Shown in pieces: positions 1 to 64,000 of a stretch of DNA of 64,000 nucleotides; positions within the stretch are counted from its first letter, which is position 1, and each line of letters opens with the position of its first letter. The notes under the pieces were generated by a model, which saw only the letters and a program-made list of their open reading frames with translations, ran no database searches and was not told the origin of the DNA. Both the position numbers and the translations under genes were made by a program. The stretch lies in assembly GCA_965203095.1 (NCBI GenBank), contig OZ241877.1, positions 448,001 through 512,000 on the forward strand. Reading direction: 5' to 3'. This DNA comes from Bdellovibrionales bacterium. GTDB taxonomy: Bacteria; Bdellovibrionota; Bdellovibrionia; Bdellovibrionales; UBA1609.

Positions 1-142
1 TTTTACCCATATCCTTTTTTGCGACACGGACTGAAAACACAATAGCCCTCTCCTTTTGGCTTTCTATCACTTCCACCTGATCCGGCTCACTCACAAGCCT
101 TTTTACAAGAGCGGTCACAGTTTTTTGCAGTTCCATAATATT

Positions 143-376
143 CTAACTCATCTTGGCAAAAAGGCTTTTAACTCTCCGACTGGGCTGAGCACCCTTTTTC
201 AACCAAAATTCATATTTCTCCTTGTCTATTACAGCTTTGTTCTCTTTTGAAAGAGGATCAAAATATCCTATTTGCTCAATAAACCGACCTTGAGGGGCTT
301 TTCGAGAATCGGCCACTGCCAGCCGGTATTTGGCTCTGTTTTTAGCACCAACTCTCACTAATCGAATAACCACCAT
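143..376 (-). CDS. rpsP: 30S ribosomal protein S16
   Basis: MVVIRLVRVGAKNRAKYRLAVADSR..GRFIEQIGYFDP S16 signature. Confidence 0.97.
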   Translation of the reverse strand: MVVIRLVRVGAKNRAKYRLAVADSRKAPQGRFIEQIGYFDPLSKENKAVIDKEKYEFWLKKGAQPSRRVKSLFAKMS

Positions 377-451
377 AATTCCCTCTCCTCTTTTTTTAAA
401 AGTTTATAATATTAAATAATAGGGCCTTGTCAATAAAAAAACATTATTCTT

Positions 452-1561
452 CTAAAGGGCTAAAGTCTCTTCAATTTGCAGGCCATAGCCTTTTAGGCCA
501 ATTTTTTTCCCCGATCTGTTGGTGATGAGCCGGATACGGCGGATTCCTAAAGCTCTTAAAATTTGTGCCCCAATGCCATAGTCCCTCTCATCAGACTTCA
601 ATGGCCAAGGGCGACTTTCAGGTTCTGTTTTGTTTTTATGACATTGAGCAAACTTAGACAGGCTATTTTGCATCCGCAGATAAATCAGCAGGCCCTTGCC
701 CTCTTTGTTGATCAAATCAACAGCCTTTTTGAGATACTGACCTGTGGGAAAAAGCTGATCTTGAAACAGATCCCCTGTTAAACAAGAGGTTTGAACACGA
801 ACCAGAACTGGTTCCTTAGGCTGAATATCCCCTTTAACACAGGCCAAATGCTCTCTTTCGTTTACAGAATCATAAAAAACAGACAGATTCCAGCCTTCCC
901 CCATACTTGTTTGAAAGGGGGCTTTTACTCGCTCTTCAACTAAAGAATCATGGGCCAAACGATATTTTATAAGGGATTCAATAGAACCGATTTTTAAGCC
1001 ATGTTTTTTGGCAAAAGCCCAAAGCTCAGGGATGCGGGCCATTGTGCCATCAGGATTGACAATCTCACAAATCACAGCAGAAGGATTCAATCCGGCCAGT
1101 TTGCAAAAATCCACACTGGCTTCCGTATGTCCTGCTCTTTTTAAAACCCCTCCTTTTTGAGCACGAATAGGAAAAATATGCCCCGGACGAATCACATCCT
1201 CTGGCCGGGCTCTCGGATTACAAAGTGTTTTTACAGTTTGGGCCCGATCGGCTGAGGAAATGCCTGTAGAAACCCCTTTCGCGGCCTCCACACTGACGGT
1301 AAAGGCCGTTCGATGAGGGGAGAAGTTATCCTCTTCCCTCACCATTAAACCTAAGGATAGCCTTTTGGCTTGCTCTGAGTTAATGGAAACACAAATAAGC
1401 CCTCTGGCCTCAACAGCCATAAAATTTATAGCGGAAGGGCTGATAAAATCAGAGGCGATCATCAGATCCCCTTCGTTTTCCCGATTCTCATCATCTACCA
1501 GTATGACAAAACGGCCCTTTTTCAGATCTTCTAAAATCTCTTCAACGGAATGAAATGGCAT
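452..1561 (-). CDS. ribB: DHBP synthase fused to a degenerate GTP cyclohydrolase II-like domain (RibBX-type)
   Basis: VDDENRENEGDL, TAFTVSV, GVSTGISSADR and RAGHTEA RibB motifs. The C-terminal RibA-like part lacks the CDC zinc ligands. Start taken at MPFHS (1561); the ORF extends to 1585. Confidence 0.92.
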   Translation of the reverse strand: MPFHSVEEILEDLKKGRFVILVDDENRENEGDLMIASDFISPSAINFMAVEARGLICVSINSEQAKRLSLGLMVREEDNFSPHRTAFTVSVEAAKGVSTGISSADRAQTVKTLCNPRARPEDVIRPGHIFPIRAQKGGVLKRAGHTEASVDFCKLAGLNPSAVICEIVNPDGTMARIPELWAFAKKHGLKIGSIESLIKYRLAHDSLVEERVKAPFQTSMGEGWNLSVFYDSVNEREHLACVKGDIQPKEPVLVRVQTSCLTGDLFQDQLFPTGQYLKKAVDLINKEGKGLLIYLRMQNSLSKFAQCHKNKTEPESRPWPLKSDERDYGIGAQILRALGIRRIRLITNRSGKKIGLKGYGLQIEETLAL

Positions 1562-1581
1562 TACCCTAAAAACCTTTGCTC

Positions 1582-2007
1582 TCACTCAGCATTTTTTTTG
1601 ATCTGCTGTATCTCCTCATCATCCTCAATTAAAATATCACTTTTAGAGCGAGACTCTTTTGGATTTTCTTTTCGTACCATTTTTAAAAAATGATGGGATA
1701 CGCGGTCCTGATGGGCCTTCACCTCCTGTTCAGAAAGATCAATCACCACATCACCAAAACAGTAAAGTTGGCAAGCCAAGCGTCTTTGATCGATATAATG
1801 CCCTTGCCCTATAAGCTTAAGCTCCTTAGCTGAAGGCAATATCAAATTGCTTTCCCCCTCTTTAATAAAAACCCGACAGTCCCCACAACTGCACATCCCA
1901 TTGCATGAGGATTGAATGTTCAAGCCTAACTCCCGGCTGATATCTAAAACTGTTTTTTCAGGATAAATATCTGCTGAAATATTTTGAGGCATAAATTTAA
2001 GTTTCAT
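1582..2007 (-). CDS. 2Fe-2S ferredoxin-type protein
   Basis: C-x5-C-x2-C (CNGMCSCGDC) plus RLACQ motif. Confidence 0.88.
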   Translation of the reverse strand: MKLKFMPQNISADIYPEKTVLDISRELGLNIQSSCNGMCSCGDCRVFIKEGESNLILPSAKELKLIGQGHYIDQRRLACQLYCFGDVVIDLSEQEVKAHQDRVSHHFLKMVRKENPKESRSKSDILIEDDEEIQQIKKNAE

Positions 2008-2197
2008 TATAAAGCCTTGTTTAAGTCAAATTATGTAAAAAATTTAAACCCCTAAGCTTTTTGTCAAAAAAAGAACAAGTCTTTCTTAAGCAAACAATTT
2101 AAAAAAGCCAAAAGCTCAAACAAAGGCAATATAAAGGATCCTGCCCAAGGATTCAAGTCCCTCATGAGCTTTTTTCCACTTTCTTTTCAAATAAACC

Positions 2198-2227
2198 CTG
2201 AGATTCCCGCTTTTGCAGGAGTCTCAG
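2198..2227. repeat. REP-like palindromic element
   Basis: CTGAGATTCCCGCTTTTGCAGGAGTCTCAG, an inverted member of the TCCCG-N-CGGGAATCCAG family, downstream of mfd. Confidence 0.55.
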
Positions 2228-2239
2228 GCCCCATCTATG

Positions 2240-5200
2240 TTAGCTGAGTTGGCACAATATTTTTTCCACATCTTCCATAAAGCCATTGCCACTTAAAGGG
2301 ATTTTGCAGTTTTGAGGGCTAAGCATTTGCCCTTTATAATCTTCTATTAGTTTTAAAATCTTTTCAGGAGATACTGAGGTTTTTTCATGCCAACTCAAAT
2401 AAAGATTTTCCCCAGCAATTTTAAAATCCCTTATAAGGAGTTTTTTGCAAAAATCCCTAATCTTTAAAAGGAAAAACAGATGGTTCAGCTCAATGGGAAT
2501 GGGGCCAAAGTCTTCCAGTAGATCCCTTTCAATATTTTGACGAGCGGGCTCCTCAGCTTCTGAGAGGCTCTTGTAATAAAGCAATCTTAAACGAGGGTCA
2601 GGAATATAATTTGAGGGGATATGGCTATCAAAGGGAAGAGAGATTTCCGGTTCTATAACAATCTTTTTTTGATCTCTTAACTGCTCATTTAAAATTTCAA
2701 AATAAAGCTCTTCCCCCAGGTTTTGCAGATGGCCACTCTGCTCAGATCCAAAAAGAGATCCGGCCCCGCGATTTTCTAAATCCTTTAGTGCTAACTGGAA
2801 AGAAAGCCCCAATCCGGCATATTTTTCCAAAAGGCTCAGTCGCTCTTTAGCCAAAACCGAAAGGCGATCTTTTGCCGGGAAAAGCAAGTAGCAGTAAGCC
2901 TCCTCCTGGCCTCGCCCCACACGGCCCTTAAGCTGATAGATCTGACTGAGGCCCATTTCATGAGCTCTGTCAATAAATAAAGTGTTGGCTTGGGGAAGAT
3001 CCATTCCTGATTCAATAATGTTTGTGGATACCAACATATCATATTTTTTCTCAAAAAAATCCAGCATGATTTTATCTAAACCCGGTGATTGCCCTTGAGC
3101 TGTCACTATCCGAAAATGAGGGAGCCGGCTTTGCAACTGCTCTAACCTCTGAAATAAAGTTTTTATCCGATTATGGACAAAAAGGATCTGGCCCCCACGA
3201 GCTTTTTCTTTTTTGCAAGCCCTGATTATATCATCCATAGAAGTCCAAGTCTTTAAAATGATCTGAACTGGTTTTCTTTTAGGAGGAGGCTCGGATATCA
3301 CACTGATATCTTTAATCCCTGTTAAAGCCATATTTAAAGTCCTCGGAATAGGAGTTGCAGAAAGGGATAAAACATCTAAATTTTTCCAAGATCGTAAAAG
3401 TCTCTCCTTTTGCCGGACTCCAAAGCGATGCTCTTCATCCACAACTAAAAGTCTTAAGTTTTTAAAAAACAATTTTGAGCTAAAAACAGAGTGAGTGGCT
3501 ATAAGAAGATCAACTCTCCCCGTTTTCACTTCCTGAAAAAGCTTTTCCCTTTGCTTTAAAGAGCTAAAGCGACTGAGCAAAGCCAACTCAAAAGGATAAT
3601 CTTTAAATCTCTGTTGGAAATTTTTAAAATGCTGTAATGCCAAAACCGTTGTAGGGGCTAAAAGGCAGACCTGAAAACCATTTTCCAAAGCTCTAAAAAT
3701 GGCTCTTAAAGCCACCTCTGTTTTTCCAAAACCAGTGTCTCCTGCAAGCAATCGATCCATAGGCTGGGGGCTATCCATATCCGCCATGATTTCCTGAATG
3801 GCACGGCTTTGATCCTTTGTCTCTTTCCAAAGGAATTTTTTGGCAAAACAGGCCAGAGCCTCTTGAACTTTGGCAAAAGGCGGGCGGGTTTTTTGTTTTC
3901 GCATTTTGTAAATTTCCATCAGTTCAATAGCTAAACTTTGAATATGTTTTTTGGCCTTACTCTTTTTTCTCTCCCAGGATTGTGGCCGGCCCAACTGATC
4001 GAGCAAAGTTTTAGAAATAGCTGATCCTCTTTTTCGTGCATAACATTTTACCTGAGAGGCCCTGTAGGCGGGAACAAATAGTTGATCCCCAGCTTTGTAT
4101 TTGAGAACAATAAAATCCTCAAATTGGCCTTGCAGGGGAAGACTTTTTAAACCCACAAACTCCCCTACCCCATACTGAATATGGACTAAAAGATCCCCTT
4201 CCTCTAACTGAGAAAACTCTATAGCTCTCGCTTTTTGCCGGAAAAAGTCAAAATGGCGGGATGAGTGATCTTTTTTTGGTAAAAGGCTTAAGGCTTGCAA
4301 ATAAGCTGTCTCTCCTGGACAAAAAAAGCTTTCTCTCAAATGGCCTTTAAGGAAAATCAAATTTTTCCCACAAAAAAAATCTTCATCTTCTGGATTTAAA
4401 ATCTGCTCTTTTAACAATAGTTTTTTCAATTCATCCTGAGACTCTCCCACAAACACAATATGACGAGCGGGAAGATTTAAAAGATCTTCCCTCAAACATT
4501 CGGTCTTTTTAAACAGAGAAGAGGAAAAGCTTTTCAAAAAAGAGGGCTTTTGCCTTTCAGATGAATCTTTTTTTAGGGAAAAAGCCCTTAAATTTATCAC
4601 CTGATTTTGTTGGGCGGAAAAGCGACTATCCTTTTGATACTGGACTATTTTTTTCTCAAAATAGTTAAAGTCCAAAAAAATATTTTCTGTATGGATAGGA
4701 GATTGTTCCTTCTCCCAAAGGATCCGCTCTTCCATAAACTGAGCTTTAGCCTTTTCTGGCTCAAAAAACCATAATTGAGGCGGATCTAAAAAACAGTCCA
4801 AGGAGCAGGTTTTATCCCAATAGTTGAGAAAAACCTCAAAGCCTTCGGGCCTATTCCCTCTGGCTACAGATTTAAAAAAACCATAAGGTAAAGCCGGCTC
4901 TAATCCTTTAAAATGCTGGCAAAGCTTTTTTCTGTCCTCAACTGTCCAGCTCCATTCATAAAGAGGGGGGATGAGGGCCTTTTCCATCTCTATTTGTCTT
5001 TTTTTAAAAAGCTTATCCAACAGATGGATGGACTGCACTTTTGAGCCAACAAGCTCTATCCTTAAAGGCGTTTTATAAGCGGGAGAGTATATGTCCATCA
5101 AAAAGCCTCTGATAGAAAAATCACCGGGCCTCTCCACAAAGGCCCTTTCCCTATAAGTAATTAGAGCTGACATATCAAAACTCTGATCTTTTTTGATGAC

Positions 5201-5593
5201 ATAAGTTTTCAAAAAGCTGTTTGTTTTTTTGAGAAGAGCGGGAACTGTAGATAAAAACAAAGCAGGCTCAGAGCTTTTGGCCTGAGTTTGCCATTTTCTC
5301 CTCTCCCATAAGATCTTATCTGTGCCAGGTGAGCGGGGCTGAGGGAATGGAGGCAGGACATACCAAGGAAGAGGAGGGTTTTTAAACTGCAAAAAAGATT
5401 GGAGTTTTTTGAGATCGGAACTTTCTGCCACAATAAGATGTTTTAAGTGAGAAAGACTTTTCTTCTCAAAAATAAGGGCCAGACTGGATATGGCCTCTAC
5501 ACCGGACATTTCTAAAGAAGAATGGGAAGAGGAGCTTTTCATCCTTTTTGCTCTTAACACAGAGCTTGTGGCTTTAAAAGCCTCTTCTGTCAA
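2240..5593 (-). CDS. mfd: Transcription-repair coupling factor
   Basis: CarD-like LVHIQYGVGEF, MDRLLAGDTGFGKTEVA, VVDEEHRFGV, SATPIPRTL, QLKGRVGR and C-terminal TRCF domain. Start uncertain. Confidence 0.96.
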   Translation of the reverse strand: MTEEAFKATSSVLRAKRMKSSSSHSSLEMSGVEAISSLALIFEKKSLSHLKHLIVAESSDLKKLQSFLQFKNPPLPWYVLPPFPQPRSPGTDKILWERRKWQTQAKSSEPALFLSTVPALLKKTNSFLKTYVIKKDQSFDMSALITYRERAFVERPGDFSIRGFLMDIYSPAYKTPLRIELVGSKVQSIHLLDKLFKKRQIEMEKALIPPLYEWSWTVEDRKKLCQHFKGLEPALPYGFFKSVARGNRPEGFEVFLNYWDKTCSLDCFLDPPQLWFFEPEKAKAQFMEERILWEKEQSPIHTENIFLDFNYFEKKIVQYQKDSRFSAQQNQVINLRAFSLKKDSSERQKPSFLKSFSSSLFKKTECLREDLLNLPARHIVFVGESQDELKKLLLKEQILNPEDEDFFCGKNLIFLKGHLRESFFCPGETAYLQALSLLPKKDHSSRHFDFFRQKARAIEFSQLEEGDLLVHIQYGVGEFVGLKSLPLQGQFEDFIVLKYKAGDQLFVPAYRASQVKCYARKRGSAISKTLLDQLGRPQSWERKKSKAKKHIQSLAIELMEIYKMRKQKTRPPFAKVQEALACFAKKFLWKETKDQSRAIQEIMADMDSPQPMDRLLAGDTGFGKTEVALRAIFRALENGFQVCLLAPTTVLALQHFKNFQQRFKDYPFELALLSRFSSLKQREKLFQEVKTGRVDLLIATHSVFSSKLFFKNLRLLVVDEEHRFGVRQKERLLRSWKNLDVLSLSATPIPRTLNMALTGIKDISVISEPPPKRKPVQIILKTWTSMDDIIRACKKEKARGGQILFVHNRIKTLFQRLEQLQSRLPHFRIVTAQGQSPGLDKIMLDFFEKKYDMLVSTNIIESGMDLPQANTLFIDRAHEMGLSQIYQLKGRVGRGQEEAYCYLLFPAKDRLSVLAKERLSLLEKYAGLGLSFQLALKDLENRGAGSLFGSEQSGHLQNLGEELYFEILNEQLRDQKKIVIEPEISLPFDSHIPSNYIPDPRLRLLYYKSLSEAEEPARQNIERDLLEDFGPIPIELNHLFFLLKIRDFCKKLLIRDFKIAGENLYLSWHEKTSVSPEKILKLIEDYKGQMLSPQNCKIPLSGNGFMEDVEKILCQLS

Positions 5594-5667
5594 AACAACT
5601 GTATTCTGTCAAAAAAATAGATATTAATAGTTTTCAGATCTGTCCATTTCGGTTAAATAAAATCATA

Positions 5668-7128
5668 ATGGATCGGTTGCTCTCTAAGTCACAAAGCCAA
5701 AAATTAGATGAAAAGGCCTCTTTTTACGGTCTTTCTCCAGGAAAACTTATGGAAAAGGCCGGGTTTAAGGTTGCTGAGTGGCTTTTAAAAGAGTTCCCAC
5801 CCCCTCATTCTTTTGCCCTTTTTTGTGGCCCAGGCCATAACGGGGGAGATGCTTTTGTGACGGCTGTTTATCTTAAAAAGGCCGGGCGGGAGGTGGAGCT
5901 TTTTTCTTCTGAAGTGAGCAGTCCCCTTTCAAAGCAAAAAAAGAAAAAAGCCCAATCCCTTGGCATAAAAATAAAAAGCCTTAATGCCTGGGAAAAGCAA
6001 AAAGGGCAAGTCTTGATTGACGCTCTTTTTGGAGTGGGGCTATCCCGCCCTTTAGAGGGGCTTTTTAAAGATTTGGTTTTAAAAATCAGTCAGAGTCATC
6101 TCCCGGTTGTATCCTTGGATATTCCTTCCGGGCTTTGCACTGATACTGGTAAAATTTTAGGGCTGGCCATAAAAGCTAAGGCCACTTTAACTTTTGCCTT
6201 AGCCAAACCGGGCCTTTATCTAAATGAGGGGCCAGAACATGCAGGGCAAATTGTTATTTTGCCCATTGGTTTTCCTGAAGAGCTTTTAAACCGGGTAGCC
6301 CATTCCCTCTTTTTAGTTCAAAAACAGGATGTTCGCCCCTTTATCCCCTCTTACAAAAACACAGCCAATAAAAGCCACAGGGGTTGGTCCCTGATTATTG
6401 CTGGAAGTAAGGGAATGTGGGGTGCCGGGCTATTGGCCTGCCGTTCAGCTTATGTTGTGGGGAGTGGTTATGTGACATGGGCAGGAGAACATTATCCCTA
6501 TGAAAAAAGCTTAAAAATACCAGAAGCTTTGCTCAGCCGTTTGGACTCCACTAAACTTTTTTATAAAAAGACAGCTGTAGGTGCCGGGCCAGGGTTAGGC
6601 TTTTCTCAAGCTGTAGTGAATTTTTTAAAACAGTTGACAAAGCAAAATCTTCCCACAGTTTTAGATGCCGATGTTTTAAGCCTTTTAGCTCAAAAAAAAC
6701 TTCCACCACTAAATAAAAATTTTTTACTCACACCTCATGCGGGTGAGCTTTCCCGCCTTTTAGATATCCCCTCTCATAAATTGGAGAGGGATCGCCTGCT
6801 TTATGCAAGGCAAGGGGCTAAAAAATACAACTCTTGGCTTTTGTTTAAAGGTTTTCACCCTGTCCTCTCCAATGGGGAAAAATGCTGGATCCTCCACACC
6901 GGAAACTCCGCCTTAGGCAAGGCGGGAACTGGGGATGTTTTGACGGGGATCCTCACCAGCCTTATGGCCCAGGGTCTATCTCTCTTTAAGGCCAGTCTCT
7001 TGGGGACTTTTCTTCAAGGGGAAAGTGCCCGGCTTTGGATAAAAGAGGGGAAAGATATCAACTCCCTTTCTGCAAGCGATATAGTTAAGGCATTGCCCTT
7101 TGTGATAAAACAGCTCCGGCCCCCTTGA
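5668..7128 (+). CDS. nnr: Bifunctional NAD(P)H-hydrate epimerase/dehydratase
   Basis: LMEKAG, GPGHNGGDA, DALFGVG, DIPSG, LTPHAGE and AGTGDVLTG motifs. Confidence 0.95.
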   Translation: MDRLLSKSQSQKLDEKASFYGLSPGKLMEKAGFKVAEWLLKEFPPPHSFALFCGPGHNGGDAFVTAVYLKKAGREVELFSSEVSSPLSKQKKKKAQSLGIKIKSLNAWEKQKGQVLIDALFGVGLSRPLEGLFKDLVLKISQSHLPVVSLDIPSGLCTDTGKILGLAIKAKATLTFALAKPGLYLNEGPEHAGQIVILPIGFPEELLNRVAHSLFLVQKQDVRPFIPSYKNTANKSHRGWSLIIAGSKGMWGAGLLACRSAYVVGSGYVTWAGEHYPYEKSLKIPEALLSRLDSTKLFYKKTAVGAGPGLGFSQAVVNFLKQLTKQNLPTVLDADVLSLLAQKKLPPLNKNFLLTPHAGELSRLLDIPSHKLERDRLLYARQGAKKYNSWLLFKGFHPVLSNGEKCWILHTGNSALGKAGTGDVLTGILTSLMAQGLSLFKASLLGTFLQGESARLWIKEGKDINSLSASDIVKALPFVIKQLRPP

Positions 7129-7153
7129 CAAATCTTATAAAATCTGTTAAAAA
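7125..7153 (+). promoter_or_regulatory. sigma70-type promoter
   Basis: TTGACA-17-TAAAAT ending 6 nt before ATG 7160. Confidence 0.6.
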
Positions 7154-7159
7154 TAAGGA

Positions 7160-7798
7160 ATGAAAAATATCCCTTTTTGTGTGATTTTGTTTTTAACTGG
7201 TTTTACCCCATTAGCCAATAGCAACCAAAAATCTGAGAAGGAGAAAGCCTCTTCTTCCAAAAAAAATCAAATAAAAGAATACCTTTGGAAAGGGGGTTCT
7301 AATAAAAAACCTATCGAGATCCTTTTCACTTGCAAAACCACAGGCCCACTAAAAGTGATTTTAACTGACCCAGAACAAACGGGAAATAAGCCAGGTGAAA
7401 CAGCTCTTATCCGGATGAGAACAGGCAATGTCCCCCCTTCTGGAAATGGGTATGTAGAATTTATTCACACAGGCCAGTTTTTAAAAAAAGGAGAAACAAC
7501 CAGTATAAGTTTGAGCACTGTTCCCCGCTTTATAAGAGAGTTGGAAGTATTACAAACTCAAACTATTAAAAATAAGGAAGTATCTATAAAGGAGTATATG
7601 GAAAAAATCACTTATTGTGAACAATTACCGAAGATAAAACGGTATAGATGCCATATATCCTCCAGTCGTTATCAAGTGGCTGAACCGAATATACTATTAT
7701 GGACCACTTCTGAAAGATGGGAAAAAGCCAGATCATACTCTATATTTAATCCCCATGAAATAGGAAACCTCACAAAGCTTTCTTGCTATTCTCATTAG
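7160..7798 (+). CDS. Hypothetical secreted protein
   Basis: 212-aa ORF with an N-terminal signal peptide, an upstream promoter and a downstream hairpin; no recognised motif. Confidence 0.75.
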   Translation: MKNIPFCVILFLTGFTPLANSNQKSEKEKASSSKKNQIKEYLWKGGSNKKPIEILFTCKTTGPLKVILTDPEQTGNKPGETALIRMRTGNVPPSGNGYVEFIHTGQFLKKGETTSISLSTVPRFIRELEVLQTQTIKNKEVSIKEYMEKITYCEQLPKIKRYRCHISSSRYQVAEPNILLWTTSERWEKARSYSIFNPHEIGNLTKLSCYSH

Positions 7799-7807
7799 TT
7801 GTATCGG

Positions 7808-7836
7808 GAAAAACAGGAAAATTTTTCCTGTTTTTT
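7808..7836 (+). terminator. Probable intrinsic terminator
   Basis: AAAAACAGGAAAATTTTTCCTGTTTTTT inverted repeat followed by T runs. Confidence 0.5.
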
Positions 7837-7935
7837 GTTTTTTTAGTCAATCCCCCATGTTCTGTTTGATTTTTTTATGGAGTTTGTGCTATACATTGCT
7901 TTGTTGGTTATTTTTTATTTCTGAAGGAGGGATTT

Positions 7936-8277
7936 ATGCCTAAGTTTTTCTTTATTTTTCTTTTTTTGATTTTTACAGGAGCTGTTTATGCCCACTATGA
8001 TCCCTATCATGCCCCTGTGCCAAATGTTTGCCCTTACAATTATGGTGCCACCTGTTTGACTACAACTGGCAAAACCTGCTCTCAGTTTGCCATAGATTAT
8101 AATCCTACTTGGTTTTCATCCTGTCAAATTTACGGTTCTTTCTTTTTTTGTATTAATGTGCCCACACTGCCTCAACCTGTAGTTCAAAATGTTTGCTATC
8201 CTCAAGGTTCTATTTGTGCCTGCTCTTTTGGCCATTGGGGTGGCTTTTATCGGTATGAAACAGGATTTATTTATTAA
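7936..8277 (+). CDS. Small cysteine-rich secreted protein
   Basis: AGGAGG RBS, signal peptide ending VYA, 8 Cys in the mature part. Confidence 0.8.
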   Translation: MPKFFFIFLFLIFTGAVYAHYDPYHAPVPNVCPYNYGATCLTTTGKTCSQFAIDYNPTWFSSCQIYGSFFFCINVPTLPQPVVQNVCYPQGSICACSFGHWGGFYRYETGFIY

Positions 8278-8334
8278 AGATGAAAGTTTTTTAAATTCTA
8301 TCTGTTGCCATATCACTCATTGAAATCTTGATTT

Positions 8335-9027
8335 TTACCCTGCTCTTTTCAGCCGGCGGATACGGGGGAGAAGTAATTTAAAAGTCGCTCCCTTAGCCCT
8401 TGGATTAGAAAAAGCAGTGAGCTTTCCACCATGGGCTATAGTTATAGCCCTGGCAATGCTTAAACCCAAACCAGTGTTTTTTATGCCTTTTTTTTCCTCC
8501 ACTGCGGTTTTGTAAAAATAGTCAAAAAGCCTTTTTTTGTCTGCAATTCCCTGCCCCTCATCCCTAACAGAGCAAACAAAAACCTGCCCCCTCAAGCCGT
8601 ATTCTATAAAAACAGTTCCTTTGGATGGTGAAAACTGAATGGCATTGGACAAAAGGTTAACCAACAAACGGACCATCCATGAAGAATCCATAAAAAGTTC
8701 TACAGGTTCTGCTGTTTTTTTAATATGAAAGCTTATATTTTCCTTTTGAGCTATCAGCTGAAGTGACCTACAAGCCTGATTGAGAGAAGGTTCAAAAGTA
8801 GACCATTTCCATTGGAACAGATCCTTTTTTTTCTGTATACTTCGTAAATCCAAATTGTCTGTAATAAAATCAGTCATCTTTTCCACCTCCTCTTTCATCA
8901 AATAGAGTAGGTGCTTATACTTTTCAAAATCTTTTTCTAAAAGGGATAGTCCTATTTTTAAAGAGCTGAGTGGGGTCTTCAACTCATGGCTAAATAAACT
9001 GATGTCGTCCATTTTCCAATTTTTCAT
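8335..9027 (-). CDS. Histidine kinase (HisKA + HATPase, no sensor domain)
   Basis: SHELKTPL H-box, NLLSNAIQF N-box, DEGQGI and TGLGLSI G-boxes. Confidence 0.92.
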   Translation of the reverse strand: MKNWKMDDISLFSHELKTPLSSLKIGLSLLEKDFEKYKHLLYLMKEEVEKMTDFITDNLDLRSIQKKKDLFQWKWSTFEPSLNQACRSLQLIAQKENISFHIKKTAEPVELFMDSSWMVRLLVNLLSNAIQFSPSKGTVFIEYGLRGQVFVCSVRDEGQGIADKKRLFDYFYKTAVEEKKGIKNTGLGLSIARAITIAHGGKLTAFSNPRAKGATFKLLLPRIRRLKRAG

Positions 9028-9093
9028 TTTCTTCCTCTGAGTTTGTCTTTTAAAAGACCTATCGGAAAAATATAACCAAAAATAAAATTTATT

Positions 9094-10563
9094 TTAGCCT
9101 CCCTGTGAAAAACCTCTATAATTGGGGAAGAAATAAGAAAAGTCTTTTCCCTGGCTCATATAGCCTCTTAAAATTTCATATATTTCTGGGTCTAAATGCT
9201 TGTAAAAAAAGATTTTTGCGGTTTTAGAAAGCTCATTTTGCCGGATAAAACTCCTTCTTTTAGATGAAGAGGGCTGATGATAAACTTTAATCTCGCTGAG
9301 ATGGATTTTTTTACCTTGTTTAAAAAGCCTATAACCTAAATCTATATCCTCAAAGCCGTAAAATATAAAATTCCCGCCAAAAGCTCCAGCAAGTAAAAAA
9401 TCCTTTTTTCTTAAGGTCAGGCTATAAGAGCAGACATATTTCCAAGGATTTTGAATTTTAAAACCTTTGTCATAAAAGTTTTTCCAATATCTTTTTTCCT
9501 CAATATAAATCCATTTTTTTAATTTTTCATGATCTAAATCTCCCTCTCCAATAGGGGCATTGTTTTTTAAATGGTATCTTTTGGTTTGAACAAGATCCCA
9601 CAGCTCCAGCTCTTCCTTTAACTTTGACAAATATTTTTTTTGAACCAAAATATCTGAATCCAAAAAGGCTAAAAAAGATCCGGAGCTATGTTTTGCCCCC
9701 AGGTTTCTGGCAATGCCTGCCCGGAAAGGGCCACCAACCTTATTTCTCTCCATTACCATAGGAAAATGAATGGCCTTAAAGTTAAGATCCGTTTTACTGG
9801 CAAAAGCTCTCAACATGGCCCTCGTCCTGTCCTGACTGGCATCATCTACAACAATCACTTCATAGTTTTTTTTCGGAAAATCTTGAACAGATAACTTTTT
9901 CAAACAGTTTAAAACTTGGATTTCATTGTTATAAGAGGGGATTATTACAGAAAAAACAATGTCTTCAGAATGGTTTTTGTTTATAAAAGGAGATGTGAGA
10001 GGTCGCAGATCCATATCAGGGCTTATCCGGCAGTCGTAAGGGTAGTTATAGATGGGGCGAACAGGGCCTTGTTTTTTAAGGAATGAGTAGATCTCTTTTG
10101 GTGTTAAAAAGGGGTCAAAAAAATTTTCTTTCAAGGGGAAATAAACTTCAGTTTTAGCTAAAAACTCTTGCCGAATAAGATTTTTGAAAGGAAGATTTTT
10201 ATTTCTTCTGGTGACAACATAAGTAAAAAAGCTTTTTTGTGAGACATTTAAACCCTCTAACTCTGATGGATTTTCAAAAACAATGTTAAAAAAAAGGGTT
10301 TTAAATTTTTTATTTAATTTTAAAGCTTGCTCTTTAAAATTTTTAGCTCTGATATAGATCCCCACTTGTAAGCCATTTTTTAAGCTTTCATAAAGGGCTG
10401 TATCACTTAAAAAACTCTCATCAAAAAGAAGACCTTGATATTTATAGGAAATGGCTTTTTTTAAACTCCTTTTAAAATCTAAAGGGCTTTTTTTGTTTGG
10501 CTTTATACCTTTAAAAAGGCTGAAATAAAACTGAGGATTTAAGCTGTAAAATTTAGACAGCAT
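9094..10563 (-). CDS. Family 2 glycosyltransferase with N-terminal extension
   Basis: SVIIPSYN, EVIVVDDAS, ARNLGA, FLDSD, YGFEDIDLGYRL. Confidence 0.9.
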   Translation of the reverse strand: MLSKFYSLNPQFYFSLFKGIKPNKKSPLDFKRSLKKAISYKYQGLLFDESFLSDTALYESLKNGLQVGIYIRAKNFKEQALKLNKKFKTLFFNIVFENPSELEGLNVSQKSFFTYVVTRRNKNLPFKNLIRQEFLAKTEVYFPLKENFFDPFLTPKEIYSFLKKQGPVRPIYNYPYDCRISPDMDLRPLTSPFINKNHSEDIVFSVIIPSYNNEIQVLNCLKKLSVQDFPKKNYEVIVVDDASQDRTRAMLRAFASKTDLNFKAIHFPMVMERNKVGGPFRAGIARNLGAKHSSGSFLAFLDSDILVQKKYLSKLKEELELWDLVQTKRYHLKNNAPIGEGDLDHEKLKKWIYIEEKRYWKNFYDKGFKIQNPWKYVCSYSLTLRKKDFLLAGAFGGNFIFYGFEDIDLGYRLFKQGKKIHLSEIKVYHQPSSSKRRSFIRQNELSKTAKIFFYKHLDPEIYEILRGYMSQGKDFSYFFPNYRGFSQGG

Positions 10564-10581
10564 GGCAGGATTGTTTGTTTT

Positions 10582-12009
10582 TTACTCTTCAGTAAAACTT
10601 GAGGGAATTTGTTTTTCATTTCTGACTTTAAGATTTCTTAGTTTTTCTACACTTCGGATAAGATTTCCTCTGCCACTATTCAGTTTGCCTTTAGCGGAAT
10701 CGTAAGATTCTCTCGCTTTTTTTAAGCCCAGATCAACCTTTCCCATGTCCTCTAAAAAACCAACAAATTTGTCATAAAGCCTTCCTCCTTGTCGGGCTAT
10801 CTCCTCCGCGTTTTTATTATAAGCCTCTACCTTCCATATTGAAGCGACAGTTTTTAAGACAGCATATAAGGTGGTGGGGCTGACTAAAACAATGGAATGC
10901 CTCCATGCCTTTTCAAAAAAATCATGTTCTTGTGTGACAAAGGCAAAGGCCCCCTCATTGGGGATAAACATAAGGGTAAAATCCGGAGAGCGAAGGCCCT
11001 CTGATAAATGGTATTTTTTATTCGCCAAATCTTCAATATGCTTGCTCACAGAGCGGAATATTTTTTGTTTGTTCTCCTCCCTTTCTTTTTCCGTTTCAGA
11101 AGAAAAATAACCTTGGAAATGAGTCACAGATACTTTGGAATCTATAATAATATGTTTCTTGTCAGGAAGTTTCACCACCACATCGGGGCGGGCAGAGGCC
11201 CCCTTTTCATCTTTTAAGCTTAAGCCTTGCCCCTGGACAAAAAACTCCTCCCCTTCCCTTAATCCTGACTTTTCTAAAATGTTTTTTAAAACAAACTCTC
11301 CCCATTGGCCTTGGGCTTTTACATCCCCCTTAAGAGTTTGAGAGAGTTTTTTGGCCTCATCCCTCATTTTTAAGTTAATGTCTTTAAAGTTAGAGATGGT
11401 CTCATCTAAAAACTTCCCTTTGCTTTCAAAACCTTGGACTGATTTTTTAAAACCCTCAATGTCCTCCTTAAAAGGCTTTAAAATTTGAGAGAGGTCTTTT
11501 GAAGATTCCTCTCTGTAGGATTTCGTGTTTTCTAAAAAAATTTTTTTGGCGGTGTTTTCAAACTCTGCTTTTGTTTTTTCCGCCAACTGTTGAAAATGTT
11601 TTTCTTTTTCTGCAAAGTGCTTTTGATCCCTTTCCTTTTGTTCTTGAAAGCTCTTTTCTTGATCTGTTAGTTTTTCCTCATAATGCTTTGTTTTGAGGTC
11701 TATCTCGTTTTTAAAATGCATTTCTTTTTCTGTTAGCTTTTCCTTATAGAGCTGTTTTTGATTTTCCAGCTCCTTCAGCCGGGCCTCATTTTGGCTTTTA
11801 AGGCTCGCACAATCCTCACTTAATGGAATGATCTGTTGTTTATAGGATAGATTTTCCTCTTTTAGAGCCTTTTGCTCTTTTTCCATCTGGTCCCTCTCTA
11901 TTTTTATTTTTAGAGATGAGTTTCGTTTTGAGGACATATATAAAAAGACAATAAAAGCCCCTACCACAAAGCCCACTAAGCCACATAAAAAATAAATAAA
12001 AAAAAGCAT
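10582..12009 (-). CDS. rmuC: DNA recombination protein RmuC
   Basis: TM segment and coiled coil, then GQWGE..L..ILEKSGL, RPDVVVKLP, IDSKVS, LVSPTTL. Confidence 0.95.
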   Translation of the reverse strand: MLFFIYFLCGLVGFVVGAFIVFLYMSSKRNSSLKIKIERDQMEKEQKALKEENLSYKQQIIPLSEDCASLKSQNEARLKELENQKQLYKEKLTEKEMHFKNEIDLKTKHYEEKLTDQEKSFQEQKERDQKHFAEKEKHFQQLAEKTKAEFENTAKKIFLENTKSYREESSKDLSQILKPFKEDIEGFKKSVQGFESKGKFLDETISNFKDINLKMRDEAKKLSQTLKGDVKAQGQWGEFVLKNILEKSGLREGEEFFVQGQGLSLKDEKGASARPDVVVKLPDKKHIIIDSKVSVTHFQGYFSSETEKEREENKQKIFRSVSKHIEDLANKKYHLSEGLRSPDFTLMFIPNEGAFAFVTQEHDFFEKAWRHSIVLVSPTTLYAVLKTVASIWKVEAYNKNAEEIARQGGRLYDKFVGFLEDMGKVDLGLKKARESYDSAKGKLNSGRGNLIRSVEKLRNLKVRNEKQIPSSFTEE

Positions 12010-12186
12010 ACGGCAGGATATACCTTATCTTAATCAGCAAAACAAGGCTTTATATTGATAAAGCTCATTTTTCCCTCATCTTACTAAAAAATAAGGCTTG
12101 GGAAAAAAAATAAGAAAAAAACTGGACATGCCCTTTTTTTTTGTTATTATCTTCCTGTTCATTTTTAAACCATAAGGAGGATAACT

Positions 12187-12711
12187 ATGTTAGCCGTTGG
12201 AGATCAGTTTCCTGAATTTAATCTTAAGGCCCTTTTTCCCGGTTCTCAAGATTTTAAAGAGATAAATAATGAGGCATACAAAGGGAAATGGTGGGTCATC
12301 TTTTTTTACCCCAAGGATTTTACTTTTGTTTGTCCAACAGAAATTAAAGCTTTTAGTGATATGAACCAAAGCTTTAAAGACCGATCAGCTGAGGTCTTAA
12401 CAGCCTCTGTAGACTCTGAGTTCGTCCACCTGGCCTGGAGGAATCATGAGCCGGATCTCAAAAATATACAAATTCCCATGCTGTCAGACATAAAAAGGGA
12501 GCTTTCCGCCTCTTTGGGCATTTTAGATATGGAGGAAGGGGTTTCCCAAAGGGCCACCTTTATTATAGATCCCAAGGGAATCATCCGCTTTGTTTATGTG
12601 ACGGACTTGAATGTGGGCCGAAGCCCTAAAGAGGTCTTAAGAGTTTTAGATGCCCTTCAAACAGATAAACTTTGCCCTTGCAACTGGGAAAAGGGCCAAA
12701 AAACCTTATAG
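12187..12711 (+). CDS. ahpC: Peroxiredoxin (AhpC)
   Basis: FFYPKDFTFVCPTE and LCPCNW; AGGAGG RBS. Confidence 0.95.
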   Translation: MLAVGDQFPEFNLKALFPGSQDFKEINNEAYKGKWWVIFFYPKDFTFVCPTEIKAFSDMNQSFKDRSAEVLTASVDSEFVHLAWRNHEPDLKNIQIPMLSDIKRELSASLGILDMEEGVSQRATFIIDPKGIIRFVYVTDLNVGRSPKEVLRVLDALQTDKLCPCNWEKGQKTL

Positions 12712-12752
12712 TTTTTTGCCGGTTGTCTGGGATTAACAGTCCAGGGTAGATA

Positions 12753-13568
12753 ATGAAAAATAACTGGCACTGTAGATTGAAGAAAGCCCCAAAAAAAATC
12801 ACTGTGGGGGATAAATTTCTTCTCATCTGCGATGGAGAAAGCCCGTCCGGCCTTAAACCCCCGGTCCATATTGAGTTTTTCAATGAAAAGGACAATTATT
12901 CCCTTCATGTCCTGAAAAGCTTAGATATAAAAGATTATTATTTGGCTATGGAGGTCGTCTCCTACCGTGTGGGTCATTTTCAAAGTCCCTTTATTATTAC
13001 TGATGGCCATCGCCGTTTAGTTATAGACAATTTATCCTTCACTGTTCATTCTGTTTTGACTAATAAGAAGGGTCCCATCAAGCCCCATGGCCGTATAGGC
13101 CCTGTGAAATCTTGGCCCTCTAACAATATTTTTAAAATTATAAACATTGTTTTGTTCTTTGGCTTTACTATTTATATGCTGAACTATTTGTATCGTTTTT
13201 TTAAGAGGAAAAGCTTTATCCAAAAAGTCATAAAAAGGGAGTCGCACCAAAACCCCTCAAAGTTTTTTGTGCTCCGGTTAAGGAGACAAAAAAACAATCC
13301 CCCTCATCAAATTAAAGAATTACAACAGAGTTTTAAAATTTTTTTAGAAGATCTTTTTTTAATTCCCACAACGGAACGGAATACTTATCAGATTATGCAA
13401 AGCCTAAAGGCTTTTCATCCTTTAGTTTATAAAAAAGAGGGATCTGCTCTTCGGCAAATTTTAGATGAGTTGTCTGATGGGCCAGAGGAGGAAAAACCGG
13501 AAACATTTTTAAAACTAAAAACAGCCTGTCAGGACATGGTTTTTCGCTTGAGCCTTAAGGAGAAGTAA
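12753..13568 (+). CDS. Hypothetical membrane protein at the head of the bat cluster
   Basis: 271-aa ORF with one TM segment, ending 1 nt before batA. Confidence 0.75.
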   Translation: MKNNWHCRLKKAPKKITVGDKFLLICDGESPSGLKPPVHIEFFNEKDNYSLHVLKSLDIKDYYLAMEVVSYRVGHFQSPFIITDGHRRLVIDNLSFTVHSVLTNKKGPIKPHGRIGPVKSWPSNNIFKIINIVLFFGFTIYMLNYLYRFFKRKSFIQKVIKRESHQNPSKFFVLRLRRQKNNPPHQIKELQQSFKIFLEDLFLIPTTERNTYQIMQSLKAFHPLVYKKEGSALRQILDELSDGPEEEKPETFLKLKTACQDMVFRLSLKEK

Positions 13569-13569
13569 A

Positions 13570-14568
13570 ATGACTTGGCACAGCCCGAACAGCTTTTTCT
13601 TGCTCATTCCCCTTTTATTGGTTTTTTTGTTTTTTGCAAAAAGGCCTGGTGGAGCTTTTTTTTACAGCAGTTTGAATCTTTTTTATAAAAAAAATTTTTC
13701 TTTAAGGGCCTCTTTGGCTTTTCTTCCTCAACTGGGGAAGGCTTTGGCTTTGGTTTTAATTGTTTTGGCTTTGGCCCGGCCGCGGTCAGCTCATATCACC
13801 GCGGATCAAACACAAGAGGGTATAGACATAATGATAGTAATGGATATATCCTTAAGCATGCTGGTAGAGGATATGGAGGGGTTTACTCGTTTGCAGGCGG
13901 CTAAGCAGGTTGTGGGAGAGTTTATTGATGGTCGCCCTTATGATCGCATGGGTTTGATTGTGTTTTCCGGAGAATCTTTTACAAAAGTCCCTTTGACATT
14001 TGACCATCAGGTTTTAAAAAAAAGCTTGTTGCAAACTCAAACACTATCCAAAATTAAAGAGGGAACAGCTATTGGTGTGGCTTTAGCTAATGCCACAGCC
14101 AGGCTCAAAAGTTCGCCATTGTCCAGCCGAGTTATTATTTTTTTAACCGATGGGGAAAACAACACCGGCTTTATTGATCCAGGAACCGCCATAGAGCTAT
14201 CCCGGAAAAACAAAATCAAAGTCTACAGTATTGGAATGGGTAGCGAAAGCGGGACTTTCCCCGTAAAATACAAATTCCAGACTCCGGACGGAAGATCGGT
14301 TTATCGAAGAGTCTATATTGAAAGTCATATCAACAAAAAACTAATGAATCAAATAGCCTCTCAAACAGGAGGAGAATTTTTTATGGCCAAAAACCTGAAT
14401 TTGTTGAAAAGAATTTTTAAAAAAATTGATGAGTTAGAGACCTACGAAATTCAAATCAACAAATGGACTTCATACAAAGAGCATTTTAAAAACCCTTTGC
14501 TGGCAGGGCTCTTGTTTTATTTTTTATCTGTTGGGCTTTCCCTCACCGTGTTTTTTAGGGGGATATGA
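13570..14568 (+). CDS. batA: VWA-domain protein BatA
   Basis: ALARP, DISLSM MIDAS, GTAIGVAL, LTDGENN. Confidence 0.9.
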   Translation: MTWHSPNSFFLLIPLLLVFLFFAKRPGGAFFYSSLNLFYKKNFSLRASLAFLPQLGKALALVLIVLALARPRSAHITADQTQEGIDIMIVMDISLSMLVEDMEGFTRLQAAKQVVGEFIDGRPYDRMGLIVFSGESFTKVPLTFDHQVLKKSLLQTQTLSKIKEGTAIGVALANATARLKSSPLSSRVIIFLTDGENNTGFIDPGTAIELSRKNKIKVYSIGMGSESGTFPVKYKFQTPDGRSVYRRVYIESHINKKLMNQIASQTGGEFFMAKNLNLLKRIFKKIDELETYEIQINKWTSYKEHFKNPLLAGLLFYFLSVGLSLTVFFRGI

Positions 14569-15632
14569 TGTCTTTTGCTCATCCAGAATATTTACAGTGG
14601 CTGTTGTTGTTGCCATTTCTGATGGTTCTTTATATAGTCCGGAGCCGTATAAGGGAGAGGAAAGCTCAAAAATATTTGGGCCGGTCCAATCATTTTTTAA
14701 GGGCTTCTATCAGCCAGAAAAAACGGCATTTAAAAATAAGCCTTCAGTTGCTAACTATAGCTGGCCTCATTATAGCTTTGGCTCGCCTTCAAAGCTTAAG
14801 TGAAATACCCACTAAACAAAAAAAAGGAGGCTATATTCTCTTATTAGTGGATAACTCGCTAAGCATGTTGGCAGAAGATGTCCGGCCCAATCGCCTTACT
14901 TTTATGAAAAAGGAGCTTTCTCGTTTAATGGACAAGTCTTCTGGTGATTATATGGCTCTTGGGATTTTTGCCCAATCCGCCTTTTTGGCCTCTCCTTTTA
15001 CAAAAGATCTTTCGGCTGTCCAATCCTATCTCAACGATCTCTCTACAGATCACCTCAGCCATCAGGGCACAAATTTTAAAAGAGCTTTTCAGTTTAGCGA
15101 AAGGATTTTTGAAACTATTAAAAAAAACAAAAATTCTGACAAAGCCCTTATAATTGCTTCTGACGGAGAGGATCATTCCTCAATCAACCAAAAGGAAGTT
15201 GAAAAACTGGTTAAGGAAAAACAGGTTCGTATTTTCTCCCTGGCTTTTGGTTCGGAAAAGGGAGGGCCACTGCCTATTAGAGATTATAAAAATCAAATTA
15301 AAGAGTATAAAAAAGATATCAATGGACAATTAGTGATCAGCAAATTAGAGTCTGAATCGCTAAAAAAATTTGCAAAATGGGGAAAAGGCTCATACTATCA
15401 TGTGGCTTACGGTGGGCAGGCCATCGATCGATTGAGAAAAGATCTGGATCGTATGAAAAAGGCTAAAATGGAAAAGTCAGTTAGAACCAAAAAAACAGAA
15501 CATTACCAGTGGCCCTTGTTTTTGGCCTTTCTTATTGCTTTAATAGAATGGGGTTTAAGCGATCGGAAACCTATGCCTAAGGGAGGCTATTATAAATCAG
15601 GAGTTTTAGGAGTATGGGGAAATACACAATAA
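14565..15632 (+). CDS. batB: VWA-domain protein BatB
   Basis: DNSLSMLAEDVRPNRL, SDGEDH; overlaps batA by ATGA. Confidence 0.88.
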   Translation: MMSFAHPEYLQWLLLLPFLMVLYIVRSRIRERKAQKYLGRSNHFLRASISQKKRHLKISLQLLTIAGLIIALARLQSLSEIPTKQKKGGYILLLVDNSLSMLAEDVRPNRLTFMKKELSRLMDKSSGDYMALGIFAQSAFLASPFTKDLSAVQSYLNDLSTDHLSHQGTNFKRAFQFSERIFETIKKNKNSDKALIIASDGEDHSSINQKEVEKLVKEKQVRIFSLAFGSEKGGPLPIRDYKNQIKEYKKDINGQLVISKLESESLKKFAKWGKGSYYHVAYGGQAIDRLRKDLDRMKKAKMEKSVRTKKTEHYQWPLFLAFLIALIEWGLSDRKPMPKGGYYKSGVLGVWGNTQ

Positions 15633-16384
15633 TTTCTGATAGAGATTTTTTTATTTTTTGTTTTATCTTTCTCTTTTCTGTGATTTTCATTTTATTTCAC
15701 ATGAAAGGGATAGGGAGGGATGCTGTTTTGAAAGGTCGGTTGGCTTTTTACAAAAAAAATTACACTTTGGCTCAAAAATATTTTGAGCAAGCTTTATCTA
15801 AAAATCCATTAGACCCTGTGCCTTATATCAACTTGGCTATAATTGAAGATGTATTGGGCCGGCCGGATAAAGCCTTACAGATTTATGATATTGTTGTCTC
15901 CCGTTTATCTGCTCCAGAATTAGAACCTATGTCTTATTTTGCTTATTACAATATGGGAGAGCTTAATGGCCGGTTGGGCCGGCGGGATCAGGCATTAAAA
16001 AATTATCAACAAGCTTTAGATTCATTCTTGAAGATGGATTTAATCAAACAGAATATTGAATTGTTGTTTCGGGAACCTGAGCAAAACCAAACAAACAAAA
16101 AAAACCAAGAACCTAAGGGAGACAAAAACAAAAAAACACAAAGCCAAGGTCAAAATGAGGACTTAGGCCAAAATAAAAAAAAACCTGTTCCAAAAAAATC
16201 CAAAGGGAAAAATTTAGAAAAACCGGATCCGCTCTCAAAGGAAGAGAAATCTCAAATCAGCCCTATAGGAGACACAGAGGAAAAAGCCATATTGGAGGAA
16301 GTCGAAAAGCAGGAAAACAAAGTTCGCTGGAAATTTTATAAAAGAGGAAAGCCTTTTGGGGACAAAGTGAAAAAGGATTGGTGA
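15614..16384 (+). CDS. batC: TPR protein, BatC-like
   Basis: TPR repeats, Q/K-rich linker, C-terminal KDW. Confidence 0.8.
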   Translation: MGKYTIISDRDFFIFCFIFLFSVIFILFHMKGIGRDAVLKGRLAFYKKNYTLAQKYFEQALSKNPLDPVPYINLAIIEDVLGRPDKALQIYDIVVSRLSAPELEPMSYFAYYNMGELNGRLGRRDQALKNYQQALDSFLKMDLIKQNIELLFREPEQNQTNKKNQEPKGDKNKKTQSQGQNEDLGQNKKKPVPKKSKGKNLEKPDPLSKEEKSQISPIGDTEEKAILEEVEKQENKVRWKFYKRGKPFGDKVKKDW

Positions 16385-16400
16385 GGGGAATACAAAGCCA

Positions 16401-18194
16401 ATGAAGTTTTTTTTATTGACTTTGATTTTGGTTTTGAGCCAGCCCTCTCAGGCTTTAGACATTCAAGCTTTTGTGGATAAAAATGAATTGTCTTTAAATG
16501 AAAGCTTTGTTTTTACAATCAAACTACAATCTCAAAAAAGTCTTCCTAAAGGTCTGGACATGCCTGATCTGTCTCATCAGGATAATTTTTATCTTTTGAA
16601 TCAGTGGTCTGGCAGGGAAAGCTCTATTAACTGGATCAATGGCCAGATGGAAAAGACAGCTTCTATATCAAAAAACTATCGTCTTCAACCTAAAAAGACA
16701 GGGGTTTTAAAAATCCCAACATTTCGTATTCAAGCCAATGGAAAAGTTTTTAGCACTTCAGTTATTTCTATAACTGTTCACAAGGAGGCCAGCCCATCCT
16801 CACCAAAAAAAAGGCATAGCCCCTCTTGGCCTCCTTCTTCTATTATCCCTCCCTCTTATTTTGATTTGTTTGAAGATCCTTTTTCAAAAAAAGAACTTTC
16901 ATCAAATCCTGTCCATTTATTAACCCGTTTAAATAAAAAATCGGTTTATAAATCAGAGGGGATCCGTGTGGATTGGATCATTTTACAAAGCTCCAGCAGT
17001 GGGAATTACAGTGTTTATCAAAAACCTTCTCTTAAGGGTTTTTGGAAGGAGGAGTTAAAAAATAAGCACTCAAGATCATTAGGAACTGAACTCCGTGAGC
17101 AAGTTCTTTACAGGAAAACTCTTTTAGAAAGCCAGTGGCTGTTCCCTCTTAGAACTGGGGAATTAGTAATCGATCCTTATGCCATAAAGGCAGAAAAGAT
17201 TTTTGGCTTTCGGTTTCAAGAGCAAGTAATTAGCTCTTCAGCTCAAAATGTTCTGGTTAAGAATCTCCCCACTGAGGGCCGGGATCACTCTTTTACAGGG
17301 GCAGTGGGAGATTGGGCGATAAAAGCCCTTTTATCTGATTCCACAGTGAAAGTTGGGCAACCCCTGTCCTATAAAATTATTTTTGAGGGTTCAGGCCACC
17401 CTCGTTTTATCAGTTTGCCTGAGCTGGAACTTCCCTCCTCTGTGCAAACATATCCTCCAGTGGCAAAGTCCTTTTTCTTTGACTCTGGAAAAGGGCGAAA
17501 AGAGTTTGAGGTCCTTATCATCCCTCAAAAAGAGGGAACTTTAGTTATCCCTTCACAATCACTCAGTGTTTTTGACAGCTCCACTGGCAAATACATTTTG
17601 CAAAAAACAGATTCCTTTTCTTTATCTGTGCAAAAAGGGAAGATAAAGAACCAAGACCAACTCACTTTTTTTGAAGAGGAAAAAGGAGGAATCCCCCCTT
17701 TGCTGGATCCCATCTCAACAAATATTTGGCCCCGTTTTATAAACCATAAAAACCTTATGATTTTTTGGCTGTCGTTTTTGGTTTTTGCTCTATTAATTAA
17801 TTTGATTTTATTGGTTATTTTATTAAGAAATAAATTTCGCCTGCAAAAAAAATCCAGCTTAAAAGAAAAAGTAGAAAGGGAGTTTAAAAGCATAAGAGCT
17901 TATTTAGACAAAAAAAACTGGCGGAAGGCAGGGGCGGGTATGATCCAAGTCAATTATCTTTTGCTTTCTTCTTCTCCCACTCCAACATCTTCCCTGGGCT
18001 GGAGACAGGCTTTAGAAAAACTCCCCCTCAGCCAAAATAAAAAATATTTTACTGAGTTTGAAAATTTATTTAAGGATTTAGAAACCTTGAGCTTTGCCCC
18101 ACAGTCTCCTTCAGAGGAGACTGCTTTAAAACAAGCACAGAGCTTGTTAAAGAGGTCAGAAACTCTGGCCCAAGCTTTTTTATCTAAGAAATAG
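16401..18194 (+). CDS. batD: BatD family protein
   Basis: Signal peptide, FTGAVG motif, C-terminal TM segment; position after batABC. Confidence 0.85.
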   Translation: MKFFLLTLILVLSQPSQALDIQAFVDKNELSLNESFVFTIKLQSQKSLPKGLDMPDLSHQDNFYLLNQWSGRESSINWINGQMEKTASISKNYRLQPKKTGVLKIPTFRIQANGKVFSTSVISITVHKEASPSSPKKRHSPSWPPSSIIPPSYFDLFEDPFSKKELSSNPVHLLTRLNKKSVYKSEGIRVDWIILQSSSSGNYSVYQKPSLKGFWKEELKNKHSRSLGTELREQVLYRKTLLESQWLFPLRTGELVIDPYAIKAEKIFGFRFQEQVISSSAQNVLVKNLPTEGRDHSFTGAVGDWAIKALLSDSTVKVGQPLSYKIIFEGSGHPRFISLPELELPSSVQTYPPVAKSFFFDSGKGRKEFEVLIIPQKEGTLVIPSQSLSVFDSSTGKYILQKTDSFSLSVQKGKIKNQDQLTFFEEEKGGIPPLLDPISTNIWPRFINHKNLMIFWLSFLVFALLINLILLVILLRNKFRLQKKSSLKEKVEREFKSIRAYLDKKNWRKAGAGMIQVNYLLLSSSPTPTSSLGWRQALEKLPLSQNKKYFTEFENLFKDLETLSFAPQSPSEETALKQAQSLLKRSETLAQAFLSKK

Positions 18195-18204
18195 CTTGTG
18201 AAAA

Positions 18205-18250
18205 GTCATTCCCGCCGAGCCAGTCATTCCCGCCTTGAGCGGGAATCCAG
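18205..18250. repeat. REP-like palindrome (partial plus full copy)
   Basis: GTCATTCCCGCC..GTCATTCCCGCCTTGAGCGGGAATCCAG. Confidence 0.7.
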
Positions 18251-18402
18251 AAAAATCTGTTTTTAAGTTTACTTGCCCAAAGGCAAAAGAAGTTTAAAGG
18301 ATGCTTTTTCAGGAATGGCGGAGTTTTTTTACAGTCGATTATTATAGAGAAAAGTGGGTTCAGGGCTTGATTTTTAAATCTCGATCAGGCAAAATCCAAA
18401 AC

Positions 18403-19506
18403 ATGAAAACAAGAAAAAAAGTTTTAGTGGCCATGAGCGGTGGGGTGGATAGCTCTGTATCCGCCGCCCTTTTAAAAGACCAGGGCTATGATGTGATAGG
18501 AGCTACCCTTCAGGTTTGGGATTATTCTAAAAATAAAAATCCAGAAGGCTTTGGGACCTGTTGCTCTCATGTGGATGTTCAAGATGCTCGCACAGTTTGT
18601 GATATTTTGAACATTCCTTTTTATGTTTTAAACAGTGAAAACCTTTTTGAGGAAAAGGTCATTCAACCTTTTGTTCGTGATTATTTGAACGCGAGGACAC
18701 CTATCCCTTGTTCCCACTGCAACACTTTTTTAAAGTTTCACTATCTGATAGAAAAAATGAATGAGCTGGACTGCGATTTTTTAGCTACAGGGCATTATGC
18801 TAAAATTTGCCAGCTGAAAGGGGGGAAACAGGGCTTATTCATGAGTGAAGACCTCAGCAAAGATCAAACCTATTTTTTGTTTCATCTGGATCCGGGCATT
18901 CTCTCCCGATTGCTTTTTCCCTTAGGCTCTATGAAAAAACAAAAAGTCCGTGAGATAGCCCTTAAAAAAGCTCTTCCTGTTTTTGGAAAAAAAGACTCCA
19001 CAGGCATTTGTTTTATTGGCAAAGGGGATTACAGATCTTTTGTGGAAAACTATGCTCGAAAAAACAGATGGGGTGGGCAAAAATCTGGCCTGTTCAAACA
19101 GTATCCTACTGGCACAGTTTTAGGAGAGCACAAAGGCATTCACAACTTCACTATAGGCCAAAGAAAAGGCTTGGGCATCCCCTCTAACAAGGCTCTGTTT
19201 GTTATTCAAATTGACCCTGCCCAAGGGGAAGTTTGGTTAGGAGAGGAAAAAGATCTTTACTGCCAAACGGCAGAGGTGAGGGATGTTCATTGGTTAGATA
19301 AAGCCCTCCCTGGGGAACAAATTGATGTTAAGATCCGTTTTCAAGATCAAGCCTCCCCTGCTCATTTTCATGAAAACAAAGGTTCTTATTTTGTAAAATT
19401 TATTCAACCAAAAAAAGCTCTCACTCCTGGGCAAAGTGCTGTATTTTATAGAGGCTCTCAAGTTTTAGGAGGTGGCTTTATTTATTCGGGAAGCTCTTTA
19501 AAATGA
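18403..19506 (+). CDS. mnmA: tRNA 2-thiouridylase
   Basis: VAMSGGVDSSV, ATGHYA, KDQTYFL, FTIGQRKGL, LTPGQSAVFY; start at MKTRKK. Confidence 0.97.
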   Translation: MKTRKKVLVAMSGGVDSSVSAALLKDQGYDVIGATLQVWDYSKNKNPEGFGTCCSHVDVQDARTVCDILNIPFYVLNSENLFEEKVIQPFVRDYLNARTPIPCSHCNTFLKFHYLIEKMNELDCDFLATGHYAKICQLKGGKQGLFMSEDLSKDQTYFLFHLDPGILSRLLFPLGSMKKQKVREIALKKALPVFGKKDSTGICFIGKGDYRSFVENYARKNRWGGQKSGLFKQYPTGTVLGEHKGIHNFTIGQRKGLGIPSNKALFVIQIDPAQGEVWLGEEKDLYCQTAEVRDVHWLDKALPGEQIDVKIRFQDQASPAHFHENKGSYFVKFIQPKKALTPGQSAVFYRGSQVLGGGFIYSGSSLK

Positions 19507-20786
19507 AAACCTCTATTCAAGTTAAAACTTTTGGATGTAAGCTCAACCATTATGATAGCCTTTTGATTGAGCAGGAGCTTAAAGGCTTGAACTTACAAAA
19601 AAAATTGTTTGTTTTAAACAGTTGTGCCGTCACCGCTCAAGCGGGAAAGAAAATCCGGAAAATAGCCGATAAAATTAAAATCTCCCATCCGGATAGTCTT
19701 ATTGCTTTGACAGGTTGTGGTGCTCAGGTGGAGTCCGATCTTTATGAAAAGACAAAATCTATTGATCTCATTGTGGGCAACTCCGATAAAAAAAACCTGA
19801 GCTTGATTTTAAAAAAAATTTCCGACAATCAAAATCCTCCTGTTAAAAATAAAGTTTTTAAATCCAACATTTTTAAGTCTTCTGGAATTTTTAGCGATTT
19901 TGTGCCTCCCGATCCGGACAGGACCAGAGCTTTTTTAAAAATTCAAGATGGTTGCGACAGCTTTTGCTCTTTTTGCATAATTCCCTTTGCCAGAGGGAAA
20001 AGCAAAAGTTTGCCAATGGAGTTTTTAGCCCAATCCATTCAAAAACTGGAAGAACGAGATGTCAAGGAAGCCGTTTTAACGGGTGTTCACATTGGAGATT
20101 ATAAAGATGGGGATAAAGGCTTAGAAGATCTTTTAATTTATCTTTTGAAAAAAACCCAGATCCCTCGCCTTCGCCTGACCAGTTTAGAGCCGGTGGAAAT
20201 TACTGACAAACTCTTAGAACTATTTAACGATGAAAGGCTTTGCCCTCATTTTCACATCAGTTTACAAAGTGCCAGCACTTCTGTTTTGCAGTCCATGAAA
20301 AGGAAATACAGTCAAAAAGAAGTTCTAATGGCTTTTAAAAAAATCAGCCAAAAAGTTCCTAAAGCTTTTGTGGGTTTAGACATGATTGCTGGATTCCCCT
20401 CAGAGTCTCAAAAAGATTTTGAGGAAAGTTATAATGTTTTAAGAGATCAAAATTGGACATGCATTCATGTCTTCCCTTACAGCAGTAGAAAGGGGACTTA
20501 TGCAAATTTCAAATACAAAAATCTTCCGGATAAAGAGCGATACCGAAGGGCTGAGCTTTTAAGACGACTCAGTGAGAGCCGGCTCAAAAGCCAGATGGAG
20601 AAACAAAAAAACGAAAGGAAAAAGATACTCCTTTTCAAAAAAAACAATCAAGAAGGTTTGAGCCGGGACTATTGGAAGGTGACTTTACCCCCTTCAAATG
20701 CAAAGGGGGAGAAAACAGCTCTTATTAAAGGGCCGGACATAACAAAACCGGGATGGTTAAAAGGGGCTTGGCCTCCGTGCCATTAA
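19503..20786 (+). CDS. mtaB: tRNA t6A methylthiotransferase (MiaB/MtaB family)
   Basis: TFGCKLN, NSCAVT, KIQDGCDSFCSFCIIP, HVFPYSSRKGT. Confidence 0.9.
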   Translation: MKTSIQVKTFGCKLNHYDSLLIEQELKGLNLQKKLFVLNSCAVTAQAGKKIRKIADKIKISHPDSLIALTGCGAQVESDLYEKTKSIDLIVGNSDKKNLSLILKKISDNQNPPVKNKVFKSNIFKSSGIFSDFVPPDPDRTRAFLKIQDGCDSFCSFCIIPFARGKSKSLPMEFLAQSIQKLEERDVKEAVLTGVHIGDYKDGDKGLEDLLIYLLKKTQIPRLRLTSLEPVEITDKLLELFNDERLCPHFHISLQSASTSVLQSMKRKYSQKEVLMAFKKISQKVPKAFVGLDMIAGFPSESQKDFEESYNVLRDQNWTCIHVFPYSSRKGTYANFKYKNLPDKERYRRAELLRRLSESRLKSQMEKQKNERKKILLFKKNNQEGLSRDYWKVTLPPSNAKGEKTALIKGPDITKPGWLKGAWPPCH

Positions 20787-20807
20787 GCTTTCAGAGCTGA
20801 TATTTTA

Positions 20808-20832
20808 GTCGCTCGTGAAAACGAGAATCCAG
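20808..20832. repeat. REP-like palindrome
   Basis: GTCGCTCGTGAAAACGAGAATCCAG between convergent genes. Confidence 0.6.
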
Positions 20833-20869
20833 AAAAACTTGCCCCCTTAAATACCCATGAACCTTTTAT

Positions 20870-22759
20870 TTATCTTTGGTAAATTTTTTCAAATTGTTTT
20901 TGGATATGACAGATTGTTAAAGGCCGGCCATCATATTGCAAAAGGGATTTCATCTTTGGGGCGGATTTTGGAAATTCAGCACTTAACAACTGCTTCAACT
21001 GCCCACCTCTGTTTTGCTCCACAACAAAAATTTCTGACTGCTCTTTTAAAAAACTCTCTACCCTTTTAGGGAAAGGGAAAGAGCGGATACGAATAAAATT
21101 GCTTTTTAAGCCTTTATCTTTTAAAAGATGTCTCAATTCTTGAACGACGGCCTCATTGGGGCCAAAGGTGACAAAGGCTAAACTTTGTTTTGAAGAGGAT
21201 TCAATAATAGGTTCCGGCATAAGCTTTTTAGCATTTTCCCATTTCCTTTTGAGTTTATTTAATTTCCAAGAATAATCTTCTGGCCTTTCAGAATACTCTG
21301 CTTTTTTGTTATGGCCGGAGCCACGGTCTAAGTGAGCCTCCTTAGGGTAGTGAATGCCGGGCAAAAAACGAGGGGATATGCCATCTCCTTTGGGATCTTC
21401 ATATAAGAACTTTGTTTTTGCTAAGTCCGTCCCTTTTAATAATTTCCCTCTTTTTAATGGCCGGGGGTTATTTTGAAAAGTCTGGCTCAGTCTCAAATTC
21501 ATCCCTAAATCCAAATCGCTTAAAACAATCACTAAAGTTTGCAATTCCTCTGCTAAGTCAAAAGCCTGAGCTGTTAAATAAAAAGCCTCTTCTGGTGTTC
21601 CTGGCAAGAGGACAATGTGCCGGCAGTCTCCGTGAGATAAAAAAGCGGAAGAGAGGAGATCTCCTTGATGAGTTCTTGTAGGGAGACCTGTTGAAGGCCC
21701 AGCCCTTTGAACATTGCATAAAACCAGAGGGATCTCTGCAAAATAGCTTAAGCCTGCCCCCTCACTCATCAGGGAAAGGCCTGGCCCTGAGGTGGCTGTC
21801 ATAGCCCGAAGGCCCGCCCAACCCGCTCCAATGGCTTGAGCGATGCTTGCCAATTCGTCCTCTGATTGCAAAACCACAAACTTTTTTTGCCCTTTCTCAT
21901 CTCTTTGATAAGTGTTGGCCAACTTTTCAAAATTTTCTGCAAGGGAGGTGGCCGGGGTGATAGGATACCAAGACAAAAACTGACAGCCGGCACTTAAAGC
22001 ACCTAAGGCCATACAGGTATTCCCATCTATCAAAATTTTATCTGAGCTGGCTTGGTTTTGTTTGTCTGTTGCTGTTTTATTTTCCTCTTTGAATTTAAAA
22101 TTTGGTTTTTTTTGAAAGTTCCCACCTGCTAATGTTTTTTTAGGAATAGGGAAGGGAATTTTATAAGCTGAGGCCAAATCCCGCCCTATATTGAGAGCCT
22201 GTTGGTTGTTTTTAAAAGCACTACTCTGTTTTTCTATAGAGAAAAAGTCTTTTAAACTCTGTTCAATAAGGCTTTTTTCCAACTGGAACCATTCACAAAA
22301 AAGCCCCACATAGATCATATTTTTAAGTAAGGGGCGGATTTTGGGGCTGATGTTTTTTAAAGAGGAGCTGAAAGGGATCGGCCAGATTTGAACATGGCTT
22401 TGAGTAGTGGTTTTATTGCTAACTAAAGGCTTTTTTATTGTTTTTTCTAATTTGTCTTTTTCATCCCCAATCAAAAGCCCTCCGGGCTTCAGATCATTTA
22501 GATCATCTTGCAGGCTTTTGGGATTGAGGCTGATCAGAATATTTGCTGGGATAGAAAATCCCGTCCAGCCTTTCTCGCTTATCCTCAAGCTGTAAAGGCA
22601 GGGCAGACCGGCAATATTAGAAGGGAAAAAGCTATAAGCCCCCAGCCTCCAGCCGGCACGAAAAAGCATTTTTGTTAACAGTTGATTGGCGGAAAGACTC
22701 CCCGTGCCATTCACTGTGGCAATGTTAATTATGAGATTTTTCATTATGCCTTTACCCAC
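20870..22759 (-). CDS. korA: 2-oxoacid:ferredoxin oxidoreductase alpha (gamma-alpha fusion) subunit
   Basis: WYPITPAT, QSEDELAS, TATSGPGLSLM, QRAGPSTGLPT, VVEQN. Confidence 0.92.
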   Translation of the reverse strand: MGKGIMKNLIINIATVNGTGSLSANQLLTKMLFRAGWRLGAYSFFPSNIAGLPCLYSLRISEKGWTGFSIPANILISLNPKSLQDDLNDLKPGGLLIGDEKDKLEKTIKKPLVSNKTTTQSHVQIWPIPFSSSLKNISPKIRPLLKNMIYVGLFCEWFQLEKSLIEQSLKDFFSIEKQSSAFKNNQQALNIGRDLASAYKIPFPIPKKTLAGGNFQKKPNFKFKEENKTATDKQNQASSDKILIDGNTCMALGALSAGCQFLSWYPITPATSLAENFEKLANTYQRDEKGQKKFVVLQSEDELASIAQAIGAGWAGLRAMTATSGPGLSLMSEGAGLSYFAEIPLVLCNVQRAGPSTGLPTRTHQGDLLSSAFLSHGDCRHIVLLPGTPEEAFYLTAQAFDLAEELQTLVIVLSDLDLGMNLRLSQTFQNNPRPLKRGKLLKGTDLAKTKFLYEDPKGDGISPRFLPGIHYPKEAHLDRGSGHNKKAEYSERPEDYSWKLNKLKRKWENAKKLMPEPIIESSSKQSLAFVTFGPNEAVVQELRHLLKDKGLKSNFIRIRSFPFPKRVESFLKEQSEIFVVEQNRGGQLKQLLSAEFPKSAPKMKSLLQYDGRPLTICHIQKQFEKIYQR

Positions 22760-22826
22760 TATTTTTTTGGCAAGGGTGGGTTTTTGCCTTTAAAATAAGC
22801 CCTCAAGTTTGCTTGTGGAAACCTCT

Positions 22827-24215
22827 TTATGGCTTGGGGCTGATCATGTCTTTTGGGGAAATCCACTTGTCAAACTCTTCTTCAGTCACAAAGCCTGACT
22901 GAACCGCTGTCTCTTTTAAGGTTTTTCCACTTTTAAAAGCGGATTGGGCAATTTTTGTGGCTTTGTCATAGCCAATATGTGGGTTGAGTGCCGTGATCAG
23001 CATGAGGCTACTATCTAAATTCTGTTTTATTTTCTTTTTATTGGCTTTTAAACCTTTAAGACATTTTTCTCGAAAATTGTTTAAGCCATCATTTAAGAGG
23101 CGAGCAGAGCGGAGGCTGTTAAAAAAAATAAGAGGCTTATAAGTGTTCAGTTGAAATTGCCCGCCGGCTCCTCCTAAGCTCACAGCTAAATCTTGCCCCA
23201 TCACCTGAGCACAAAGCATACTTAAGGCTTCGCATTGGCTGGGGTTGACTTTACCGGGCATAATGGAACTTCCCGGTTCATTGACTGGCAAAGTAAGCTC
23301 CCCTAAGCCAGCACGAGGCCCACTGGCTAAAAGGCGAATGTCATTGGCTACTTTAGTCAAGCTGACAGCTAAGGTTTTAAATGATCCGCTCAGCTGAACA
23401 AAGCTATCGTGGCTGGCTTGGGCTGAAAAATTATTTTTTGCGGGTTGGAAGGGATAACCGGTTTTTTCTTTCAAAAAAGCACAAACCTTTTCGCTAAAAT
23501 GAGACCAGCTATTGAGGCCCGTTCCTACGGCTGTTCCTCCAATAGGGAGACTCAATAGTTCGGCAAGGCTTTTTTCTATCCGGCTTTTATTGAGCTGGAT
23601 TTGTTGGTGAAAGGCGGAAAATTCCTGCCCCAACGACATAGGGACAGCATCCATTAAATGGGTTCGCCCTATTTTTATAATGTCTTTAAACTCTTCTGTT
23701 TTGGCTTTTATTGCCTCAGAGAAGAGGCTCAGTGCGGGAATGAGATTTTTTTGAGTAAAAATATAGAGGGCTATCCTCATAGCCGAGGGGACTGTGTCGT
23801 TAGAGGATTGGCCTTTATTCACATCATCATTGGGATGGATACTTTTATCACCGACTTTTCCTTTAGAAAGTTGAATGGCCCGATTGGCAATCACCTCGTT
23901 GACATTCATATTGCTTTGTGTCCCGCTTCCTGTTTGCCATACACTTAAGGGGAAGTGATCGTTTAGAAGACCCTGCTGGATCTCTACGGCGGATTTTATA
24001 ATCCATTGGGCTTTTTTTTTGTCCAACAGACCTTTTTCTAAATGAGCTTTAGCTGAGCATTCTTTGATAAGGGCTAAGGCTTTAATCAGCTCTATGGGCA
24101 TGAGGTCTTGGCCGATTTTAAAATTTTTTAACGACCTTTGGCTTTGCGCTCCCCAGAGTTTGTCTGCGGGGATACTCACTTCGCCCAAGCTGTCTTTTTC
24201 TGTCCGGGTCTTCAA
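22827..24215 (-). CDS. fumC: Class II fumarate hydratase
   Basis: WQTGSGTQSNMN, HPNDDVN, GSSIMPGKVNP. Confidence 0.97.
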   Translation of the reverse strand: MKTRTEKDSLGEVSIPADKLWGAQSQRSLKNFKIGQDLMPIELIKALALIKECSAKAHLEKGLLDKKKAQWIIKSAVEIQQGLLNDHFPLSVWQTGSGTQSNMNVNEVIANRAIQLSKGKVGDKSIHPNDDVNKGQSSNDTVPSAMRIALYIFTQKNLIPALSLFSEAIKAKTEEFKDIIKIGRTHLMDAVPMSLGQEFSAFHQQIQLNKSRIEKSLAELLSLPIGGTAVGTGLNSWSHFSEKVCAFLKEKTGYPFQPAKNNFSAQASHDSFVQLSGSFKTLAVSLTKVANDIRLLASGPRAGLGELTLPVNEPGSSIMPGKVNPSQCEALSMLCAQVMGQDLAVSLGGAGGQFQLNTYKPLIFFNSLRSARLLNDGLNNFREKCLKGLKANKKKIKQNLDSSLMLITALNPHIGYDKATKIAQSAFKSGKTLKETAVQSGFVTEEEFDKWISPKDMISPKP

Positions 24216-24310
24216 CAGTGCCTCCTTATTTTATTAAGATGGGTTCATGAGTATTTTCCTCATATTTTTGATAATAGCAAGGTTCATGAATCATAATTTG
24301 TGAGAGATTG

Positions 24311-24337
24311 TTGTTCCTGCCTTGAGTGGGAATCCAG
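24311..24337. repeat. REP-like palindrome
   Basis: TTGTTCCTGCCTTGAGTGGGAATCCAG. Confidence 0.6.
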
Positions 24338-24374
24338 AAAAGCCTGTTCTCGTAAAAACAGGGGTTTTTCTCGC

Positions 24375-24482
24375 AAAAAATCTACATTTAATGGATCGCA
24401 CAAGCAAAAAGTCCAGCTTGTTCGGGACGGCAATACCTTGGACCCTCACCGCTGGCTTTTGCTTGTGCGATAAAGAACAGAG
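24375..24482. repeat. ~108-bp long-stem hairpin repeat, copy A
   Basis: Near-identical to 51676-51782; arms ATCGCACAAGCAAAA..CCAGC / GCTGG..TTTTGCTTGTGCGAT. Confidence 0.85.
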
Positions 24483-24532
24483 ATTTTTTATAGGCAATTT
24501 TTTAGTTTTTTTGCCTGATCTGGCTTTTTTTC

Positions 24533-24560
24533 TAAAGTTTTTTAAACAAAAAACCGATAG
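24533..24560 (+). promoter_or_regulatory. sigma28 (FliA)-like promoter
   Basis: TAAAGTTT-N12-ACCGATAG versus consensus TAAAGTTT-N11-GCCGATAA, 9 nt before ATG 24570. Confidence 0.6.
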
Positions 24561-24569
24561 GTCTTTATA

Positions 24570-27288
24570 ATGAAGAAAAATAGACCCTTGGAAAGTTTGC
24601 CAAAAAGCTCCCTAAGCTTTTTAGCTCCCGTGAAAACGGGAATCCAGAAATCTTTTCCGCAAAAACTTATTGAAAAGTCTTATTCCTTAGCTTTTTGCCC
24701 AAAGGCCATTTCATTTCGGGACGGTAAATTTACCCCCCCCCCCCCCCCCCGAAAAACGCTGTAAATTCAATAGTTTAAAGCATTTTAAACACAAAAAAAC
24801 TTTTCTTTTAAATAATAAAGGCTTTTCTATTACCGGTGTTATGGTGGCCTCCACTATTGGGGTTATAGCCATGACGGGCATGGCTAAACATGCGGCTTTG
24901 ATAGCCCAACAGCAAAAACAACTTAATCAGGAAAGGGAGCTGAATGCTTTTTGGGAAAGGTTTGGGACTGAAACTGATTGTAAGGAAACAATAAAAGGCT
25001 GGCTCAATCAGAATACAGCTCCTAACTATCCAGCCCCTACAAGTGCTCAAAAAGCTAAGTTAGCAGAGGGGACTGAAGGCAATGAGATAGAAATCAAAAT
25101 CATAAAGAAGTCAGCCAGCTCTAATCTTTTAGATGTTCATGACACTACAAACATTTTTAGGCGATATGGTTTTACTCCCCGCTTTTTTGTTTTGAGATGT
25201 AATCCAGCAGACAATGGGGGGAGTTGTGATTGTCGGACTTCTGCTCATACCTATTCAGGCGGGGCTTGTAAAAAAACTTGGATGCTTATCCCTGGTGTTC
25301 AAAGGGGAATGACTTTTATTAGAGGAAGGGTTTTGAATTTAGATATTGAGTGGTCGTCTGCTCCTGATAGCACTTATACTAATTTTGATTGCACTAAAAT
25401 AGGAACAACAGGGGGCAAAAACCGCTGTTATAAAGCGGAGGCAACTGGGAGCAGAAGAACCCTTGCTGGATGTGGTAGCACACAATCACTTGGTGGCACA
25501 GGCACAACCGCTTTTGGTAATGATGCGGGCCTGTCGGCTACTATCACGGGGTCTGAAAATAATTTTTTTGGTAAAGGAGTTGGTGGAAGTGCCACAGTGG
25601 CTGGGCACTACAATACTTTTTTAGGATTTGCTGGATATAGGGCCAAAGTGGACGGGACATATAATAATTTTTATGGGAACCAGGCTGGCAGAGAGTCCAC
25701 AGTGGCAGGCGGGCACAATCTTTTTATTGGGTATTATGCAGGGAATAAGGCTACAGTTAGCGGGGATGGCAATCATTTTGTTGGCAGACAAGCTGGCTAT
25801 CAAGCCACTTTGGCCGGGAGTGCCAGTCATTTTTTTGGTAATCAAGCGGGATATAAAACAACGGTGACTTCAGGTTCAAGCAACACTTTTGTTGGCACTA
25901 ATGCTGGCAGAGAAGCCACAATCTCAGCCGGTGGTAATCATTTTTTTGGGGACAATGCTGGGAAAAAAGCCACAGTGAGCGGAGGACAAAATCATTTTAT
26001 TGGTGATCATGCCGGCCAATCCGCTACAGTGGCCGGGGCGAGAAATACCTTCTTAGGGGACAGTGCGGGATGGAATGCGGATATAAGAAGCGGGGCCGAT
26101 GGCAATGTTTTTATTGGGCAGAGTGCGGGAAAAAAAGATCATGGCACAGGCACAGGCGGTTATATATCAGGGGATTTGAATGTCTTTTTAGGGCATGCCG
26201 CCGGCCGGACTGCTAAAGTTTCAGGTGGGTATAATACCTTTTTGGGAGCTGGGGCTGGGGACAAAGCGACTGTCTCAACAAATGCCAACGGCAATACTTT
26301 TTTAGGGCAATATGCGGGGAGCAATCAGTCCTTTTCAAGGAGTGGTGGAACTTATATCCGGGGCAATCAGATCAATCTCAGATCTCCCCGCTCTCAAACA
26401 CATGACGGGATTTTTCTCAATGCAGATAAAAAGATAGAAATCAAAGCTCCCGATGTAAAAATAAAAGCTCAAGGATGGTTATGTCCTGCTGGACAAGTCC
26501 TTAGAGGATTTGACACTTCTGGGAATAAAAATTGTGTGGCCACTGGAGGCACAGGCTGGAAACAAACTTGTTCAGGGGGGCAATACCTAAGAGGTTTTAA
26601 CAGCTCAGGGAATAAGGTTTGTTTTGGAGGGTGTCCAGTCCATCAGAGTTGGAATGGGAGTCAATGTGCGAATCGTTGCCCCACGGGGCAAGCTTGGTCT
26701 GCCACTTGTGGAAATGTATGTATCCCGGTATGTGGGACAGGTCGAATCCGGAACAGGGAATGTGGTAGTTGTAGGGATCTCCGTTGTGGAGATCCAGGAT
26801 ATAACGGACCCTGTGGCCCATCATCCAAAGTTTATAAAAAGAATATTCGTCCCTTTAATGATATGGAAAAGGCTTTGAAGGACATTTTAGAGACTCCCCT
26901 ATTCACTTATTATTTTAAGGATAAAAACAATTTTCCTAAAAAGAAAAGAATGGGAGTGATAGCGGAGGACTTGCCAAAAAACTTACAGCTTAAAGGAAAG
27001 CCTATTGCCCCGGACTGGCCCTCTATCTATGGGACATTGTGGGCCGGGATAAAAGCCCTTCATTCTAAGATAGAAACAAAATTCAAAACTCTCAATTCCA
27101 CAATAGAGGCAAAGTTTAAAGCCCTCAGCAAAACCAACAATGAGTTTAAAAAAGAGTTGGCCAATACTAAACAGGAACTAAAATCAGCCAATGAAAAAAT
27201 AGACAGCCTCTCAAAAGAATTAAAAGAACTAAAGTCCAGCTTTGAGAAAAAAGGACTAAACAAAATAGACAATCAGCCGATAAGATAA
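24570..27288 (+). CDS. Frameshifted (putatively phase-variable) fibre adhesin: prepilin-like N-terminus, Gly-rich repeats, Cys-rich modules, peptidase S74 chaperone and coiled coil
   Basis: The 815-aa ORF at 24841 is open upstream through NNKG|FSITGVMVAS to the C18 tract. ATG 24570 joins this frame after loss of one C. NxFxGxxAG repeats; SSKVYKKNI..GVIAEDLP..YGTLWAGIKAL S74 motif. Confidence 0.8.
24733..24750 (+). repeat. C18 homopolymer tract
   Basis: 18 consecutive C in an AT-rich sequence. Confidence 0.95.
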
Positions 27289-27313
27289 ACAGGAAACCTA
27301 AAACGGAGGGACT

Positions 27314-27868
27314 ATGAAACAAATTATTTTAATCCTTTTATGGATTGCAATCCCAGCTCAGAGCATTGCAATCCCCTTTGATAAAAAAAATTTAAAATAT
27401 AAAAAATCTTTAAAAAAAAGTGATCTCCACTATAAGAAATTAAGAGGTTCACTTCATGATAAGAAACAAACAAAAAAACCAGTTGATCCAACAAAACAAG
27501 CAGAGCTTATTAAGCAAATAAGGAAAGGCAAAAAAGATTTGGCGGGAGCAGACTTGAGAGGGGCAAACTTAGTGAGAACGAACTTACAGAATACAACCTT
27601 GAATTGGGCGGACTTTGAGGGGGCGATCTTAATAAGGGCGAACTTGAGAAGAGCATACATGGAACATGCAAACTTGAGAGGGGCAAAACTGCATGGGGCG
27701 GACTTTGAGGGGGCGATCTTGACAGGGGCGGACTTTAAGGGGGCGATCTTGACAGGGGCAAAATTTAAAGGAACAAACCTAATTTTTGCTTATATAGACT
27801 CAAAATATCGTGACATGATTATGGCCAGCGGAGCATTGAACACAGACAGGATTAACTGGTGGGATTAA
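27314..27868 (+). CDS. Secreted pentapeptide-repeat protein, unit 1
   Basis: GGAGG RBS, signal peptide, A(D/N)Lxx repeats, KYRDMIMxSGALNT tail. Confidence 0.92.
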   Translation: MKQIILILLWIAIPAQSIAIPFDKKNLKYKKSLKKSDLHYKKLRGSLHDKKQTKKPVDPTKQAELIKQIRKGKKDLAGADLRGANLVRTNLQNTTLNWADFEGAILIRANLRRAYMEHANLRGAKLHGADFEGAILTGADFKGAILTGAKFKGTNLIFAYIDSKYRDMIMASGALNTDRINWWD

Positions 27869-28014
27869 GCCTCTAAACCCTCTATTTTTCTCTCTAATCT
27901 TTATCTATATCAAAAGCCTCAGCTATAAAACAAGCTCAGCCCCTTGTGTGAAAAAATTACAATAGACCCTCTAATTCTTTACTTTCCCGGACAATCCTGC
28001 TATAACCAAACACA
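27866..28014 (+). repeat. Array spacer repeat carrying a sigma70-like promoter
   Basis: Copies at about 28546-28693, 29150-29297, 29763-29846 (short), 30303-30441 and 31213-31270 (partial). TTTACT-17-TATAAC at 27978-28006. Confidence 0.9.
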
Positions 28015-28548
28015 ATGAAAATACTATTTAGCCTTATCCTTTTAATGAGCTTGCCGGCTTTTTCTGAAAACACGGAGCCAGTTGATCACACAAAACAAGC
28101 AGAATTGATTAACCAAATCAGACAAGGGGAAAAAGACTTGAGATGGGCAGACTTGAGAGGGGCGAACTTGAAAGGGGCGGACTTATCAAAGACAGACTTG
28201 AGATGGGCAGACTTGAGAGGGGCGAACTTGAAAGGGGCGGACTTATCAAAGACAGACTTGAGATGGGCAGACTTGAGATGGGCAGACTTGAGAGGGGCGA
28301 ACTTGAAAGGGGCGGACTTATCAAAGACAGACTTGAGATGGGCAGACTTAAGAAAGGCAGAACTGGAGGGAGCAAGCTTGTCTAGGGCAGACTTAACAAA
28401 TGCAGACTTGAGATGGGCAGGCTTGGAGGGGGCAACCCTGTATAGGGCAGATTTGACAGAGGCTTTTATGAGCTTAACCTATAAATATCGTGACATGATT
28501 ATGCACAGCGGAGCATTGAACACAGACAAGATTAACTGGATGGATTAA
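28015..28548 (+). CDS. Secreted pentapeptide-repeat protein, unit 2
   Basis: Signal peptide, WADLR/GANLK/GADLS repeats. Confidence 0.92.
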   Translation: MKILFSLILLMSLPAFSENTEPVDHTKQAELINQIRQGEKDLRWADLRGANLKGADLSKTDLRWADLRGANLKGADLSKTDLRWADLRWADLRGANLKGADLSKTDLRWADLRKAELEGASLSRADLTNADLRWAGLEGATLYRADLTEAFMSLTYKYRDMIMHSGALNTDKINWMD

Positions 28549-28693
28549 GCCTCAGACCCCTCTGTTTTTCTCTCTAATCTTTATCTATATCAAAAGCCTC
28601 AGCTATAAAACAAGCTCAGCCCCTTGTGTGAAAAAATTACAATAGACCCTCTAATTCTTTACTTTCCCGGACAATCCTGCTATAACAAACACA

Positions 28694-29152
28694 ATGAAAA
28701 TACTATTTAGCCTTATCCTTTTAATGAGCTTGCCGGCTTTTTCTGAAAACACGGAGCCAGTTGATCACACAAAACAAGCAGAATTGATTAACCAAATCAG
28801 ACAAGGGGAAAAAGACTTGAGATGGGCAGACTTGAGAGGGGCGAACTTGAAAGGGGCGGACTTATCAAAGACAGACTTGAGATGGGCAGACTTGAGAGGG
28901 GCGAACTTGAAAGGGGCGGACTTATCAAAGACAGACTTGAGATGGGCAGACTTAAGAAAGGCAGAACTGGAGGGAGCAAGCTTGTCTAGGGCAGACTTAA
29001 CAAATGCAGACTTGAGATGGGCAGGCTTGGAGGGGGCAACCCTGTATAGGGCAGATTTGACAGAGGCTTTTATGAGCTTAACCTATAAATATCGTGACAT
29101 GATTATGCACAGCGGAGCATTGAACACAGACAAGATTAACTGGATGGATTAA
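28694..29152 (+). CDS. Secreted pentapeptide-repeat protein, unit 3
   Basis: Same protein as unit 2 minus 25 aa of repeats. Confidence 0.92.
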   Translation: MKILFSLILLMSLPAFSENTEPVDHTKQAELINQIRQGEKDLRWADLRGANLKGADLSKTDLRWADLRGANLKGADLSKTDLRWADLRKAELEGASLSRADLTNADLRWAGLEGATLYRADLTEAFMSLTYKYRDMIMHSGALNTDKINWMD

Positions 29153-29297
29153 GCCTCAGACCCCTCTATTTTTCTCTCTAATCTCTATCAATATCAAAGC
29201 CCTCAGCTATAAAACAAGCTCTACCCTTTGTGTGAAAAAATTACAATAGACCCTCTAATTCTTTACTTTCCCGGACAATCCTGCTATAAGACAACCA

Positions 29298-29765
29298 ATG
29301 AAAATACTATTAAGCATTATCCTTTTAATGAACCAGACGGCTTTTTCTGAAAACCCGGAGACAGTTGATCCCACAAAACAAGCAGAATTGATTGAACAAA
29401 TCAGGCAAGGGAAAAAAGACTTAACAGAGGCAAACTTGCAAAAAGCAAACTTGTATAAGGCAGACCTGACATTTGCAAACTTGACAAGGGCAGACTTAAC
29501 AGAGGGATTTTTGATAGGGGGATTTTTGATAGGGGCAAATTTGATAGAGACAAACCTGCAAATGGCTAACCTTGCGGGGGCAAAGTTGATGGGGGCAGAC
29601 TTGACAAAGGCAAACTTGACAAGAGCAATCTTGTATAAAGCAACCTTGACAGGGGCAGACTTTAAAGAGGCTAACTTATTGTATGCTTATATAGACTCAA
29701 AATATCGTGACATGATTATGGACAGCGGAGCATTGAACACAGACAAGATTAACTGGATGGATTAA
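29298..29765 (+). CDS. Secreted pentapeptide-repeat protein, unit 4
   Basis: Same head and tail, divergent pentapeptide core. Confidence 0.92.
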   Translation: MKILLSIILLMNQTAFSENPETVDPTKQAELIEQIRQGKKDLTEANLQKANLYKADLTFANLTRADLTEGFLIGGFLIGANLIETNLQMANLAGAKLMGADLTKANLTRAILYKATLTGADFKEANLLYAYIDSKYRDMIMDSGALNTDKINWMD

Positions 29766-29846
29766 GCTTTTGCCCTTTTTGTGAAAAATTTACAAAAGAC
29801 TCTCTAATTCTTTACTTTCCCGGACAATCCTGCTATAAGACAACCA

Positions 29847-30305
29847 ATGAAAATACTATTAAGCATTATCCTTTTAATGAGCTTGCCGGCTTTTTCTGAA
29901 AACACGGAGCCAGTTGATCACACAAAACAAGCAGAATTGATTAACCAAATCAGACAAGGGGAAAAAGACTTGAGATGGGCAGACTTGAGAGGGGCGAACT
30001 TGAAAGGGGCGGACTTATCAAAGACAGACTTGAGATGGGCAGACTTGAGAGGGGCGAACTTGAAAGGGGCGGACTTATCAAAGACAGACTTGAGATGGGC
30101 AGACTTAAGAAAGGCAGAACTGGAGGGAGCAAGCTTGTCTAGGGCAGACTTACAAACGGCGGACTTGAGATGGGCAGGCTTGGAGGGGGCAACCCTGTAT
30201 AGGGCAGATTTGACAGAGGCTTTTATGAGCTTAACCTATAAATATCGTGACATGATTATGCACAGCGGAGCATTGAACACAGACAAGATTAACTGGAGGG
30301 ATTAA
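29847..30305 (+). CDS. Secreted pentapeptide-repeat protein, unit 5
   Basis: Unit-3-like body with a unit-4-type 5' end. Confidence 0.92.
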   Translation: MKILLSIILLMSLPAFSENTEPVDHTKQAELINQIRQGEKDLRWADLRGANLKGADLSKTDLRWADLRGANLKGADLSKTDLRWADLRKAELEGASLSRADLQTADLRWAGLEGATLYRADLTEAFMSLTYKYRDMIMHSGALNTDKINWRD

Positions 30306-30441
30306 GCCTCTAAACCCTCTATTTTTCTCTCTAATCTTTATCTATATCAAAAGCCTCAGCTATAAAACAAGCTCTGCCCTTTGTGTGAAAAATTTACAAT
30401 AGACTTTACTTTCCCGGACAATTCTGCTATACCCCTACACA

Positions 30442-31215
30442 ATGAACCTACTATTAAGCCTTATTCTTTTAATGAGCTTGCCGGCTTTTGCTAACTGCCG
30501 GAATGTTTTTGAGCCTGATTTAGAACCCGATAAAAAACAGGTAGAGCTGATTAAAAAAATCAGACAAGGGAAAAAAAACTTGGCAAGGGCGAACTTGAGA
30601 GAGGCGAAATTGGCGGGAGCGGACTTGATATTGGCAAAATTGACAGGGGCAGACTTGAGAAAGGCAGACTTGTCAGAGGCGAAATTGTCAGGGGCGAAAT
30701 TGGAGAGGGCGATCTTGCAAGGGGCGAACTTAGAAAGGGCGAACTTGACAAGGGCAGACTTGGGAAGGGCAGACTTGTATAGGGCAGACTTGTATAGGGC
30801 AGACTTGAGAGGGGCATTCTTGATAGGGGCAGACTTGAGAAGAGCAATCCTGACAGAGGCAAACTTGAGAGGAGCAGACTTGAGAAGAGCAATCCTGACA
30901 GAGGCAAACTTGAGAGGAGCAGACTTGATAGGGGCAGACTTGAGAAGAGCAATCCTGACAGAGGCAAACTTGATAGGAGCAGACTTGAGAAGAGCAATCC
31001 TGACAGAGGCAAACTTGATAGGAGCAGACTTGAGAAGAGCAATCCTGACAGAGGCAAACTTGAGAGGAGCAGACTTGAGAGGAGCTATCATAGACGAACA
31101 TTATCGTGACATGATTATGAACAGCGGAGCATTGAACATAGGCTTGATTAACTGGGTGGATAAGAAAAAGAAAGACTTGGAAGGGGCAGACATGAGAATA
31201 CCAATTAGGCCCTAA
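30442..31215 (+). CDS. Secreted pentapeptide-repeat protein, unit 6
   Basis: Signal peptide, expanded GADLR-RAILT-EANL repeats, YRDMIMNSGALN tail. Confidence 0.92.
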   Translation: MNLLLSLILLMSLPAFANCRNVFEPDLEPDKKQVELIKKIRQGKKNLARANLREAKLAGADLILAKLTGADLRKADLSEAKLSGAKLERAILQGANLERANLTRADLGRADLYRADLYRADLRGAFLIGADLRRAILTEANLRGADLRRAILTEANLRGADLIGADLRRAILTEANLIGADLRRAILTEANLIGADLRRAILTEANLRGADLRGAIIDEHYRDMIMNSGALNIGLINWVDKKKKDLEGADMRIPIRP

Positions 31216-31277
31216 ACCCCTCTATATTTTCTCTCTAATCTCTATCAATATCCAAAGCCCTCAGCTATCAAATAACC

Positions 31278-31376
31278 CTCTATTCTGGCTGATATTGAGC
31301 AGTTTCAAAAAAAACTTATGAAAATCTAAAGCTTGCATCACTCTATTCTGGCTGATATTGAGCAGTTTCAAAAAAA
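31278..31376. repeat. Two exact 36-bp direct repeats separated by 27 bp
   Basis: CTCTATTCTGGCTGATATTGAGCAGTTTCAAAAAAA at 31278 and 31341. Confidence 0.85.
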
Positions 31377-31378
31377 GC

Positions 31379-31407
31379 TTGACTTTCCCTGTTAATGTCC
31401 ATATAGT
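31379..31407 (+). promoter_or_regulatory. sigma70-type promoter upstream of thyA
   Basis: TTGACT-17-TATAGT. Confidence 0.6.
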
Positions 31408-31553
31408 GGATGAGGGTATAAACTAAACCTTAAGGATTATAAATATGTCTGAAACATTGAACCCGGCCACACCGGCACAAATAGAAAGGGATGATAGTAA
31501 GGCTAAAGGGATAAGTAAGGGATTGAGGCTTAAAATTATGATTGGGGCTTGTC

Positions 31554-32345
31554 ATGCGTTGTTATCTTTCCCTGTTGGAATCTATTTTAAAAGAAGGGGC
31601 TGATCGCCCGGACCGCACAGGCACTGGCACACGAAGCCTCTTTGGCCAGCAGATGAAGTTTGATTTGAGTAAAGGCTTCCCCTTAGTGACAACCAAAAAA
31701 GTTCATTTAAAATCGGTAATTTATGAGCTTTTGTGGTTTTTAAAAGGGGATACCAATGTCAAATACCTACAAAAAAATAAAGTGAGAATTTGGAATGAGT
31801 GGGCCGACAAAAACGGCAGTTTAGGCCGAATTTACGGGGCACAATGGAGGAGCTGGAAGTCTCATAGCGGGAAAACTGTAGATCAAATATCCCAACTGGT
31901 GAAAAATATCAAATCAGATCCCTTTTCCCGAAGGCATTTGGTGGTGGCTTACAACCCCGGTGAACTGGAGGAGATGGCCCTTCCCCCCTGCCATGCTTTC
32001 TTTCAATTTTATGTGGCGGAAGGCCGTTTGAGTTGCCATTTATATCAGAGAAGTGCTGACGCTTTTTTAGGAGTTCCCTTCAACATTGCCAGCTACTCTT
32101 TATTGACTTTAATGTTGGCTCAAGTCTCTCAACTTCAACCGGGTTTTTTTATTTTGAGTTTTGGCGATGTTCATATCTATCACAATCATTTTGAGCCGGT
32201 AAAAACCCAGCTTTTGAGAAAGCCTTACCCCTTACCAGTGATGAAAATCCGTCCAGAGGAGAACCTCTTTAATTACAAATATGATAATTTTGAATTGAGC
32301 AACTATCAACATCACCCGGCCATTAAAGCCACTGTCGCTGTTTGA
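31554..32345 (+). CDS. thyA: Thymidylate synthase
   Basis: [43 protein letters not shown]. Confidence 0.98.
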
Positions 32346-32372
32346 GTTTTTCATAGATCTGGGGGAGTAAAA

Positions 32373-33827
32373 ATGTCTGCTATAGAGTTTGAAAAAGAAA
32401 GCCTGTTAAAAATTAAAAATCGTTTGGACTCTATCAGCCCTTCCTTTTGTTTGGCTAAGTGGCTGTTTTTAAAAATCCATCTGATGACGGGGAAAACTCA
32501 AAGTTGTTATCATGTCCCTGAGCATTTTGCTGATAAAAACGAAATCCAAAAAAATCCCTCGGCCCTGCACAACACCACTCAAAAAAAGTGGGAGAGAAGG
32601 CAGATGATGGCGGGTAAAAAACCCCCTGGCTGTTCCTACTGCTGGCGGATTGAGGAATCCCACCGGAGCTATAGCGACCGGCATTATCAATCCCTTAACC
32701 CATGGGCACTCCCTCGTTTTGATGAGATAGTGAAAAAGGGCAGTGAATATGATGTGATCCCCTCTTATGTAGAACTTAATTTGAGCAATGCTTGCAACTT
32801 CAAATGCAGTTATTGCTATCCAGAATATTCTTCTTCCATTCACAAGGAATTAAAAAAACATGGCCCTTTTCCCACAAGCCCTCCCCATAATGACCTCATA
32901 CATTTAAAACAGATGGGATCCCTACCCCCTTCCTTTTCTGACAAAAAAGAAAGCCCTTATGCCAAAGCTTTTTGGAAATGGTGGCCAGAGCTTTACCCTC
33001 AACTCAAAGTCCTCCGTTTGACGGGTGGAGAGCCATTGATAGATCAAAACAGCTTTAAAATCATGGATTACATTATGGAACAAGCCAATAAAAAGATGGA
33101 GCTGGCTTTTACTACTAATTTATGCCCTCCGGTAAAATTAAGAAATCGATTTAAAACCAGTATGGAAAAAATCATTAAAGAAGAAAAAACAGCCTCAGTG
33201 CGATTGCACATTTCCATAGACAGCTGGGGCCCTCAGGCGGAGTATATTCGTTTTGGATTAAATATTCGTCAATTTGAGGACAATGTGATCTTTTTTTGCA
33301 AAGATTTGAATCTACACATCAGCTTTATTATAACAGTTAACGCTCTATCTATTTTTCATCTTAAAAGTCTTTTTAGGAAAATTTTAGAGTGGCGTCAAAA
33401 ACTTTATCGCCCCTCCGATGATTTAAAGTTGTATGATTGGATGGGTTTGGATTTGCCTTATTTAAGGCATCCTGAATGGATGACTCTATCTGTTTTGCCT
33501 CAGGAGTTGGCCCATCGCCATCTCAAAGCGACTTTTTTATTTATGAAAGACAATCTCTTTGATCCGGTCAAAAAGCCTTATGGTTTTTCTTATTTTCAGC
33601 TCAATAAGATGAGCCGGCTGTTGGATCTGATCCGGAAGTCAGCCTTTACTGGCTTCAAGTTAAAACAGAATCGAATCAATTTTTATAAATTTTTTAACGA
33701 ATATGACGCCCGACGAGGAACTCATTTTTTAAAAACCTTTCCAGAATTAGAGAAGTTTTGGAGGCAGTGTCAAAAACTGGCTGAAGAAAAGCAAAAAGCG
33801 ACTATTTATCCGGTTTGTCCAAATTGA
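32373..33827 (+). CDS. Radical SAM protein with an N-terminal twitch-like Cys cluster
   Basis: CNFKCSYC and LTGGEPL; N-terminal FCLAKW..SCYH..CSYCW. Confidence 0.88.
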   Translation: MSAIEFEKESLLKIKNRLDSISPSFCLAKWLFLKIHLMTGKTQSCYHVPEHFADKNEIQKNPSALHNTTQKKWERRQMMAGKKPPGCSYCWRIEESHRSYSDRHYQSLNPWALPRFDEIVKKGSEYDVIPSYVELNLSNACNFKCSYCYPEYSSSIHKELKKHGPFPTSPPHNDLIHLKQMGSLPPSFSDKKESPYAKAFWKWWPELYPQLKVLRLTGGEPLIDQNSFKIMDYIMEQANKKMELAFTTNLCPPVKLRNRFKTSMEKIIKEEKTASVRLHISIDSWGPQAEYIRFGLNIRQFEDNVIFFCKDLNLHISFIITVNALSIFHLKSLFRKILEWRQKLYRPSDDLKLYDWMGLDLPYLRHPEWMTLSVLPQELAHRHLKATFLFMKDNLFDPVKKPYGFSYFQLNKMSRLLDLIRKSAFTGFKLKQNRINFYKFFNEYDARRGTHFLKTFPELEKFWRQCQKLAEEKQKATIYPVCPN

Positions 33828-34485
33828 TATCTACAGAACTTTTGCTTTTTTCCTTAGAAGAGGGTTGCCTTTGTCTTCTTTTAAGGGCTTGTTCCTCCTG
33901 CAAGGCTTTTTTATGGGCAATTAAAACCTGTCCGGCACTTGTTGATGGGGAAGAAGTCTTCCCCCTCCCCATATCTAAGAGGAGATAACTTTGTAATTCT
34001 CCAGAAATTTTTAATTTGGCCTGTTTAATATTTTCTAAAATGGCTCGGCTCTCCTGATTGTTTATGGATTTGAGATAAGATATGGCATTTTCCATAAGAT
34101 AAAGGAGGCTGGCCTGCTGAGCTATTGATTCTTTTTCGGATGGGAACTTAACTATGGCGGACTGGACCTCTTCTTGCAAAACGCTCATAAAAGATCTGTA
34201 TTTGACAATTTCATTTTGAAGAAGAGCCATTAGATTGGCTTGAACAGAATCCCTATTGGGTCGCATAAGCAAGACTCTCAACCCTTGCCTCAGCTCCAAA
34301 ACGGCTAAAGATTCCCCCATATCCTTATCTTCAGAAAGATGGTTTCGGGATTTCTCAATGAACTGTTTGAGGATGTCCCTCATATCTTCATAGTCTTTAG
34401 TTTTCAAGATTTTGGAATTATAGGGGTTGGTGGCCGTCGCCCACAGCGGGCATTGAAGGCAAAAAAACAGGAGGATCTTTAACAT
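33802..34485 (-). CDS. Hypothetical secreted protein
   Basis: 227-aa ORF with signal peptide. Confidence 0.7.
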   Translation of the reverse strand: MLKILLFFCLQCPLWATATNPYNSKILKTKDYEDMRDILKQFIEKSRNHLSEDKDMGESLAVLELRQGLRVLLMRPNRDSVQANLMALLQNEIVKYRSFMSVLQEEVQSAIVKFPSEKESIAQQASLLYLMENAISYLKSINNQESRAILENIKQAKLKISGELQSYLLLDMGRGKTSSPSTSAGQVLIAHKKALQEEQALKRRQRQPSSKEKSKSSVDINLDKPDK

Positions 34486-34594
34486 GGCTGAATTTTAAAC
34501 CCATCCCATTTAAAAATAAAGAAAAAAATTTGCCCTGCTTAAAAAATTGTTATATCCTGCTAAAGGTTTATTCAAAACACTATGGAGGTTAAGC

Positions 34595-35362
34595 ATGAAA
34601 AACATTCAAATTGTGGCTTTAGTCTTGGGGACGGGCCTTGTGACTTTTATCTTGTCGGTTGTTTTTTCAATAAATATGGTTTCCATCAGCCCGAAAAATT
34701 TAGCTAAAGTGATAAAAGAGGATCCAGAGACTTTTATTGAAGCCATTAAGTCCGCAGGGGAAGAGCACCGGAAACAATCTGAGGAAAAGGCTATGGAGGA
34801 TCAGTTTAAAAATCCCAAAGACATACCAACCAAAGGCCGGGTGGTTTTTGGAGATCCCTCTGCTGAAGTGACCATCGTGGAGTATTCTGATTTCCAATGC
34901 CCTTATTGCCAAAGGGCGGCCCACAGCATGAAGGCTCTGATAACAAAATATGAGGGAAAGGTGAAACTCGTTTATAAACACTTCCCCTTAAGTTTTCACC
35001 CTTTTGCTCAGCCCGCAGCGGAGTATTTTGAGGCCATAGCCCTTATCAGCCACGACAAAGCTCGCCAGTTTCACGACAGCATTTTTGAGGATTTCTCCGA
35101 TTATGCCAAACTGCAAGAGGAAAAAGAGATCAAAAAAAGCCTAAAGGAATTGGTGAAAAAAGTAGGTGCAGATATGAAAACAGTGCAAGACAATATGGAA
35201 AAAGCACAAAAGCTTGTTGCAGAGGATATGGAGGAAGCTAAGAAGTTTAATGTCCGAGGAACTCCCAGTTTTTTTGTTAATGGGGTGAATGCAAGGGGCC
35301 GTATAGAAATGGTGGTTGAAAAATTTTTAGAAAAAAACGGAAAAGATAAAGAAGAGGAATAA
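34595..35362 (+). CDS. DsbA-family thioredoxin-fold protein
   Basis: EYSDFQCPYC, YKHFPL, GTPSFFVNG; GGAGG RBS before ATG 34595. Confidence 0.93.
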   Translation: MKNIQIVALVLGTGLVTFILSVVFSINMVSISPKNLAKVIKEDPETFIEAIKSAGEEHRKQSEEKAMEDQFKNPKDIPTKGRVVFGDPSAEVTIVEYSDFQCPYCQRAAHSMKALITKYEGKVKLVYKHFPLSFHPFAQPAAEYFEAIALISHDKARQFHDSIFEDFSDYAKLQEEKEIKKSLKELVKKVGADMKTVQDNMEKAQKLVAEDMEEAKKFNVRGTPSFFVNGVNARGRIEMVVEKFLEKNGKDKEEE

Positions 35363-35370
35363 AAAAACCT

Positions 35371-35400
35371 AAGGGGCCGGTGGCTTTCCGGCCCTTTTTT
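35371..35400 (+). terminator. Intrinsic terminator
   Basis: GGGCCGG-TGGCTTT-CCGGCCC-TTTTTT. Confidence 0.8.
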
Positions 35401-35406
35401 GATCTT

Positions 35407-36387
35407 ATGATTTCTCTTGTCCCTAATGGCTGGCAGGCCGAACTTTTGCTTTGGTTTGAGAAAAACAAAAGAGATCTCCCCTGGAGGCAGGCAAAAGATC
35501 CCTACAAGATCTGGATCTCTGAAGTTTTACTCCAGCAGACCACATCTCAAGCTGTTATTCCTTATTATAGGGCTTTTTTAAAAAAATTCCCCAATATTTC
35601 GGCTTTGGCAAAGGCGAGCTGTGAAGAGGTTTTCTCCCTATGGGCAGGAATAGGTTATTACAAAAGGGCGGAAAACCTATTGCTTGCGGGAAAAAAGCTC
35701 AAAAAAAGGGGCCGGTTCCCCCGCAATCACAAAGAACTATTGAATTTGCCGGGCTTTGGGCCTTATATTTCTCGTGCGGTCAGCTCTTTGGCTTTTGGAG
35801 AACCAGTGGGGGTTTTAGATGGCAATGTGATTCGGTTTTTGTCCCGCTTTTACGCTCTACCCTTAAAATGGTGGAAGGCTGAGGACAGAGCTTTTTTGCA
35901 AAAACTCAGTGACAGTTGGGTCAAAAATCAAAAGGCGAGGGATATGAATCAAGCTCTTATGGAAATAGGTTCTCTTGTTTGCCGGAGCCGCCAACCCCTT
36001 TGCCTTTTGTGCCCATTGGCTAAAAATTGCCAAGCCCTTAAAAAAGGTTTGGTAACGGTGCTCCCTTTAAAAAAAGCCAAAAAGCCTGTTGAGTTTTGGC
36101 TTTGGCGACCGGAAAAAATCCGGCGGGGCCACCGGTGGGCATTTATCAAAAATAATCATCTGCCCTTTCTCAAAGGGAAATGGCTGTTTCCGGGATCTGC
36201 AAGACAGCTCTCTGGCAAAGCTAAAAATTGGAGTTTTAAACACAGCATCACACATCATCAGATCTTTGTGCGTCCCTCTTTAATGCCTTTCCAAAAGAGG
36301 GAGGCTAAGCAGTTCCACTGGCTCACAAGGGAGGAAGTGAATTATCTCAACCCCTCCTCTTTAATAAAAAAGGTTTTTGAAAAATGA
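35407..36387 (+). CDS. mutY: A/G-specific adenine glycosylase
   Basis: RDLPWR, WISEVLLQQT, LPGFGPY, DGNVIR, C-x6-C-x2-C-x5-C. Confidence 0.93.
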   Translation: MISLVPNGWQAELLLWFEKNKRDLPWRQAKDPYKIWISEVLLQQTTSQAVIPYYRAFLKKFPNISALAKASCEEVFSLWAGIGYYKRAENLLLAGKKLKKRGRFPRNHKELLNLPGFGPYISRAVSSLAFGEPVGVLDGNVIRFLSRFYALPLKWWKAEDRAFLQKLSDSWVKNQKARDMNQALMEIGSLVCRSRQPLCLLCPLAKNCQALKKGLVTVLPLKKAKKPVEFWLWRPEKIRRGHRWAFIKNNHLPFLKGKWLFPGSARQLSGKAKNWSFKHSITHHQIFVRPSLMPFQKREAKQFHWLTREEVNYLNPSSLIKKVFEK

Positions 36388-37535
36388 GCTTTGTTTTTAA
36401 AGCTGTGGGCCGGCCCGCAAATATCCCTTACAAGCAGTGGAATGACTGGAAATGGCAATTAAGGCATGTCAAAAAAGCCTTTACTCAATCTCAACTTTTC
36501 ATGGCGGGAGCCTCCCCTTATTATCTCCGGTTGATAGAGCAAAACCCTATTTTAAAACCTATTGTTCAGCCCACAAATAGGGAAAAGGCTCCGGCCCTTC
36601 AACAAATGGAAGATCCTTTAGGGGAGGAGAAGCATTCCCCCCTTCCCCGGTTGATTCACAGATACCCGGATCGGGTTTTGCTTCTCACAACTGATCAATG
36701 TGCAGTGTATTGCCGATATTGCACCCGCAAGCGGTTTACGGGAAAGCAGAAATCTTTTATTCCTCTGCAAGAGAGGGAAAAGGCCCTCTCTTATATTAAG
36801 AGGAACAAAGGCATACGGGAGGTGATTCTCTCTGGAGGCGATCCGCTCAGCCTTTCTGACAAGCTTTTGGACCAGCTTTTACAAAGTTTAAGGGCTATCC
36901 GGCATATTGAAATCCTCCGGATAGCCTCCCGGATGCCAGTGGCTTGCCCTATGAGGCTGACCAATTCCCTCATAAAAGTTTTAAAAAAATATCAGCCCGT
37001 TTTCCTGATGAGCCATTTCAATCACCCTTTAGAATTGAGTTTTGAGGCCAAAACAGCCCTTACTCGGATGGTGGATTCGGGCATATTGATATTCAATCAG
37101 ACTGTTTTGCTGAACAAAATCAACAATCACCCGGCCATTATTCAGGCCCTTATGCGGAGGCTGATTTATCTGAGAGTCAAACCTTATTATATGTTCCAGT
37201 GCGATCCCTCTGAGGGCAGTGATGGTTTTCGGACCAGCATTTCCAATTCTCTAAAAATCCAAAAAGAGCTTTGGGGAAGGTTTTCTGGCCTGGCTTTGCC
37301 CCCTCTGTCTGTGGACATTCCTGGAGGGGGCGGAAAGGTGGGTCTCACTCCTGACTTTATCAGCCAAAAAGGGGATAAGGAATGGCGATTTAAAGGTTGG
37401 GACGGTTTGGAATCGGCTTATATCAACCCCCCCATGGGGGATTTTGAAGATAATTTTAAACAGCCCGCTTTGAAAGCCTATAAAAAAGAATGGGAAATTA
37501 TAAAAAACCAAAGTTATGGGGCAAAAAAGCTCTGA
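36384..37535 (+). CDS. KamA-family radical SAM aminomutase
   Basis: DWKWQL, HRYPDRVL, CAVYCRYCTR, ILSGGDPL, PGGGGK. Confidence 0.92.
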   Translation: MSFVFKAVGRPANIPYKQWNDWKWQLRHVKKAFTQSQLFMAGASPYYLRLIEQNPILKPIVQPTNREKAPALQQMEDPLGEEKHSPLPRLIHRYPDRVLLLTTDQCAVYCRYCTRKRFTGKQKSFIPLQEREKALSYIKRNKGIREVILSGGDPLSLSDKLLDQLLQSLRAIRHIEILRIASRMPVACPMRLTNSLIKVLKKYQPVFLMSHFNHPLELSFEAKTALTRMVDSGILIFNQTVLLNKINNHPAIIQALMRRLIYLRVKPYYMFQCDPSEGSDGFRTSISNSLKIQKELWGRFSGLALPPLSVDIPGGGGKVGLTPDFISQKGDKEWRFKGWDGLESAYINPPMGDFEDNFKQPALKAYKKEWEIIKNQSYGAKKL

Positions 37536-37686
37536 AAGCTTAATTTTTAAGGCTTTTGGCCAAGGTCTGATTTTTTTGACATAAAATTTTTAAAAAAACT
37601 TGACCTTATTTTTGACTATGATTAGAAAAAAAGCATTAGTAGGCTCAAGTGGCCTGTTTTTTTAACCTATTTAATAAGGAGAAAAT

Positions 37687-38292
37687 ATGAAACAACTTTT
37701 ATTTTTTATAAGTGCTTTGGCCTTTATGGCTTGTAGCAGTTTTAAAGTGGCGAATCATTATGAGGAAAAAATAAAGGCCGGGGAAACTGTGATTGAGCCT
37801 AACGCTTGTGGGGTTTTTAGTAGTGGAATTTTTGGCGATTTTCCCTTAAAAATTACTAAAGAGGATGGTTCTGCCCTGTCCGACAGTGCTGAAGTGGATG
37901 AGGAATATTCAGCAACTCATTATATTGTGCAAGCGGATGGTTCTGTAAGTCAGGAAGAAGAAGAGCCTAAATGTTCAGCAGGAGAAGAGGATAGCGAGAA
38001 GGATGAAGGTAGTAAAAAAAATACTGAAACAACTAAAACGGAGGAAAAACCAAAAAAAGATCCTGCCACAGTTGCGGCTGAGGCAGTAATGGACAAATGT
38101 AAAAAAAGTGGTGGAACTCCTTTAACTTATTCTGTGGGTAGTGGTTATTATGGGTGTGAATGCCCTAAAGGCAAAACCAAATCTCCAACAGATATGGATA
38201 TGTGTGTTTTTCTCCCCGCCACCACAGCTAGAGGTTCAAGTTCTGGTGCACTGGATATGGGTGGTGGTGGAACAGCCCCTGCAACTCAGTGA
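37687..38292 (+). CDS. Lipoprotein with acidic linker and Cys-rich tail, paralog 1
   Basis: Lipobox-like FMAC, AGGAG RBS. Confidence 0.82.
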   Translation: MKQLLFFISALAFMACSSFKVANHYEEKIKAGETVIEPNACGVFSSGIFGDFPLKITKEDGSALSDSAEVDEEYSATHYIVQADGSVSQEEEEPKCSAGEEDSEKDEGSKKNTETTKTEEKPKKDPATVAAEAVMDKCKKSGGTPLTYSVGSGYYGCECPKGKTKSPTDMDMCVFLPATTARGSSSGALDMGGGGTAPATQ

Positions 38293-38436
38293 GAACTGGG
38301 CTTTGTTGGGTAGTCAAAGGGCTAATTTTTTCAGCTTTTTGATTTTTTTTGGCAAAAAGCTTGTTGACTTTTTTATAAGAGTCCGTTTAAACAAGGGAAA
38401 TAAGTTTAATATTTAACCTAAACCAAGGAGATGAAT

Positions 38437-38961
38437 ATGAAAAAGCTTTTATTTTTTATAAGTGCTTTGGCCTTTATGGGTTGTAGCACTTATACGGTAA
38501 AAACTGAAGTGCCTGCCAAAGTGGCTGGTGAGGAAATGCAAGCCGGTGAATGTAAAGAGTTTAGTGATGACCTGTTCGGGATTTTTGGTGATTTCCCCAT
38601 TACAATCACTGATTCAGATGGTGAAAAAATAGGCGATGAAGAATCCTATCCAGCCAATCACTACATTGTAAAAGCCGGTGCGGTGGAAACTTCAGATACA
38701 GCCTGTGTTCCTCAGGAGGATGATAGTCCTAAGGATGAAGATGGAGATGATGGAGTTGCAAAAACAGAAAAAGAAAAATCACCAGAAGCCAAGTGTAAGG
38801 ATACTGGTGGTGAATGGAAACAAGTAGCGGGCAATCCCCATCCTGTGTGTGTATGCCCTGCTGGCAAAAAGTTGGCAAATGAAGAGTGTGGGAATTTTGG
38901 TCGCTTTGCTCCAGCTCCTGCCACAACCACTCCAACTCCTGCTGGAGGTTCTGGAGGTTAG
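38437..38961 (+). CDS. Lipoprotein with acidic linker and Cys-rich tail, paralog 2
   Basis: Lipobox-like FMGC; shares signal peptide and GIFGDFP with paralog 1. Confidence 0.82.
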   Translation: MKKLLFFISALAFMGCSTYTVKTEVPAKVAGEEMQAGECKEFSDDLFGIFGDFPITITDSDGEKIGDEESYPANHYIVKAGAVETSDTACVPQEDDSPKDEDGDDGVAKTEKEKSPEAKCKDTGGEWKQVAGNPHPVCVCPAGKKLANEECGNFGRFAPAPATTTPTPAGGSGG

Positions 38962-38983
38962 GTAATTGTTTTGTTTTTTGGAC

Positions 38984-39016
38984 AAAAGGCTGTTTCTCAG
39001 AGGAACAGCCTTTTTT
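38984..39016. terminator. Bidirectional intrinsic terminator
   Basis: AAAAGGCTGTTTCTCAGAGGAACAGCCTTTTTT between convergent genes. Confidence 0.85.
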
Positions 39017-39055
39017 GTATGGATTCCTGCTTTTACAAGGTCAGGGACTTTTTAA

Positions 39056-39634
39056 TTAAATATATAAATTGATTTTTAGGCCCGAATTAAAATGAATATT
39101 GTATTTGCTATAAATTAAATCTTGCCCATTCATTGCCGGAGGATTTTTTAATTTATACCAAGAATAAAGCCCCACAAAAGGCGAAAAACTGATATAGCGG
39201 TTAAGCGACAGGCCCAGGCTAAACCTCAGCCAAGCCCCCGCTAAATGAGAGGGAACAAGGCCCAAAGTGATTGAAGGCACAATACTGGATCGGGAATGAT
39301 TTCTGCTTAAGTTCCAAGTAAAAAAAGGAGAGATGAAGTTTTGTCCTGTGTGTTGAATTTTGGCCCCTATTTCATAATTTCCAAAATTACGGGACACTTC
39401 TAAACTGTGAAAAAAATCGTTCATCTGCCCTTCAGGATGAAGAAGGGGTCTTTGTTGTTGAGGAATGCTGGAGTGGATGTCTTTTTTAGCTTTAGAAAAG
39501 CTATAACCATTAGCTAAAGATAGAGACCATTTCCTTTTAGCCACCCGCCTCTTTCTGGCAGAAGAATCCACAGGGATTAAAAAACATAAAATAAGAAAAG
39601 TGGAAAAAAGAATTTTCATTATGTTAGCTTTCAC
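39056..39634 (-). CDS. Hypothetical secreted, possibly outer-membrane beta-barrel, protein
   Basis: Signal peptide, alternating hydrophobic strands, C-terminal GLKINLYI. Confidence 0.65.
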   Translation of the reverse strand: MKANIMKILFSTFLILCFLIPVDSSARKRRVAKRKWSLSLANGYSFSKAKKDIHSSIPQQQRPLLHPEGQMNDFFHSLEVSRNFGNYEIGAKIQHTGQNFISPFFTWNLSRNHSRSSIVPSITLGLVPSHLAGAWLRFSLGLSLNRYISFSPFVGLYSWYKLKNPPAMNGQDLIYSKYNIHFNSGLKINLYI

Positions 39635-39729
39635 TTTATGTCCAAGAGCTTTTCTTTGTCTATTTCTTTCCCGATTTCCACTCCGATCTTAAAATTTTAT
39701 AGGCTTTGGTTTGGTTTTTTGCAAAAAAA

Positions 39730-39996
39730 TTAAGGGGAAAGGGATGAAACTTTAGAAGCCCATCGGGACTTTTTCCGCCGGCCGGTATTTTTTTTGATAA
39801 TGCCCTTGTTTTTTGCCCGGTCAGAAAGCTTAAAAAGCTTTTTCAAACCCTCTTCTAAAGCTTTTGCATTTTTGTCCTTTAAGTCTTTTTTCAACTGCTT
39901 TTCACAATTTTTTAAAGTTCTCAAAACTCTTTTATTTCTCTGTGCTCTTTTTTTAGATGATCGCACTCGTTTTTCAGCAGATTTATGATGAGCCAA
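39730..39996 (-). CDS. rpsT: 30S ribosomal protein S20
   Basis: AHHKSAEKRVR..KGIIKKNTGRRKKSR; TTG start with GGAG RBS. Confidence 0.95.
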   Translation of the reverse strand: MAHHKSAEKRVRSSKKRAQRNKRVLRTLKNCEKQLKKDLKDKNAKALEEGLKKLFKLSDRAKNKGIIKKNTGRRKKSRWASKVSSLSP

Positions 39997-40099
39997 AACA
40001 AACTCCTTATATTATTGGGCAAAAACCCCAGCCCCCTTGAGGGAAAAAGCTCAGGACAGACTCAATATTACACATTTTTTAAAAAAGTCCAAACAATTT

Positions 40100-40996
40100 T
40101 TAAAAAAAATGTCGCCTTTGGGATCGAGTTTGGAAGAACCGGATCAAAGGCTGATAAATATCTTTTTGGCAATCTATAAAAATGGACTCCGAACGGCAGG
40201 AGACCAACTGCCGGTCCCTCTCTTTTATTTTTTTTGCCATAGAGTTTTTGAGCTGTCTTTGAGAAATAGGAGAAGAAAAATCTACAACCATTCTCTCCCC
40301 TGTCTCCATATCATGAACATCCACTAAGCCCAATGGGGGGATTTCTCTTTCTAAAGAGTCGGATAAAAGAAAGGGGATCACATCATGTTTTCTCGCAAGC
40401 CTTTGGATGGCTTTTTCAAAAGGGGAGCGAGTTAAAAAATCACTAAAGATAAAAATATGGCTTTTTTTCCTCAAGACCTTCTGTAAAAAGGAAAAGCTTT
40501 TTTCCATATCGGTTTGATTACTTTGCCTTTTAAAACAAGAAATATCCCGAATCACGCGAAAACAATGCCTCATCCCTTTTTGTGGTGGCACATAAAGCTC
40601 CACATCAGAGGAGAAGAGAAGTAGTCCTAAAAAATCTTTGTTTTTTTGGGCGGAAAAAGCTATTACAGCACAAAGCAGGCTTAAAGCATCTCTTTTAGCC
40701 CCTTCTCCACAACCAAAATCCATGGAGGCACTGATATCCACAGCTAAGATGATTTGAGCCGTCCGCTCCTCCTCAAAAGTTTTTACATAGGGTTTAGACA
40801 TTTTGGCTGTGAGATTCCATGCAATGGATCGAATGTCGTCTCCAGGGACATACTCTCTGACATCCGAAAAAATAATCCCCTGGCCTTTAAAAGCCGAGCG
40901 GTAGTTTCCGGAAAATAAGGAATGTGTTTTTCGCCTCAGGCGAAGGTCGATTTGCTGGACTCTTTTTAAAGTATACTTATCCAAATCAAACCTCAA
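40100..40996 (-). CDS. DUF58 / VWA-like MoxR partner
   Basis: SAFKGQGIIFSDVREYVPGDDIRSIAWN, VDISASM. Confidence 0.92.
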   Translation of the reverse strand: MRFDLDKYTLKRVQQIDLRLRRKTHSLFSGNYRSAFKGQGIIFSDVREYVPGDDIRSIAWNLTAKMSKPYVKTFEEERTAQIILAVDISASMDFGCGEGAKRDALSLLCAVIAFSAQKNKDFLGLLLFSSDVELYVPPQKGMRHCFRVIRDISCFKRQSNQTDMEKSFSFLQKVLRKKSHIFIFSDFLTRSPFEKAIQRLARKHDVIPFLLSDSLEREIPPLGLVDVHDMETGERMVVDFSSPISQRQLKNSMAKKIKERDRQLVSCRSESIFIDCQKDIYQPLIRFFQTRSQRRHFF

Positions 40997-41966
40997 GCTC
41001 TTTTAGAATTTTGTTTAAGACCTGTTCTTCTTTAACATTTTCTGCCTGTGCTTCGTAAGATAAAATCAGGCGATGCCTTAAAATGGGCAAGGCCAGCCTT
41101 TTCACATCGTCTAAGGACACAAAGTGTCTCCCCTCTAAAAAGGCCAAAGCCTTAACCGCTTTGGGAAAACCCACTGTGGCCCTGGGAGAGGCCCCCACCT
41201 CTATCCAGCCTTCTATTTCCGGAAAACCATAATGCTTGGGATTTCTTGTGGATTGGATCAGATCCACAATGTATTTTTTAATTTGATCGTCCATGTGAAT
41301 TTTTTGAATGGCTTTTTGCATTTCAATAACCTTTTCTCTGTTTAAAATAGGGGAGATCTCTTTTTTTTCCTCTTTCAAGCTGAGGTTGAGAATAGCCATC
41401 TCCTCTCCCTCCGATGGATAGTCCACTTTAATTTTAAAGAGAAAGCGATCCCTTTGAGCCTCTGGCAAATTGTAAGTTCCCTCTTGCTCTATGGGGTTTT
41501 GAGTGGCCAAAACCAAAAAAGGAGAGGGCAGGCTATAGCTTTTGTCGCCCAGGCTGACTTGCTTTTCCTCCATAGCTTCTAAAAGGGCACTCTGCACTTT
41601 AGCTGGTGCCCTGTTGATTTCATCAGCTAATAAGATGTTGGTAAAAACAGGCCCTTTTTTTGGAGTAAATTCTTGAGCTGAGGGATGAAAGATCATAGTG
41701 CCAATAATATCTGAAGGGAGCAGATCAGGGGTGAATTGGATCCTTTGAAACTTCAGATCCACAGCTTGAGCTGTAGTGGACACGGATAGGCTTTTGGCCA
41801 ACCCCGGCAAACCTTCAATTAAAATATGACCCCCAGTCAAAAGGCCAATCAAAAGGCTCTGGATCATATCCTCCTGCCCAACAATGTTTTTTTTGATCTC
41901 TTTGATCAGTTGGCGGATCTCCTGACTGTTGGAGGCGGGGTTTTTGTCCGGACGAGTTTCATTCAT
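40986..41966 (-). CDS. moxR: MoxR-family AAA+ ATPase
   Basis: EGLPGLAKS, RIQFTPDLLPSD, LADEINRAPAKVQSALLEAM, ATQNPIEQEGTY. Confidence 0.96.
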   Translation of the reverse strand: MNETRPDKNPASNSQEIRQLIKEIKKNIVGQEDMIQSLLIGLLTGGHILIEGLPGLAKSLSVSTTAQAVDLKFQRIQFTPDLLPSDIIGTMIFHPSAQEFTPKKGPVFTNILLADEINRAPAKVQSALLEAMEEKQVSLGDKSYSLPSPFLVLATQNPIEQEGTYNLPEAQRDRFLFKIKVDYPSEGEEMAILNLSLKEEKKEISPILNREKVIEMQKAIQKIHMDDQIKKYIVDLIQSTRNPKHYGFPEIEGWIEVGASPRATVGFPKAVKALAFLEGRHFVSLDDVKRLALPILRHRLILSYEAQAENVKEEQVLNKILKELEV

Positions 41967-42068
41967 TATGCTTTACTCCCATTCATTTTTTGTTTTCTAT
42001 ACTTGATTTTCAAGTTTTTGTCCAATAAAAATGACCCTAACTTAATCCATAAAAATAAAGGCTCAAAA

Positions 42069-42887
42069 ATGCGAAAATTTTATAAATCCTACATATTCCT
42101 TTTGGTTTTAAACGGCCTTTTGATTTTGCCGATCTTTTTTTTTGGAGAGTTTAAACTCTTGATCCCCGCTTTTGCCAGCATTTTAACTCTGGATCTGTTC
42201 CTCCTGCTTTTTCCTGATTTCTATCTGAGAAAAAAAATCCCTCTCTCATCCTATGTCCCGAAAGACCCTTATGGGGCACAGGCTATTTTTGAAACATTAA
42301 AAAAAAAATACGGCATGCCAAAGGCCCGTTTGTTCAAGCCCACAAATAACCCAAGTTCTTTTTTTTATTTTTTTAGTTTTGAAGGACCTTGTGTGGTCCT
42401 GTCTGAGGATATTTTAGAAAAATTCCCCCAAAAAGACATAAAATATCTTTTGAGCTATCCCTTTTATTTTGCCCGTTCCGGGGATCTGCTTTTTTTAAGT
42501 CTTCTCAGTGCTTTTTTATGGATAATGGAAAAAATAGCCCGTTTTTTAAGTTATCCTTTGTTTCGTCTGTTTCGTCCAAGAAAAGGTCTTCAAAAAGAGC
42601 CGTTTTTTTTGGTTTTGATCTTAAAAATTCTGTCTTTAATCACGAAAAGGATTTTTTATCAAGCGGATGCCCATTTTACTCTTTCAAAAGAGGACAAAGC
42701 CTCTTTAGCCCTCCTGTTGTGGAAGTTAGATAGCTTAGTGAAAGTTCGCCCGCCAAAGGCTTTGCCTTTTACCCTGCCTTTATTTTTAATAAAAGCTTTG
42801 ACTTCTACAGGCAAAGGGCCTTATACTTCCCTCCAGCCTTTAATAAAAAAGCGGATCCGGTTTTTAACAGGGGTATATCCCCCTTAG
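42069..42887 (+). CDS. Hypothetical membrane protein (possibly degenerate HtpX/M48-like)
   Basis: TM segments; no HExxH motif. Start at MRKFY avoids overlap with moxR. Confidence 0.6.
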   Translation: MRKFYKSYIFLLVLNGLLILPIFFFGEFKLLIPAFASILTLDLFLLLFPDFYLRKKIPLSSYVPKDPYGAQAIFETLKKKYGMPKARLFKPTNNPSSFFYFFSFEGPCVVLSEDILEKFPQKDIKYLLSYPFYFARSGDLLFLSLLSAFLWIMEKIARFLSYPLFRLFRPRKGLQKEPFFLVLILKILSLITKRIFYQADAHFTLSKEDKASLALLLWKLDSLVKVRPPKALPFTLPLFLIKALTSTGKGPYTSLQPLIKKRIRFLTGVYPP

Positions 42888-42916
42888 TTTTTTTAGTAAA
42901 AGGCCAGGGTTTTAAA

Positions 42917-43198
42917 ATGGAAAAAGACAAAAAACAAACAAAATTACCAGCACCTCAATTCAACAGCTTGGTCATGTCAATAGCCTCTACAGCCCTCCTT
43001 AAAATGGGCCTCAATTCAGAAAAAAAGGAAGAAAAAGACCTGACTATGGCCCGCTACAACATTGATCTTTTAGATCTTTTAAAGGAGAAGACAAAAAACA
43101 ATTTGAGCTTAGAGGAAAAAGAGCTTTTAGACTCCTGCATCAGTGATCTTCAAATTCAATTTGTCCATATTCAAAACCAAGAAAAGGATAGCCCATGA
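42917..43198 (+). CDS. DUF1844-family protein
   Basis: DLTMARYNIDLLDLLKEKTKNNLSLEE pattern. Confidence 0.8.
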   Translation: MEKDKKQTKLPAPQFNSLVMSIASTALLKMGLNSEKKEEKDLTMARYNIDLLDLLKEKTKNNLSLEEKELLDSCISDLQIQFVHIQNQEKDSP

Positions 43199-44526
43199 GC
43201 CGATATTTTTTTATTTTTTGTTGGATCTTGCCCGTTTTGGCCTATTCTGTAGAGCCTCATCAAGATTTTATCCGTTTGGCAAAAAAAGCCCGGCACAGTG
43301 TGGTGAATATTTCTGTAGCTAAAGAAGGCTCAAACAATGTGATTCCATTTTACCAAGGCTATTACTTAATGCCTTTTTCTCCTCCTGAAATTAAAGGTTC
43401 TGGTTCTGGTTTTATTGTGGATAAAGCGGGATTGATCGTCACCAATGCCCATGTGGTTCAAAATTTTGATAAAATTCAGATTCAATTTGCTGAAGAGGAA
43501 AAGCTTTATCCCGCGAAAATTTTAGGCTTAGATCGTCAAAGTGATATTGCCCTTTTAAAAGTGAGCACTAACAAAAAACTTGTCCCTATCCAGATGGGAG
43601 ACAGTGAAAGGTTAGAGGTGGGGGAGTGGGTGGCCGCCATAGGCAATCCCCATGGCTATGGGCACACAATGACTAAGGGGATCATATCCGCTGTTAAGCG
43701 GGAAATTGATGACCTTAATCTTTTTCCTCTCCTTCAAACAGATGCGAGCATTAACCCTGGTAATTCCGGTGGCCCTTTAGTCAATTTAAAAGGAGAAGTT
43801 GTGGGTGTGAATCAGGCCATTGCCAGAGGGGCTATGGGTATTAGTTTTGCCATTCCCATCAATAATGTTAGGGAGGTGCTTAAAGATCTTAAATCCTTTG
43901 GCTTTGTGAGAAGAGCTTTTATCGGGGTGGAATTTTTCAGTGATGGGAAGGACGGTGCTCTCATTGTAAATGTGTATTTGGCCAGCCCGGCAGAAAAGGC
44001 AGGGCTTAAAATTAAAGATCGAATTATTGAGTTTGCCGGAAACAAAATCACCAACCCAAAAGATCTCCCTAAGGCCATCCGCAGGGCCACAGCGGGTAAA
44101 ACCGTCTCTTTAAAAGCGGTTAGAGAGGGCCGGACCATTCAACTCAAAATCACTCCTCAAATGTGGGATAAGCATAGTTTTTCTGCTGAAAGGAAGAATC
44201 CACAACAGAGGAAATCAAAAATCAAAGGCCAGGTTCTTCCCGGAGGTTTTAAAGCCTTAGAGGGGACAAAATCCCACCTGAGTCGCTTTGGCCTACCCAC
44301 TTGGGCCGGAAGGTATCCCATAATCTCTTATATTCATAAAGGATCTTTGGCTTCTAAAAGCGATTTGAGGGCGGGGGATTTGATTTTTCAAATCAATGGC
44401 TATCCCACTCACACCATTCCACAAGCCAAAAAGGCTTTTAGAAAGGGTAAAAATCAGATAAATATTTTGAGATATTACCAAAAATATGACAAATATTTTT
44501 CAATATCCACTTCTTTCACTCTTTAG
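43195..44526 (+). CDS. HtrA/DegP-family serine protease with PDZ domains
   Basis: GSGFI, VTNAHVV, DIALLK, QTDASINPGNSGGPL. Confidence 0.95.
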   Translation: MSRYFFIFCWILPVLAYSVEPHQDFIRLAKKARHSVVNISVAKEGSNNVIPFYQGYYLMPFSPPEIKGSGSGFIVDKAGLIVTNAHVVQNFDKIQIQFAEEEKLYPAKILGLDRQSDIALLKVSTNKKLVPIQMGDSERLEVGEWVAAIGNPHGYGHTMTKGIISAVKREIDDLNLFPLLQTDASINPGNSGGPLVNLKGEVVGVNQAIARGAMGISFAIPINNVREVLKDLKSFGFVRRAFIGVEFFSDGKDGALIVNVYLASPAEKAGLKIKDRIIEFAGNKITNPKDLPKAIRRATAGKTVSLKAVREGRTIQLKITPQMWDKHSFSAERKNPQQRKSKIKGQVLPGGFKALEGTKSHLSRFGLPTWAGRYPIISYIHKGSLASKSDLRAGDLIFQINGYPTHTIPQAKKAFRKGKNQINILRYYQKYDKYFSISTSFTL

Positions 44527-44682
44527 AGATGGCCATCTCAGCACAATATAAAAGCAAATAGCTTAAGGCTAACCCCTGTTGGCAGGTTTTTTTCAAGACT
44601 AAAGTCTGATTTTCCCCCTCTTTTTGGAGTTGATATTTAAGTCCTCGGAGCTGTTTTCCGATAGGGATAATGAGGTTTCTTT

Positions 44683-44982
44683 ATGGAGATTACAGAAGTT
44701 AAAATCAAACTCAAGCCTGACAGGCCCCCTTTAAAGGCTTTTGCCAGCATTACTTTTGACAACTGCTTTGTTGTGCATGATCTCAGGGTGATTCAAACCG
44801 AGGGCAAAATTTTTGTGGCTATGCCCAGCAAAAAAGTTAGAGACGGCAATCGATTGGGTGTGCCTTATAAAGATATAGTTCATCCTATAAAACCGGAGAT
44901 GAGATCTCTAATTGAAAAAGCCGTTTTAGAAAAATATAAGCAGGCTATGGAGAACCTTAATCTTTCAAAACCAACAGTATAA
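44683..44982 (+). CDS. spoVG: SpoVG family nucleic-acid-binding protein
   Basis: MEITEVKI..LKAFASITFDNCFVVHDLRVI..FVAMPS..YKDIVHPI. Confidence 0.95.
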   Translation: MEITEVKIKLKPDRPPLKAFASITFDNCFVVHDLRVIQTEGKIFVAMPSKKVRDGNRLGVPYKDIVHPIKPEMRSLIEKAVLEKYKQAMENLNLSKPTV

Positions 44983-45036
44983 TATTGAGCCATCTATAAT
45001 TTTCTGCTAGAAAACCCTATTCTTTAGTTTTTTTGT

Positions 45037-45100
45037 CCAAAGGCTCTGTCCCATTTCGGGACGGCAATACCTTGGACCCTCATGGAACAAAACCTTTGGA
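45037..45100. repeat. Hairpin carrying the same 28-nt loop as the 24375/51676 repeat on a different stem
   Basis: TCCAAAGG..CCAT-TTCGGGACGGCAATACCTTGGACCCTC-ATGG..CCTTTGGA. Confidence 0.75.
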
Positions 45101-45314
45101 TAAAAGAAGTTAAAAGGATACTTTTTCACGGGGAGTTATGTAATCTTGAAAAATGAAACATTCCTCTTCATTTGGGGGTAAGGGGTAATGGTGAAAATCA
45201 AGAAAAGGGGAAAGTGGGGAAAAATGGCATTAAAAATCTTGATTTTTTTTAAAAAATCAAGGATATTTTTCTCTCTAAGAGGCTTTGTAAAAAAAATTGA
45301 GCCTTAAAGTATAA

Positions 45315-45389
45315 TGGGGTGTCGGCAAGTGGTAAGCCAACAGATTTTGGTTCTGTCATGCGCAGGTTCGAATCCTGCCACCCCATCCA
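45315..45389 (+). tRNA. tRNA-Gln (TTG)
   Basis: Acceptor TGGGGTG/CACCCCA, anticodon arm ACAGA-TTTTGGT-TCTGT, GGTTCGAATCC T-arm, encoded CCA. Confidence 0.97.
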
Positions 45390-45921
45390 TTATAAAAATC
45401 ACTCTTGTTTTAAATTCCATAAGCAGGATAGTCCCCTTATTTTCCCGACTTCAGCACGACACGACATGTTAAAATATTAAAAAATATTGTGACAACTTGT
45501 CAACTACTCTAAAAGCAGGGCTAAGAAGAACTCAGCTGACAGACTTAGACTGATTGAGCGTCTGATGAAGAAAGTTAAAAACAACATCGTATGCCTTCTA
45601 AATCCACAGAAGAGATAAGAACTATATACGAGGCTTTTGGCCTTAAAAGAGTGTCTCAATTTATCCCCACATCTTACATTAAATCTTAGAATGTGTGGCA
45701 CCAAAAACCTGCAAATCCCTATAAATACTCATTTGTTGCATTGCATTATGCGGAAGTCAAGAAAAGGACATTTCTCAAGATAAATTATTCAATCTGGTTG
45801 AAGTGTCATTACAATACAATTACAAAAATTGAAACAAATGGTATATCTAATTTTACTATTGAAACTATGAAAAAATGTTACTTCTTTAGCAGTCGCTATG
45901 ATAATTTAATGGAATAAAACT

Positions 45922-48651
45922 ATGTTAAGGCAAGAACAAAAAAATATCTGGCAAAATCTTTTTGAAAAAAAAGAAAAAGCAAATTTGTCAGAATACCTAA
46001 AAGTTTATCAAAAAAGAATACAACAAGAAAGTGAGAAACTTTTTGTCTCAGAGTTTTTATATCCTATATTTGGAAAATATAACATTAAATATGTTATACC
46101 TCAATATCCTTTCATTGATTCAGAGGGTAGAAGCAGAAGAATAGATTTTGCAATCATAAAAGACGGTAAGAAGTTAGCTTTTGAAGTCAATGGTGAATTT
46201 TACCATGCAGAAGGGATTATCCCTAATGAAATGTTTGATGATAATTTGTCTCGTCAAAATGAGATTTTAAATGCTGGTTATCAGTTGCTTCGTTTTTCAT
46301 ATAATCAACTTCAATCGCCTGCTTGGAGAAAACGAGTTTTTGAAAATATTAGAAGATCAGTATACAAAAAATTTCCTGAGTTAATTTCTGAAACTATTAT
46401 TGAACCAAATTATCTTCAAAAAGAAGTATTAAAAAATCTTGATCTATATAGATCTAAAGGCTGGAAAAAAGGTATTGTTGTTTTACCTACTGGAACCGGA
46501 AAGACTTACTTATCCGCGTTTGACACTTTAAAAACAAATGGAAAAATTTTATTCATTGTTCACCGTCTGGATATTCTCAATCAGTCAAAGGTTGCATTTG
46601 AAAAAATATATCCGAAAGAAAAGTTAGGTTTGTTGACAGGACATGTCCAAGAAAATTTAAAAAAATCCAAGGTATTATTTGTCTCTAAGGATTCACTAAA
46701 AAATGCTGTTCATTTAAATATTTTTAAAAAAGATGAGTTTTCATATATTATTGTTGATGAAGTGCATCATGGTCAAGCTCCTTCATATAAATTGATACTG
46801 GATTATTTTGATCCTTCTTTTTTCATGTTAGGCTTAACAGCTACACCTGACAGAATGGATCGAAAGGATATTTTTGAAATATTTGATTATAATAAGGTTT
46901 TTGAATACTCACTGATTGAAGCTATAGAAAGTGGGTTCTTAGTGCCGTTCAATTATTATGGTTTAAAAGATAATATCAATTATTCAAATATTCGCTATAA
47001 AGGAGAAAAATATAATGTCCGAGACTTGGATCGCCATTTAATTATAGAAAAAAGGAATCAGCAGATATTTGAAGAATATTTGGAAAAGGGAAAAGGAAAT
47101 AAGGCTATAGGGTTTTGTTGCTCAATCAAACATGCTGAAAGAATGGCTGAATTTTTCAATCTTCAAGACATTCCTTCTGTAGCAATCACATCTTTAACAG
47201 ATCAGCGAACTGATCTAATTGATAAATTCAAAAAAAATGAAGTAGCAGTCGCTTTTACAGTGGATATTTTTAACGAAGGAATGGATTTTCCAAATGTGCA
47301 AGTTTTAATGTTTCTGAGACCTACAGAATCTAAAACAATTTTTATGCAACAACTTGGCAGAGGATTACGTCTCTGTGGTGGAAAATCCAATATTGTAGTT
47401 TTAGATTTCATCAGCAACTATAAAAAAGCCAATAAGATAAGAAAATATATTTCAAAAAACTTAAAAGCAGTTAGAAACCCTAAAAATAAAAGAATTGAAA
47501 AAATCGAATACAAGTATTCTCCAAAATGCAATGTTTATTTTGATAGTGAAGTGGAACAGATTTTTGATGCACAAGATAGACAGGAAAGAGAAATAACAAA
47601 AGAAGATTTGATCGGAGCATACTATGATTTATCGGAATCCTTGCAAAGAAAACCAACACAAGAAGATATAAATCAACATGGAGAATTTAAAATTTCAAAA
47701 TATCTTTCAGTATTTAAGTCATGGGTGAAATTTCTTAGAGAGATTGGCGAGTTTACTGAAGCGAGTTATCATTTTCCACAAGGACTTCACTTAGGGCATT
47801 TGCTATATATTATAAAAGTGGTAAATTCCAGTCGATTTAAGAAGAGTCATCTCAATCAGAAATTTGTAAAATTAAGAGGAAATTTTGATCCCGGAAGGCT
47901 TGGGACTTTTCAAAGACAAACTAAATATAAATTACAAGGTTTAATGGAACTGGGGCTATTGATTGATGATAGAACTTTAGAAAAAGACGAAAAACTTGAA
48001 TTGAAACTAACTCCACAAGGGCTTATTTTCTATAGACTCTTAAAATCTGTTATAGAAACTCTTAATTTGTCTTTTAAAAAGAAACAACAGAATATCCCTT
48101 CATGGGACATGAATATCCCTGCAACTGATTTCAATTTGTCTATTAGGAGTTTCCTCTTAAAACATAAGAATAAAAAAGATAAAATCAGGGCTATATTTCT
48201 GGAAATGCATGCAATTAGACTCATGCTCAATTATCTTTACAGAGTGGAGAGAAAACAGATTATATCTAAGATTGATATTTATAAAGGTTTTTTTAATTCT
48301 CAGGAGGTCGCAAGGTATTGTGATCAGAATGGTATTGAAATTGCTACAGAGGAAGGGGCCAAACATCGTTGTCCTTTTTTGCTCAATGTGTTAGAAGCAA
48401 TAGGAATACTGGAAAATAGAAAAAATGAAGTGGAGTTGAAAACATTTTTAGTTTCACCAAAACTATTGATTTCTCAACATAGGGAACCGGACACATTATT
48501 AAAAATGCGTTTTGAAGCAATCAAAAAGTATTATTTGAAAACTGTAATTGACCTTCCAGCAAATGAACTATCCATATTAAAGGAGCTGTTTGGTAAAGAT
48601 TTTCTCACATCAAACTATTTTTTAAATAAGATGGAGTTTAACAATGCCTAA
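45922..48651 (+). CDS. Nuclease (Vsr/DUF559-like PD-(D/E)xK) - SF2 DExH helicase fusion
   Basis: RIDFAI..AFEVNGEFYH..RQNEILNAGYQLLRF; LPTGTGKT, DEVHH, GLTATPDRMD, FNEGMDFP, QQLGRGLR. Confidence 0.88.
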   Translation: MLRQEQKNIWQNLFEKKEKANLSEYLKVYQKRIQQESEKLFVSEFLYPIFGKYNIKYVIPQYPFIDSEGRSRRIDFAIIKDGKKLAFEVNGEFYHAEGIIPNEMFDDNLSRQNEILNAGYQLLRFSYNQLQSPAWRKRVFENIRRSVYKKFPELISETIIEPNYLQKEVLKNLDLYRSKGWKKGIVVLPTGTGKTYLSAFDTLKTNGKILFIVHRLDILNQSKVAFEKIYPKEKLGLLTGHVQENLKKSKVLFVSKDSLKNAVHLNIFKKDEFSYIIVDEVHHGQAPSYKLILDYFDPSFFMLGLTATPDRMDRKDIFEIFDYNKVFEYSLIEAIESGFLVPFNYYGLKDNINYSNIRYKGEKYNVRDLDRHLIIEKRNQQIFEEYLEKGKGNKAIGFCCSIKHAERMAEFFNLQDIPSVAITSLTDQRTDLIDKFKKNEVAVAFTVDIFNEGMDFPNVQVLMFLRPTESKTIFMQQLGRGLRLCGGKSNIVVLDFISNYKKANKIRKYISKNLKAVRNPKNKRIEKIEYKYSPKCNVYFDSEVEQIFDAQDRQEREITKEDLIGAYYDLSESLQRKPTQEDINQHGEFKISKYLSVFKSWVKFLREIGEFTEASYHFPQGLHLGHLLYIIKVVNSSRFKKSHLNQKFVKLRGNFDPGRLGTFQRQTKYKLQGLMELGLLIDDRTLEKDEKLELKLTPQGLIFYRLLKSVIETLNLSFKKKQQNIPSWDMNIPATDFNLSIRSFLLKHKNKKDKIRAIFLEMHAIRLMLNYLYRVERKQIISKIDIYKGFFNSQEVARYCDQNGIEIATEEGAKHRCPFLLNVLEAIGILENRKNEVELKTFLVSPKLLISQHREPDTLLKMRFEAIKKYYLKTVIDLPANELSILKELFGKDFLTSNYFLNKMEFNNA

Positions 48652-49597
48652 TAAATCACATCATAACTCAGGACACCGAGCAATGAATCTTATCAATAAA
48701 TGCGGTAAAAAGCACAGCTCTTTTGTGAAAAGTGAGTTGCCAAAAAAAACCAGACATATACTATATGTTGAAGACGCTGTAAGTTTTCTGAAGAAGATTC
48801 CGGATTCATCAGTTCAGTTGATACTTATTGATCCTCCATATAATCTTGAATTGGATGTATGGGATAAATTTGATAATTATCTGGAATGGGCTAAACAATG
48901 GCTGGATGAAATTTACAGGATTTTAAATACTTCAGGAAACTGTGTTATTTTTGGAGGCTTTCAATATCAGGATTTGAAAAAAGGTGATCTTTTGGAAATT
49001 TTGCATTACACAAGACATAATACAAAATTGCGATTTATAAATTTAATTGTTTGGTATTATAAAAACGGAATGTCTGCTCATCGGTTTTTTGCCAATAGAT
49101 ATGAAGAAATAATTTGGCTTTCAAAAACAAAACAGTATTATTTTGATCTTGATTCTGTCAGAGTTCCTTATAATTTTGAATCAAAACAAATAGCTTTAAG
49201 AGACAAAAGATTAAATCCTGATAATATTGAAAAGGGGAAAAATCCTACTAATGTGTGGGAAATACCCAGGTTGAATGGAAATTCAAAAGAAAGAGTAGGG
49301 CATCCAACACAGAAACCCTTGGAAGTGGTTAGAAGATTTGTAAAATCGCTTTCCTATCCTAATTCTTTGGTTTTAGATTTTTTTTCTGGTTCTGGAACAA
49401 CTGGTAGAGTGTGTATTGAGGAAGGAAGAAATAGCATTCTTGTTGATAATGATCTAAATTCAATAGAATACTTGAATAAACATATAAGGAAAGTTGGCAG
49501 AATGGGATTACCCTGTGATTTTGAAATACTGGACAATATACCTGTAAAAGATTTTATTGATAAACTGAAGCAGGAATTTGATGATGGTCATAAATAA
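48644..49597 (+). CDS. Beta-class adenine DNA methyltransferase, M.RsrI-like
   Basis: DPPY precedes DFFSGSGTT. SHHNSGHRAMN, NGMSAHRFFANR, DKRLNP..KGKNPTNVW..RLNGNS.ERVGHPTQKP match M.RsrI as I recall it. Confidence 0.9.
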   Translation: MPNKSHHNSGHRAMNLINKCGKKHSSFVKSELPKKTRHILYVEDAVSFLKKIPDSSVQLILIDPPYNLELDVWDKFDNYLEWAKQWLDEIYRILNTSGNCVIFGGFQYQDLKKGDLLEILHYTRHNTKLRFINLIVWYYKNGMSAHRFFANRYEEIIWLSKTKQYYFDLDSVRVPYNFESKQIALRDKRLNPDNIEKGKNPTNVWEIPRLNGNSKERVGHPTQKPLEVVRRFVKSLSYPNSLVLDFFSGSGTTGRVCIEEGRNSILVDNDLNSIEYLNKHIRKVGRMGLPCDFEILDNIPVKDFIDKLKQEFDDGHK

Positions 49598-49610
49598 ACA
49601 AGGTAATAGA

Positions 49611-50152
49611 ATGAACGTTAAAAAAGAAAATTATTTAAAAGTTGGAAGTGATCCAAAGTATAGAAAATTAACTTGGGATGAAGAAAATACAAAATTTATA
49701 ACTGGTCCAAAAGAAGAAAAAGATCTCACCATTTCAGAATTAAGAAAAGAAATAGAGCCTTGGCTTACCGCTTTATTTCAAAGTGAGCGGTTAAACCTTT
49801 TGGTAGGGAGTGGACTCACCACTTCTCAGGAAATTCTTGCAACTGGAAAATCTACAAAATTCATGGAGTGTATGGATTTTGATGTGTTTTCTAATCAAAT
49901 AAAAAAAGCAGGAGTGAAGAAGGCCGAACAAGAGGGAAGGAAAGAGCTTAATATAGAAGATCAAATAAATATAGCAAATACTCTTTTAGAAGGATTAAAT
50001 ATTTATGTAGAAGATAATGGCACAGAAGCATTAAAAGGAGATATTGAGAAATTAAAAGAAAATATAAATAAAAATTTAGAGAACTTTATAAAAAAAACTC
50101 TCTATGTGGAAAAAACAATTATAAACAAAAAAAATAAGACAATACAATATCT
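49611..50152 (+). pseudogene. 5' fragment of a SIR2-like defence protein
   Basis: IEPWLTALFQSERLNLLVGSGLT start typical of HerA-associated SIR2 proteins; lacks TTNYD and KLHGS motifs. Confidence 0.65.
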
Positions 50153-50449
50153 AATACCTTTTTACTTCATAGGATCACAAATGACAGGGATCAGGAGATG
50201 GTATCTCGTTTATTACCGGATAGTTTAAAAGGCACGATGCAGGAATTACCAGCTCTACCTTCTCGTCATGCTTATTTATTGGGATGGGCTTCAGAAATTC
50301 CCATTTTAACAAAAATATCTTATTTGCCGGAAAAAGCCAGACCTCAATCAGATGATCCCGATTTCTGGAAGGTATGGACAAGAGAAAAAGAAAGAACAAT
50401 TAATTGGAAAGCTATAGCAGATAAATGGCAGGGCAAAGACAAAGACTAA
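50153..50449 (+). pseudogene. 3' fragment of a HerA-like ATPase
   Basis: The frame of ORF 50198 reads upstream as NTFLLHRITNDRDQEMV, then ELPALPSRHAYLLGWA..PQSDDPDFW; no Walker motifs remain. Confidence 0.7.
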
Positions 50450-50577
50450 TCAATCTACTGAAAACGGAATTTTACCTTTCTGATATTCTTATAAATATTT
50501 CATTCAGTTAAATTAACTTTTGAGTTGCCTATTAGTCAGTCTTATATTTTTTATAAGAAATTATTTTAAATGAAACT

Positions 50578-50651
50578 TATACTGATTACATTTGAGATTT
50601 CCGGTCAAAACAGAGTAGAGAAAGCAGGAATTTTCAAACAAAATCAGTATA
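50578..50651. mobile_element. MITE-like element with TATACTGATT..AATCAGTATA terminal inverted repeats, copy 1
   Basis: 74 bp; second copy at 55861-55932 shares the TTGAGATTTCCGGTCAAAACAG core. Confidence 0.7.
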
Positions 50652-50669
50652 ACAGAAAAAATAGGTTCT

Positions 50670-51563
50670 TTAAATTTTTAAAGGGATAAGATCTTTAAGA
50701 GAGGAAGGGGGTTTTTTGTTCCAAAGGCTGATGATATGCCCTCCTAAACCCGAACCTGTAGGTTTTACAGCTAAAGCTCCACATGTTTTTAAATGATTCA
50801 TCCGCCTCTCTAAGTCATAAGAGATCAGTTCCCAATCACGAAAGCACTTTTCCCCTAAGCTGAGAGCTGAGGATAAAAGCTGAAGGGATTTTTCACTTTT
50901 CTTTTCCTTCAAGGCCGAAAGTGAAAGCTGGACCGATTGTGCCATATTTCTGTCAATTTGTTTGGCCTTTTGAGGGTTTTTATTAAAAATATTTTGAACT
51001 TGAAGCACACTCACAGAAGTAGAAGCCCTTCCTCCAGAATGAGACAAAAACAAATAGGGTTTTGATTGGAAGGAGGGAAGAGGCTTGAGTTTTTTACCCT
51101 TTTGATAGAGAAGGGGCCTTTGCTCTAAAACCGCTGTCACATCCATACCACTGCTTTTTCCATGGAAAAAATCTTCTAAGAAGATAGCAAAAGGCTTGAG
51201 ATGAAGTTTGGTAATCCATTTTTTATGCAAAAATAAACTGGCAATACCTGCACTTAAAACTGCCGAAGCCCCTAAGCCCGCACCAAAGGGAATAAAGCCC
51301 TCAATAGTTAAACAGCCTTTTAGATCCTGTCTTTTTTTACCGGCTTTTTTTAAAGCTCTATCTAAAAGAGGGCTGAAAGAGAACTCCAGCCCCGCAGGAT
51401 ATTTCCCTCCTTTTTTTACTTTCAAAACCGCATTGGACTCTGTCCAACAAAAGTCTATATAATATCGAGACAAAGGGTAGACTATAGCCGGAAAGCCCCT
51501 TAAAACACTGTGCTCTCCGGACAAAACCCACTTGCCAAAAAATCTTTTTTTAAACCGGCTCAT
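50670..51563 (-). CDS. GHMP kinase, probable mevalonate kinase
   Basis: GKWVLSGEHSV, PFGAGLGASA, HGKSSGMD, KPTGSGLGG. Confidence 0.88.
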   Translation of the reverse strand: MSRFKKRFFGKWVLSGEHSVLRGFPAIVYPLSRYYIDFCWTESNAVLKVKKGGKYPAGLEFSFSPLLDRALKKAGKKRQDLKGCLTIEGFIPFGAGLGASAVLSAGIASLFLHKKWITKLHLKPFAIFLEDFFHGKSSGMDVTAVLEQRPLLYQKGKKLKPLPSFQSKPYLFLSHSGGRASTSVSVLQVQNIFNKNPQKAKQIDRNMAQSVQLSLSALKEKKSEKSLQLLSSALSLGEKCFRDWELISYDLERRMNHLKTCGALAVKPTGSGLGGHIISLWNKKPPSSLKDLIPLKI

Positions 51564-51675
51564 CTCATACCGATCCTTTAGAAATGTAATGGTTTTAACT
51601 CAAAAACAGATTTCTTTATATCTTAACATATTTTTAAACATATTCTCAAAATATTTTTCCCAATAGTCCCTTGTG

Positions 51676-51782
51676 AAAAAATCTACATTTAATGGATCAC
51701 ACAAGCAAAAGTCCAGCTTGTTCGCGGGAAAAATACCTTGGACCCTCACCGCTGGCTTTTGCTTGTGCGATAAAGGGCAGAG
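51676..51782. repeat. ~108-bp long-stem hairpin repeat, copy B
   Basis: Near-identical to 24375-24482. Confidence 0.85.
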
Positions 51783-51860
51783 CTTTTTCATGGAGGGCTT
51801 GTAAGCAGATGTTTCAGGAAAAACAGAGATCCCTGGATTCTTGTTTTCACAGCCAGCGAA

Positions 51861-52925
51861 TCAGTGAGAGGACAAAACAGTAAAGTCAGATAAAAGAGTT
51901 TTTATTTTCTCCCTCTGATCCCTTTGATCCGGACGATACAGGAGGTGAATATTGGCTCCAGCATCCATTGTCACTAAAGGCCCATCATGTTTCCAAAAAG
52001 TTTGAATACAGCTCAAAACCTTTTTTACTACCGAGGTCTGATATTTAAAAGGAGGACGAGAGCTTTCAAACAAAAGATGAATATCCAAAAATTCCTCATT
52101 ACAGATTTTAAAGCAAGCTCTCCAATCCCTCTGTTCAAAAGCTCTCATCAAAAATTGCATTCGCTTTTTGGCCCTTATTGGTCGATCCTTAAAGTGAGGA
52201 CTTGTCCGGACCCTCTCATGAGCTTTTGTAGAGCTTATCTTTTTTGGACGAGGATCTATTACAACGAGTTGGTGGAGTAATTTCCCCCAAGGAGCCGTAA
52301 AAGCTCGCACTCCCGAATCCTCCCAAAGGCAAAAAGGGGCAAAAAAAGATCGGCAAGAAGAACCTGAACCTACACGACTGAGCTGAGCCAACTTTTCCCA
52401 AGTCATTTTATTGATTAAAGATTTTATGGGGGAACGATTTTTAGCCAATTTGTAGACGGCCTGGGTGAGGGCACAAAAACTACTGGCCGAACTGGCTGTC
52501 CCTATAGATATAGGGAAGTTGCTTTGCGAAAAAACTGTATAGTGCCCAGGGAGAGAAAAAACCTTTTTCAAAAACCGGAAAAAATCCAAAAACCTTTTTT
52601 GTGCTGAGGGGGGAAGGCTGTTTTCAAAAAAAAACTTTTGAGATGTGCTATAACTGAGCTGTTTAAAAGGATTGCTTTTAAAAGCCGACCATTGATCTTT
52701 CTCTGACTCTTCAATAAGGACTTTAGTTTTAAAGTGTTCTAAAGTGTAAGATAAAGAAGGGTTTACACTTATGTTTTTAAAATAAAGATCCCCCTTTTCC
52801 TCTTCTGACAAGTTTTGGAGAAAACAAGGGTCGAAATGGACAGGAGGGATAAGGCTTTGGCCTTGAGCTTTGCCCATATACTTGATGAGAGCAATATTAG
52901 AAGGGGCCCCAGCCGACCAACTCAA
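51861..52925 (-). CDS. mvaD: Diphosphomevalonate decarboxylase
   Basis: APSNIALIKYMGK, GTASSASSF, SRVGSGSSCRS, TMDAGANIH. Confidence 0.93.
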   Translation of the reverse strand: MSWSAGAPSNIALIKYMGKAQGQSLIPPVHFDPCFLQNLSEEEKGDLYFKNISVNPSLSYTLEHFKTKVLIEESEKDQWSAFKSNPFKQLSYSTSQKFFFENSLPPSAQKRFLDFFRFLKKVFSLPGHYTVFSQSNFPISIGTASSASSFCALTQAVYKLAKNRSPIKSLINKMTWEKLAQLSRVGSGSSCRSFFAPFCLWEDSGVRAFTAPWGKLLHQLVVIDPRPKKISSTKAHERVRTSPHFKDRPIRAKKRMQFLMRAFEQRDWRACFKICNEEFLDIHLLFESSRPPFKYQTSVVKKVLSCIQTFWKHDGPLVTMDAGANIHLLYRPDQRDQREKIKTLLSDFTVLSSH

Positions 52926-53830
52926 TGAGAGACCTCCTCAGGTTTTGTCAATTTATGAAAAGTGACACCATAAGTGAGTTGGCTACTATCAGCCACAAGT
53001 TTTAAAAAAGATGTTTCCCTTCGGACTTCTTCTTCATCTTGTTTTTTATAAAAAACAATCAGAGTCTCTGCCCCCATAGCCCCACAGGCCTTACAGGCTT
53101 GAATGGCTTTTATATTTGTGAGTTTGTTTAAAATTTCCTGACTTTTAGTTGTGATATAATTTTTGTTAAGTAAGCCTTTTCTATAGTTATTGACGGCTGA
53201 GATAAACGCCAGCTCATCCCTTTTTTTCATGGCTTGAACCCCCTCTTGAGAGATTTTTTTAAGGTCGGAGACATCACTCAGTTTAAAATTTTTTAAATAT
53301 TTGTGGGTTTCAAAATACTCTCCTGTTCTTAAAATCAAACAATGAAGCTCTGGAAGAGATGAGGTTAATGTCTCTACAGAGAGCAAAGGATCCTGTTCAA
53401 AAATACTCACCCCTCCCACCCACTGTGTGATGACATCCGCACCACTGGGTAAAAAACCGTCAAATTTTAACTGCCGATAGCTCCTCCATATATCCTGAGG
53501 TTTAATCTGATCAATACTCCCCTCTCTTAAAATAAAACTGTAAGCATATAAAATATTAAACTGTGCTGAGGAAAATCCTAAACCTCCCACAGGGCGATCC
53601 CCATTCAGCCAATTTAATTGGACTGTTTGGAAGTCTCGAGGGTTTTTCCTAATCCATTGGCCGGCAGGGCTATTTTCACTTAAATCGAGTGAGCGAGCTT
53701 GAGAGACTTTTTGGATCCGGCAAATAAAACGAGGGGCTGTGTTCAAAACAATGGCTGGCCCGCCGTCTAAAACAGCATATTCCCCTATGACAAAGGTTTT
53801 GGCAGGGCAACTGATTTCAATCACATTCAC
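52922..53830 (-). CDS. GHMP kinase, probable phosphomevalonate kinase
   Basis: PAKTFVIGEYAVL, GLGFSSA, PSGADV, KACGAMG. GTG start at 53830 assumed; the ORF extends to 53932. Confidence 0.8.
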   Translation of the reverse strand: MNVIEISCPAKTFVIGEYAVLDGGPAIVLNTAPRFICRIQKVSQARSLDLSENSPAGQWIRKNPRDFQTVQLNWLNGDRPVGGLGFSSAQFNILYAYSFILREGSIDQIKPQDIWRSYRQLKFDGFLPSGADVITQWVGGVSIFEQDPLLSVETLTSSLPELHCLILRTGEYFETHKYLKNFKLSDVSDLKKISQEGVQAMKKRDELAFISAVNNYRKGLLNKNYITTKSQEILNKLTNIKAIQACKACGAMGAETLIVFYKKQDEEEVRRETSFLKLVADSSQLTYGVTFHKLTKPEEVSH

Positions 53831-54144
53831 TGTTGACAAAATCCTTTCAGGTCGTTTCACTATCCCGACCCTCCTGAAAAAAGTCAGTTGGGCCGGCCGT
53901 TTTTTCATACTCCTCAAAACTTTTATTGTCAAGAACAGAATGTTATGTCCCTATTTTTCCCTTGTTTTTGTGCAACAGCCATGTTAAAATGGCCTTCATA
54001 ATGAAAAGAAAAAGCTCAAAATCCGGCAAAAATCTTTTAAAAGAAGAGCTATTTGTAATTCAAGCCACAGGTGACAATGCAAGACTCATCAACTCCACCC
54101 CATTTAAAGCTAAAGCCTTTTCTTAAAAACGACGGTAAAAGGGT

Positions 54145-54831
54145 TTGAAAAAAGCCAGTCAGCTAAGGAAAACTTTTATCGTTGGCGATGTGCATGGTTG
54201 TTTTAAAGAGTTTCTATTTTTGTTAAAAAAAGCCGGCTATCAACAGGAAATTCACCGTTTAATTTTAGTGGGAGATGCCATCAATCGAGGCCCGGATTCC
54301 CTTAAAGTGTTAAAATGGTTAAGGCAAAATGGGGCTGAGCTTATCCGTGGCAATCATGAGCAAGCTTTTATTAAATGTTTAACAGAGGGGGGGCCTTTGC
54401 CCTCTGCCCTTAAAAAACTCAAAGAGGACATGAAAGGGGAAGTGGATGATTGGTTGAAATGGTTGCTCCAACTCCCTTTTTATATTGAGGATAAAGATTT
54501 TTTAGTGGTGCATGCTGGCCTGCTTCCCGGGAAAAGTCCAAAAAAAACTGAGCCTCATATTTTAATGAACATTCGCACTTGGGATGGCCAGGGAAAAGAT
54601 ATAAAAAATAAACTCAACCCCGCATGGCATTCTTTTTACAAAGGATCTCAACTGGTCATTTATGGGCACTGGGCAGAACAGGGCCTTAAGCTGAAGGAGA
54701 ACTCTATAGGCTTAGACACAGGTTGTGTGTATGGCCATAAATTGTCTGGGATTTGGCTTCCAGAGAGAAAAATTTTTCAGGTTCCTGCCCTTAAAAAATA
54801 CTATTCCGTCACCCATGAAAAAGCTCTGTGA
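54145..54831 (+). CDS. Metallophosphoesterase (ApaH/PrpA-like)
   Basis: GDVHG, GDAINRG, RGNHE, VHAG, GHW, LDTGC. Confidence 0.93.
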   Translation: MKKASQLRKTFIVGDVHGCFKEFLFLLKKAGYQQEIHRLILVGDAINRGPDSLKVLKWLRQNGAELIRGNHEQAFIKCLTEGGPLPSALKKLKEDMKGEVDDWLKWLLQLPFYIEDKDFLVVHAGLLPGKSPKKTEPHILMNIRTWDGQGKDIKNKLNPAWHSFYKGSQLVIYGHWAEQGLKLKENSIGLDTGCVYGHKLSGIWLPERKIFQVPALKKYYSVTHEKAL

Positions 54832-54856
54832 TCTATTCGAATGTAAATTTTCCGGT

Positions 54857-55789
54857 TTAATGATTACGGGTACTTTTAAGCTCCTTTTTGCCTTCAAGAG
54901 TGAGTATCCAACTGTGGGTAAAGTAGGAGTTGGCCTCTTTTCTCACACCTTCAAGTAAGCCAGAAGTGACTCCTGTAGCTAAAAATAAAAGCTCCCCTTT
55001 AGCCAACTCATCCCTATCCCAAACTTTATCTAACTCCGAGACACCAGCTTGCAAAGTTTTTTGCCTTTCCTCTTCGTTTTTATATAAAAGTCGCCCTTGG
55101 AAACCACCTCCCAAACACTTTAAAGCTCCTGCTGATAAAACCCCTTCGGGAGCACCTCCGGCCCCCATAAGCAAATCAATGGAGGAGGATTTTAAGGCGG
55201 ACTCCAAAGCCAAAGCCACATCACCATCCCCTAAAAGTTGAATTTTTGCCCCAGCTCTTCTTATTTTTTCAATCAACTCTTTATGGCGAGGGCGGTTTAA
55301 AACCCCTACTGTGATCTCCTCAGGAGTTTTGCCCAAAGCCTTTGCTGTTAAGGCAATGTTTTGGCTGGGTTCCGCATTCAGATCTATACAATTTTTAGCC
55401 TCTGGCCCACAGGCGATTTTTTGCATATAAATATCGGGAGCTTTAAATAAATAGCCCCTTTCCGCCACGGCTATTACACAAAGTGCTCCCCTACGGCCCT
55501 CAGCACATAAAGTGGTCCCTTCTAAAGGATCCACTGCCACATCCACTTTTAAAGAGGCATGGGGATCGCCTAACTGTTCCCCAGTGTAAAGGCGAGGGGC
55601 CTGATCTCTCTCCCCCTCTCCTATAACGATTTGAATATCCATCGGCAAGCGGTTAAAAGCCTCTCTCATAGCAGAGACCGCAAGCTTATCCGCCCCTTGG
55701 GGGTCCCCCTTCCCTATTAGAGAATGACAAGCTATGGCCGATTTTTCCGTAATATTGACAAAATCTAAAATATAATCTTCCCATCGCAT
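54857..55789 (-). CDS. glpX: Class II fructose-1,6-bisphosphatase
   Basis: VIGEGERDQAP, AVDPLEGT, RPRH, GGAPEGV, ATGVT. Confidence 0.95.
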   Translation of the reverse strand: MRWEDYILDFVNITEKSAIACHSLIGKGDPQGADKLAVSAMREAFNRLPMDIQIVIGEGERDQAPRLYTGEQLGDPHASLKVDVAVDPLEGTTLCAEGRRGALCVIAVAERGYLFKAPDIYMQKIACGPEAKNCIDLNAEPSQNIALTAKALGKTPEEITVGVLNRPRHKELIEKIRRAGAKIQLLGDGDVALALESALKSSSIDLLMGAGGAPEGVLSAGALKCLGGGFQGRLLYKNEEERQKTLQAGVSELDKVWDRDELAKGELLFLATGVTSGLLEGVRKEANSYFTHSWILTLEGKKELKSTRNH

Positions 55790-55860
55790 GGCTCGCAGTA
55801 TAAAAGTTTTGGAGTGGCTTTTGCAATGTTTTTTAATTCAGAGGGGATTAAAGTTCAAGA

Positions 55861-55932
55861 TATACTGATCACAGTTGAGATTTCCGGTCAAAACAGGAGA
55901 AAAGATAGGAATTTTTAAATAAAATCAGTATA
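55861..55932. mobile_element. MITE-like element, copy 2
   Basis: TATACTGATC..AATCAGTATA, 72 bp, same orientation as copy 1. Confidence 0.7.
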
Positions 55933-55974
55933 AATTCTGGACTCGCTCAAAACAAAAAAGTAATATTCCTTATT

Positions 55975-56211
55975 ATGAGAAAATCTTGTGCTATGTGCCT
56001 TATGCCTTTTAAAAAAGATCCAGGGAAGAGAGAATCCGATACCTACTGTAGCCATTGCTTTAAAAATGGAGAACTCCTTTACAAGGGAAAAAATGTTAAA
56101 GAATTTAAAAAAATTTGCCAACAAGCCATGATAAACAAAGGCATGAACAAATACACTGCTCAATTTTACACTTTTTTTATCCCTTTAGCCCCTTATTGGC
56201 GAAAGAAATGA
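55975..56211 (+). CDS. Zinc-ribbon domain protein
   Basis: CAMCLMP..YCSHCFKNG; stop overlaps the prs start (ATGA). Confidence 0.8.
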   Translation: MRKSCAMCLMPFKKDPGKRESDTYCSHCFKNGELLYKGKNVKEFKKICQQAMINKGMNKYTAQFYTFFIPLAPYWRKK

Positions 56212-57143
56212 AGATTTTTTCCGGTCGCTCCAATCCCGCCTTTGCACAGGCCACAGCTCAGTGCCTCAAGGAAAAGGTAGGAGATCTGGCCATCTCTCAC
56301 TTTGCGGATGGGGAGATCTTTGTTCAAATTAAGGAAAATGTCCGTGGCCTCCATGTTTTCCTCATACAAAGTGCCTGCCCTCCAGTAAATGAGAATTATA
56401 TGGAGCTGTTTTTAATATTGGATGCCCTTAAAAGGGCCTCTGCCAAAGAGATCACTTTAGTCATGCCCTATTATGGCTATGCCCGGCAGGACCGGAAATC
56501 CGCCCCCCGTGTGCCCATCTCCGCAAAATGCATAGCGGATATGTGCTCCTGTGCAGGGGCCAACAGGCTCTTGGTTGTGGATTTGCACGCCCCACAGATT
56601 CAAGGTTTTTTTAACATTCCCGTAGATAATCTTTTTGCCTCGCCGGTTTTAGCTAAAGCATGGCAAAAAAACCATTCGGAGGGTGATGTAGTGGTGGTTA
56701 GCCCTGATGCTGGAGGGGCAGAAAGGGCCAGAGCTTTCGCTAAAAAAATCAAAGGGGCCAGTGTGGCCATGATTGATAAGAGAAGGCTGGAGGCCAACCA
56801 AGCGAAAGCCTTAAATGTTATTGGCGATGTGAGAGGTAAAACCGCTTTGATTTTAGATGATATGGTGGACAGTGCCGGCACCTTGTGCGAAGCCTCTGTC
56901 CGGCTTTTGTCTGAAGGGGCTAAAGAGGTGACGGCCTTGGCCACTCATCCATTATTTTCCGGCCCCGCCATAGAGAGGATTAAAAAAAGCCCACTCAAAG
57001 AGGTTTTTGTCACGAACACGATCCCCCTCAGTGCAAAAGCCCAAGCCATTAAAAAAATCCACACTGTGGATCTGGCCCCCCTTGTGGCAGAAGCCATCCA
57101 AAGAATATCCAACAAAAGCTCTGTGAGCTTTTTGTTTGATTAA
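56208..57143 (+). CDS. prs: Ribose-phosphate pyrophosphokinase
   Basis: FADGEI, PYYGYARQDRK, DLHAPQIQGFF, VSPDAGG, DDMVDSAGT; start at MKIFSG. Confidence 0.97.
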   Translation: MKIFSGRSNPAFAQATAQCLKEKVGDLAISHFADGEIFVQIKENVRGLHVFLIQSACPPVNENYMELFLILDALKRASAKEITLVMPYYGYARQDRKSAPRVPISAKCIADMCSCAGANRLLVVDLHAPQIQGFFNIPVDNLFASPVLAKAWQKNHSEGDVVVVSPDAGGAERARAFAKKIKGASVAMIDKRRLEANQAKALNVIGDVRGKTALILDDMVDSAGTLCEASVRLLSEGAKEVTALATHPLFSGPAIERIKKSPLKEVFVTNTIPLSAKAQAIKKIHTVDLAPLVAEAIQRISNKSSVSFLFD

Positions 57144-57263
57144 AATTAAACATTGCAAATAATTTAAGATTGACAAGCCACCGGTTTTAAGCTTAAAGTG
57201 GCTTTTTCTCTTTTGGTTTTTTTTAAAAAGTGACATAAATGGCAAATATATTGAGGAGATAAA

Positions 57264-57920
57264 ATGGAATTAACAATTAAAGTTTCCCCAAGGAATGAGA
57301 GAGGGAGGCAAAACAAAAAAATTCGTAAAAATAAAAGAGTTCCCGCTGTGGTTTATGGCAAGGGGCAAAAAAATTTGTCTTTTTCTATGGACATTCGCTC
57401 TGCGGAAAAATATTCTACAAAAAAGTATGAAAATAAAATCTTCACTTTGGATTCGGAAGATGAGCAGTTAAAAGGGCTAAAGGTCATAAAAAAAGCCCTA
57501 TCTCGCCATAAAGTGAGTGGGCGACCTCTCCATTTGGATTTCCTTTCTTTAGATATGACAAAAGCTCTCCGTGTTCCAGTAGATATTCACTTCAAAGGCC
57601 TTCCTAAGGGAGTTAAAGAGGAGGGAGGGATTTTTAACATTATATTAAGAAATCTTGAGATAGAGTGCCTACCTAATGAAATCCCCCCCGCTATTGATTT
57701 GGATGTGTCCCAGCTCACTTTAAACCAAAGTATTCATGTTGAAGATTTAAAATTGCCTAAAAATCTGAAACGGATCACTAAAGGCAAAAGAACTATCTGC
57801 ACTTTGGTTCCAGCTAAAGAGGAAGAGGAGAAAAAGGCTGAAGAACCAGGCGATGATTCCGCCTTAGAGGGGAAATCACCACCATCGGAGAAGGCAGAAC
57901 CTAAAAAGGACAGTAAATAA
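57264..57920 (+). CDS. rplY: 50S ribosomal protein L25/Ctc
   Basis: VPAVVYGKG, HLDFL, GVKEEGG, CLPNEIP. Confidence 0.95.
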   Translation: MELTIKVSPRNERGRQNKKIRKNKRVPAVVYGKGQKNLSFSMDIRSAEKYSTKKYENKIFTLDSEDEQLKGLKVIKKALSRHKVSGRPLHLDFLSLDMTKALRVPVDIHFKGLPKGVKEEGGIFNIILRNLEIECLPNEIPPAIDLDVSQLTLNQSIHVEDLKLPKNLKRITKGKRTICTLVPAKEEEEKKAEEPGDDSALEGKSPPSEKAEPKKDSK

Positions 57921-57932
57921 GAGCGGAAAAAT

Positions 57933-58496
57933 ATGAAAATCATTGTGGGTTTGGGGAATCCGGATCCAAAGCACAGTCTTACAAGACATAATTTGGGCTT
58001 TGTTCTCATAGACGCTATAGTGGGGGGAAATAGTTTTGAGAAAAAACACAAAAGCCTTATTCGAAAAACAAAAATAGGAGAAACTGCCGTCCTCTTAGTC
58101 AAACCTCAAACCTTTATGAATTTGTCCGGCCAGGCCATAAAAGAGATTATCCATTTTTACAAAAGACCTTTAGAAGATCTGTTGGTCATTCATGACGATA
58201 AAGATCAAATTTTTGGGCAGATGAAATTTCAAAAAGGCCGTGGGCATGGCGGGCACAATGGAGTAAAAAACATACATCAGGAGTTAGGTTCTTCAAATTA
58301 CTGCCGGTTAAAGATAGGGATAGCCCGGACCGAACCGATCCGGCAAAGCACATCTCAGTTTGTCCTCTCCCCCTTTCAACCTGATGAGAAAAAACAACTC
58401 CCCACACTTTTACAAAAGGGAGTAGAGGCTGTTCGCTCTTTTGTGATTCATGGCTTATCATTCTCAGCTAATCAGTTCAATTCCAAAAAGCTATGA
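57933..58496 (+). CDS. pth: Peptidyl-tRNA hydrolase
   Basis: IVGLGNP, TRHNLGF, KPQTFMNLSG, GGHNG. Confidence 0.97.
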   Translation: MKIIVGLGNPDPKHSLTRHNLGFVLIDAIVGGNSFEKKHKSLIRKTKIGETAVLLVKPQTFMNLSGQAIKEIIHFYKRPLEDLLVIHDDKDQIFGQMKFQKGRGHGGHNGVKNIHQELGSSNYCRLKIGIARTEPIRQSTSQFVLSPFQPDEKKQLPTLLQKGVEAVRSFVIHGLSFSANQFNSKKL

Positions 58497-59632
58497 GTTT
58501 AAAATGCGGAATTGTTGGCCTGCCCAATGTGGGAAAAAGCACACTTTTTAACAGTTTGACTAACTCCTCTCAGGCACTGGCCGGCAACTACCCTTTTTGC
58601 ACCATAGAGGCCAATAAGGGGAGAGTTTTTGTTCCCGATAATCGTTTAAAAGAGTTGGCCCGGATCATTCAACCCCAACAAATTATCCCCACATCTTTTG
58701 AGTTTATAGATATTGCCGGCTTGGTTAAAGGGGCAAGCAAAGGGGAGGGCTTAGGCAATCAGTTTTTATCTCATATCCGGGAGGTGGACTCTTTACTTCA
58801 TCTTGTTCGGATTTTTAAAGACAAGCAAATTAGTCATGTTTATGGAGAACCCAATCCTCTAAGGGATATTGAAATTATAAACACAGAGTTATTGTTAGCC
58901 GACTTAGAGATGGCAGAGAGACGATTTAACAAAATAAAAAAAACAGCCCAGTCCGCAAAAGATAAAAAACTCCTGCAAGAATGTGAAACTCTAAAAAAAG
59001 TTTTGGACATTTTATCTCAAAATAAAAGCTTAAGGGATTTTGATTGGAATAAGGATGAAAAAACATATTTAAAATCTTTAAACTTTATTTCCTTAAAGCC
59101 CGTTCTTTATATTTGCAATTTTAAGGAGGAAGATTTTCTCCAAAATCAAAAAGAGAGTGCAAGCTTGAAAACTCAGCAGGCCAGCTTAGCCTCTATGGCT
59201 CAAAAAATAAAAGACAATTTAATAAAAGAAGAACTTATCAGTATCTCTTGTGCTTTAGAGGCTGAAATGTCCGGCTGGACTTTTTTGGAAAAAATAGAAT
59301 TTTTAAAACCCTTGGGCCTTAAAGAACCGGCCCTTCACTCTGTTATTAAAAAAGTCTACCAACAGTTGGATTTAATCTCTTTTTTTACAGCAGGGGAAAA
59401 AGAAGTTAGGGCTTGGACCATCCCTAAAGGGGCTTTAGCCCCTGAGGCCGGCGGGAAAATTCACTCTGATTTTGAAAAAGGATTTATCCGTGCGGAGGTC
59501 TATCCTTGTGAAGAGCTTTTTAAACAAGGATCAGAAAAAACTTTAAAGCAAAAAGGGCTTGTCCGGGCTGTGGGAAAAACTTATGAAGTGCAAGATGGCG
59601 ATGTCTTACATTTTTTATTTAATCGCCCGTGA
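58493..59632 (+). CDS. ychF: Ribosome-binding ATPase YchF
   Basis: GIVGLPNVGKSTLFN, DIAGLVKGASKGEGLGN, IHSDFEKGFIRAE. Confidence 0.97.
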   Translation: MSLKCGIVGLPNVGKSTLFNSLTNSSQALAGNYPFCTIEANKGRVFVPDNRLKELARIIQPQQIIPTSFEFIDIAGLVKGASKGEGLGNQFLSHIREVDSLLHLVRIFKDKQISHVYGEPNPLRDIEIINTELLLADLEMAERRFNKIKKTAQSAKDKKLLQECETLKKVLDILSQNKSLRDFDWNKDEKTYLKSLNFISLKPVLYICNFKEEDFLQNQKESASLKTQQASLASMAQKIKDNLIKEELISISCALEAEMSGWTFLEKIEFLKPLGLKEPALHSVIKKVYQQLDLISFFTAGEKEVRAWTIPKGALAPEAGGKIHSDFEKGFIRAEVYPCEELFKQGSEKTLKQKGLVRAVGKTYEVQDGDVLHFLFNRP

Positions 59633-59737
59633 AAAACCTTGTTAAAAAATAGTTTTCCACAAGATGGACTCTGAAAAAACAGAAAGTGAAAATGCTTGGC
59701 GAAAGGCTTTTTCACGAGGGGCTATTTAATGTTTAAA

Positions 59738-60670
59738 CTATTTTGCAGATATAAATTGAGTAGTAAAGCTCCAAGTTTTTTTAAGGAGCTTTATGGAAAA
59801 CCTTTTCTCCTTCCTTTCCAAATGTTTGAGAATTTCTTCAATATGAGATTGCCCGTAATGGGAAAGCTTGAGTTTTCGCATATAAAAAGCCAAAAGCCTT
59901 TTTTGATCCTTTAGTGGCAATTCCATCAAAAACTTCCGGCGAATCCCCTGATTTGTGACGGCTAAAAAAAGGGAATCTTCTTTTTCCGAGTGAGACAGCA
60001 AATCTAAGGATCGGGCCAGGCTTTTTTGAGAGCCGGGTCTTTTTTTTTCTAAATCCAAAAGCCATTGGTTCCGGATCCAGTTTCTTAAATAACGGTTATC
60101 CTTATTAGAAGGGTCCTCTATCCATTGGAGTTGGTTTTCCCTGGCATAACATTCGATCTCTTGCCGAGTCCAAAACAAAAGTGGTCGCAAATAAGGAGCT
60201 TGATGGGCTGGTAAAGCCTTTAAACCCGTTTTGCCACAACCTCTAATTAGTTGAATCAACTGAGTTTCTAAAAGATCATTTTTATTATGAGCTAAAGCTA
60301 AAATGTCTGCTCGCTTTTGCCTTAAAAATTTTTTAAAATGAAAATGGCGAAAATTTCTCATACCCTCTTCACTTTTTAAAATAGTTTGAGCTTGTGGAGA
60401 GCATAAAAACTCCTGAGAGTAGTTTTGGCTCAACCGATAAACTTGCTCACAAGCCCTTTTCCTGTAAGTTTGAATCAGTTTTTTATGAGAGGGGCCATGG
60501 TGAATATGAGCTATATAAAGCTGAAGCCGGCAGGGCCGGCGGAGTTGGGACAAAAGATCCAGCAAGACCACTGAATCCAGCCCTCCAGAGATCCCTAAAA
60601 TGATTTTTTTATTTTGAATTTTATGACTCTTAAAAAAACTTAAAATTTTGTTAAAAAAATGTTTTTTCAC
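59738..60670 (-). CDS. tilS: tRNA(Ile)-lysidine synthetase (short form)
   Basis: ISGGLDSVVL, AHNKNDLLET, RPLL, EDPSN..YLRNWIR. Confidence 0.92.
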   Translation of the reverse strand: MKKHFFNKILSFFKSHKIQNKKIILGISGGLDSVVLLDLLSQLRRPCRLQLYIAHIHHGPSHKKLIQTYRKRACEQVYRLSQNYSQEFLCSPQAQTILKSEEGMRNFRHFHFKKFLRQKRADILALAHNKNDLLETQLIQLIRGCGKTGLKALPAHQAPYLRPLLFWTRQEIECYARENQLQWIEDPSNKDNRYLRNWIRNQWLLDLEKKRPGSQKSLARSLDLLSHSEKEDSLFLAVTNQGIRRKFLMELPLKDQKRLLAFYMRKLKLSHYGQSHIEEILKHLERKEKRFSIKLLKKTWSFTTQFISAK

Positions 60671-60975
60671 TTCCGCTCATTTTTTTGATCCTGCTTGTAG
60701 CCACAAAAAAAATAGCTAACCACAGCAAAAGGCACAAGAGGGCTGAGGCTCACTATAGCGATCAGGCCCTGAGCCACATCACTCATGTTAAGGATAATGT
60801 AAGGGAGGCTTAAAGCCAATAGGGAGTATATCAATCCCCCCACTATGCAAAGCCATGTAATGGAATTGGCTTTAAGAGGAACCTTACACCCTCGACAACT
60901 CCAGCGGGCCCAACTATATTTTATAAGCCATAGCTTTAAGGATATAGGGGGTTGACGGCAAGAAGGGCATTTCAT
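60667..60975 (-). CDS. Hypothetical Zn-finger membrane protein
   Basis: CPSC..CRGC followed by two TM segments; GGAG RBS; overlaps the tilS start. Confidence 0.7.
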   Translation of the reverse strand: MKCPSCRQPPISLKLWLIKYSWARWSCRGCKVPLKANSITWLCIVGGLIYSLLALSLPYIILNMSDVAQGLIAIVSLSPLVPFAVVSYFFCGYKQDQKNERK

Positions 60976-61133
60976 AAAAAACTCCTTTTTTACTTTTTAA
61001 TGTGGATAGTATTTTTTGTCAATGGAGACTGCAACTGGCCTAAAAACCAAAGGGAAAGGGCAGGACTTTATCCCTAAATCCTGCTTTTATAAAATAAACT
61101 TGATTTTTCCTTATTGTTTTTGTTAAAATAAGC

Positions 61134-61215
61134 TGAGGTTGGCTTTAGTCCTGCTCCAATAAATCTCTTTGACATCTCGATTGTCAAAAAGGGAGGGCAT
61201 TAAGCCTAACTCTGC
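61134..61215 (+). other. Long imperfect hairpin, candidate structured 5' leader or sRNA
   Basis: GAGGTTGGCTT..TTTGACA-TCTCGAT-TGTCAAA..AAGCCTAACTC directly after TTGATT-18-TAAAAT. Confidence 0.45.
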
Positions 61216-61241
61216 CAAAGTTTTTAAACAAGAAGGCCATT

Positions 61242-62210
61242 ATGTCTAAAAATTTTTCTACTGTCCTGCTCTTTTTTCTGGCTTTTGTGGCGATAGCCCT
61301 TGGTGGCTATCAATGTTCCACAAGGGTTTCCGATGGCAGTTCGCAAGTTTATCTTCCCATCGGCCATCAAGGGCCTCACAATTCTTATTCCCCTTCGGCT
61401 CCCTCTACTAAAAGTCCCTCTTCTTCCTCTTCAGACACTAAAGATTCTTTACCAAAGGAGCCCGATCAGGATTCAGCCTGCCCTCTTATAGAAAATAGTG
61501 GGAGTCATGGGACTATCGCTAATTTCCGGTTCAATCCTCCCAGTCTTGAGGATTTTCTCTTAGGTCGCAGATCAAATTTTGATATAAGATGCTCTCGGAT
61601 GATCCTTTCCATGAGCCAGCTTAACCCCTCTGCCGACAAACCCATATACAAAGGTCGGCTAATTTTAGCTTTTTATGGTGGTGGGGCGGGCTATTCAGGA
61701 CATCAGTTCCTATCTGGAACTACGGATAAAGAAAACAAAAACAACCATTGGGAAATCAAAGGCACTTGGAATACCAGTAAAAGAAAACCTGATATTTCTG
61801 GCAAAAAATTTTACTCTATTTTTGACAACGAAAAGGGAGCTATTATTTTAAAGTTAGAAGATGTTCGCACCAGGGAAGTCAAAGATGGGGAATTGGCCTA
61901 CTTGGCCGCGGGGGACATTTACTACAAAATGTTCCGGATATGGACAGGTGACAATGCCGACACTTGTTATAACAAAGGTATTTATGTCAGCCAAGCACAT
62001 AGTGCTCCATCTAAAGACGGAAGGTGCTGGTTAATAGGCTCTGGGCCTTTCAGTTGCTTGCCTACAGGCCCTCTTCCTCCTTCGGGAGGGCGATCGCCAC
62101 AGGCACCAGACATAGATATTAAAGGTTCCTTACCCTGTTATAGTCGCCTGGGTGAATTTTATAATTTGAATATAGAGAAGGCTTTTAACAGCTCTGTTGA
62201 TGACTTGTAA
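61242..62210 (+). CDS. Hypothetical exported or lipoprotein
   Basis: Hydrophobic N-terminus ending GYQC, Ser/Pro linker, 322 aa. Confidence 0.75.
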   Translation: MSKNFSTVLLFFLAFVAIALGGYQCSTRVSDGSSQVYLPIGHQGPHNSYSPSAPSTKSPSSSSSDTKDSLPKEPDQDSACPLIENSGSHGTIANFRFNPPSLEDFLLGRRSNFDIRCSRMILSMSQLNPSADKPIYKGRLILAFYGGGAGYSGHQFLSGTTDKENKNNHWEIKGTWNTSKRKPDISGKKFYSIFDNEKGAIILKLEDVRTREVKDGELAYLAAGDIYYKMFRIWTGDNADTCYNKGIYVSQAHSAPSKDGRCWLIGSGPFSCLPTGPLPPSGGRSPQAPDIDIKGSLPCYSRLGEFYNLNIEKAFNSSVDDL

Positions 62211-62259
62211 ATCAATTTAACTGCTTTTTCATTATTAGCGAAAAGGCTAAGGAGGTTTT

Positions 62260-62844
62260 ATGTTTGATGTTTTAAAAAAAATTTTTGTTTTGTTGTCATT
62301 TTTTTTGCTTATTTCTTGTGACAGTAAATCAGGAGAAAGCACTACTGCCACTGGAGGGGTGGCGACCCCTCAACAACAACTTATTTTTTCAAAAACTTGC
62401 CCAGCTGGTTCTGTAAATGTCCATCATACTCCAAGCACTTTAACTACTGCGGGAACTGTAACTTTAGGTCAACTTCCTGTAGGGGCTAAAGTCAGCATTT
62501 CCGGAACCATTACTTCGGGAGGTTGTGGTCAAACCGGCCCTCTCACTTTCACCTGTTCCGCTGTTGTTCAGATCACTAACAATCGAGCTTATGTTTGTGA
62601 GAGTGGAACTATAAGCTCCTCTATTTTAACAGCGAGTGCTCAAACTGTTACGGCAGGGCAATCACCTGTGGCACCAGGGATTGTGCCTCAGCCCCGATCT
62701 TTTGTTGGAGGCTACTTTATGGTTTTTAATAACGGCACCAGCTTATTTGGCCGTATTGAATTGGGGCCTTCACAATGGATTCAAACAAACTGCCCGATAA
62801 GTTTTAATTGTGGTGTTGGTCAAGCTCCTTCTCTTGCTTTTTAA
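62260..62844 (+). CDS. Hypothetical lipoprotein, Thr/Gly/Cys-rich
   Basis: AGGAGG RBS, lipobox LISC. Confidence 0.78.
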   Translation: MFDVLKKIFVLLSFFLLISCDSKSGESTTATGGVATPQQQLIFSKTCPAGSVNVHHTPSTLTTAGTVTLGQLPVGAKVSISGTITSGGCGQTGPLTFTCSAVVQITNNRAYVCESGTISSSILTASAQTVTAGQSPVAPGIVPQPRSFVGGYFMVFNNGTSLFGRIELGPSQWIQTNCPISFNCGVGQAPSLAF

Positions 62845-62912
62845 TTAAATAGGATTTTTTTAAATGGATCTCTGGATATTTTTTTCCCATTTTTAAAAAG
62901 TGGATTAAAAAG

Positions 62913-63773
62913 ATGCTTTTATATGAGGAGGATTTTTTAAGAGATCTGTTTCACCGTGGCTATTCTGAAAACACAGTCTCTGCTTACAAAAGGGACTTGG
63001 CCCGGTGGGAAGACTTTTGCCAATCTCGCCGGCCTGTTCAAGAATTTTATCGTTTTTTAACTAAAGAAAAACTGAGCTTAAGTTCTCAAGCCCGGGTGAT
63101 CAGTTGCGTCCGGAGCTATCTGAAGTTTTTGCAAAAGCGAGGGCAGACAGTAAAAGAGCTGAAATTTATGAGCCTTCCCCCTCTTAATCGCAAACTCCCT
63201 AAGCCTATCCGTTGGCAAGAATTTAAATCCTTATGGCGGGCTTGTGAGGGGAAAACAACAAGTCAATCAATTAGAAACCAACTGATTTTATCTTTTTTAT
63301 ATGGTTTGGGTTGCCGTGTGAGTGAGTTGGTGTCGCTCAATCTTCAGGACTTTAATGAGACAGAAGCTTGGATCAGCCTTATGGGCAAGGGGGGCCGTGA
63401 GAGGCTTTTGCCCTTGACAGGTCATCTCTATAAATTGCTCCTACTTTATTTGAAGGAATCTCGCCCTCACTTAGGGAAAGTGAGCCATCCCTCTTTATTT
63501 TTTAACAATAAGGGCCGGCGCCCCTCCAGAGTGGATATATGGCGTTGGTTAAAAGCATGGTCTTTAAAGGCGGGTTTTGAGGATGTGAAAAACCCTCACT
63601 CCTTCCGCCATGGTTGTGCCACAGGACTTTTAGAAAAAGGAGCTGACCTCAGAGCCATTCAAAAACTTTTAGGCCATTTGAGCATTCAAACCACACAAAT
63701 TTACACTTCTGTCAGTTCAAAAAAACTGAAAGAGGTTGTGGATGAGTTTCACCCTCTTTCACAAGCAAAATGA
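62913..63773 (+). CDS. xerD: Tyrosine recombinase XerD/XerC family
   Basis: SENTVSAYKRDL, GCRVSEL, GKGGRER, PHSFRHGCATGLL..GADLRAIQKLLGH..TTQIYT. Confidence 0.85.
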   Translation: MLLYEEDFLRDLFHRGYSENTVSAYKRDLARWEDFCQSRRPVQEFYRFLTKEKLSLSSQARVISCVRSYLKFLQKRGQTVKELKFMSLPPLNRKLPKPIRWQEFKSLWRACEGKTTSQSIRNQLILSFLYGLGCRVSELVSLNLQDFNETEAWISLMGKGGRERLLPLTGHLYKLLLLYLKESRPHLGKVSHPSLFFNNKGRRPSRVDIWRWLKAWSLKAGFEDVKNPHSFRHGCATGLLEKGADLRAIQKLLGHLSIQTTQIYTSVSSKKLKEVVDEFHPLSQAK

Positions 63774-63928
63774 TTTTTTTTAAAAAAGCCCTTCAAACTT
63801 TTTTATATTGATTCATGACACTTTAGGCTATGCCTGATATTAGCTAAAGTGTTGAAATGAATAGGAAAAATGTTTGAAAAACAAGCTCTAAAAGTGTCAT
63901 GAACTTTTAAATTTTTAGGCAAAATGAA

Positions 63929-64000
63929 TTAAGCTCTAAAACTCTCTATTTTCCCCTCTAATCTATATCTATATTCCAGCATTCAAGACACAAACAAGCT
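63929..64000 (+). repeat. Diverged copy of the pentapeptide-array spacer (runs off the window)
   Basis: TTAAGCTCTAAAACTCTCTATTTTCCCCTCTAATCTATATCTATAT..AAACAAGCT aligns with 27865-27936. Confidence 0.7.

Follow-up and report, generated by a model that had tools for sequence, protein, structure and literature searches.

What does the absence of a restriction site from a stretch of DNA reveal about the specificity of a restriction-modification (R-M) system encoded within it? The window considered here, the whole stretch of 64,000 bases that was analysed, contains a low-GC island in which a nuclease-helicase gene is followed by a methyltransferase gene whose first 8 nt are shared with the end of the helicase gene (Table 1). 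The preliminary description held that GAATTC appears to be missing from the window and that this loss would independently support GAATTC specificity for the system at 45.9-49.6 kb. The absence is real: a direct count gives 0 sites, with GAATT occurring 74 times and AATTC 60 times on the plus strand. Base composition predicts 20.9 sites (window GC 39.5%), and a maximal-order Markov model predicts 10.5, for which P(0) is ~3e-5. We interpret the missing GAATTC as restriction-site avoidance of a known type, which lends weak support to the specificity of the neighbouring genes. That ordinary site avoidance is at work and that the cassette is most likely a two-gene GAATTC R-M system is, taken jointly, the explanation we consider probable.

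Table 1. Features of the 64,000-base window and its low-GC island
Feature	Position	Strand	Remarks
Window, absent words	1..64000	.	without GAATTC, CAATTG, CATATG, CTGCAG
Window, near-missing words	1..64000		CTAG 5, GCGC 3, GTAC 2, ACGT 2, GCWGC 1, GAGCTC 1
tRNA-Gln(TTG)	45315..45389	+	left border of low-GC island
Low-GC island	45390..50640 (limits approximate)	.	31% GC vs ~40% in flanks
Nuclease-SF2 helicase, 909 aa	45922..48651	+	
Beta-class N6-adenine methyltransferase, 317 aa	48644..49597	+	close to M.RsrI
SIR2-like defence gene, N-terminal fragment	49578..50228	+	PADLOC SIR2, profile 11-159 of 430
HerA-like gene, C-terminal 83 codons	50198..50449	+	PADLOC HerA, profile 607-685 of 686

The window does not stand out within its genome (G000, 1,797,770 bases, 1.8 Mb). 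The genome-wide count that had been proposed gives 37 GAATTC sites against 350 expected, a ratio of 0.106 (z -16.7). At this rate, a 64-kb window should hold 1.3 sites, with P(0)=0.26, and when the genome is cut into 27 non-overlapping 64-kb windows, 7 of them are indeed free of the site, which rules out a local link between the absence and the island. Core genes avoid GAATTC as well, as had been suggested, and they do so by synonymous codon choice: in-frame GAA-TTC codon pairs number 8, compared with 90 expected. The depletion is thus both exact-word and synonymous. The broader motif RAATTY (ApoI-type) is ruled out by ratios of 1.17 for GAATTT/AAATTC and 0.90 for AAATTT; two one-mismatch neighbours, GAACTC/GAGTTC (0.65) and GATTTC/GAAATC (0.75), are mildly low. 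The sites that remain lie in all three frames and also between genes.

GAATTC is one among about a dozen restriction sites avoided in this genome. Absent from the window are 21 of the 64 palindromic hexamers, including CAATTG (10.3 expected), CATATG (10.0), and CTGCAG (4.5), and the single GAGCTC compares with 25.6 expected. Genome-wide, CTAG, GCGC, GTAC, ACGT, GCWGC, GTWAC, CATATG, GAGCTC, and CTGCAG have ratios of 0.02-0.2. The comparison over all palindromes that the preliminary description called for therefore shows no blanket loss, with 40 of the 62 palindromic hexamers whose expectation is at least 1 standing at 0.75 or above, but it does not make GAATTC unique. The avoided set also differs by genome: GCGC is at 0.03 in G000 versus 1.01 in G221, and CTAG is at 0.03 versus 1.05 in G240. 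The island itself already lacks CTAG, GTAC, GCGC, GCWGC, and GAATTC. About 40 DNA methyltransferase genes are present in G000, among them 21 matches to PF01555 (20 over the cut-off), 5 to PF00145, and ~15 further Eco57I/N6_Mtase/D12/MmeI/MT-A70 genes from a scan of 64 of 155 neighbourhood ORFs. A SacI family nuclease was found in none of five genomes, in a search that had no positive control, and a MunI family nuclease was found in G240 only. A PstI/BsuBI family protein is full-length in G007, yet CTGCAG is not depleted there (0.99); short fragments of this family are kept in G221 and G240. These searches do not pair the avoided words one-to-one with enzymes. Where a genome has dozens of R-M systems, assigning a depleted word to a resident enzyme requires a control for general avoidance.

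Such a control is provided by 25 genomes of two related genera, of which five carry the cassette, one of them as a remnant. Expected counts for the relatives come from samples of 6-100 kb scaled to rounded genome sizes, and the values for G052, G054, G056, G003, G001, G020, and G060 are not reliable. This comparison and the hexamer-pair contrast exclude two repeat-like G229 contigs, and the RpoB tree is a quick tree of 26 rows that lacks G001. The carriers rank 1, 2, 3, 4, and 11 of 25 for GAATTC depletion (1, 2, and 3 of 15 within genus g42), so the anticipated difference between carriers and non-carriers appears, but CTGCAG behaves alike (ranks 1, 2, 3, 5, and 14 of 24; carrier effect -0.68 +/- 0.24). 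Carriers also lead for CAATTG and for general avoidance, with which GAATTC depletion correlates (Spearman 0.77 over 25 genomes). Once general avoidance is allowed for, the carrier effect on GAATTC is -0.38 +/- 0.20 log units and the residual for G000 is 0.01. With CTGCAG equally extreme and so small a residual, these data do not establish that the cassette adds to the depletion. The other 63 palindromes, pooled, range over 0.58-1.09 in all sampled genomes, mostly 0.8-0.95.

Individual genomes give a similarly mixed picture. GAATTC stands at 0.22-0.73 in congeners with no cassette found, at 0.41 in carrier G002, which is not below its congeners, and at 0.46, 0.53, 0.75, and 0.98 in carriers from other phyla. 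Three sister comparisons run in the expected direction: G221/G240 at 0.10/0.11 versus G276 at 0.72-0.78, G245 at 0.15 versus G277 at 0.35, and G000 at 0.10 versus G007 at 0.23. The G240 value of 0.11 comes from a genome that has only the 3' part of the methylase (89% identity) and no helicase; this remnant, like the PstI/BsuBI fragments in G221 and G240, is a trace of a lost system. Divergence at fourfold sites is 0.26 between the helicases of G000 and G245 and 0.59 between the rpoB genes of G000 and its sister G007, which places the passage of the cassette between genera after the G000/G007 split. A second GAATTC system was sought in G000 and rejected, as neither PF02963 (the EcoRI family) nor PF13651 was found there. 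PF02963 was likewise not found in G005, G007, G009, G211, G217, G277, G240, and G245, nor was PF13651 in these genomes and G041. The PF02963 search does detect a match in G047; a weak match in G006 (E 5.4e-9) accompanies little GAATTC depletion (0.73).

The methylase itself is more informative. It had been described as a close relative of M.RsrI, and it is one: PDB 1eg2 matches residues 1-282 with E 1.9e-105, compared with E 3e-37 for the next family, and the best PADLOC match is MTase_II (E 1.9e-108) rather than MTase_III (E 2.3e-14). From this similarity, together with the exchange of partners described next, we predict methylation of the inner adenine of GAATTC. The methylase lies directly 3' of the helicase in 75 of 80 metagenome loci, which are all 75 of the informative ones, as the other five end within 148 bases. 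Among the 21 loci with the closest methylases, 7 carry the helicase (one an edge fragment), 12 carry an EcoRI-family nuclease, and 2, near a contig end, have neither partner. The helicase-partnered and EcoRI-partnered types interleave in the methylase tree, and the helicase-partnered methylase of L018 is 95% identical to the EcoRI-partnered one of L019. In G000, neither an EcoRI-family nuclease nor an M.EcoRI-family methylase was found. GAATTC specificity is thus better supported by this exchange of partners than by the depletion, which does not single out the system.

The partner, the 909-aa protein, begins with a DUF559/MTES_1575-like nuclease domain, for which the profile match was found in homologues and in which D75, E88, and H95 are invariant in 73 homologues. 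ResIII (160-311), Helicase_C (382-484), and HNH_repeat (558-609) regions follow, with conserved SF2 motor motifs (Walker A K194/T195, DEVHH, QQLGRGLR), and residues ~615-909 form a putative target-recognition domain. The protein has 296 homologues across bacteria and archaea and no similarity to R.EcoRI. Its C-terminal domain has FokI, AlwI, and BpuJI recognition domains as its nearest named feature neighbours, with scores of 0.87-0.89 that are a lead only; among PDB sequences, the best match, to an HTH regulator at E 0.012, is not convincing. Elsewhere, this domain is fused to PLD or HNH nucleases; it has no plasmid match, and three of its loci are in viral contigs. Within 59 dereplicated helicase genes, GAATTC occurs 27 times versus 75.7 expected (rank 4 of 1980 hexamer pairs, with GTCGAC and CTCGAG lower). 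In 54 methylase genes, GAATTC is outside the lowest 14 palindromes, in flanks it ranks 14 of 64, and a site is present in the helicase gene of both G221 and G002. As a sign of specificity, in-gene avoidance is no more than suggestive.

How, then, should the depletion be explained? It is highly improbable that no restriction selection is involved and that mutation or repair bias, or a codon-pair preference, removes GAATTC. The two mildly low neighbours and some under-use of palindromes in every sampled genome would fit such a bias, but the words under strong avoidance are palindromes of the restriction type, in a set that changes from genome to genome, the residual sites occupy every frame and intergenic DNA, and GAATTC is abundant in most family members outside the two genera. 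It is also unlikely, if less so, that the loss is due mainly to the resident cassette and so reads out the cassette's specificity independently. The four most depleted of the 25 genomes are carriers or remnant carriers, the sister contrasts agree, GAATTC ranks 2 of 1951 hexamer pairs in the carrier/non-carrier contrast of sampled DNA, and in pooled cassette loci it is the lowest of 24 palindromes (102 vs 241). When the non-carriers are limited to methylase-rich ones, however, GAATTC falls to rank 12 of 1951, CTGCAG separates carriers equally well or better, and non-carriers G005, G007, G211, and G217 reach 0.22-0.26 with no EcoRI-type genes found there. The cassette also moved after the G000/G007 split, and kin are not independent, leaving four contrasts at best. 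With at least nine other words at 0.02-0.2 and a G000 level that general avoidance predicts, the gap is weakly informative on specificity.

A further alternative is that the 909-aa protein is a SauUSI-like Type IV enzyme or another non-cognate effector, with the methylase serving as antidote or as an additional layer, and the avoidance left by lost EcoRI-like systems. We judge this somewhat less likely still than a dominant role for the resident cassette. The best structural relative is PDB 7clg (953 aa, E 1.3e-64), the best PADLOC model is mREase_IV, and in 3 of 80 loci (L172, L180, and L190) the cassette is followed, two genes further downstream, by a complete EcoRI nuclease-methylase pair, a redundancy if both cut GAATTC. 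The SauUSI match is limited to the motor region (residues 159-605), however, a domain search detected neither PLD nor SRA, the C-terminal domain lies nearest to the FokI, AlwI, and BpuJI recognition domains, if only as a lead, and the unbroken association with a single methylase clade is what a nuclease dependent on a cognate methylase would show.

We therefore return to ordinary avoidance with a cassette that is most likely an ATP-dependent GAATTC R-M system that moved between genera. In the part of Rusinov et al. (2015, PMC4687349) drawn on here, which treats host avoidance of orthodox Type II sites and the traces left by lost systems, avoidance is reported only where nuclease and methylase act independently of each other, and in most cases not for Types I, IIC/G, IIM, III, and IV; its absence for the ATP-dependent Types I and III counts against the present reading. 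As in that account, the palindrome is strongly under-represented genome-wide, also in relatives without the system, and avoided sites outnumber those explained by resident systems; unlike the avoidance cases described there, the candidate nuclease, although encoded by an independent gene, is an ATP-dependent helicase fusion. The M.RsrI-like methylase, with near-identical methylases adjoining EcoRI-family nucleases, recalls RsrI/EcoRI as outlined in PMC7544214 and PMC4081073, but those are orthodox Type IIP systems, whereas here a nuclease-helicase replaces the PF02963 nuclease. SauUSI, in the sections of PMC12707154 used, is likewise a single chain of nuclease, SF2 motor, and recognition domain (PDB 7clg), yet its nuclease is an N-terminal PLD domain, its methylcytosine reader a C-terminal SRA domain, and its substrate methylcytosine DNA; the present nuclease is DUF559/MTES_1575-like, its C-terminal domain is unrelated by Pfam, and it has an adjacent methylase where SauUSI has no cognate methyltransferase. 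CglI/NgoAVII, from the portion of PMC4267653 cited, restricts DNA in an ATP-dependent manner and has its Type II-like methyltransferase as a separate protein, as predicted here from the genes, but through three genes (methylase, R protein, and helicase) and the asymmetric site GCCGC. The present system would have two genes, with nuclease, motor, and recognition in one chain, an m6A beta-class methylase, and a putative palindromic site. Type III systems differ in their long Mod, asymmetric site, and dependence of Res on Mod, compared with a 317-aa, MTase_II-like methylase. MANTIS (10.64898/2026.09.23.753747), described in the available text as a four-gene, hemimethylating system, was rejected as the identity of the pair.

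In the mechanism that we propose, a small-genome Bdellovibrionales lineage would take in and lose many R-M systems, and new unmethylated sites would occasionally be cut by the cell's own nuclease, favouring synonymous changes that remove them, as established knowledge suggests. The level of 0.10 may then combine a lineage-wide background (0.2-0.7 without the cassette) with, probably, an extra effect of the resident cassette. The C-terminal domain of the 909-aa protein would bind unmethylated GAATTC, the motor would hydrolyse ATP and move along DNA, and the N-terminal nuclease would cut, the protein standing where other genomes have R.EcoRI/R.RsrI next to the same methylase.

Depletion of this kind is textbook material, and the significance rests with the gene pair, for which no description was found in the literature searched. 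It is possible, though we hold this tentatively, that the pair represents an undescribed R-M class, in which a single-chain nuclease-SF2 motor-recognition protein has repeatedly displaced R.EcoRI/R.RsrI and is self-toxic enough to cause host avoidance. If so, its recognition module would also be joined to PLD or HNH nucleases elsewhere, site avoidance would be driven by an ATP-dependent system, which is unusual for such systems, and the two genera would offer a natural experiment, with depleted words recording what was gained and lost from a shared R-M pool. Should the 909-aa protein be a GAATTC-specific, methylation-blocked, ATP-driven nuclease, it would be a second, unrelated cutter for the best-studied restriction site, and a widespread one that defence-system libraries label Type IV. 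Beside the pair, the SIR2-like fragment was not found in the other cassette loci examined and is outside the conserved pair; together with the HerA-like ORF, it probably marks where a SIR2-HerA pair was deleted.

By exact word count the window holds no GAATTC, as the preliminary description had suggested, alongside 74 GAATT and 60 AATTC pentamers. The roughly 20 sites that it had expected agree with the 20.9 given by base composition, and a maximal-order Markov model gives a lower figure, 10.5. The genome holding the window (G000; 1.8 Mb, two contigs) is itself depleted, with 37 sites observed versus 350 expected, an observed/expected ratio of 0.106 (ratios below are of this kind). At this rate, the chance of finding no site in a 64-kb window is 26%, and 7 of the 27 such windows of the genome have none. 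In-frame GAA-TTC codon pairs number 8 versus 90 expected, indicating that depletion works via synonymous choice. The residual sites are dispersed, with 28 inside ORFs (all three frames) and 9 intergenic according to crude ORF calls.

GAATTC is one of many words avoided in G000, which include GCWGC (0.02), CTAG (0.04), GCGC (0.06), CATATG (0.06; one site in the chromosome), GAGCTC (0.06), GTAC (0.11), GTWAC (0.13), ACGT (0.16), CCCGAG (0.17), CTGCAG (0.20), and AGGCCT (0.21). This is not blanket palindrome loss, as 40 of 62 palindromic hexamers have ratios of at least 0.75. The comparison of palindromic hexamers proposed earlier thus sets GAATTC apart from most palindromes but does not single it out. 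Methyltransferases are very numerous in this genome: profile searches gave 21 matches to PF01555 and 5 to PF00145, and a scan of 64 of the 155 neighbourhood ORFs added about 15 further Eco57I, N6_Mtase, D12, MmeI, or MT-A70 genes. One methyltransferase resembles CcrM (562 bits to the NCBIfam model, below cut-off); no nuclease was seen adjoining it, and GANTC is hardly depleted (0.94). Each genome of the two related genera, g1 and g42 (G000-G009, G196-G277), has its own set of restriction-type avoided words, with CATATG, GAGCTC, and ACGT low in most methylase-rich members, making these genomes a good set for matching avoided words to enzymes. The second contig of G000 is, over its full length, a tandem array in which a 1109-base unit is repeated about 15.5 times (copies 98-100% alike). 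The array has no chromosomal match and contains CATATG, GTAC, and CTAG, words that the chromosome avoids. It may be a small circle that was read through many times, or else foreign DNA.

Coordinates of features in the window, in G000, and at other loci
Feature	Location	Strand	Remark
tRNA-Gln	window 45315-45389		precedes 31%-GC stretch
909-aa nuclease-helicase gene	window 45922-48651	+	in 31%-GC island
317-aa methylase gene	window 48644-49597	+	overlaps stop of 909-aa gene
SIR2 N-terminal fragment running into last 83 codons of HerA gene	window 49578-50449		in island
Three adjoining mevalonate-type genes	window 50670-53932	-	first has GHMP kinase match
SIR2-like gene beside Piwi-domain (Argonaute) gene	L256:3926-7095 (G000:C1 about 137.4-140.6 kb)		
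SIR2-like gene beside Piwi-domain gene	L339:9616-12610 (G245)		
CcrM-like methyltransferase	L275:9347-10414 (G000:C1 about 1,113.8-1,114.9 kb)		
Tandem repeat	G000:C2 1-17191		
Methylase remnant	L326:9579-10223 (G240)		
Stacked five-gene run	L172:933-7616; L180:87-6735; L190:2102-8843		

Whether GAATTC loss follows the nuclease-helicase/methylase cassette is less clear. Among 251 genomes of the order, the cassette was found in four (G000, G002, G221 (= G041), and G245), and G240 has methylase residues 138-310 only (89% identity) and no helicase. Relatives' ratios set whole-genome counts against expectations from sampled DNA. The five carriers, including the remnant, rank 1, 2, 3, 4, and 11 of 25 in g1 and g42 for GAATTC depletion (median ratio 0.11 versus 0.54 in the others; nominal p 0.0005, with the significance exaggerated by kinship), and those in g42 rank 1, 2, and 3 of 15. 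When sisters are compared on a quick RpoB tree, three contrasts go the same way (G221/G240 versus G276, G245 versus G277, and G000 versus G007), and the one for G002 is uninformative. Relatives with the islet mostly lie on the expected side of those without it, but CTGCAG behaves alike (ranks 1, 2, 3, 5, and 14 of 24). Carriers rank 2, 3, 5, 10, and 11 for CAATTG and 1, 2, 4, 10, and 12 for a general avoidance index, with which GAATTC depletion correlates (Spearman 0.77). With general avoidance as covariate, the carrier effect on GAATTC (-0.38 +/- 0.20) is smaller than that on CTGCAG (-0.68 +/- 0.24), and the residual of G000 from general avoidance alone is 0.01. Ratios of 0.22-0.26 occur in G005, G007, G211, and G217, where the cassette was not found; carriers in other phyla have 0.46, 0.53, 0.75, and 0.98, and adequately sampled EcoRI carriers span 0.04 to about 1. 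A clean single-word case is G058 (locus L030), a Bacilli genome of 1.5 Mb that encodes both an RsrI-like methylase and an EcoRI-family nuclease: it has 18 GAATTC versus about 440 expected, and its other palindromes are near normal (0.94). PstI/BsuBI-family fragments of 73 and 67 aa (L361, L362) are present in G221 and G240; these and the methylase part in G240, whose host genomes are depleted for the matching words, are relics of lost restriction-modification systems. Avoidance of palindromic sites, and its persistence once a system is lost, are described in Rusinov 2015 (PMC4687349). GAATTC avoidance is a known phenomenon, real but ordinary here, and weak as the independent support for specificity that it had been proposed to give.

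Partner exchange with EcoRI is the strongest argument for GAATTC specificity. With the C-terminal domain of the 909-aa protein as query, 80 metagenome loci were collected; an RsrI-like methylase (46-78% identity) lies directly downstream of the helicase in 75, and the other five end within 148 bases. The nuclease-helicase and methylase are one unit. Of the species-genome loci, the 21 whose methylases are closest (56-91% identity) divide as follows: seven have the helicase partner (one as an edge fragment), 12 have an EcoRI-family nuclease (adjacent in 10, including one truncated copy, and one gene further in two), and two are near contig ends. The two types interleave in a methylase tree (n = 55), and the methylases of L018 (helicase partner) and L019 (EcoRI partner) are 95% identical. 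The methylase thus swaps partners with EcoRI-family nucleases. Against simple equivalence of cassette and EcoRI, three loci hold both in one run: nuclease-helicase, RsrI-like methylase, a second beta-class methylase of about 400 aa, EcoRI-family nuclease, and M.EcoRI-family methylase. The cluster is partial in L192, L194, L014, and L015, with L192 and L194 keeping only the methylase of the EcoRI pair.

The 317-aa methylase matches M.RsrI with E 1.9e-105 over residues 1-282; the target of M.RsrI is the inner adenine of GAATTC, as stated in PMC7544214. In profile searches the 909-aa protein matches ResIII, Helicase_C, and HNH_repeat, and its homologues match DUF559/MTES_1575 nuclease models N-terminally. 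D75, E88, H95, K194/T195, D279/E280, and a QQLGRGLR motif are conserved among 73 aligned homologues. The closest PDB match of the motor region is 7clg, which we take to be SauUSI; a domain search detected neither PLD nor SRA. Pfam gives no match for the C-terminal 300 residues, which, as a lead, resemble FokI/AlwI/BpuJI recognition domains in language-model features (0.87-0.89). In other proteins this domain follows a PLD nuclease or precedes an HNH nuclease, an arrangement that a portable recognition module would be expected to show. The motor-less PLD fusions (P0127, P0135, P0144-P0146, P0200-P0210) and HNH fusions (P0176, P0183, P0187, P0197) are candidate stand-alone restriction enzymes.

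We predict that the pair functions as an orthodox two-gene restriction-modification system would, but with a SauUSI-like motor. It differs from RsrI/EcoRI in having no EcoRI-family nuclease, and from SauUSI in lacking PLD and SRA and having a cognate methylase; it also falls outside Type III and CglI/NgoAVII. Searches with a positive control found no EcoRI-family nuclease or methylase in G000. No description of the pair was found in the literature searched, whose scope excluded REBASE and most subscription journals. Novelty resides in this gene pair, a variant of two-gene restriction-modification, and not in the depletion.

Repeated gain and loss of restriction-modification systems would select against self-cutting and so remove many sites. 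GAATTC would be one of these, and the resident pair is a probable, if unproven, further contributor to its loss. The methylase, very likely specific for GAATTC, would write G(m6A)ATTC. The 909-aa nuclease, probably its cognate, would read unmethylated GAATTC by its C-terminal domain, translocate with ATP, and then cut with its N-terminal nuclease. We favor this mechanism as a whole, avoidance from turnover plus a GAATTC-directed pair, with slightly less assurance.

The cassette has moved horizontally. Its gene contexts differ among the four genomes, and the helicases of G000 and G245 are 92% identical (fourfold-site divergence 0.26), whereas their RpoB proteins are 66% identical (0.60). As fourfold-site rpoB divergence between G000 and its sister G007 is 0.59, the cassette crossed between the two genera after those sisters split, and the depletion in G007 (0.23) must reflect either an earlier exposure or a separate one. 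The island is already without the host's avoided words, which fits long residence within this genome group. Its SIR2/HerA fragments are likely what a deletion left of a SIR2-HerA defence pair. The three genes beyond resemble mevalonate-pathway kinases and decarboxylase, names that for the second and third we presume. SIR2-like genes beside Piwi-domain genes occur in G000 and G245, in the latter directly downstream of the cassette.

Follow-up and report, generated by a model that had tools for sequence, protein, structure and literature searches.

PilC of Neisseria is made with an ordinary signal peptide. Its paralogous genes, pilC1 and pilC2, carry a poly-G tract within the signal sequence and are phase variable (PMC13017665), and the passages of that report describe several features shared by the locus examined here: a homopolymeric G/C tract in the signal-peptide region of paralogous genes (type IV pilus adhesin genes in Neisseria), ON/OFF control by frameshift, and departure of the tract with the leader, by a cleavage that is predicted in the present case. 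PilC itself is not a pilin, according to the relevant passages of PMC8179133, whereas the tract described below is a coding-strand poly-C of 14-22 nucleotides in the class III leader of a fibre that is fused to a pilin, and this leader is 70-129 amino acids long and consists partly of dispersed repeats. The Neisseria opa genes, as portrayed in passages of PMC3960869, provide a second parallel in being dispersed paralogues with leader-region repeats, independent switching (presumed at our locus) and intragenomic recombination. However, opa repeats are CTCTT pentamers and the products are outer-membrane beta-barrels of a human pathogen, while the repeats here are mono- or dinucleotides and the products are pilin-fibre proteins.

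Two further systems resemble the encoded protein. Modular pilins that carry a peptidase S74 module are already listed under the architecture IPR012902-IPR030392 in PMC8179133, where CofB and TcpB are given as trimeric tip pilins and the CofB trimer is predicted to sit at the pilus tip. Our protein shares with these a class III signal peptide, a pilin module and a large extra module, but its family mostly has Gly at position +5, and the passages of that paper regard S74 as a predicted peptidase whose role is unknown and make no mention of phase variation. Dataset S1 of the same paper may list similar pilin-S74 proteins. The MAT fibres of Bdellovibrio bacteriovorus, which belongs to the same order of bacteria, are multi-gene, phage-tail-like trimeric fibres with an S74 chaperone, variable tips and a proposed role in prey recognition (PMC10769870, in part). 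They resemble our protein in the S74 end and in forming a fibre family; a repeat switch goes unmentioned in the passages of that report. MAT proteins have a beta-rich, conserved domain about 130 amino acids long directly after the signal peptide, whereas the mature N-terminus in our case is modelled as a 49-residue helix followed by a head, and a phmmer search against the MAT chains in the PDB gave no match. Because its N-terminus is unlike that of MAT proteins, we have not filed the fibre among them.

Our search of mainly open literature brought up no study of phase variation by repeats in either Bdellovibrionota or class III leaders. Leader-repeat phase switching and the pilin-S74 architecture are known. 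The points of difference here are the lengthening of a class III leader to 84 amino acids, with dispersed repeats in it, the mosaic character of the pilin-S74 family and the use of two kinds of repeat at a single site.

The poly-C tract and the frames around it

The window, by which we mean the whole 64,000-nucleotide stretch of DNA that was analysed, lies on the 1.78-Mb contig of a two-contig, 1.8-Mb Bdellovibrionales genome of 38% GC. Its relevant features are as follows.

24315-24510, no strand assigned: dispersed repeats in the intergenic DNA before the promoter, with about 15-110 own-genome blastn matches per position
24533-24559, + strand: FliA (sigma28)-type promoter TAAAG-N16-CCGATA, with the ATG 10 nt further on
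24570-24732, + strand: start codon and pre-tract leader of 54 codons plus 1 nt, basic, mostly dispersed repeats (about 24600-24730)
24733-24750, + strand: C18 tract, a putative slippage element, in frame at lengths of 2 mod 3
24751-24822, + strand: post-tract basic leader, 24 amino acids, the last one the class III Gly
24762-24764, + strand: TAA that closes the 64-amino-acid OFF peptide at C18
24823-25420, + strand: mature N-terminus, with a hydrophobic helix (FSITG; Gly at +5) and a putative pilin-like alpha/beta head (AlphaFold2)
25421-26820, + strand: Gly/Asn-rich fibre repeats and a variable Cys-rich distal region, mosaic among paralogues
26821-27288, + strand: peptidase S74 chaperone domain (PF13884, E 5.8e-07, above cut-off), C-terminal coiled coil and stop codon
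27257-27868, + strand: partner gene for a pentapeptide-repeat protein (Pfam Pentapeptide), with a signal-like N-terminus (27314-27868)

The first-pass annotation had described this locus as a slippage switch, and the frame geometry on which it relied was reproduced in full. The C18 tract is the sole C/G run of at least 9 in the window, and the frame that begins at ATG 24570 crosses it and ends after 64 amino acids. The frame of an 815-amino-acid ORF is open from 24691, as had been stated, and reads PPPPPPEKRC...NNKG|FSITGVMVASTIGVIAM (letters across the class III site: PPPPPP-EKRCKF...NNKG|FSITGVMVAST). Between 24691 and 24841 this frame contains no ATG, in agreement with the earlier claim, and it contains no GTG or TTG either; the one near-cognate start codon is an ATT at 24829, which lies beyond the cleavage site. 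A tract of C17 or C20 was expected to fuse the two frames into a protein of ~905 amino acids, and the recomputed products are indeed 905 amino acids for C17 and 906 for C20. More generally, the product has 904-907 amino acids at C14, C17, C20 and C23 and 63-70 amino acids otherwise; judged from the sequence, translation at out-of-frame lengths ends no more than 3-8 codons past the tract. Downstream of the tract, the frame runs uninterrupted for 845 codons.

Tracts of this kind are strikingly over-represented and confined. The chromosome holds eight C/G runs of at least 14 (lengths 14, 14, 17, 18, 18, 18, 21 and 22), where about 0.004 would be expected by extrapolating the decay of shorter runs, and no A/T run exceeds 10. 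Among 1059 ATG-started ORFs of at least 200 amino acids, just six have a C/G run of at least 12 near the start: all five fibre genes plus a TadG-like pilin gene. Within the genome, a tract of this kind is present in all five fibre paralogues. The locus has two hallmarks of translational phase variation mediated by simple sequence repeats, in that an over-long simple repeat lies inside the 5' coding region (C18 between the ATG and G|F) and the frame is set by repeat length, with both forms present (paralogues with C14 and C17 are in frame; C18 and C22 are out). Positions 24150-24950 have no Rfam match. A DNA search of 40 relatives revealed no orthologous cassette, its matches being mostly to the C run itself, and neither the tract junction nor the S74 motif gave anything usable when metagenomes were scanned.

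The upstream region is consistent with a start at ATG 24570. The FliA-like promoter noted on first inspection differs by one mismatch from TTAAG-N16-CCGATA, the attack-phase FliA consensus of B. bacteriovorus given in the passages of PMC3627812. The motif occurs 18 times in the genome with a 16-nt spacer, and 6, 1 and 1 times with spacers of 15, 14 and 17. The ATG of an ORF of at least 100 amino acids lies 7-11 nt downstream in 11 of the 18 sites, a count that excludes the window's locus and copy B because both of their ORFs are shortened by the tract; ATG 24570 is thus a typical start for this promoter class. All four intact paralogues have the motif upstream, and the genome encodes FliA (TIGR02479, above cut-off), so that both the promoter motif and the sigma factor of a putative attack-phase FliA regulon are present. 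With the ATG 10 nt beyond the promoter, a leaderless or almost leaderless mRNA is likely.

An alternative that we consider very unlikely is that translation begins downstream at ATG 24841, with a tract that acts at the RNA level or is irrelevant and a product that is an uncleaved, membrane-anchored fibre. Position 24841 is an ATG or GTG in five of five copies (GTG in two paralogues), several fibre genes of a related genome (G009) have an ATG after the tract, and a sigma70-like TAAACA-17-TATAAT overlaps ATG 24570. However, we rejected this promoter candidate, whose TATAAT is lost in the paralogues while CCGATA is kept. A start at 24841 would also drop the G|F site and six family-conserved helix residues, and it is preceded by no Shine-Dalgarno-like motif. 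Moreover, a GTG located 103 nt before the tract shares the frame of ATG 24570, and a later transcription start would thus keep the switch logic.

Leader, class III site and fibre protein

The leader was correctly described as basic and as containing repeat-derived sequence. At C17 it is 84 amino acids long, with 19 Lys or Arg, 4 Asp or Glu and no hydrophobic segment, and the dispersed repeats that make up its pre-tract part yield about 30-90 blastn matches per position. The pre-tract leaders of the paralogues are likewise assembled from dispersed repeats. With a relic at C1:17908 included, these leaders measure 139, 163, 190, 271 and 334 nt, and all are stop-free and all 1 mod 3. In base shuffles, the chance of a stop-free leader was 0.1-4% for each of the four leaders tested, values that share ancestry and hence are not independent.

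The proposed class III (prepilin) site stands, with one correction. A hydrophilic leader that ends in Gly is followed by 21 hydrophobic residues, as in type IV pilins: the best 19-residue stretch in the leader has a hydropathy of 0.51, and the 21 residues after the Gly have a mean of 1.67. The basic leader, the G|F junction and the hydrophobic stretch accordingly agree with the assignment, but residue +5 is Gly and not the canonical Glu of type IV pilins. The Pfam N_methyl match is weak and below threshold (E 0.0036, 17.3 bits against a cut-off of 21.2), and NCBIfam TIGR02532 does not match the window's fibre protein. The leader also falls outside the 6-26 amino acids given for known class III leader peptides in the passages of PMC4471445; homologues that lack a tract have short leaders.

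A profile of the N-terminal domain matched 284 clusters at E values of at most 0.001. Among the best 150 of these, 104 sites could be scored, and the +5 residue was Gly in 85, Ser in 9 and Glu in 8, with a median leader of 22 amino acids; the missing Glu5 is thus a family trait. Loci of this family with titled records come from Bdellovibrionales or Oligoflexia metagenome-assembled genomes. Passages of PMC4471445 state that Glu5 is dispensable for processing and required for homopolymers, and that Glu5 mutants join mixed filaments. On these grounds its lack excludes a major pilin but not a minor one, and it fits a minor pilin subunit, probably located at the tip. The genome encodes two prepilin peptidases, seven traffic-ATPase matches and four secretins, and we infer that a prepilin peptidase cleaves the 84-residue leader at this site despite the absence of Glu5. 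The phase-switch reading predicts prepilin peptidases that accept leaders of 80-130 amino acids. It also implies that annotation pipelines mis-start these fibre genes; one annotated family protein (P0004) starts at a Met within the helix.

Beyond the class III site, the protein consists of the 21-residue hydrophobic stretch, a head of ~200 amino acids, Gly/Asn-rich repeats, a Cys-rich region, the S74 domain and a coiled coil. S74 trimeric fibres carry a C-terminal S74 domain with a Ser-Lys dyad, for which the passages of PMC10769870 give the motif SDxxxK, and here SSKVYK takes its place, with Ser and Lys invariant in five of five aligned sequences and Asp replaced by Ser. The AlphaFold2 model (mean pLDDT 82.5) has the 49-residue N-terminal helix followed by beta strands. 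Fold comparison gave weak matches, the best with Z at most 3.9, and pilin-family chains appeared only at Z 2.8-3.4 (GspK at 3.4, an XcpV/W entry at 3.2 and pilin 1ay2 at 2.9). Foldseek found no match at E 0.001, VIA-align found none with Z of at least 5, and a PDB sequence search returned a single weak coiled-coil match.

A homotrimer model scored 0.58 against 0.00 for the best of three controls, with at least 80% contact agreement between runs and partner pLDDT of at least 74. Of 30 solved pairs, 20 attained this mark, as did 1 of 23 single chains; with three copies and our own alignment, these figures are approximate. The modelled contacts fall mainly at mature residues 201-252, where the fibre begins. 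The model supports homotrimer binding, although it may reflect likeness to solved fibres. Immediately downstream, the partner gene has its own TAAA-N16-CCGATA site within the 3' end of the fibre gene, and a pentapeptide-repeat-type gene follows five of five fibre paralogues.

Paralogues and related genomes

There are six S74 matches in the source genome, namely five full genes and one truncated duplicate that adjoins a transposase. In all five full genes the tract lies 24 codons before G|F. From the equivalent ATG, C1:981082 (C14) and C1:1223165 (C17) are in frame and encode 943 and 887 amino acids, while C1:191449 (C22) and the window's locus are out of frame. Copy A (C1:113725, C18) has lost the promoter and ATG and carries a second frameshift at G|F. 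None of the four intact copies has a standard start between the tract and G|F. Compared in 120-nt windows, the gene studied here is a mosaic whose nearest paralogue is copy B at some places (0.96-1.00, for long stretches), copy A at others (0.89-0.95) and copy E at yet others (0.94-1.00).

Alternatively, our copy could be a pseudogene in decay or could serve silently as a recombination donor, and the tract could have arisen as a side effect of repeats multiplying in a reduced genome. The state of copy A, the relic cassette at C1:17908, the truncated copy beside a transposase and the mosaic itself are what such a proposal would draw on. However, the window's copy retains its promoter, ATG, open leader and the long uninterrupted frame past the tract, and same-position repeats of two chemical types in several species argue for selection, so we hold decay or silent donation to be very unlikely.

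These repeats were surveyed in the genus by examining all profile matches in five near-complete genomes (one or two contigs each), with the genes chosen by protein profile and not by tract. Of these 37 matches, 28 have a repeat in front of G|F or G|S (G000, 5/5; G008, 4/6; G009, 19/22; G007, 0/3; G002, 0/1); paralogues and genus-mates are related, and such counts are not independent observations. The repeats of G008 are C9-C12. The 19 repeat genes of G009 comprise 6 with poly-C/G and 13 with (TC)n of 18-102 nt. Eleven of the latter were scored by script from the nearest shared ATG, with five in frame, one dependent on the start chosen and five out of frame, and the other two are out of frame by hand count. 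Four of the six poly-C/G genes of G009 have an ATG after the tract and before G|F, and in these the tract may sit outside the coding frame. Sequencing error or decay can hardly account for a family in which the same position is occupied by repeats of two different chemistries.

Further observations extend this distribution. Genome G007 has six Glu5-type prepilin genes with tracts of C18-C26, four in frame and two out. C/G runs of at least 12 number 17 in G007, 16 in G009 and 3 in G008, of which 6, 6 and 1, respectively, precede a class III site. The post-tract leaders of G000 and G008 share a local match of 9 residues only, which is compatible with common descent of the tract as well as with its convergence. 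In fragmented genus genomes, the 5 of 15 profile matches that were examined (G001, 2/2; G005, 1/8; G006, 2/5) have no tract in the leader. Long C runs are not a general trait of the family: a run of C13 or longer is present in 13 of 60 sampled genomes, some of these runs being in artefact-like clusters, and fragmented assemblies may lose such runs. A tandem fibre array of another genome contains C9-C11 runs that follow an upstream ATG; we did not count them, since additional stops or frameshifts intervene before G|F is reached.

The proline codons specified by the tract raise another explanation. The context CCC-C is a +1-prone proline context, and polyproline stalls ribosomes. The tract might tune expression instead of toggling it, through ribosomal frameshifting at stalled proline codons or through slippage by RNA polymerase, such that C18, from which one +1 shift would restore the frame, is a low state. 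For gonococcal opa, a reference title in the passages of PMC3960869 names ribosomal frameshifting beside slipped-strand mispairing. On the other hand, a programmed shift would fix one frame, whereas among the 18 poly-C/G genes whose site is intact, 7 can be read in frame from a start upstream, close to the one in three of free drift, and the (TC)n tracts encode Ser-Leu and not proline. We judge tuning to be quite unlikely.

Tract length in sequencing runs and a phase-variation reading

Population evidence comes from assembled run contigs. In run X3, a contig has two extra C residues, which corresponds to the in-frame length C20, and its depth of 22.1 is near that of single-copy pieces (17-30). 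An 86-nt contig of run X4, which comes from another sample, shows 7 gaps over 24695-24787; judged by this gap count, it would hold a shorter tract (C11) in another paralogue. No contig piece among those listed spans the whole stretch, and the flanks are common to four paralogues, so that neither the C20 contig nor the 7-gap contig is assignable to one locus. These contigs show that tract lengths beyond the assembled ones exist.

The locus had been called currently OFF, and this holds for the assembly consensus, in which C18 is out of frame; because C20 occurs in X3 at an unassigned locus, the description applies to the consensus state only. Long homopolymers are error-prone in assemblies. It might be argued that the locus is phase variable or fixed ON, with C18 a consensus error or a minority allele and most cells carrying C20 or C17. 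The depth of the C20 contig, the absence of C20 from every assembled paralogue and the intact ORF behind the tract speak for this idea. Yet the contig could stem from any of the four flank-sharing paralogues, and it is not among the matches listed for X1, a run of the same sample as X3. Assembly error alone explains neither the confinement of tracts to these genes nor the (TC)n repeats of G009. Furthermore, an erroneous C18 would alter the state of the switch and not its existence. We regard this alternative as unlikely, if not greatly so, and C18 is probably the true major allele at the window's locus.

With these caveats in mind, our reading of the sequence is that the fibre locus is an ON/OFF phase-variable contingency locus, to which we assign a probability of roughly 0.8. 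The placement of the switch in a disposable leader, as first suggested, is supported by the in-frame ORFs of paralogues, by leaders that are varied and stop-free, by the lack of a start between tract and G|F, and by repeats in related species. To judge by its motif, the FliA-type promoter would start a near-leaderless mRNA at ATG 24570, and the ribosome would read the long basic leader through the poly-C tract. With tracts of 14, 17, 20 or 23, translation should continue through G|F into the pilin-fibre-S74 precursor. Slipped-strand mispairing would alter the tract length and presumably turn each lineage ON or OFF at random, at a rate and with a reversibility that are likewise presumed. MutS and MutL are both encoded in the genome, and their presence should damp slippage.

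In the ON state, a prepilin peptidase would remove the cytoplasmic leader together with the tract, and the 821-amino-acid mature protein would thus be identical at every ON length. The S74 domain may aid fibre trimerisation and cut itself off, and the pilin helices, which lack Glu5, could hold the trimer on a type IV filament, with the tip as the likeliest place. Four intact paralogues that switch independently and exchange segments might in this way give a mixed display of adhesive fibres in the population.

The biology of the source organism provides some context. No flagellin was found in the source genome, and FlhA was found in none of the 10 genus genomes searched (85-94% complete). A run labelled as a sponge metagenome contains a 457-nt piece, 92% identical, of the 5' end of our fibre gene, and passages of PMC9944714 describe reduced, non-flagellated sponge Bdellovibrionota as possible predators. 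We tentatively propose, as an idea that may well prove wrong, that in a lineage of non-flagellated, small-genome Bdellovibrionales the class III leader has come to serve as a dedicated switch cassette, built of poly-C or (TC)n depending on the species, for mosaic, tail-fibre-like adhesins at the pilus tip under the attack-phase sigma factor, such that each cell displays a random subset for prey binding.

Repeat-driven phase variation has mostly been studied in immune-evading pathogens, and here it would affect pilin-fused fibres in relatives of predators. If the proposal is true, predator-side phase variation of prey range would be to these bacteria what host-range switching is to phages. Should the fibres bind prey, their pattern of ON and OFF states together with segment exchange would offer a sequence-readable handle on prey range and on predator-prey coevolution in uncultured bacteria.

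Dispersed repeats and the FliA motif

Dispersed repeats are abundant at window positions 24315-24510 and 24600-24730. A palindromic CCCGTGAAAACGGGAATC unit, represented by 57 near-exact copies, belongs to these repeats, and it resembles elements of the REP/dRS3 type. The repeats, including the CCCGTGAAAACGGGAATC unit, have inserted in frame within the leaders.

The source genome of the window (G000) retains FliA (contig C1, 1163775-1164443), and neither flagellin nor FlhA was found despite this retention. Genome-wide, the FliA motif is located upstream of many genes for secreted proteins and of genes resembling those for a PilT-type ATPase, a Ser/Thr kinase and a XerC-type recombinase, the last three names having been assigned by eye. 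Among the genes associated with this motif, the ATG frequently lies 7-11 nt downstream of the -10 box.

Fibre paralogues and their partner genes

Each fibre paralogue is followed by a pentapeptide-repeat gene, and six such genes with signal-like N-termini form a tandem array at 27314-31215 of the window. The 3' half of fibre E, together with its pentapeptide partner, has been duplicated next to a DDE transposase (stretch L077, 5380-8673; C1 near 1.228-1.231 Mb); this second copy is truncated and frameshifted. In X4, the assembled contigs of a run from another sample, depth reaches 99.8 over the 5'-terminal sequence characteristic of broken fibre copy A (window 24823-24956), versus 8.4 over the unique flank. 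This depth suggests either that the sequence is amplified in that sample or that a further abundant strain is present there.

Homopolymeric tracts at other genes of the same genome

Four further C or G tracts are associated with genes on C1:

1414917-1414934, minus strand (L080): C18 in the same cassette as the window's tract, 5' of a TadG-like pilin gene (SKG|QIAIF)
1606315-1606335 (L078): C21 at the 5' end of a secreted-looking protein
1064072: G14, in frame, within an Asn-synthase/NAD-synthase-like gene
1561419: G11, in frame, within an unknown protein having a signal-like start

The upstream frame crosses the tract of the TadG-like pilin gene in frame, and a single TAG located six codons before the ATG of the gene separates that frame from the ATG. 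At the C21 tract, the frame is mismatched relative to the nearest ATG, and the secreted-looking protein carries a subtilase (S8) domain beyond a break. We consider the G14 and G11 tracts to be candidates for additional switches, in the ON state.

The second contig of this genome (C2; L082), 17 kb in length, consists of a 1.1-kb unit repeated in tandem. The array carries G9-G13 runs but no long ORF, and the contig possibly lies outside the bacterial genome.

Poly-C runs in a second genome of the genus

In G007, a gene similar to the TadG-like pilin gene (L045) carries a C20 run near codon 688, whereas the G000 cassette is positioned 5' of its gene. Two other arrangements recur in G007:

L032, L035:2644, L038 and L042:5936: non-coding element with C16-C32 between TTTA and GAAAAA
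L031:4439, L041:4501 and L044:4515: poly-C of 15-17 immediately 3' of TTGACAATTA, 30-35 nt upstream of secreted-protein genes

The flanks of the non-coding element are the same as those of the window's C18 tract, and the frames that were checked on either side of the element contained no long ORF. The runs that follow TTGACAATTA are candidate promoter-spacer switches.
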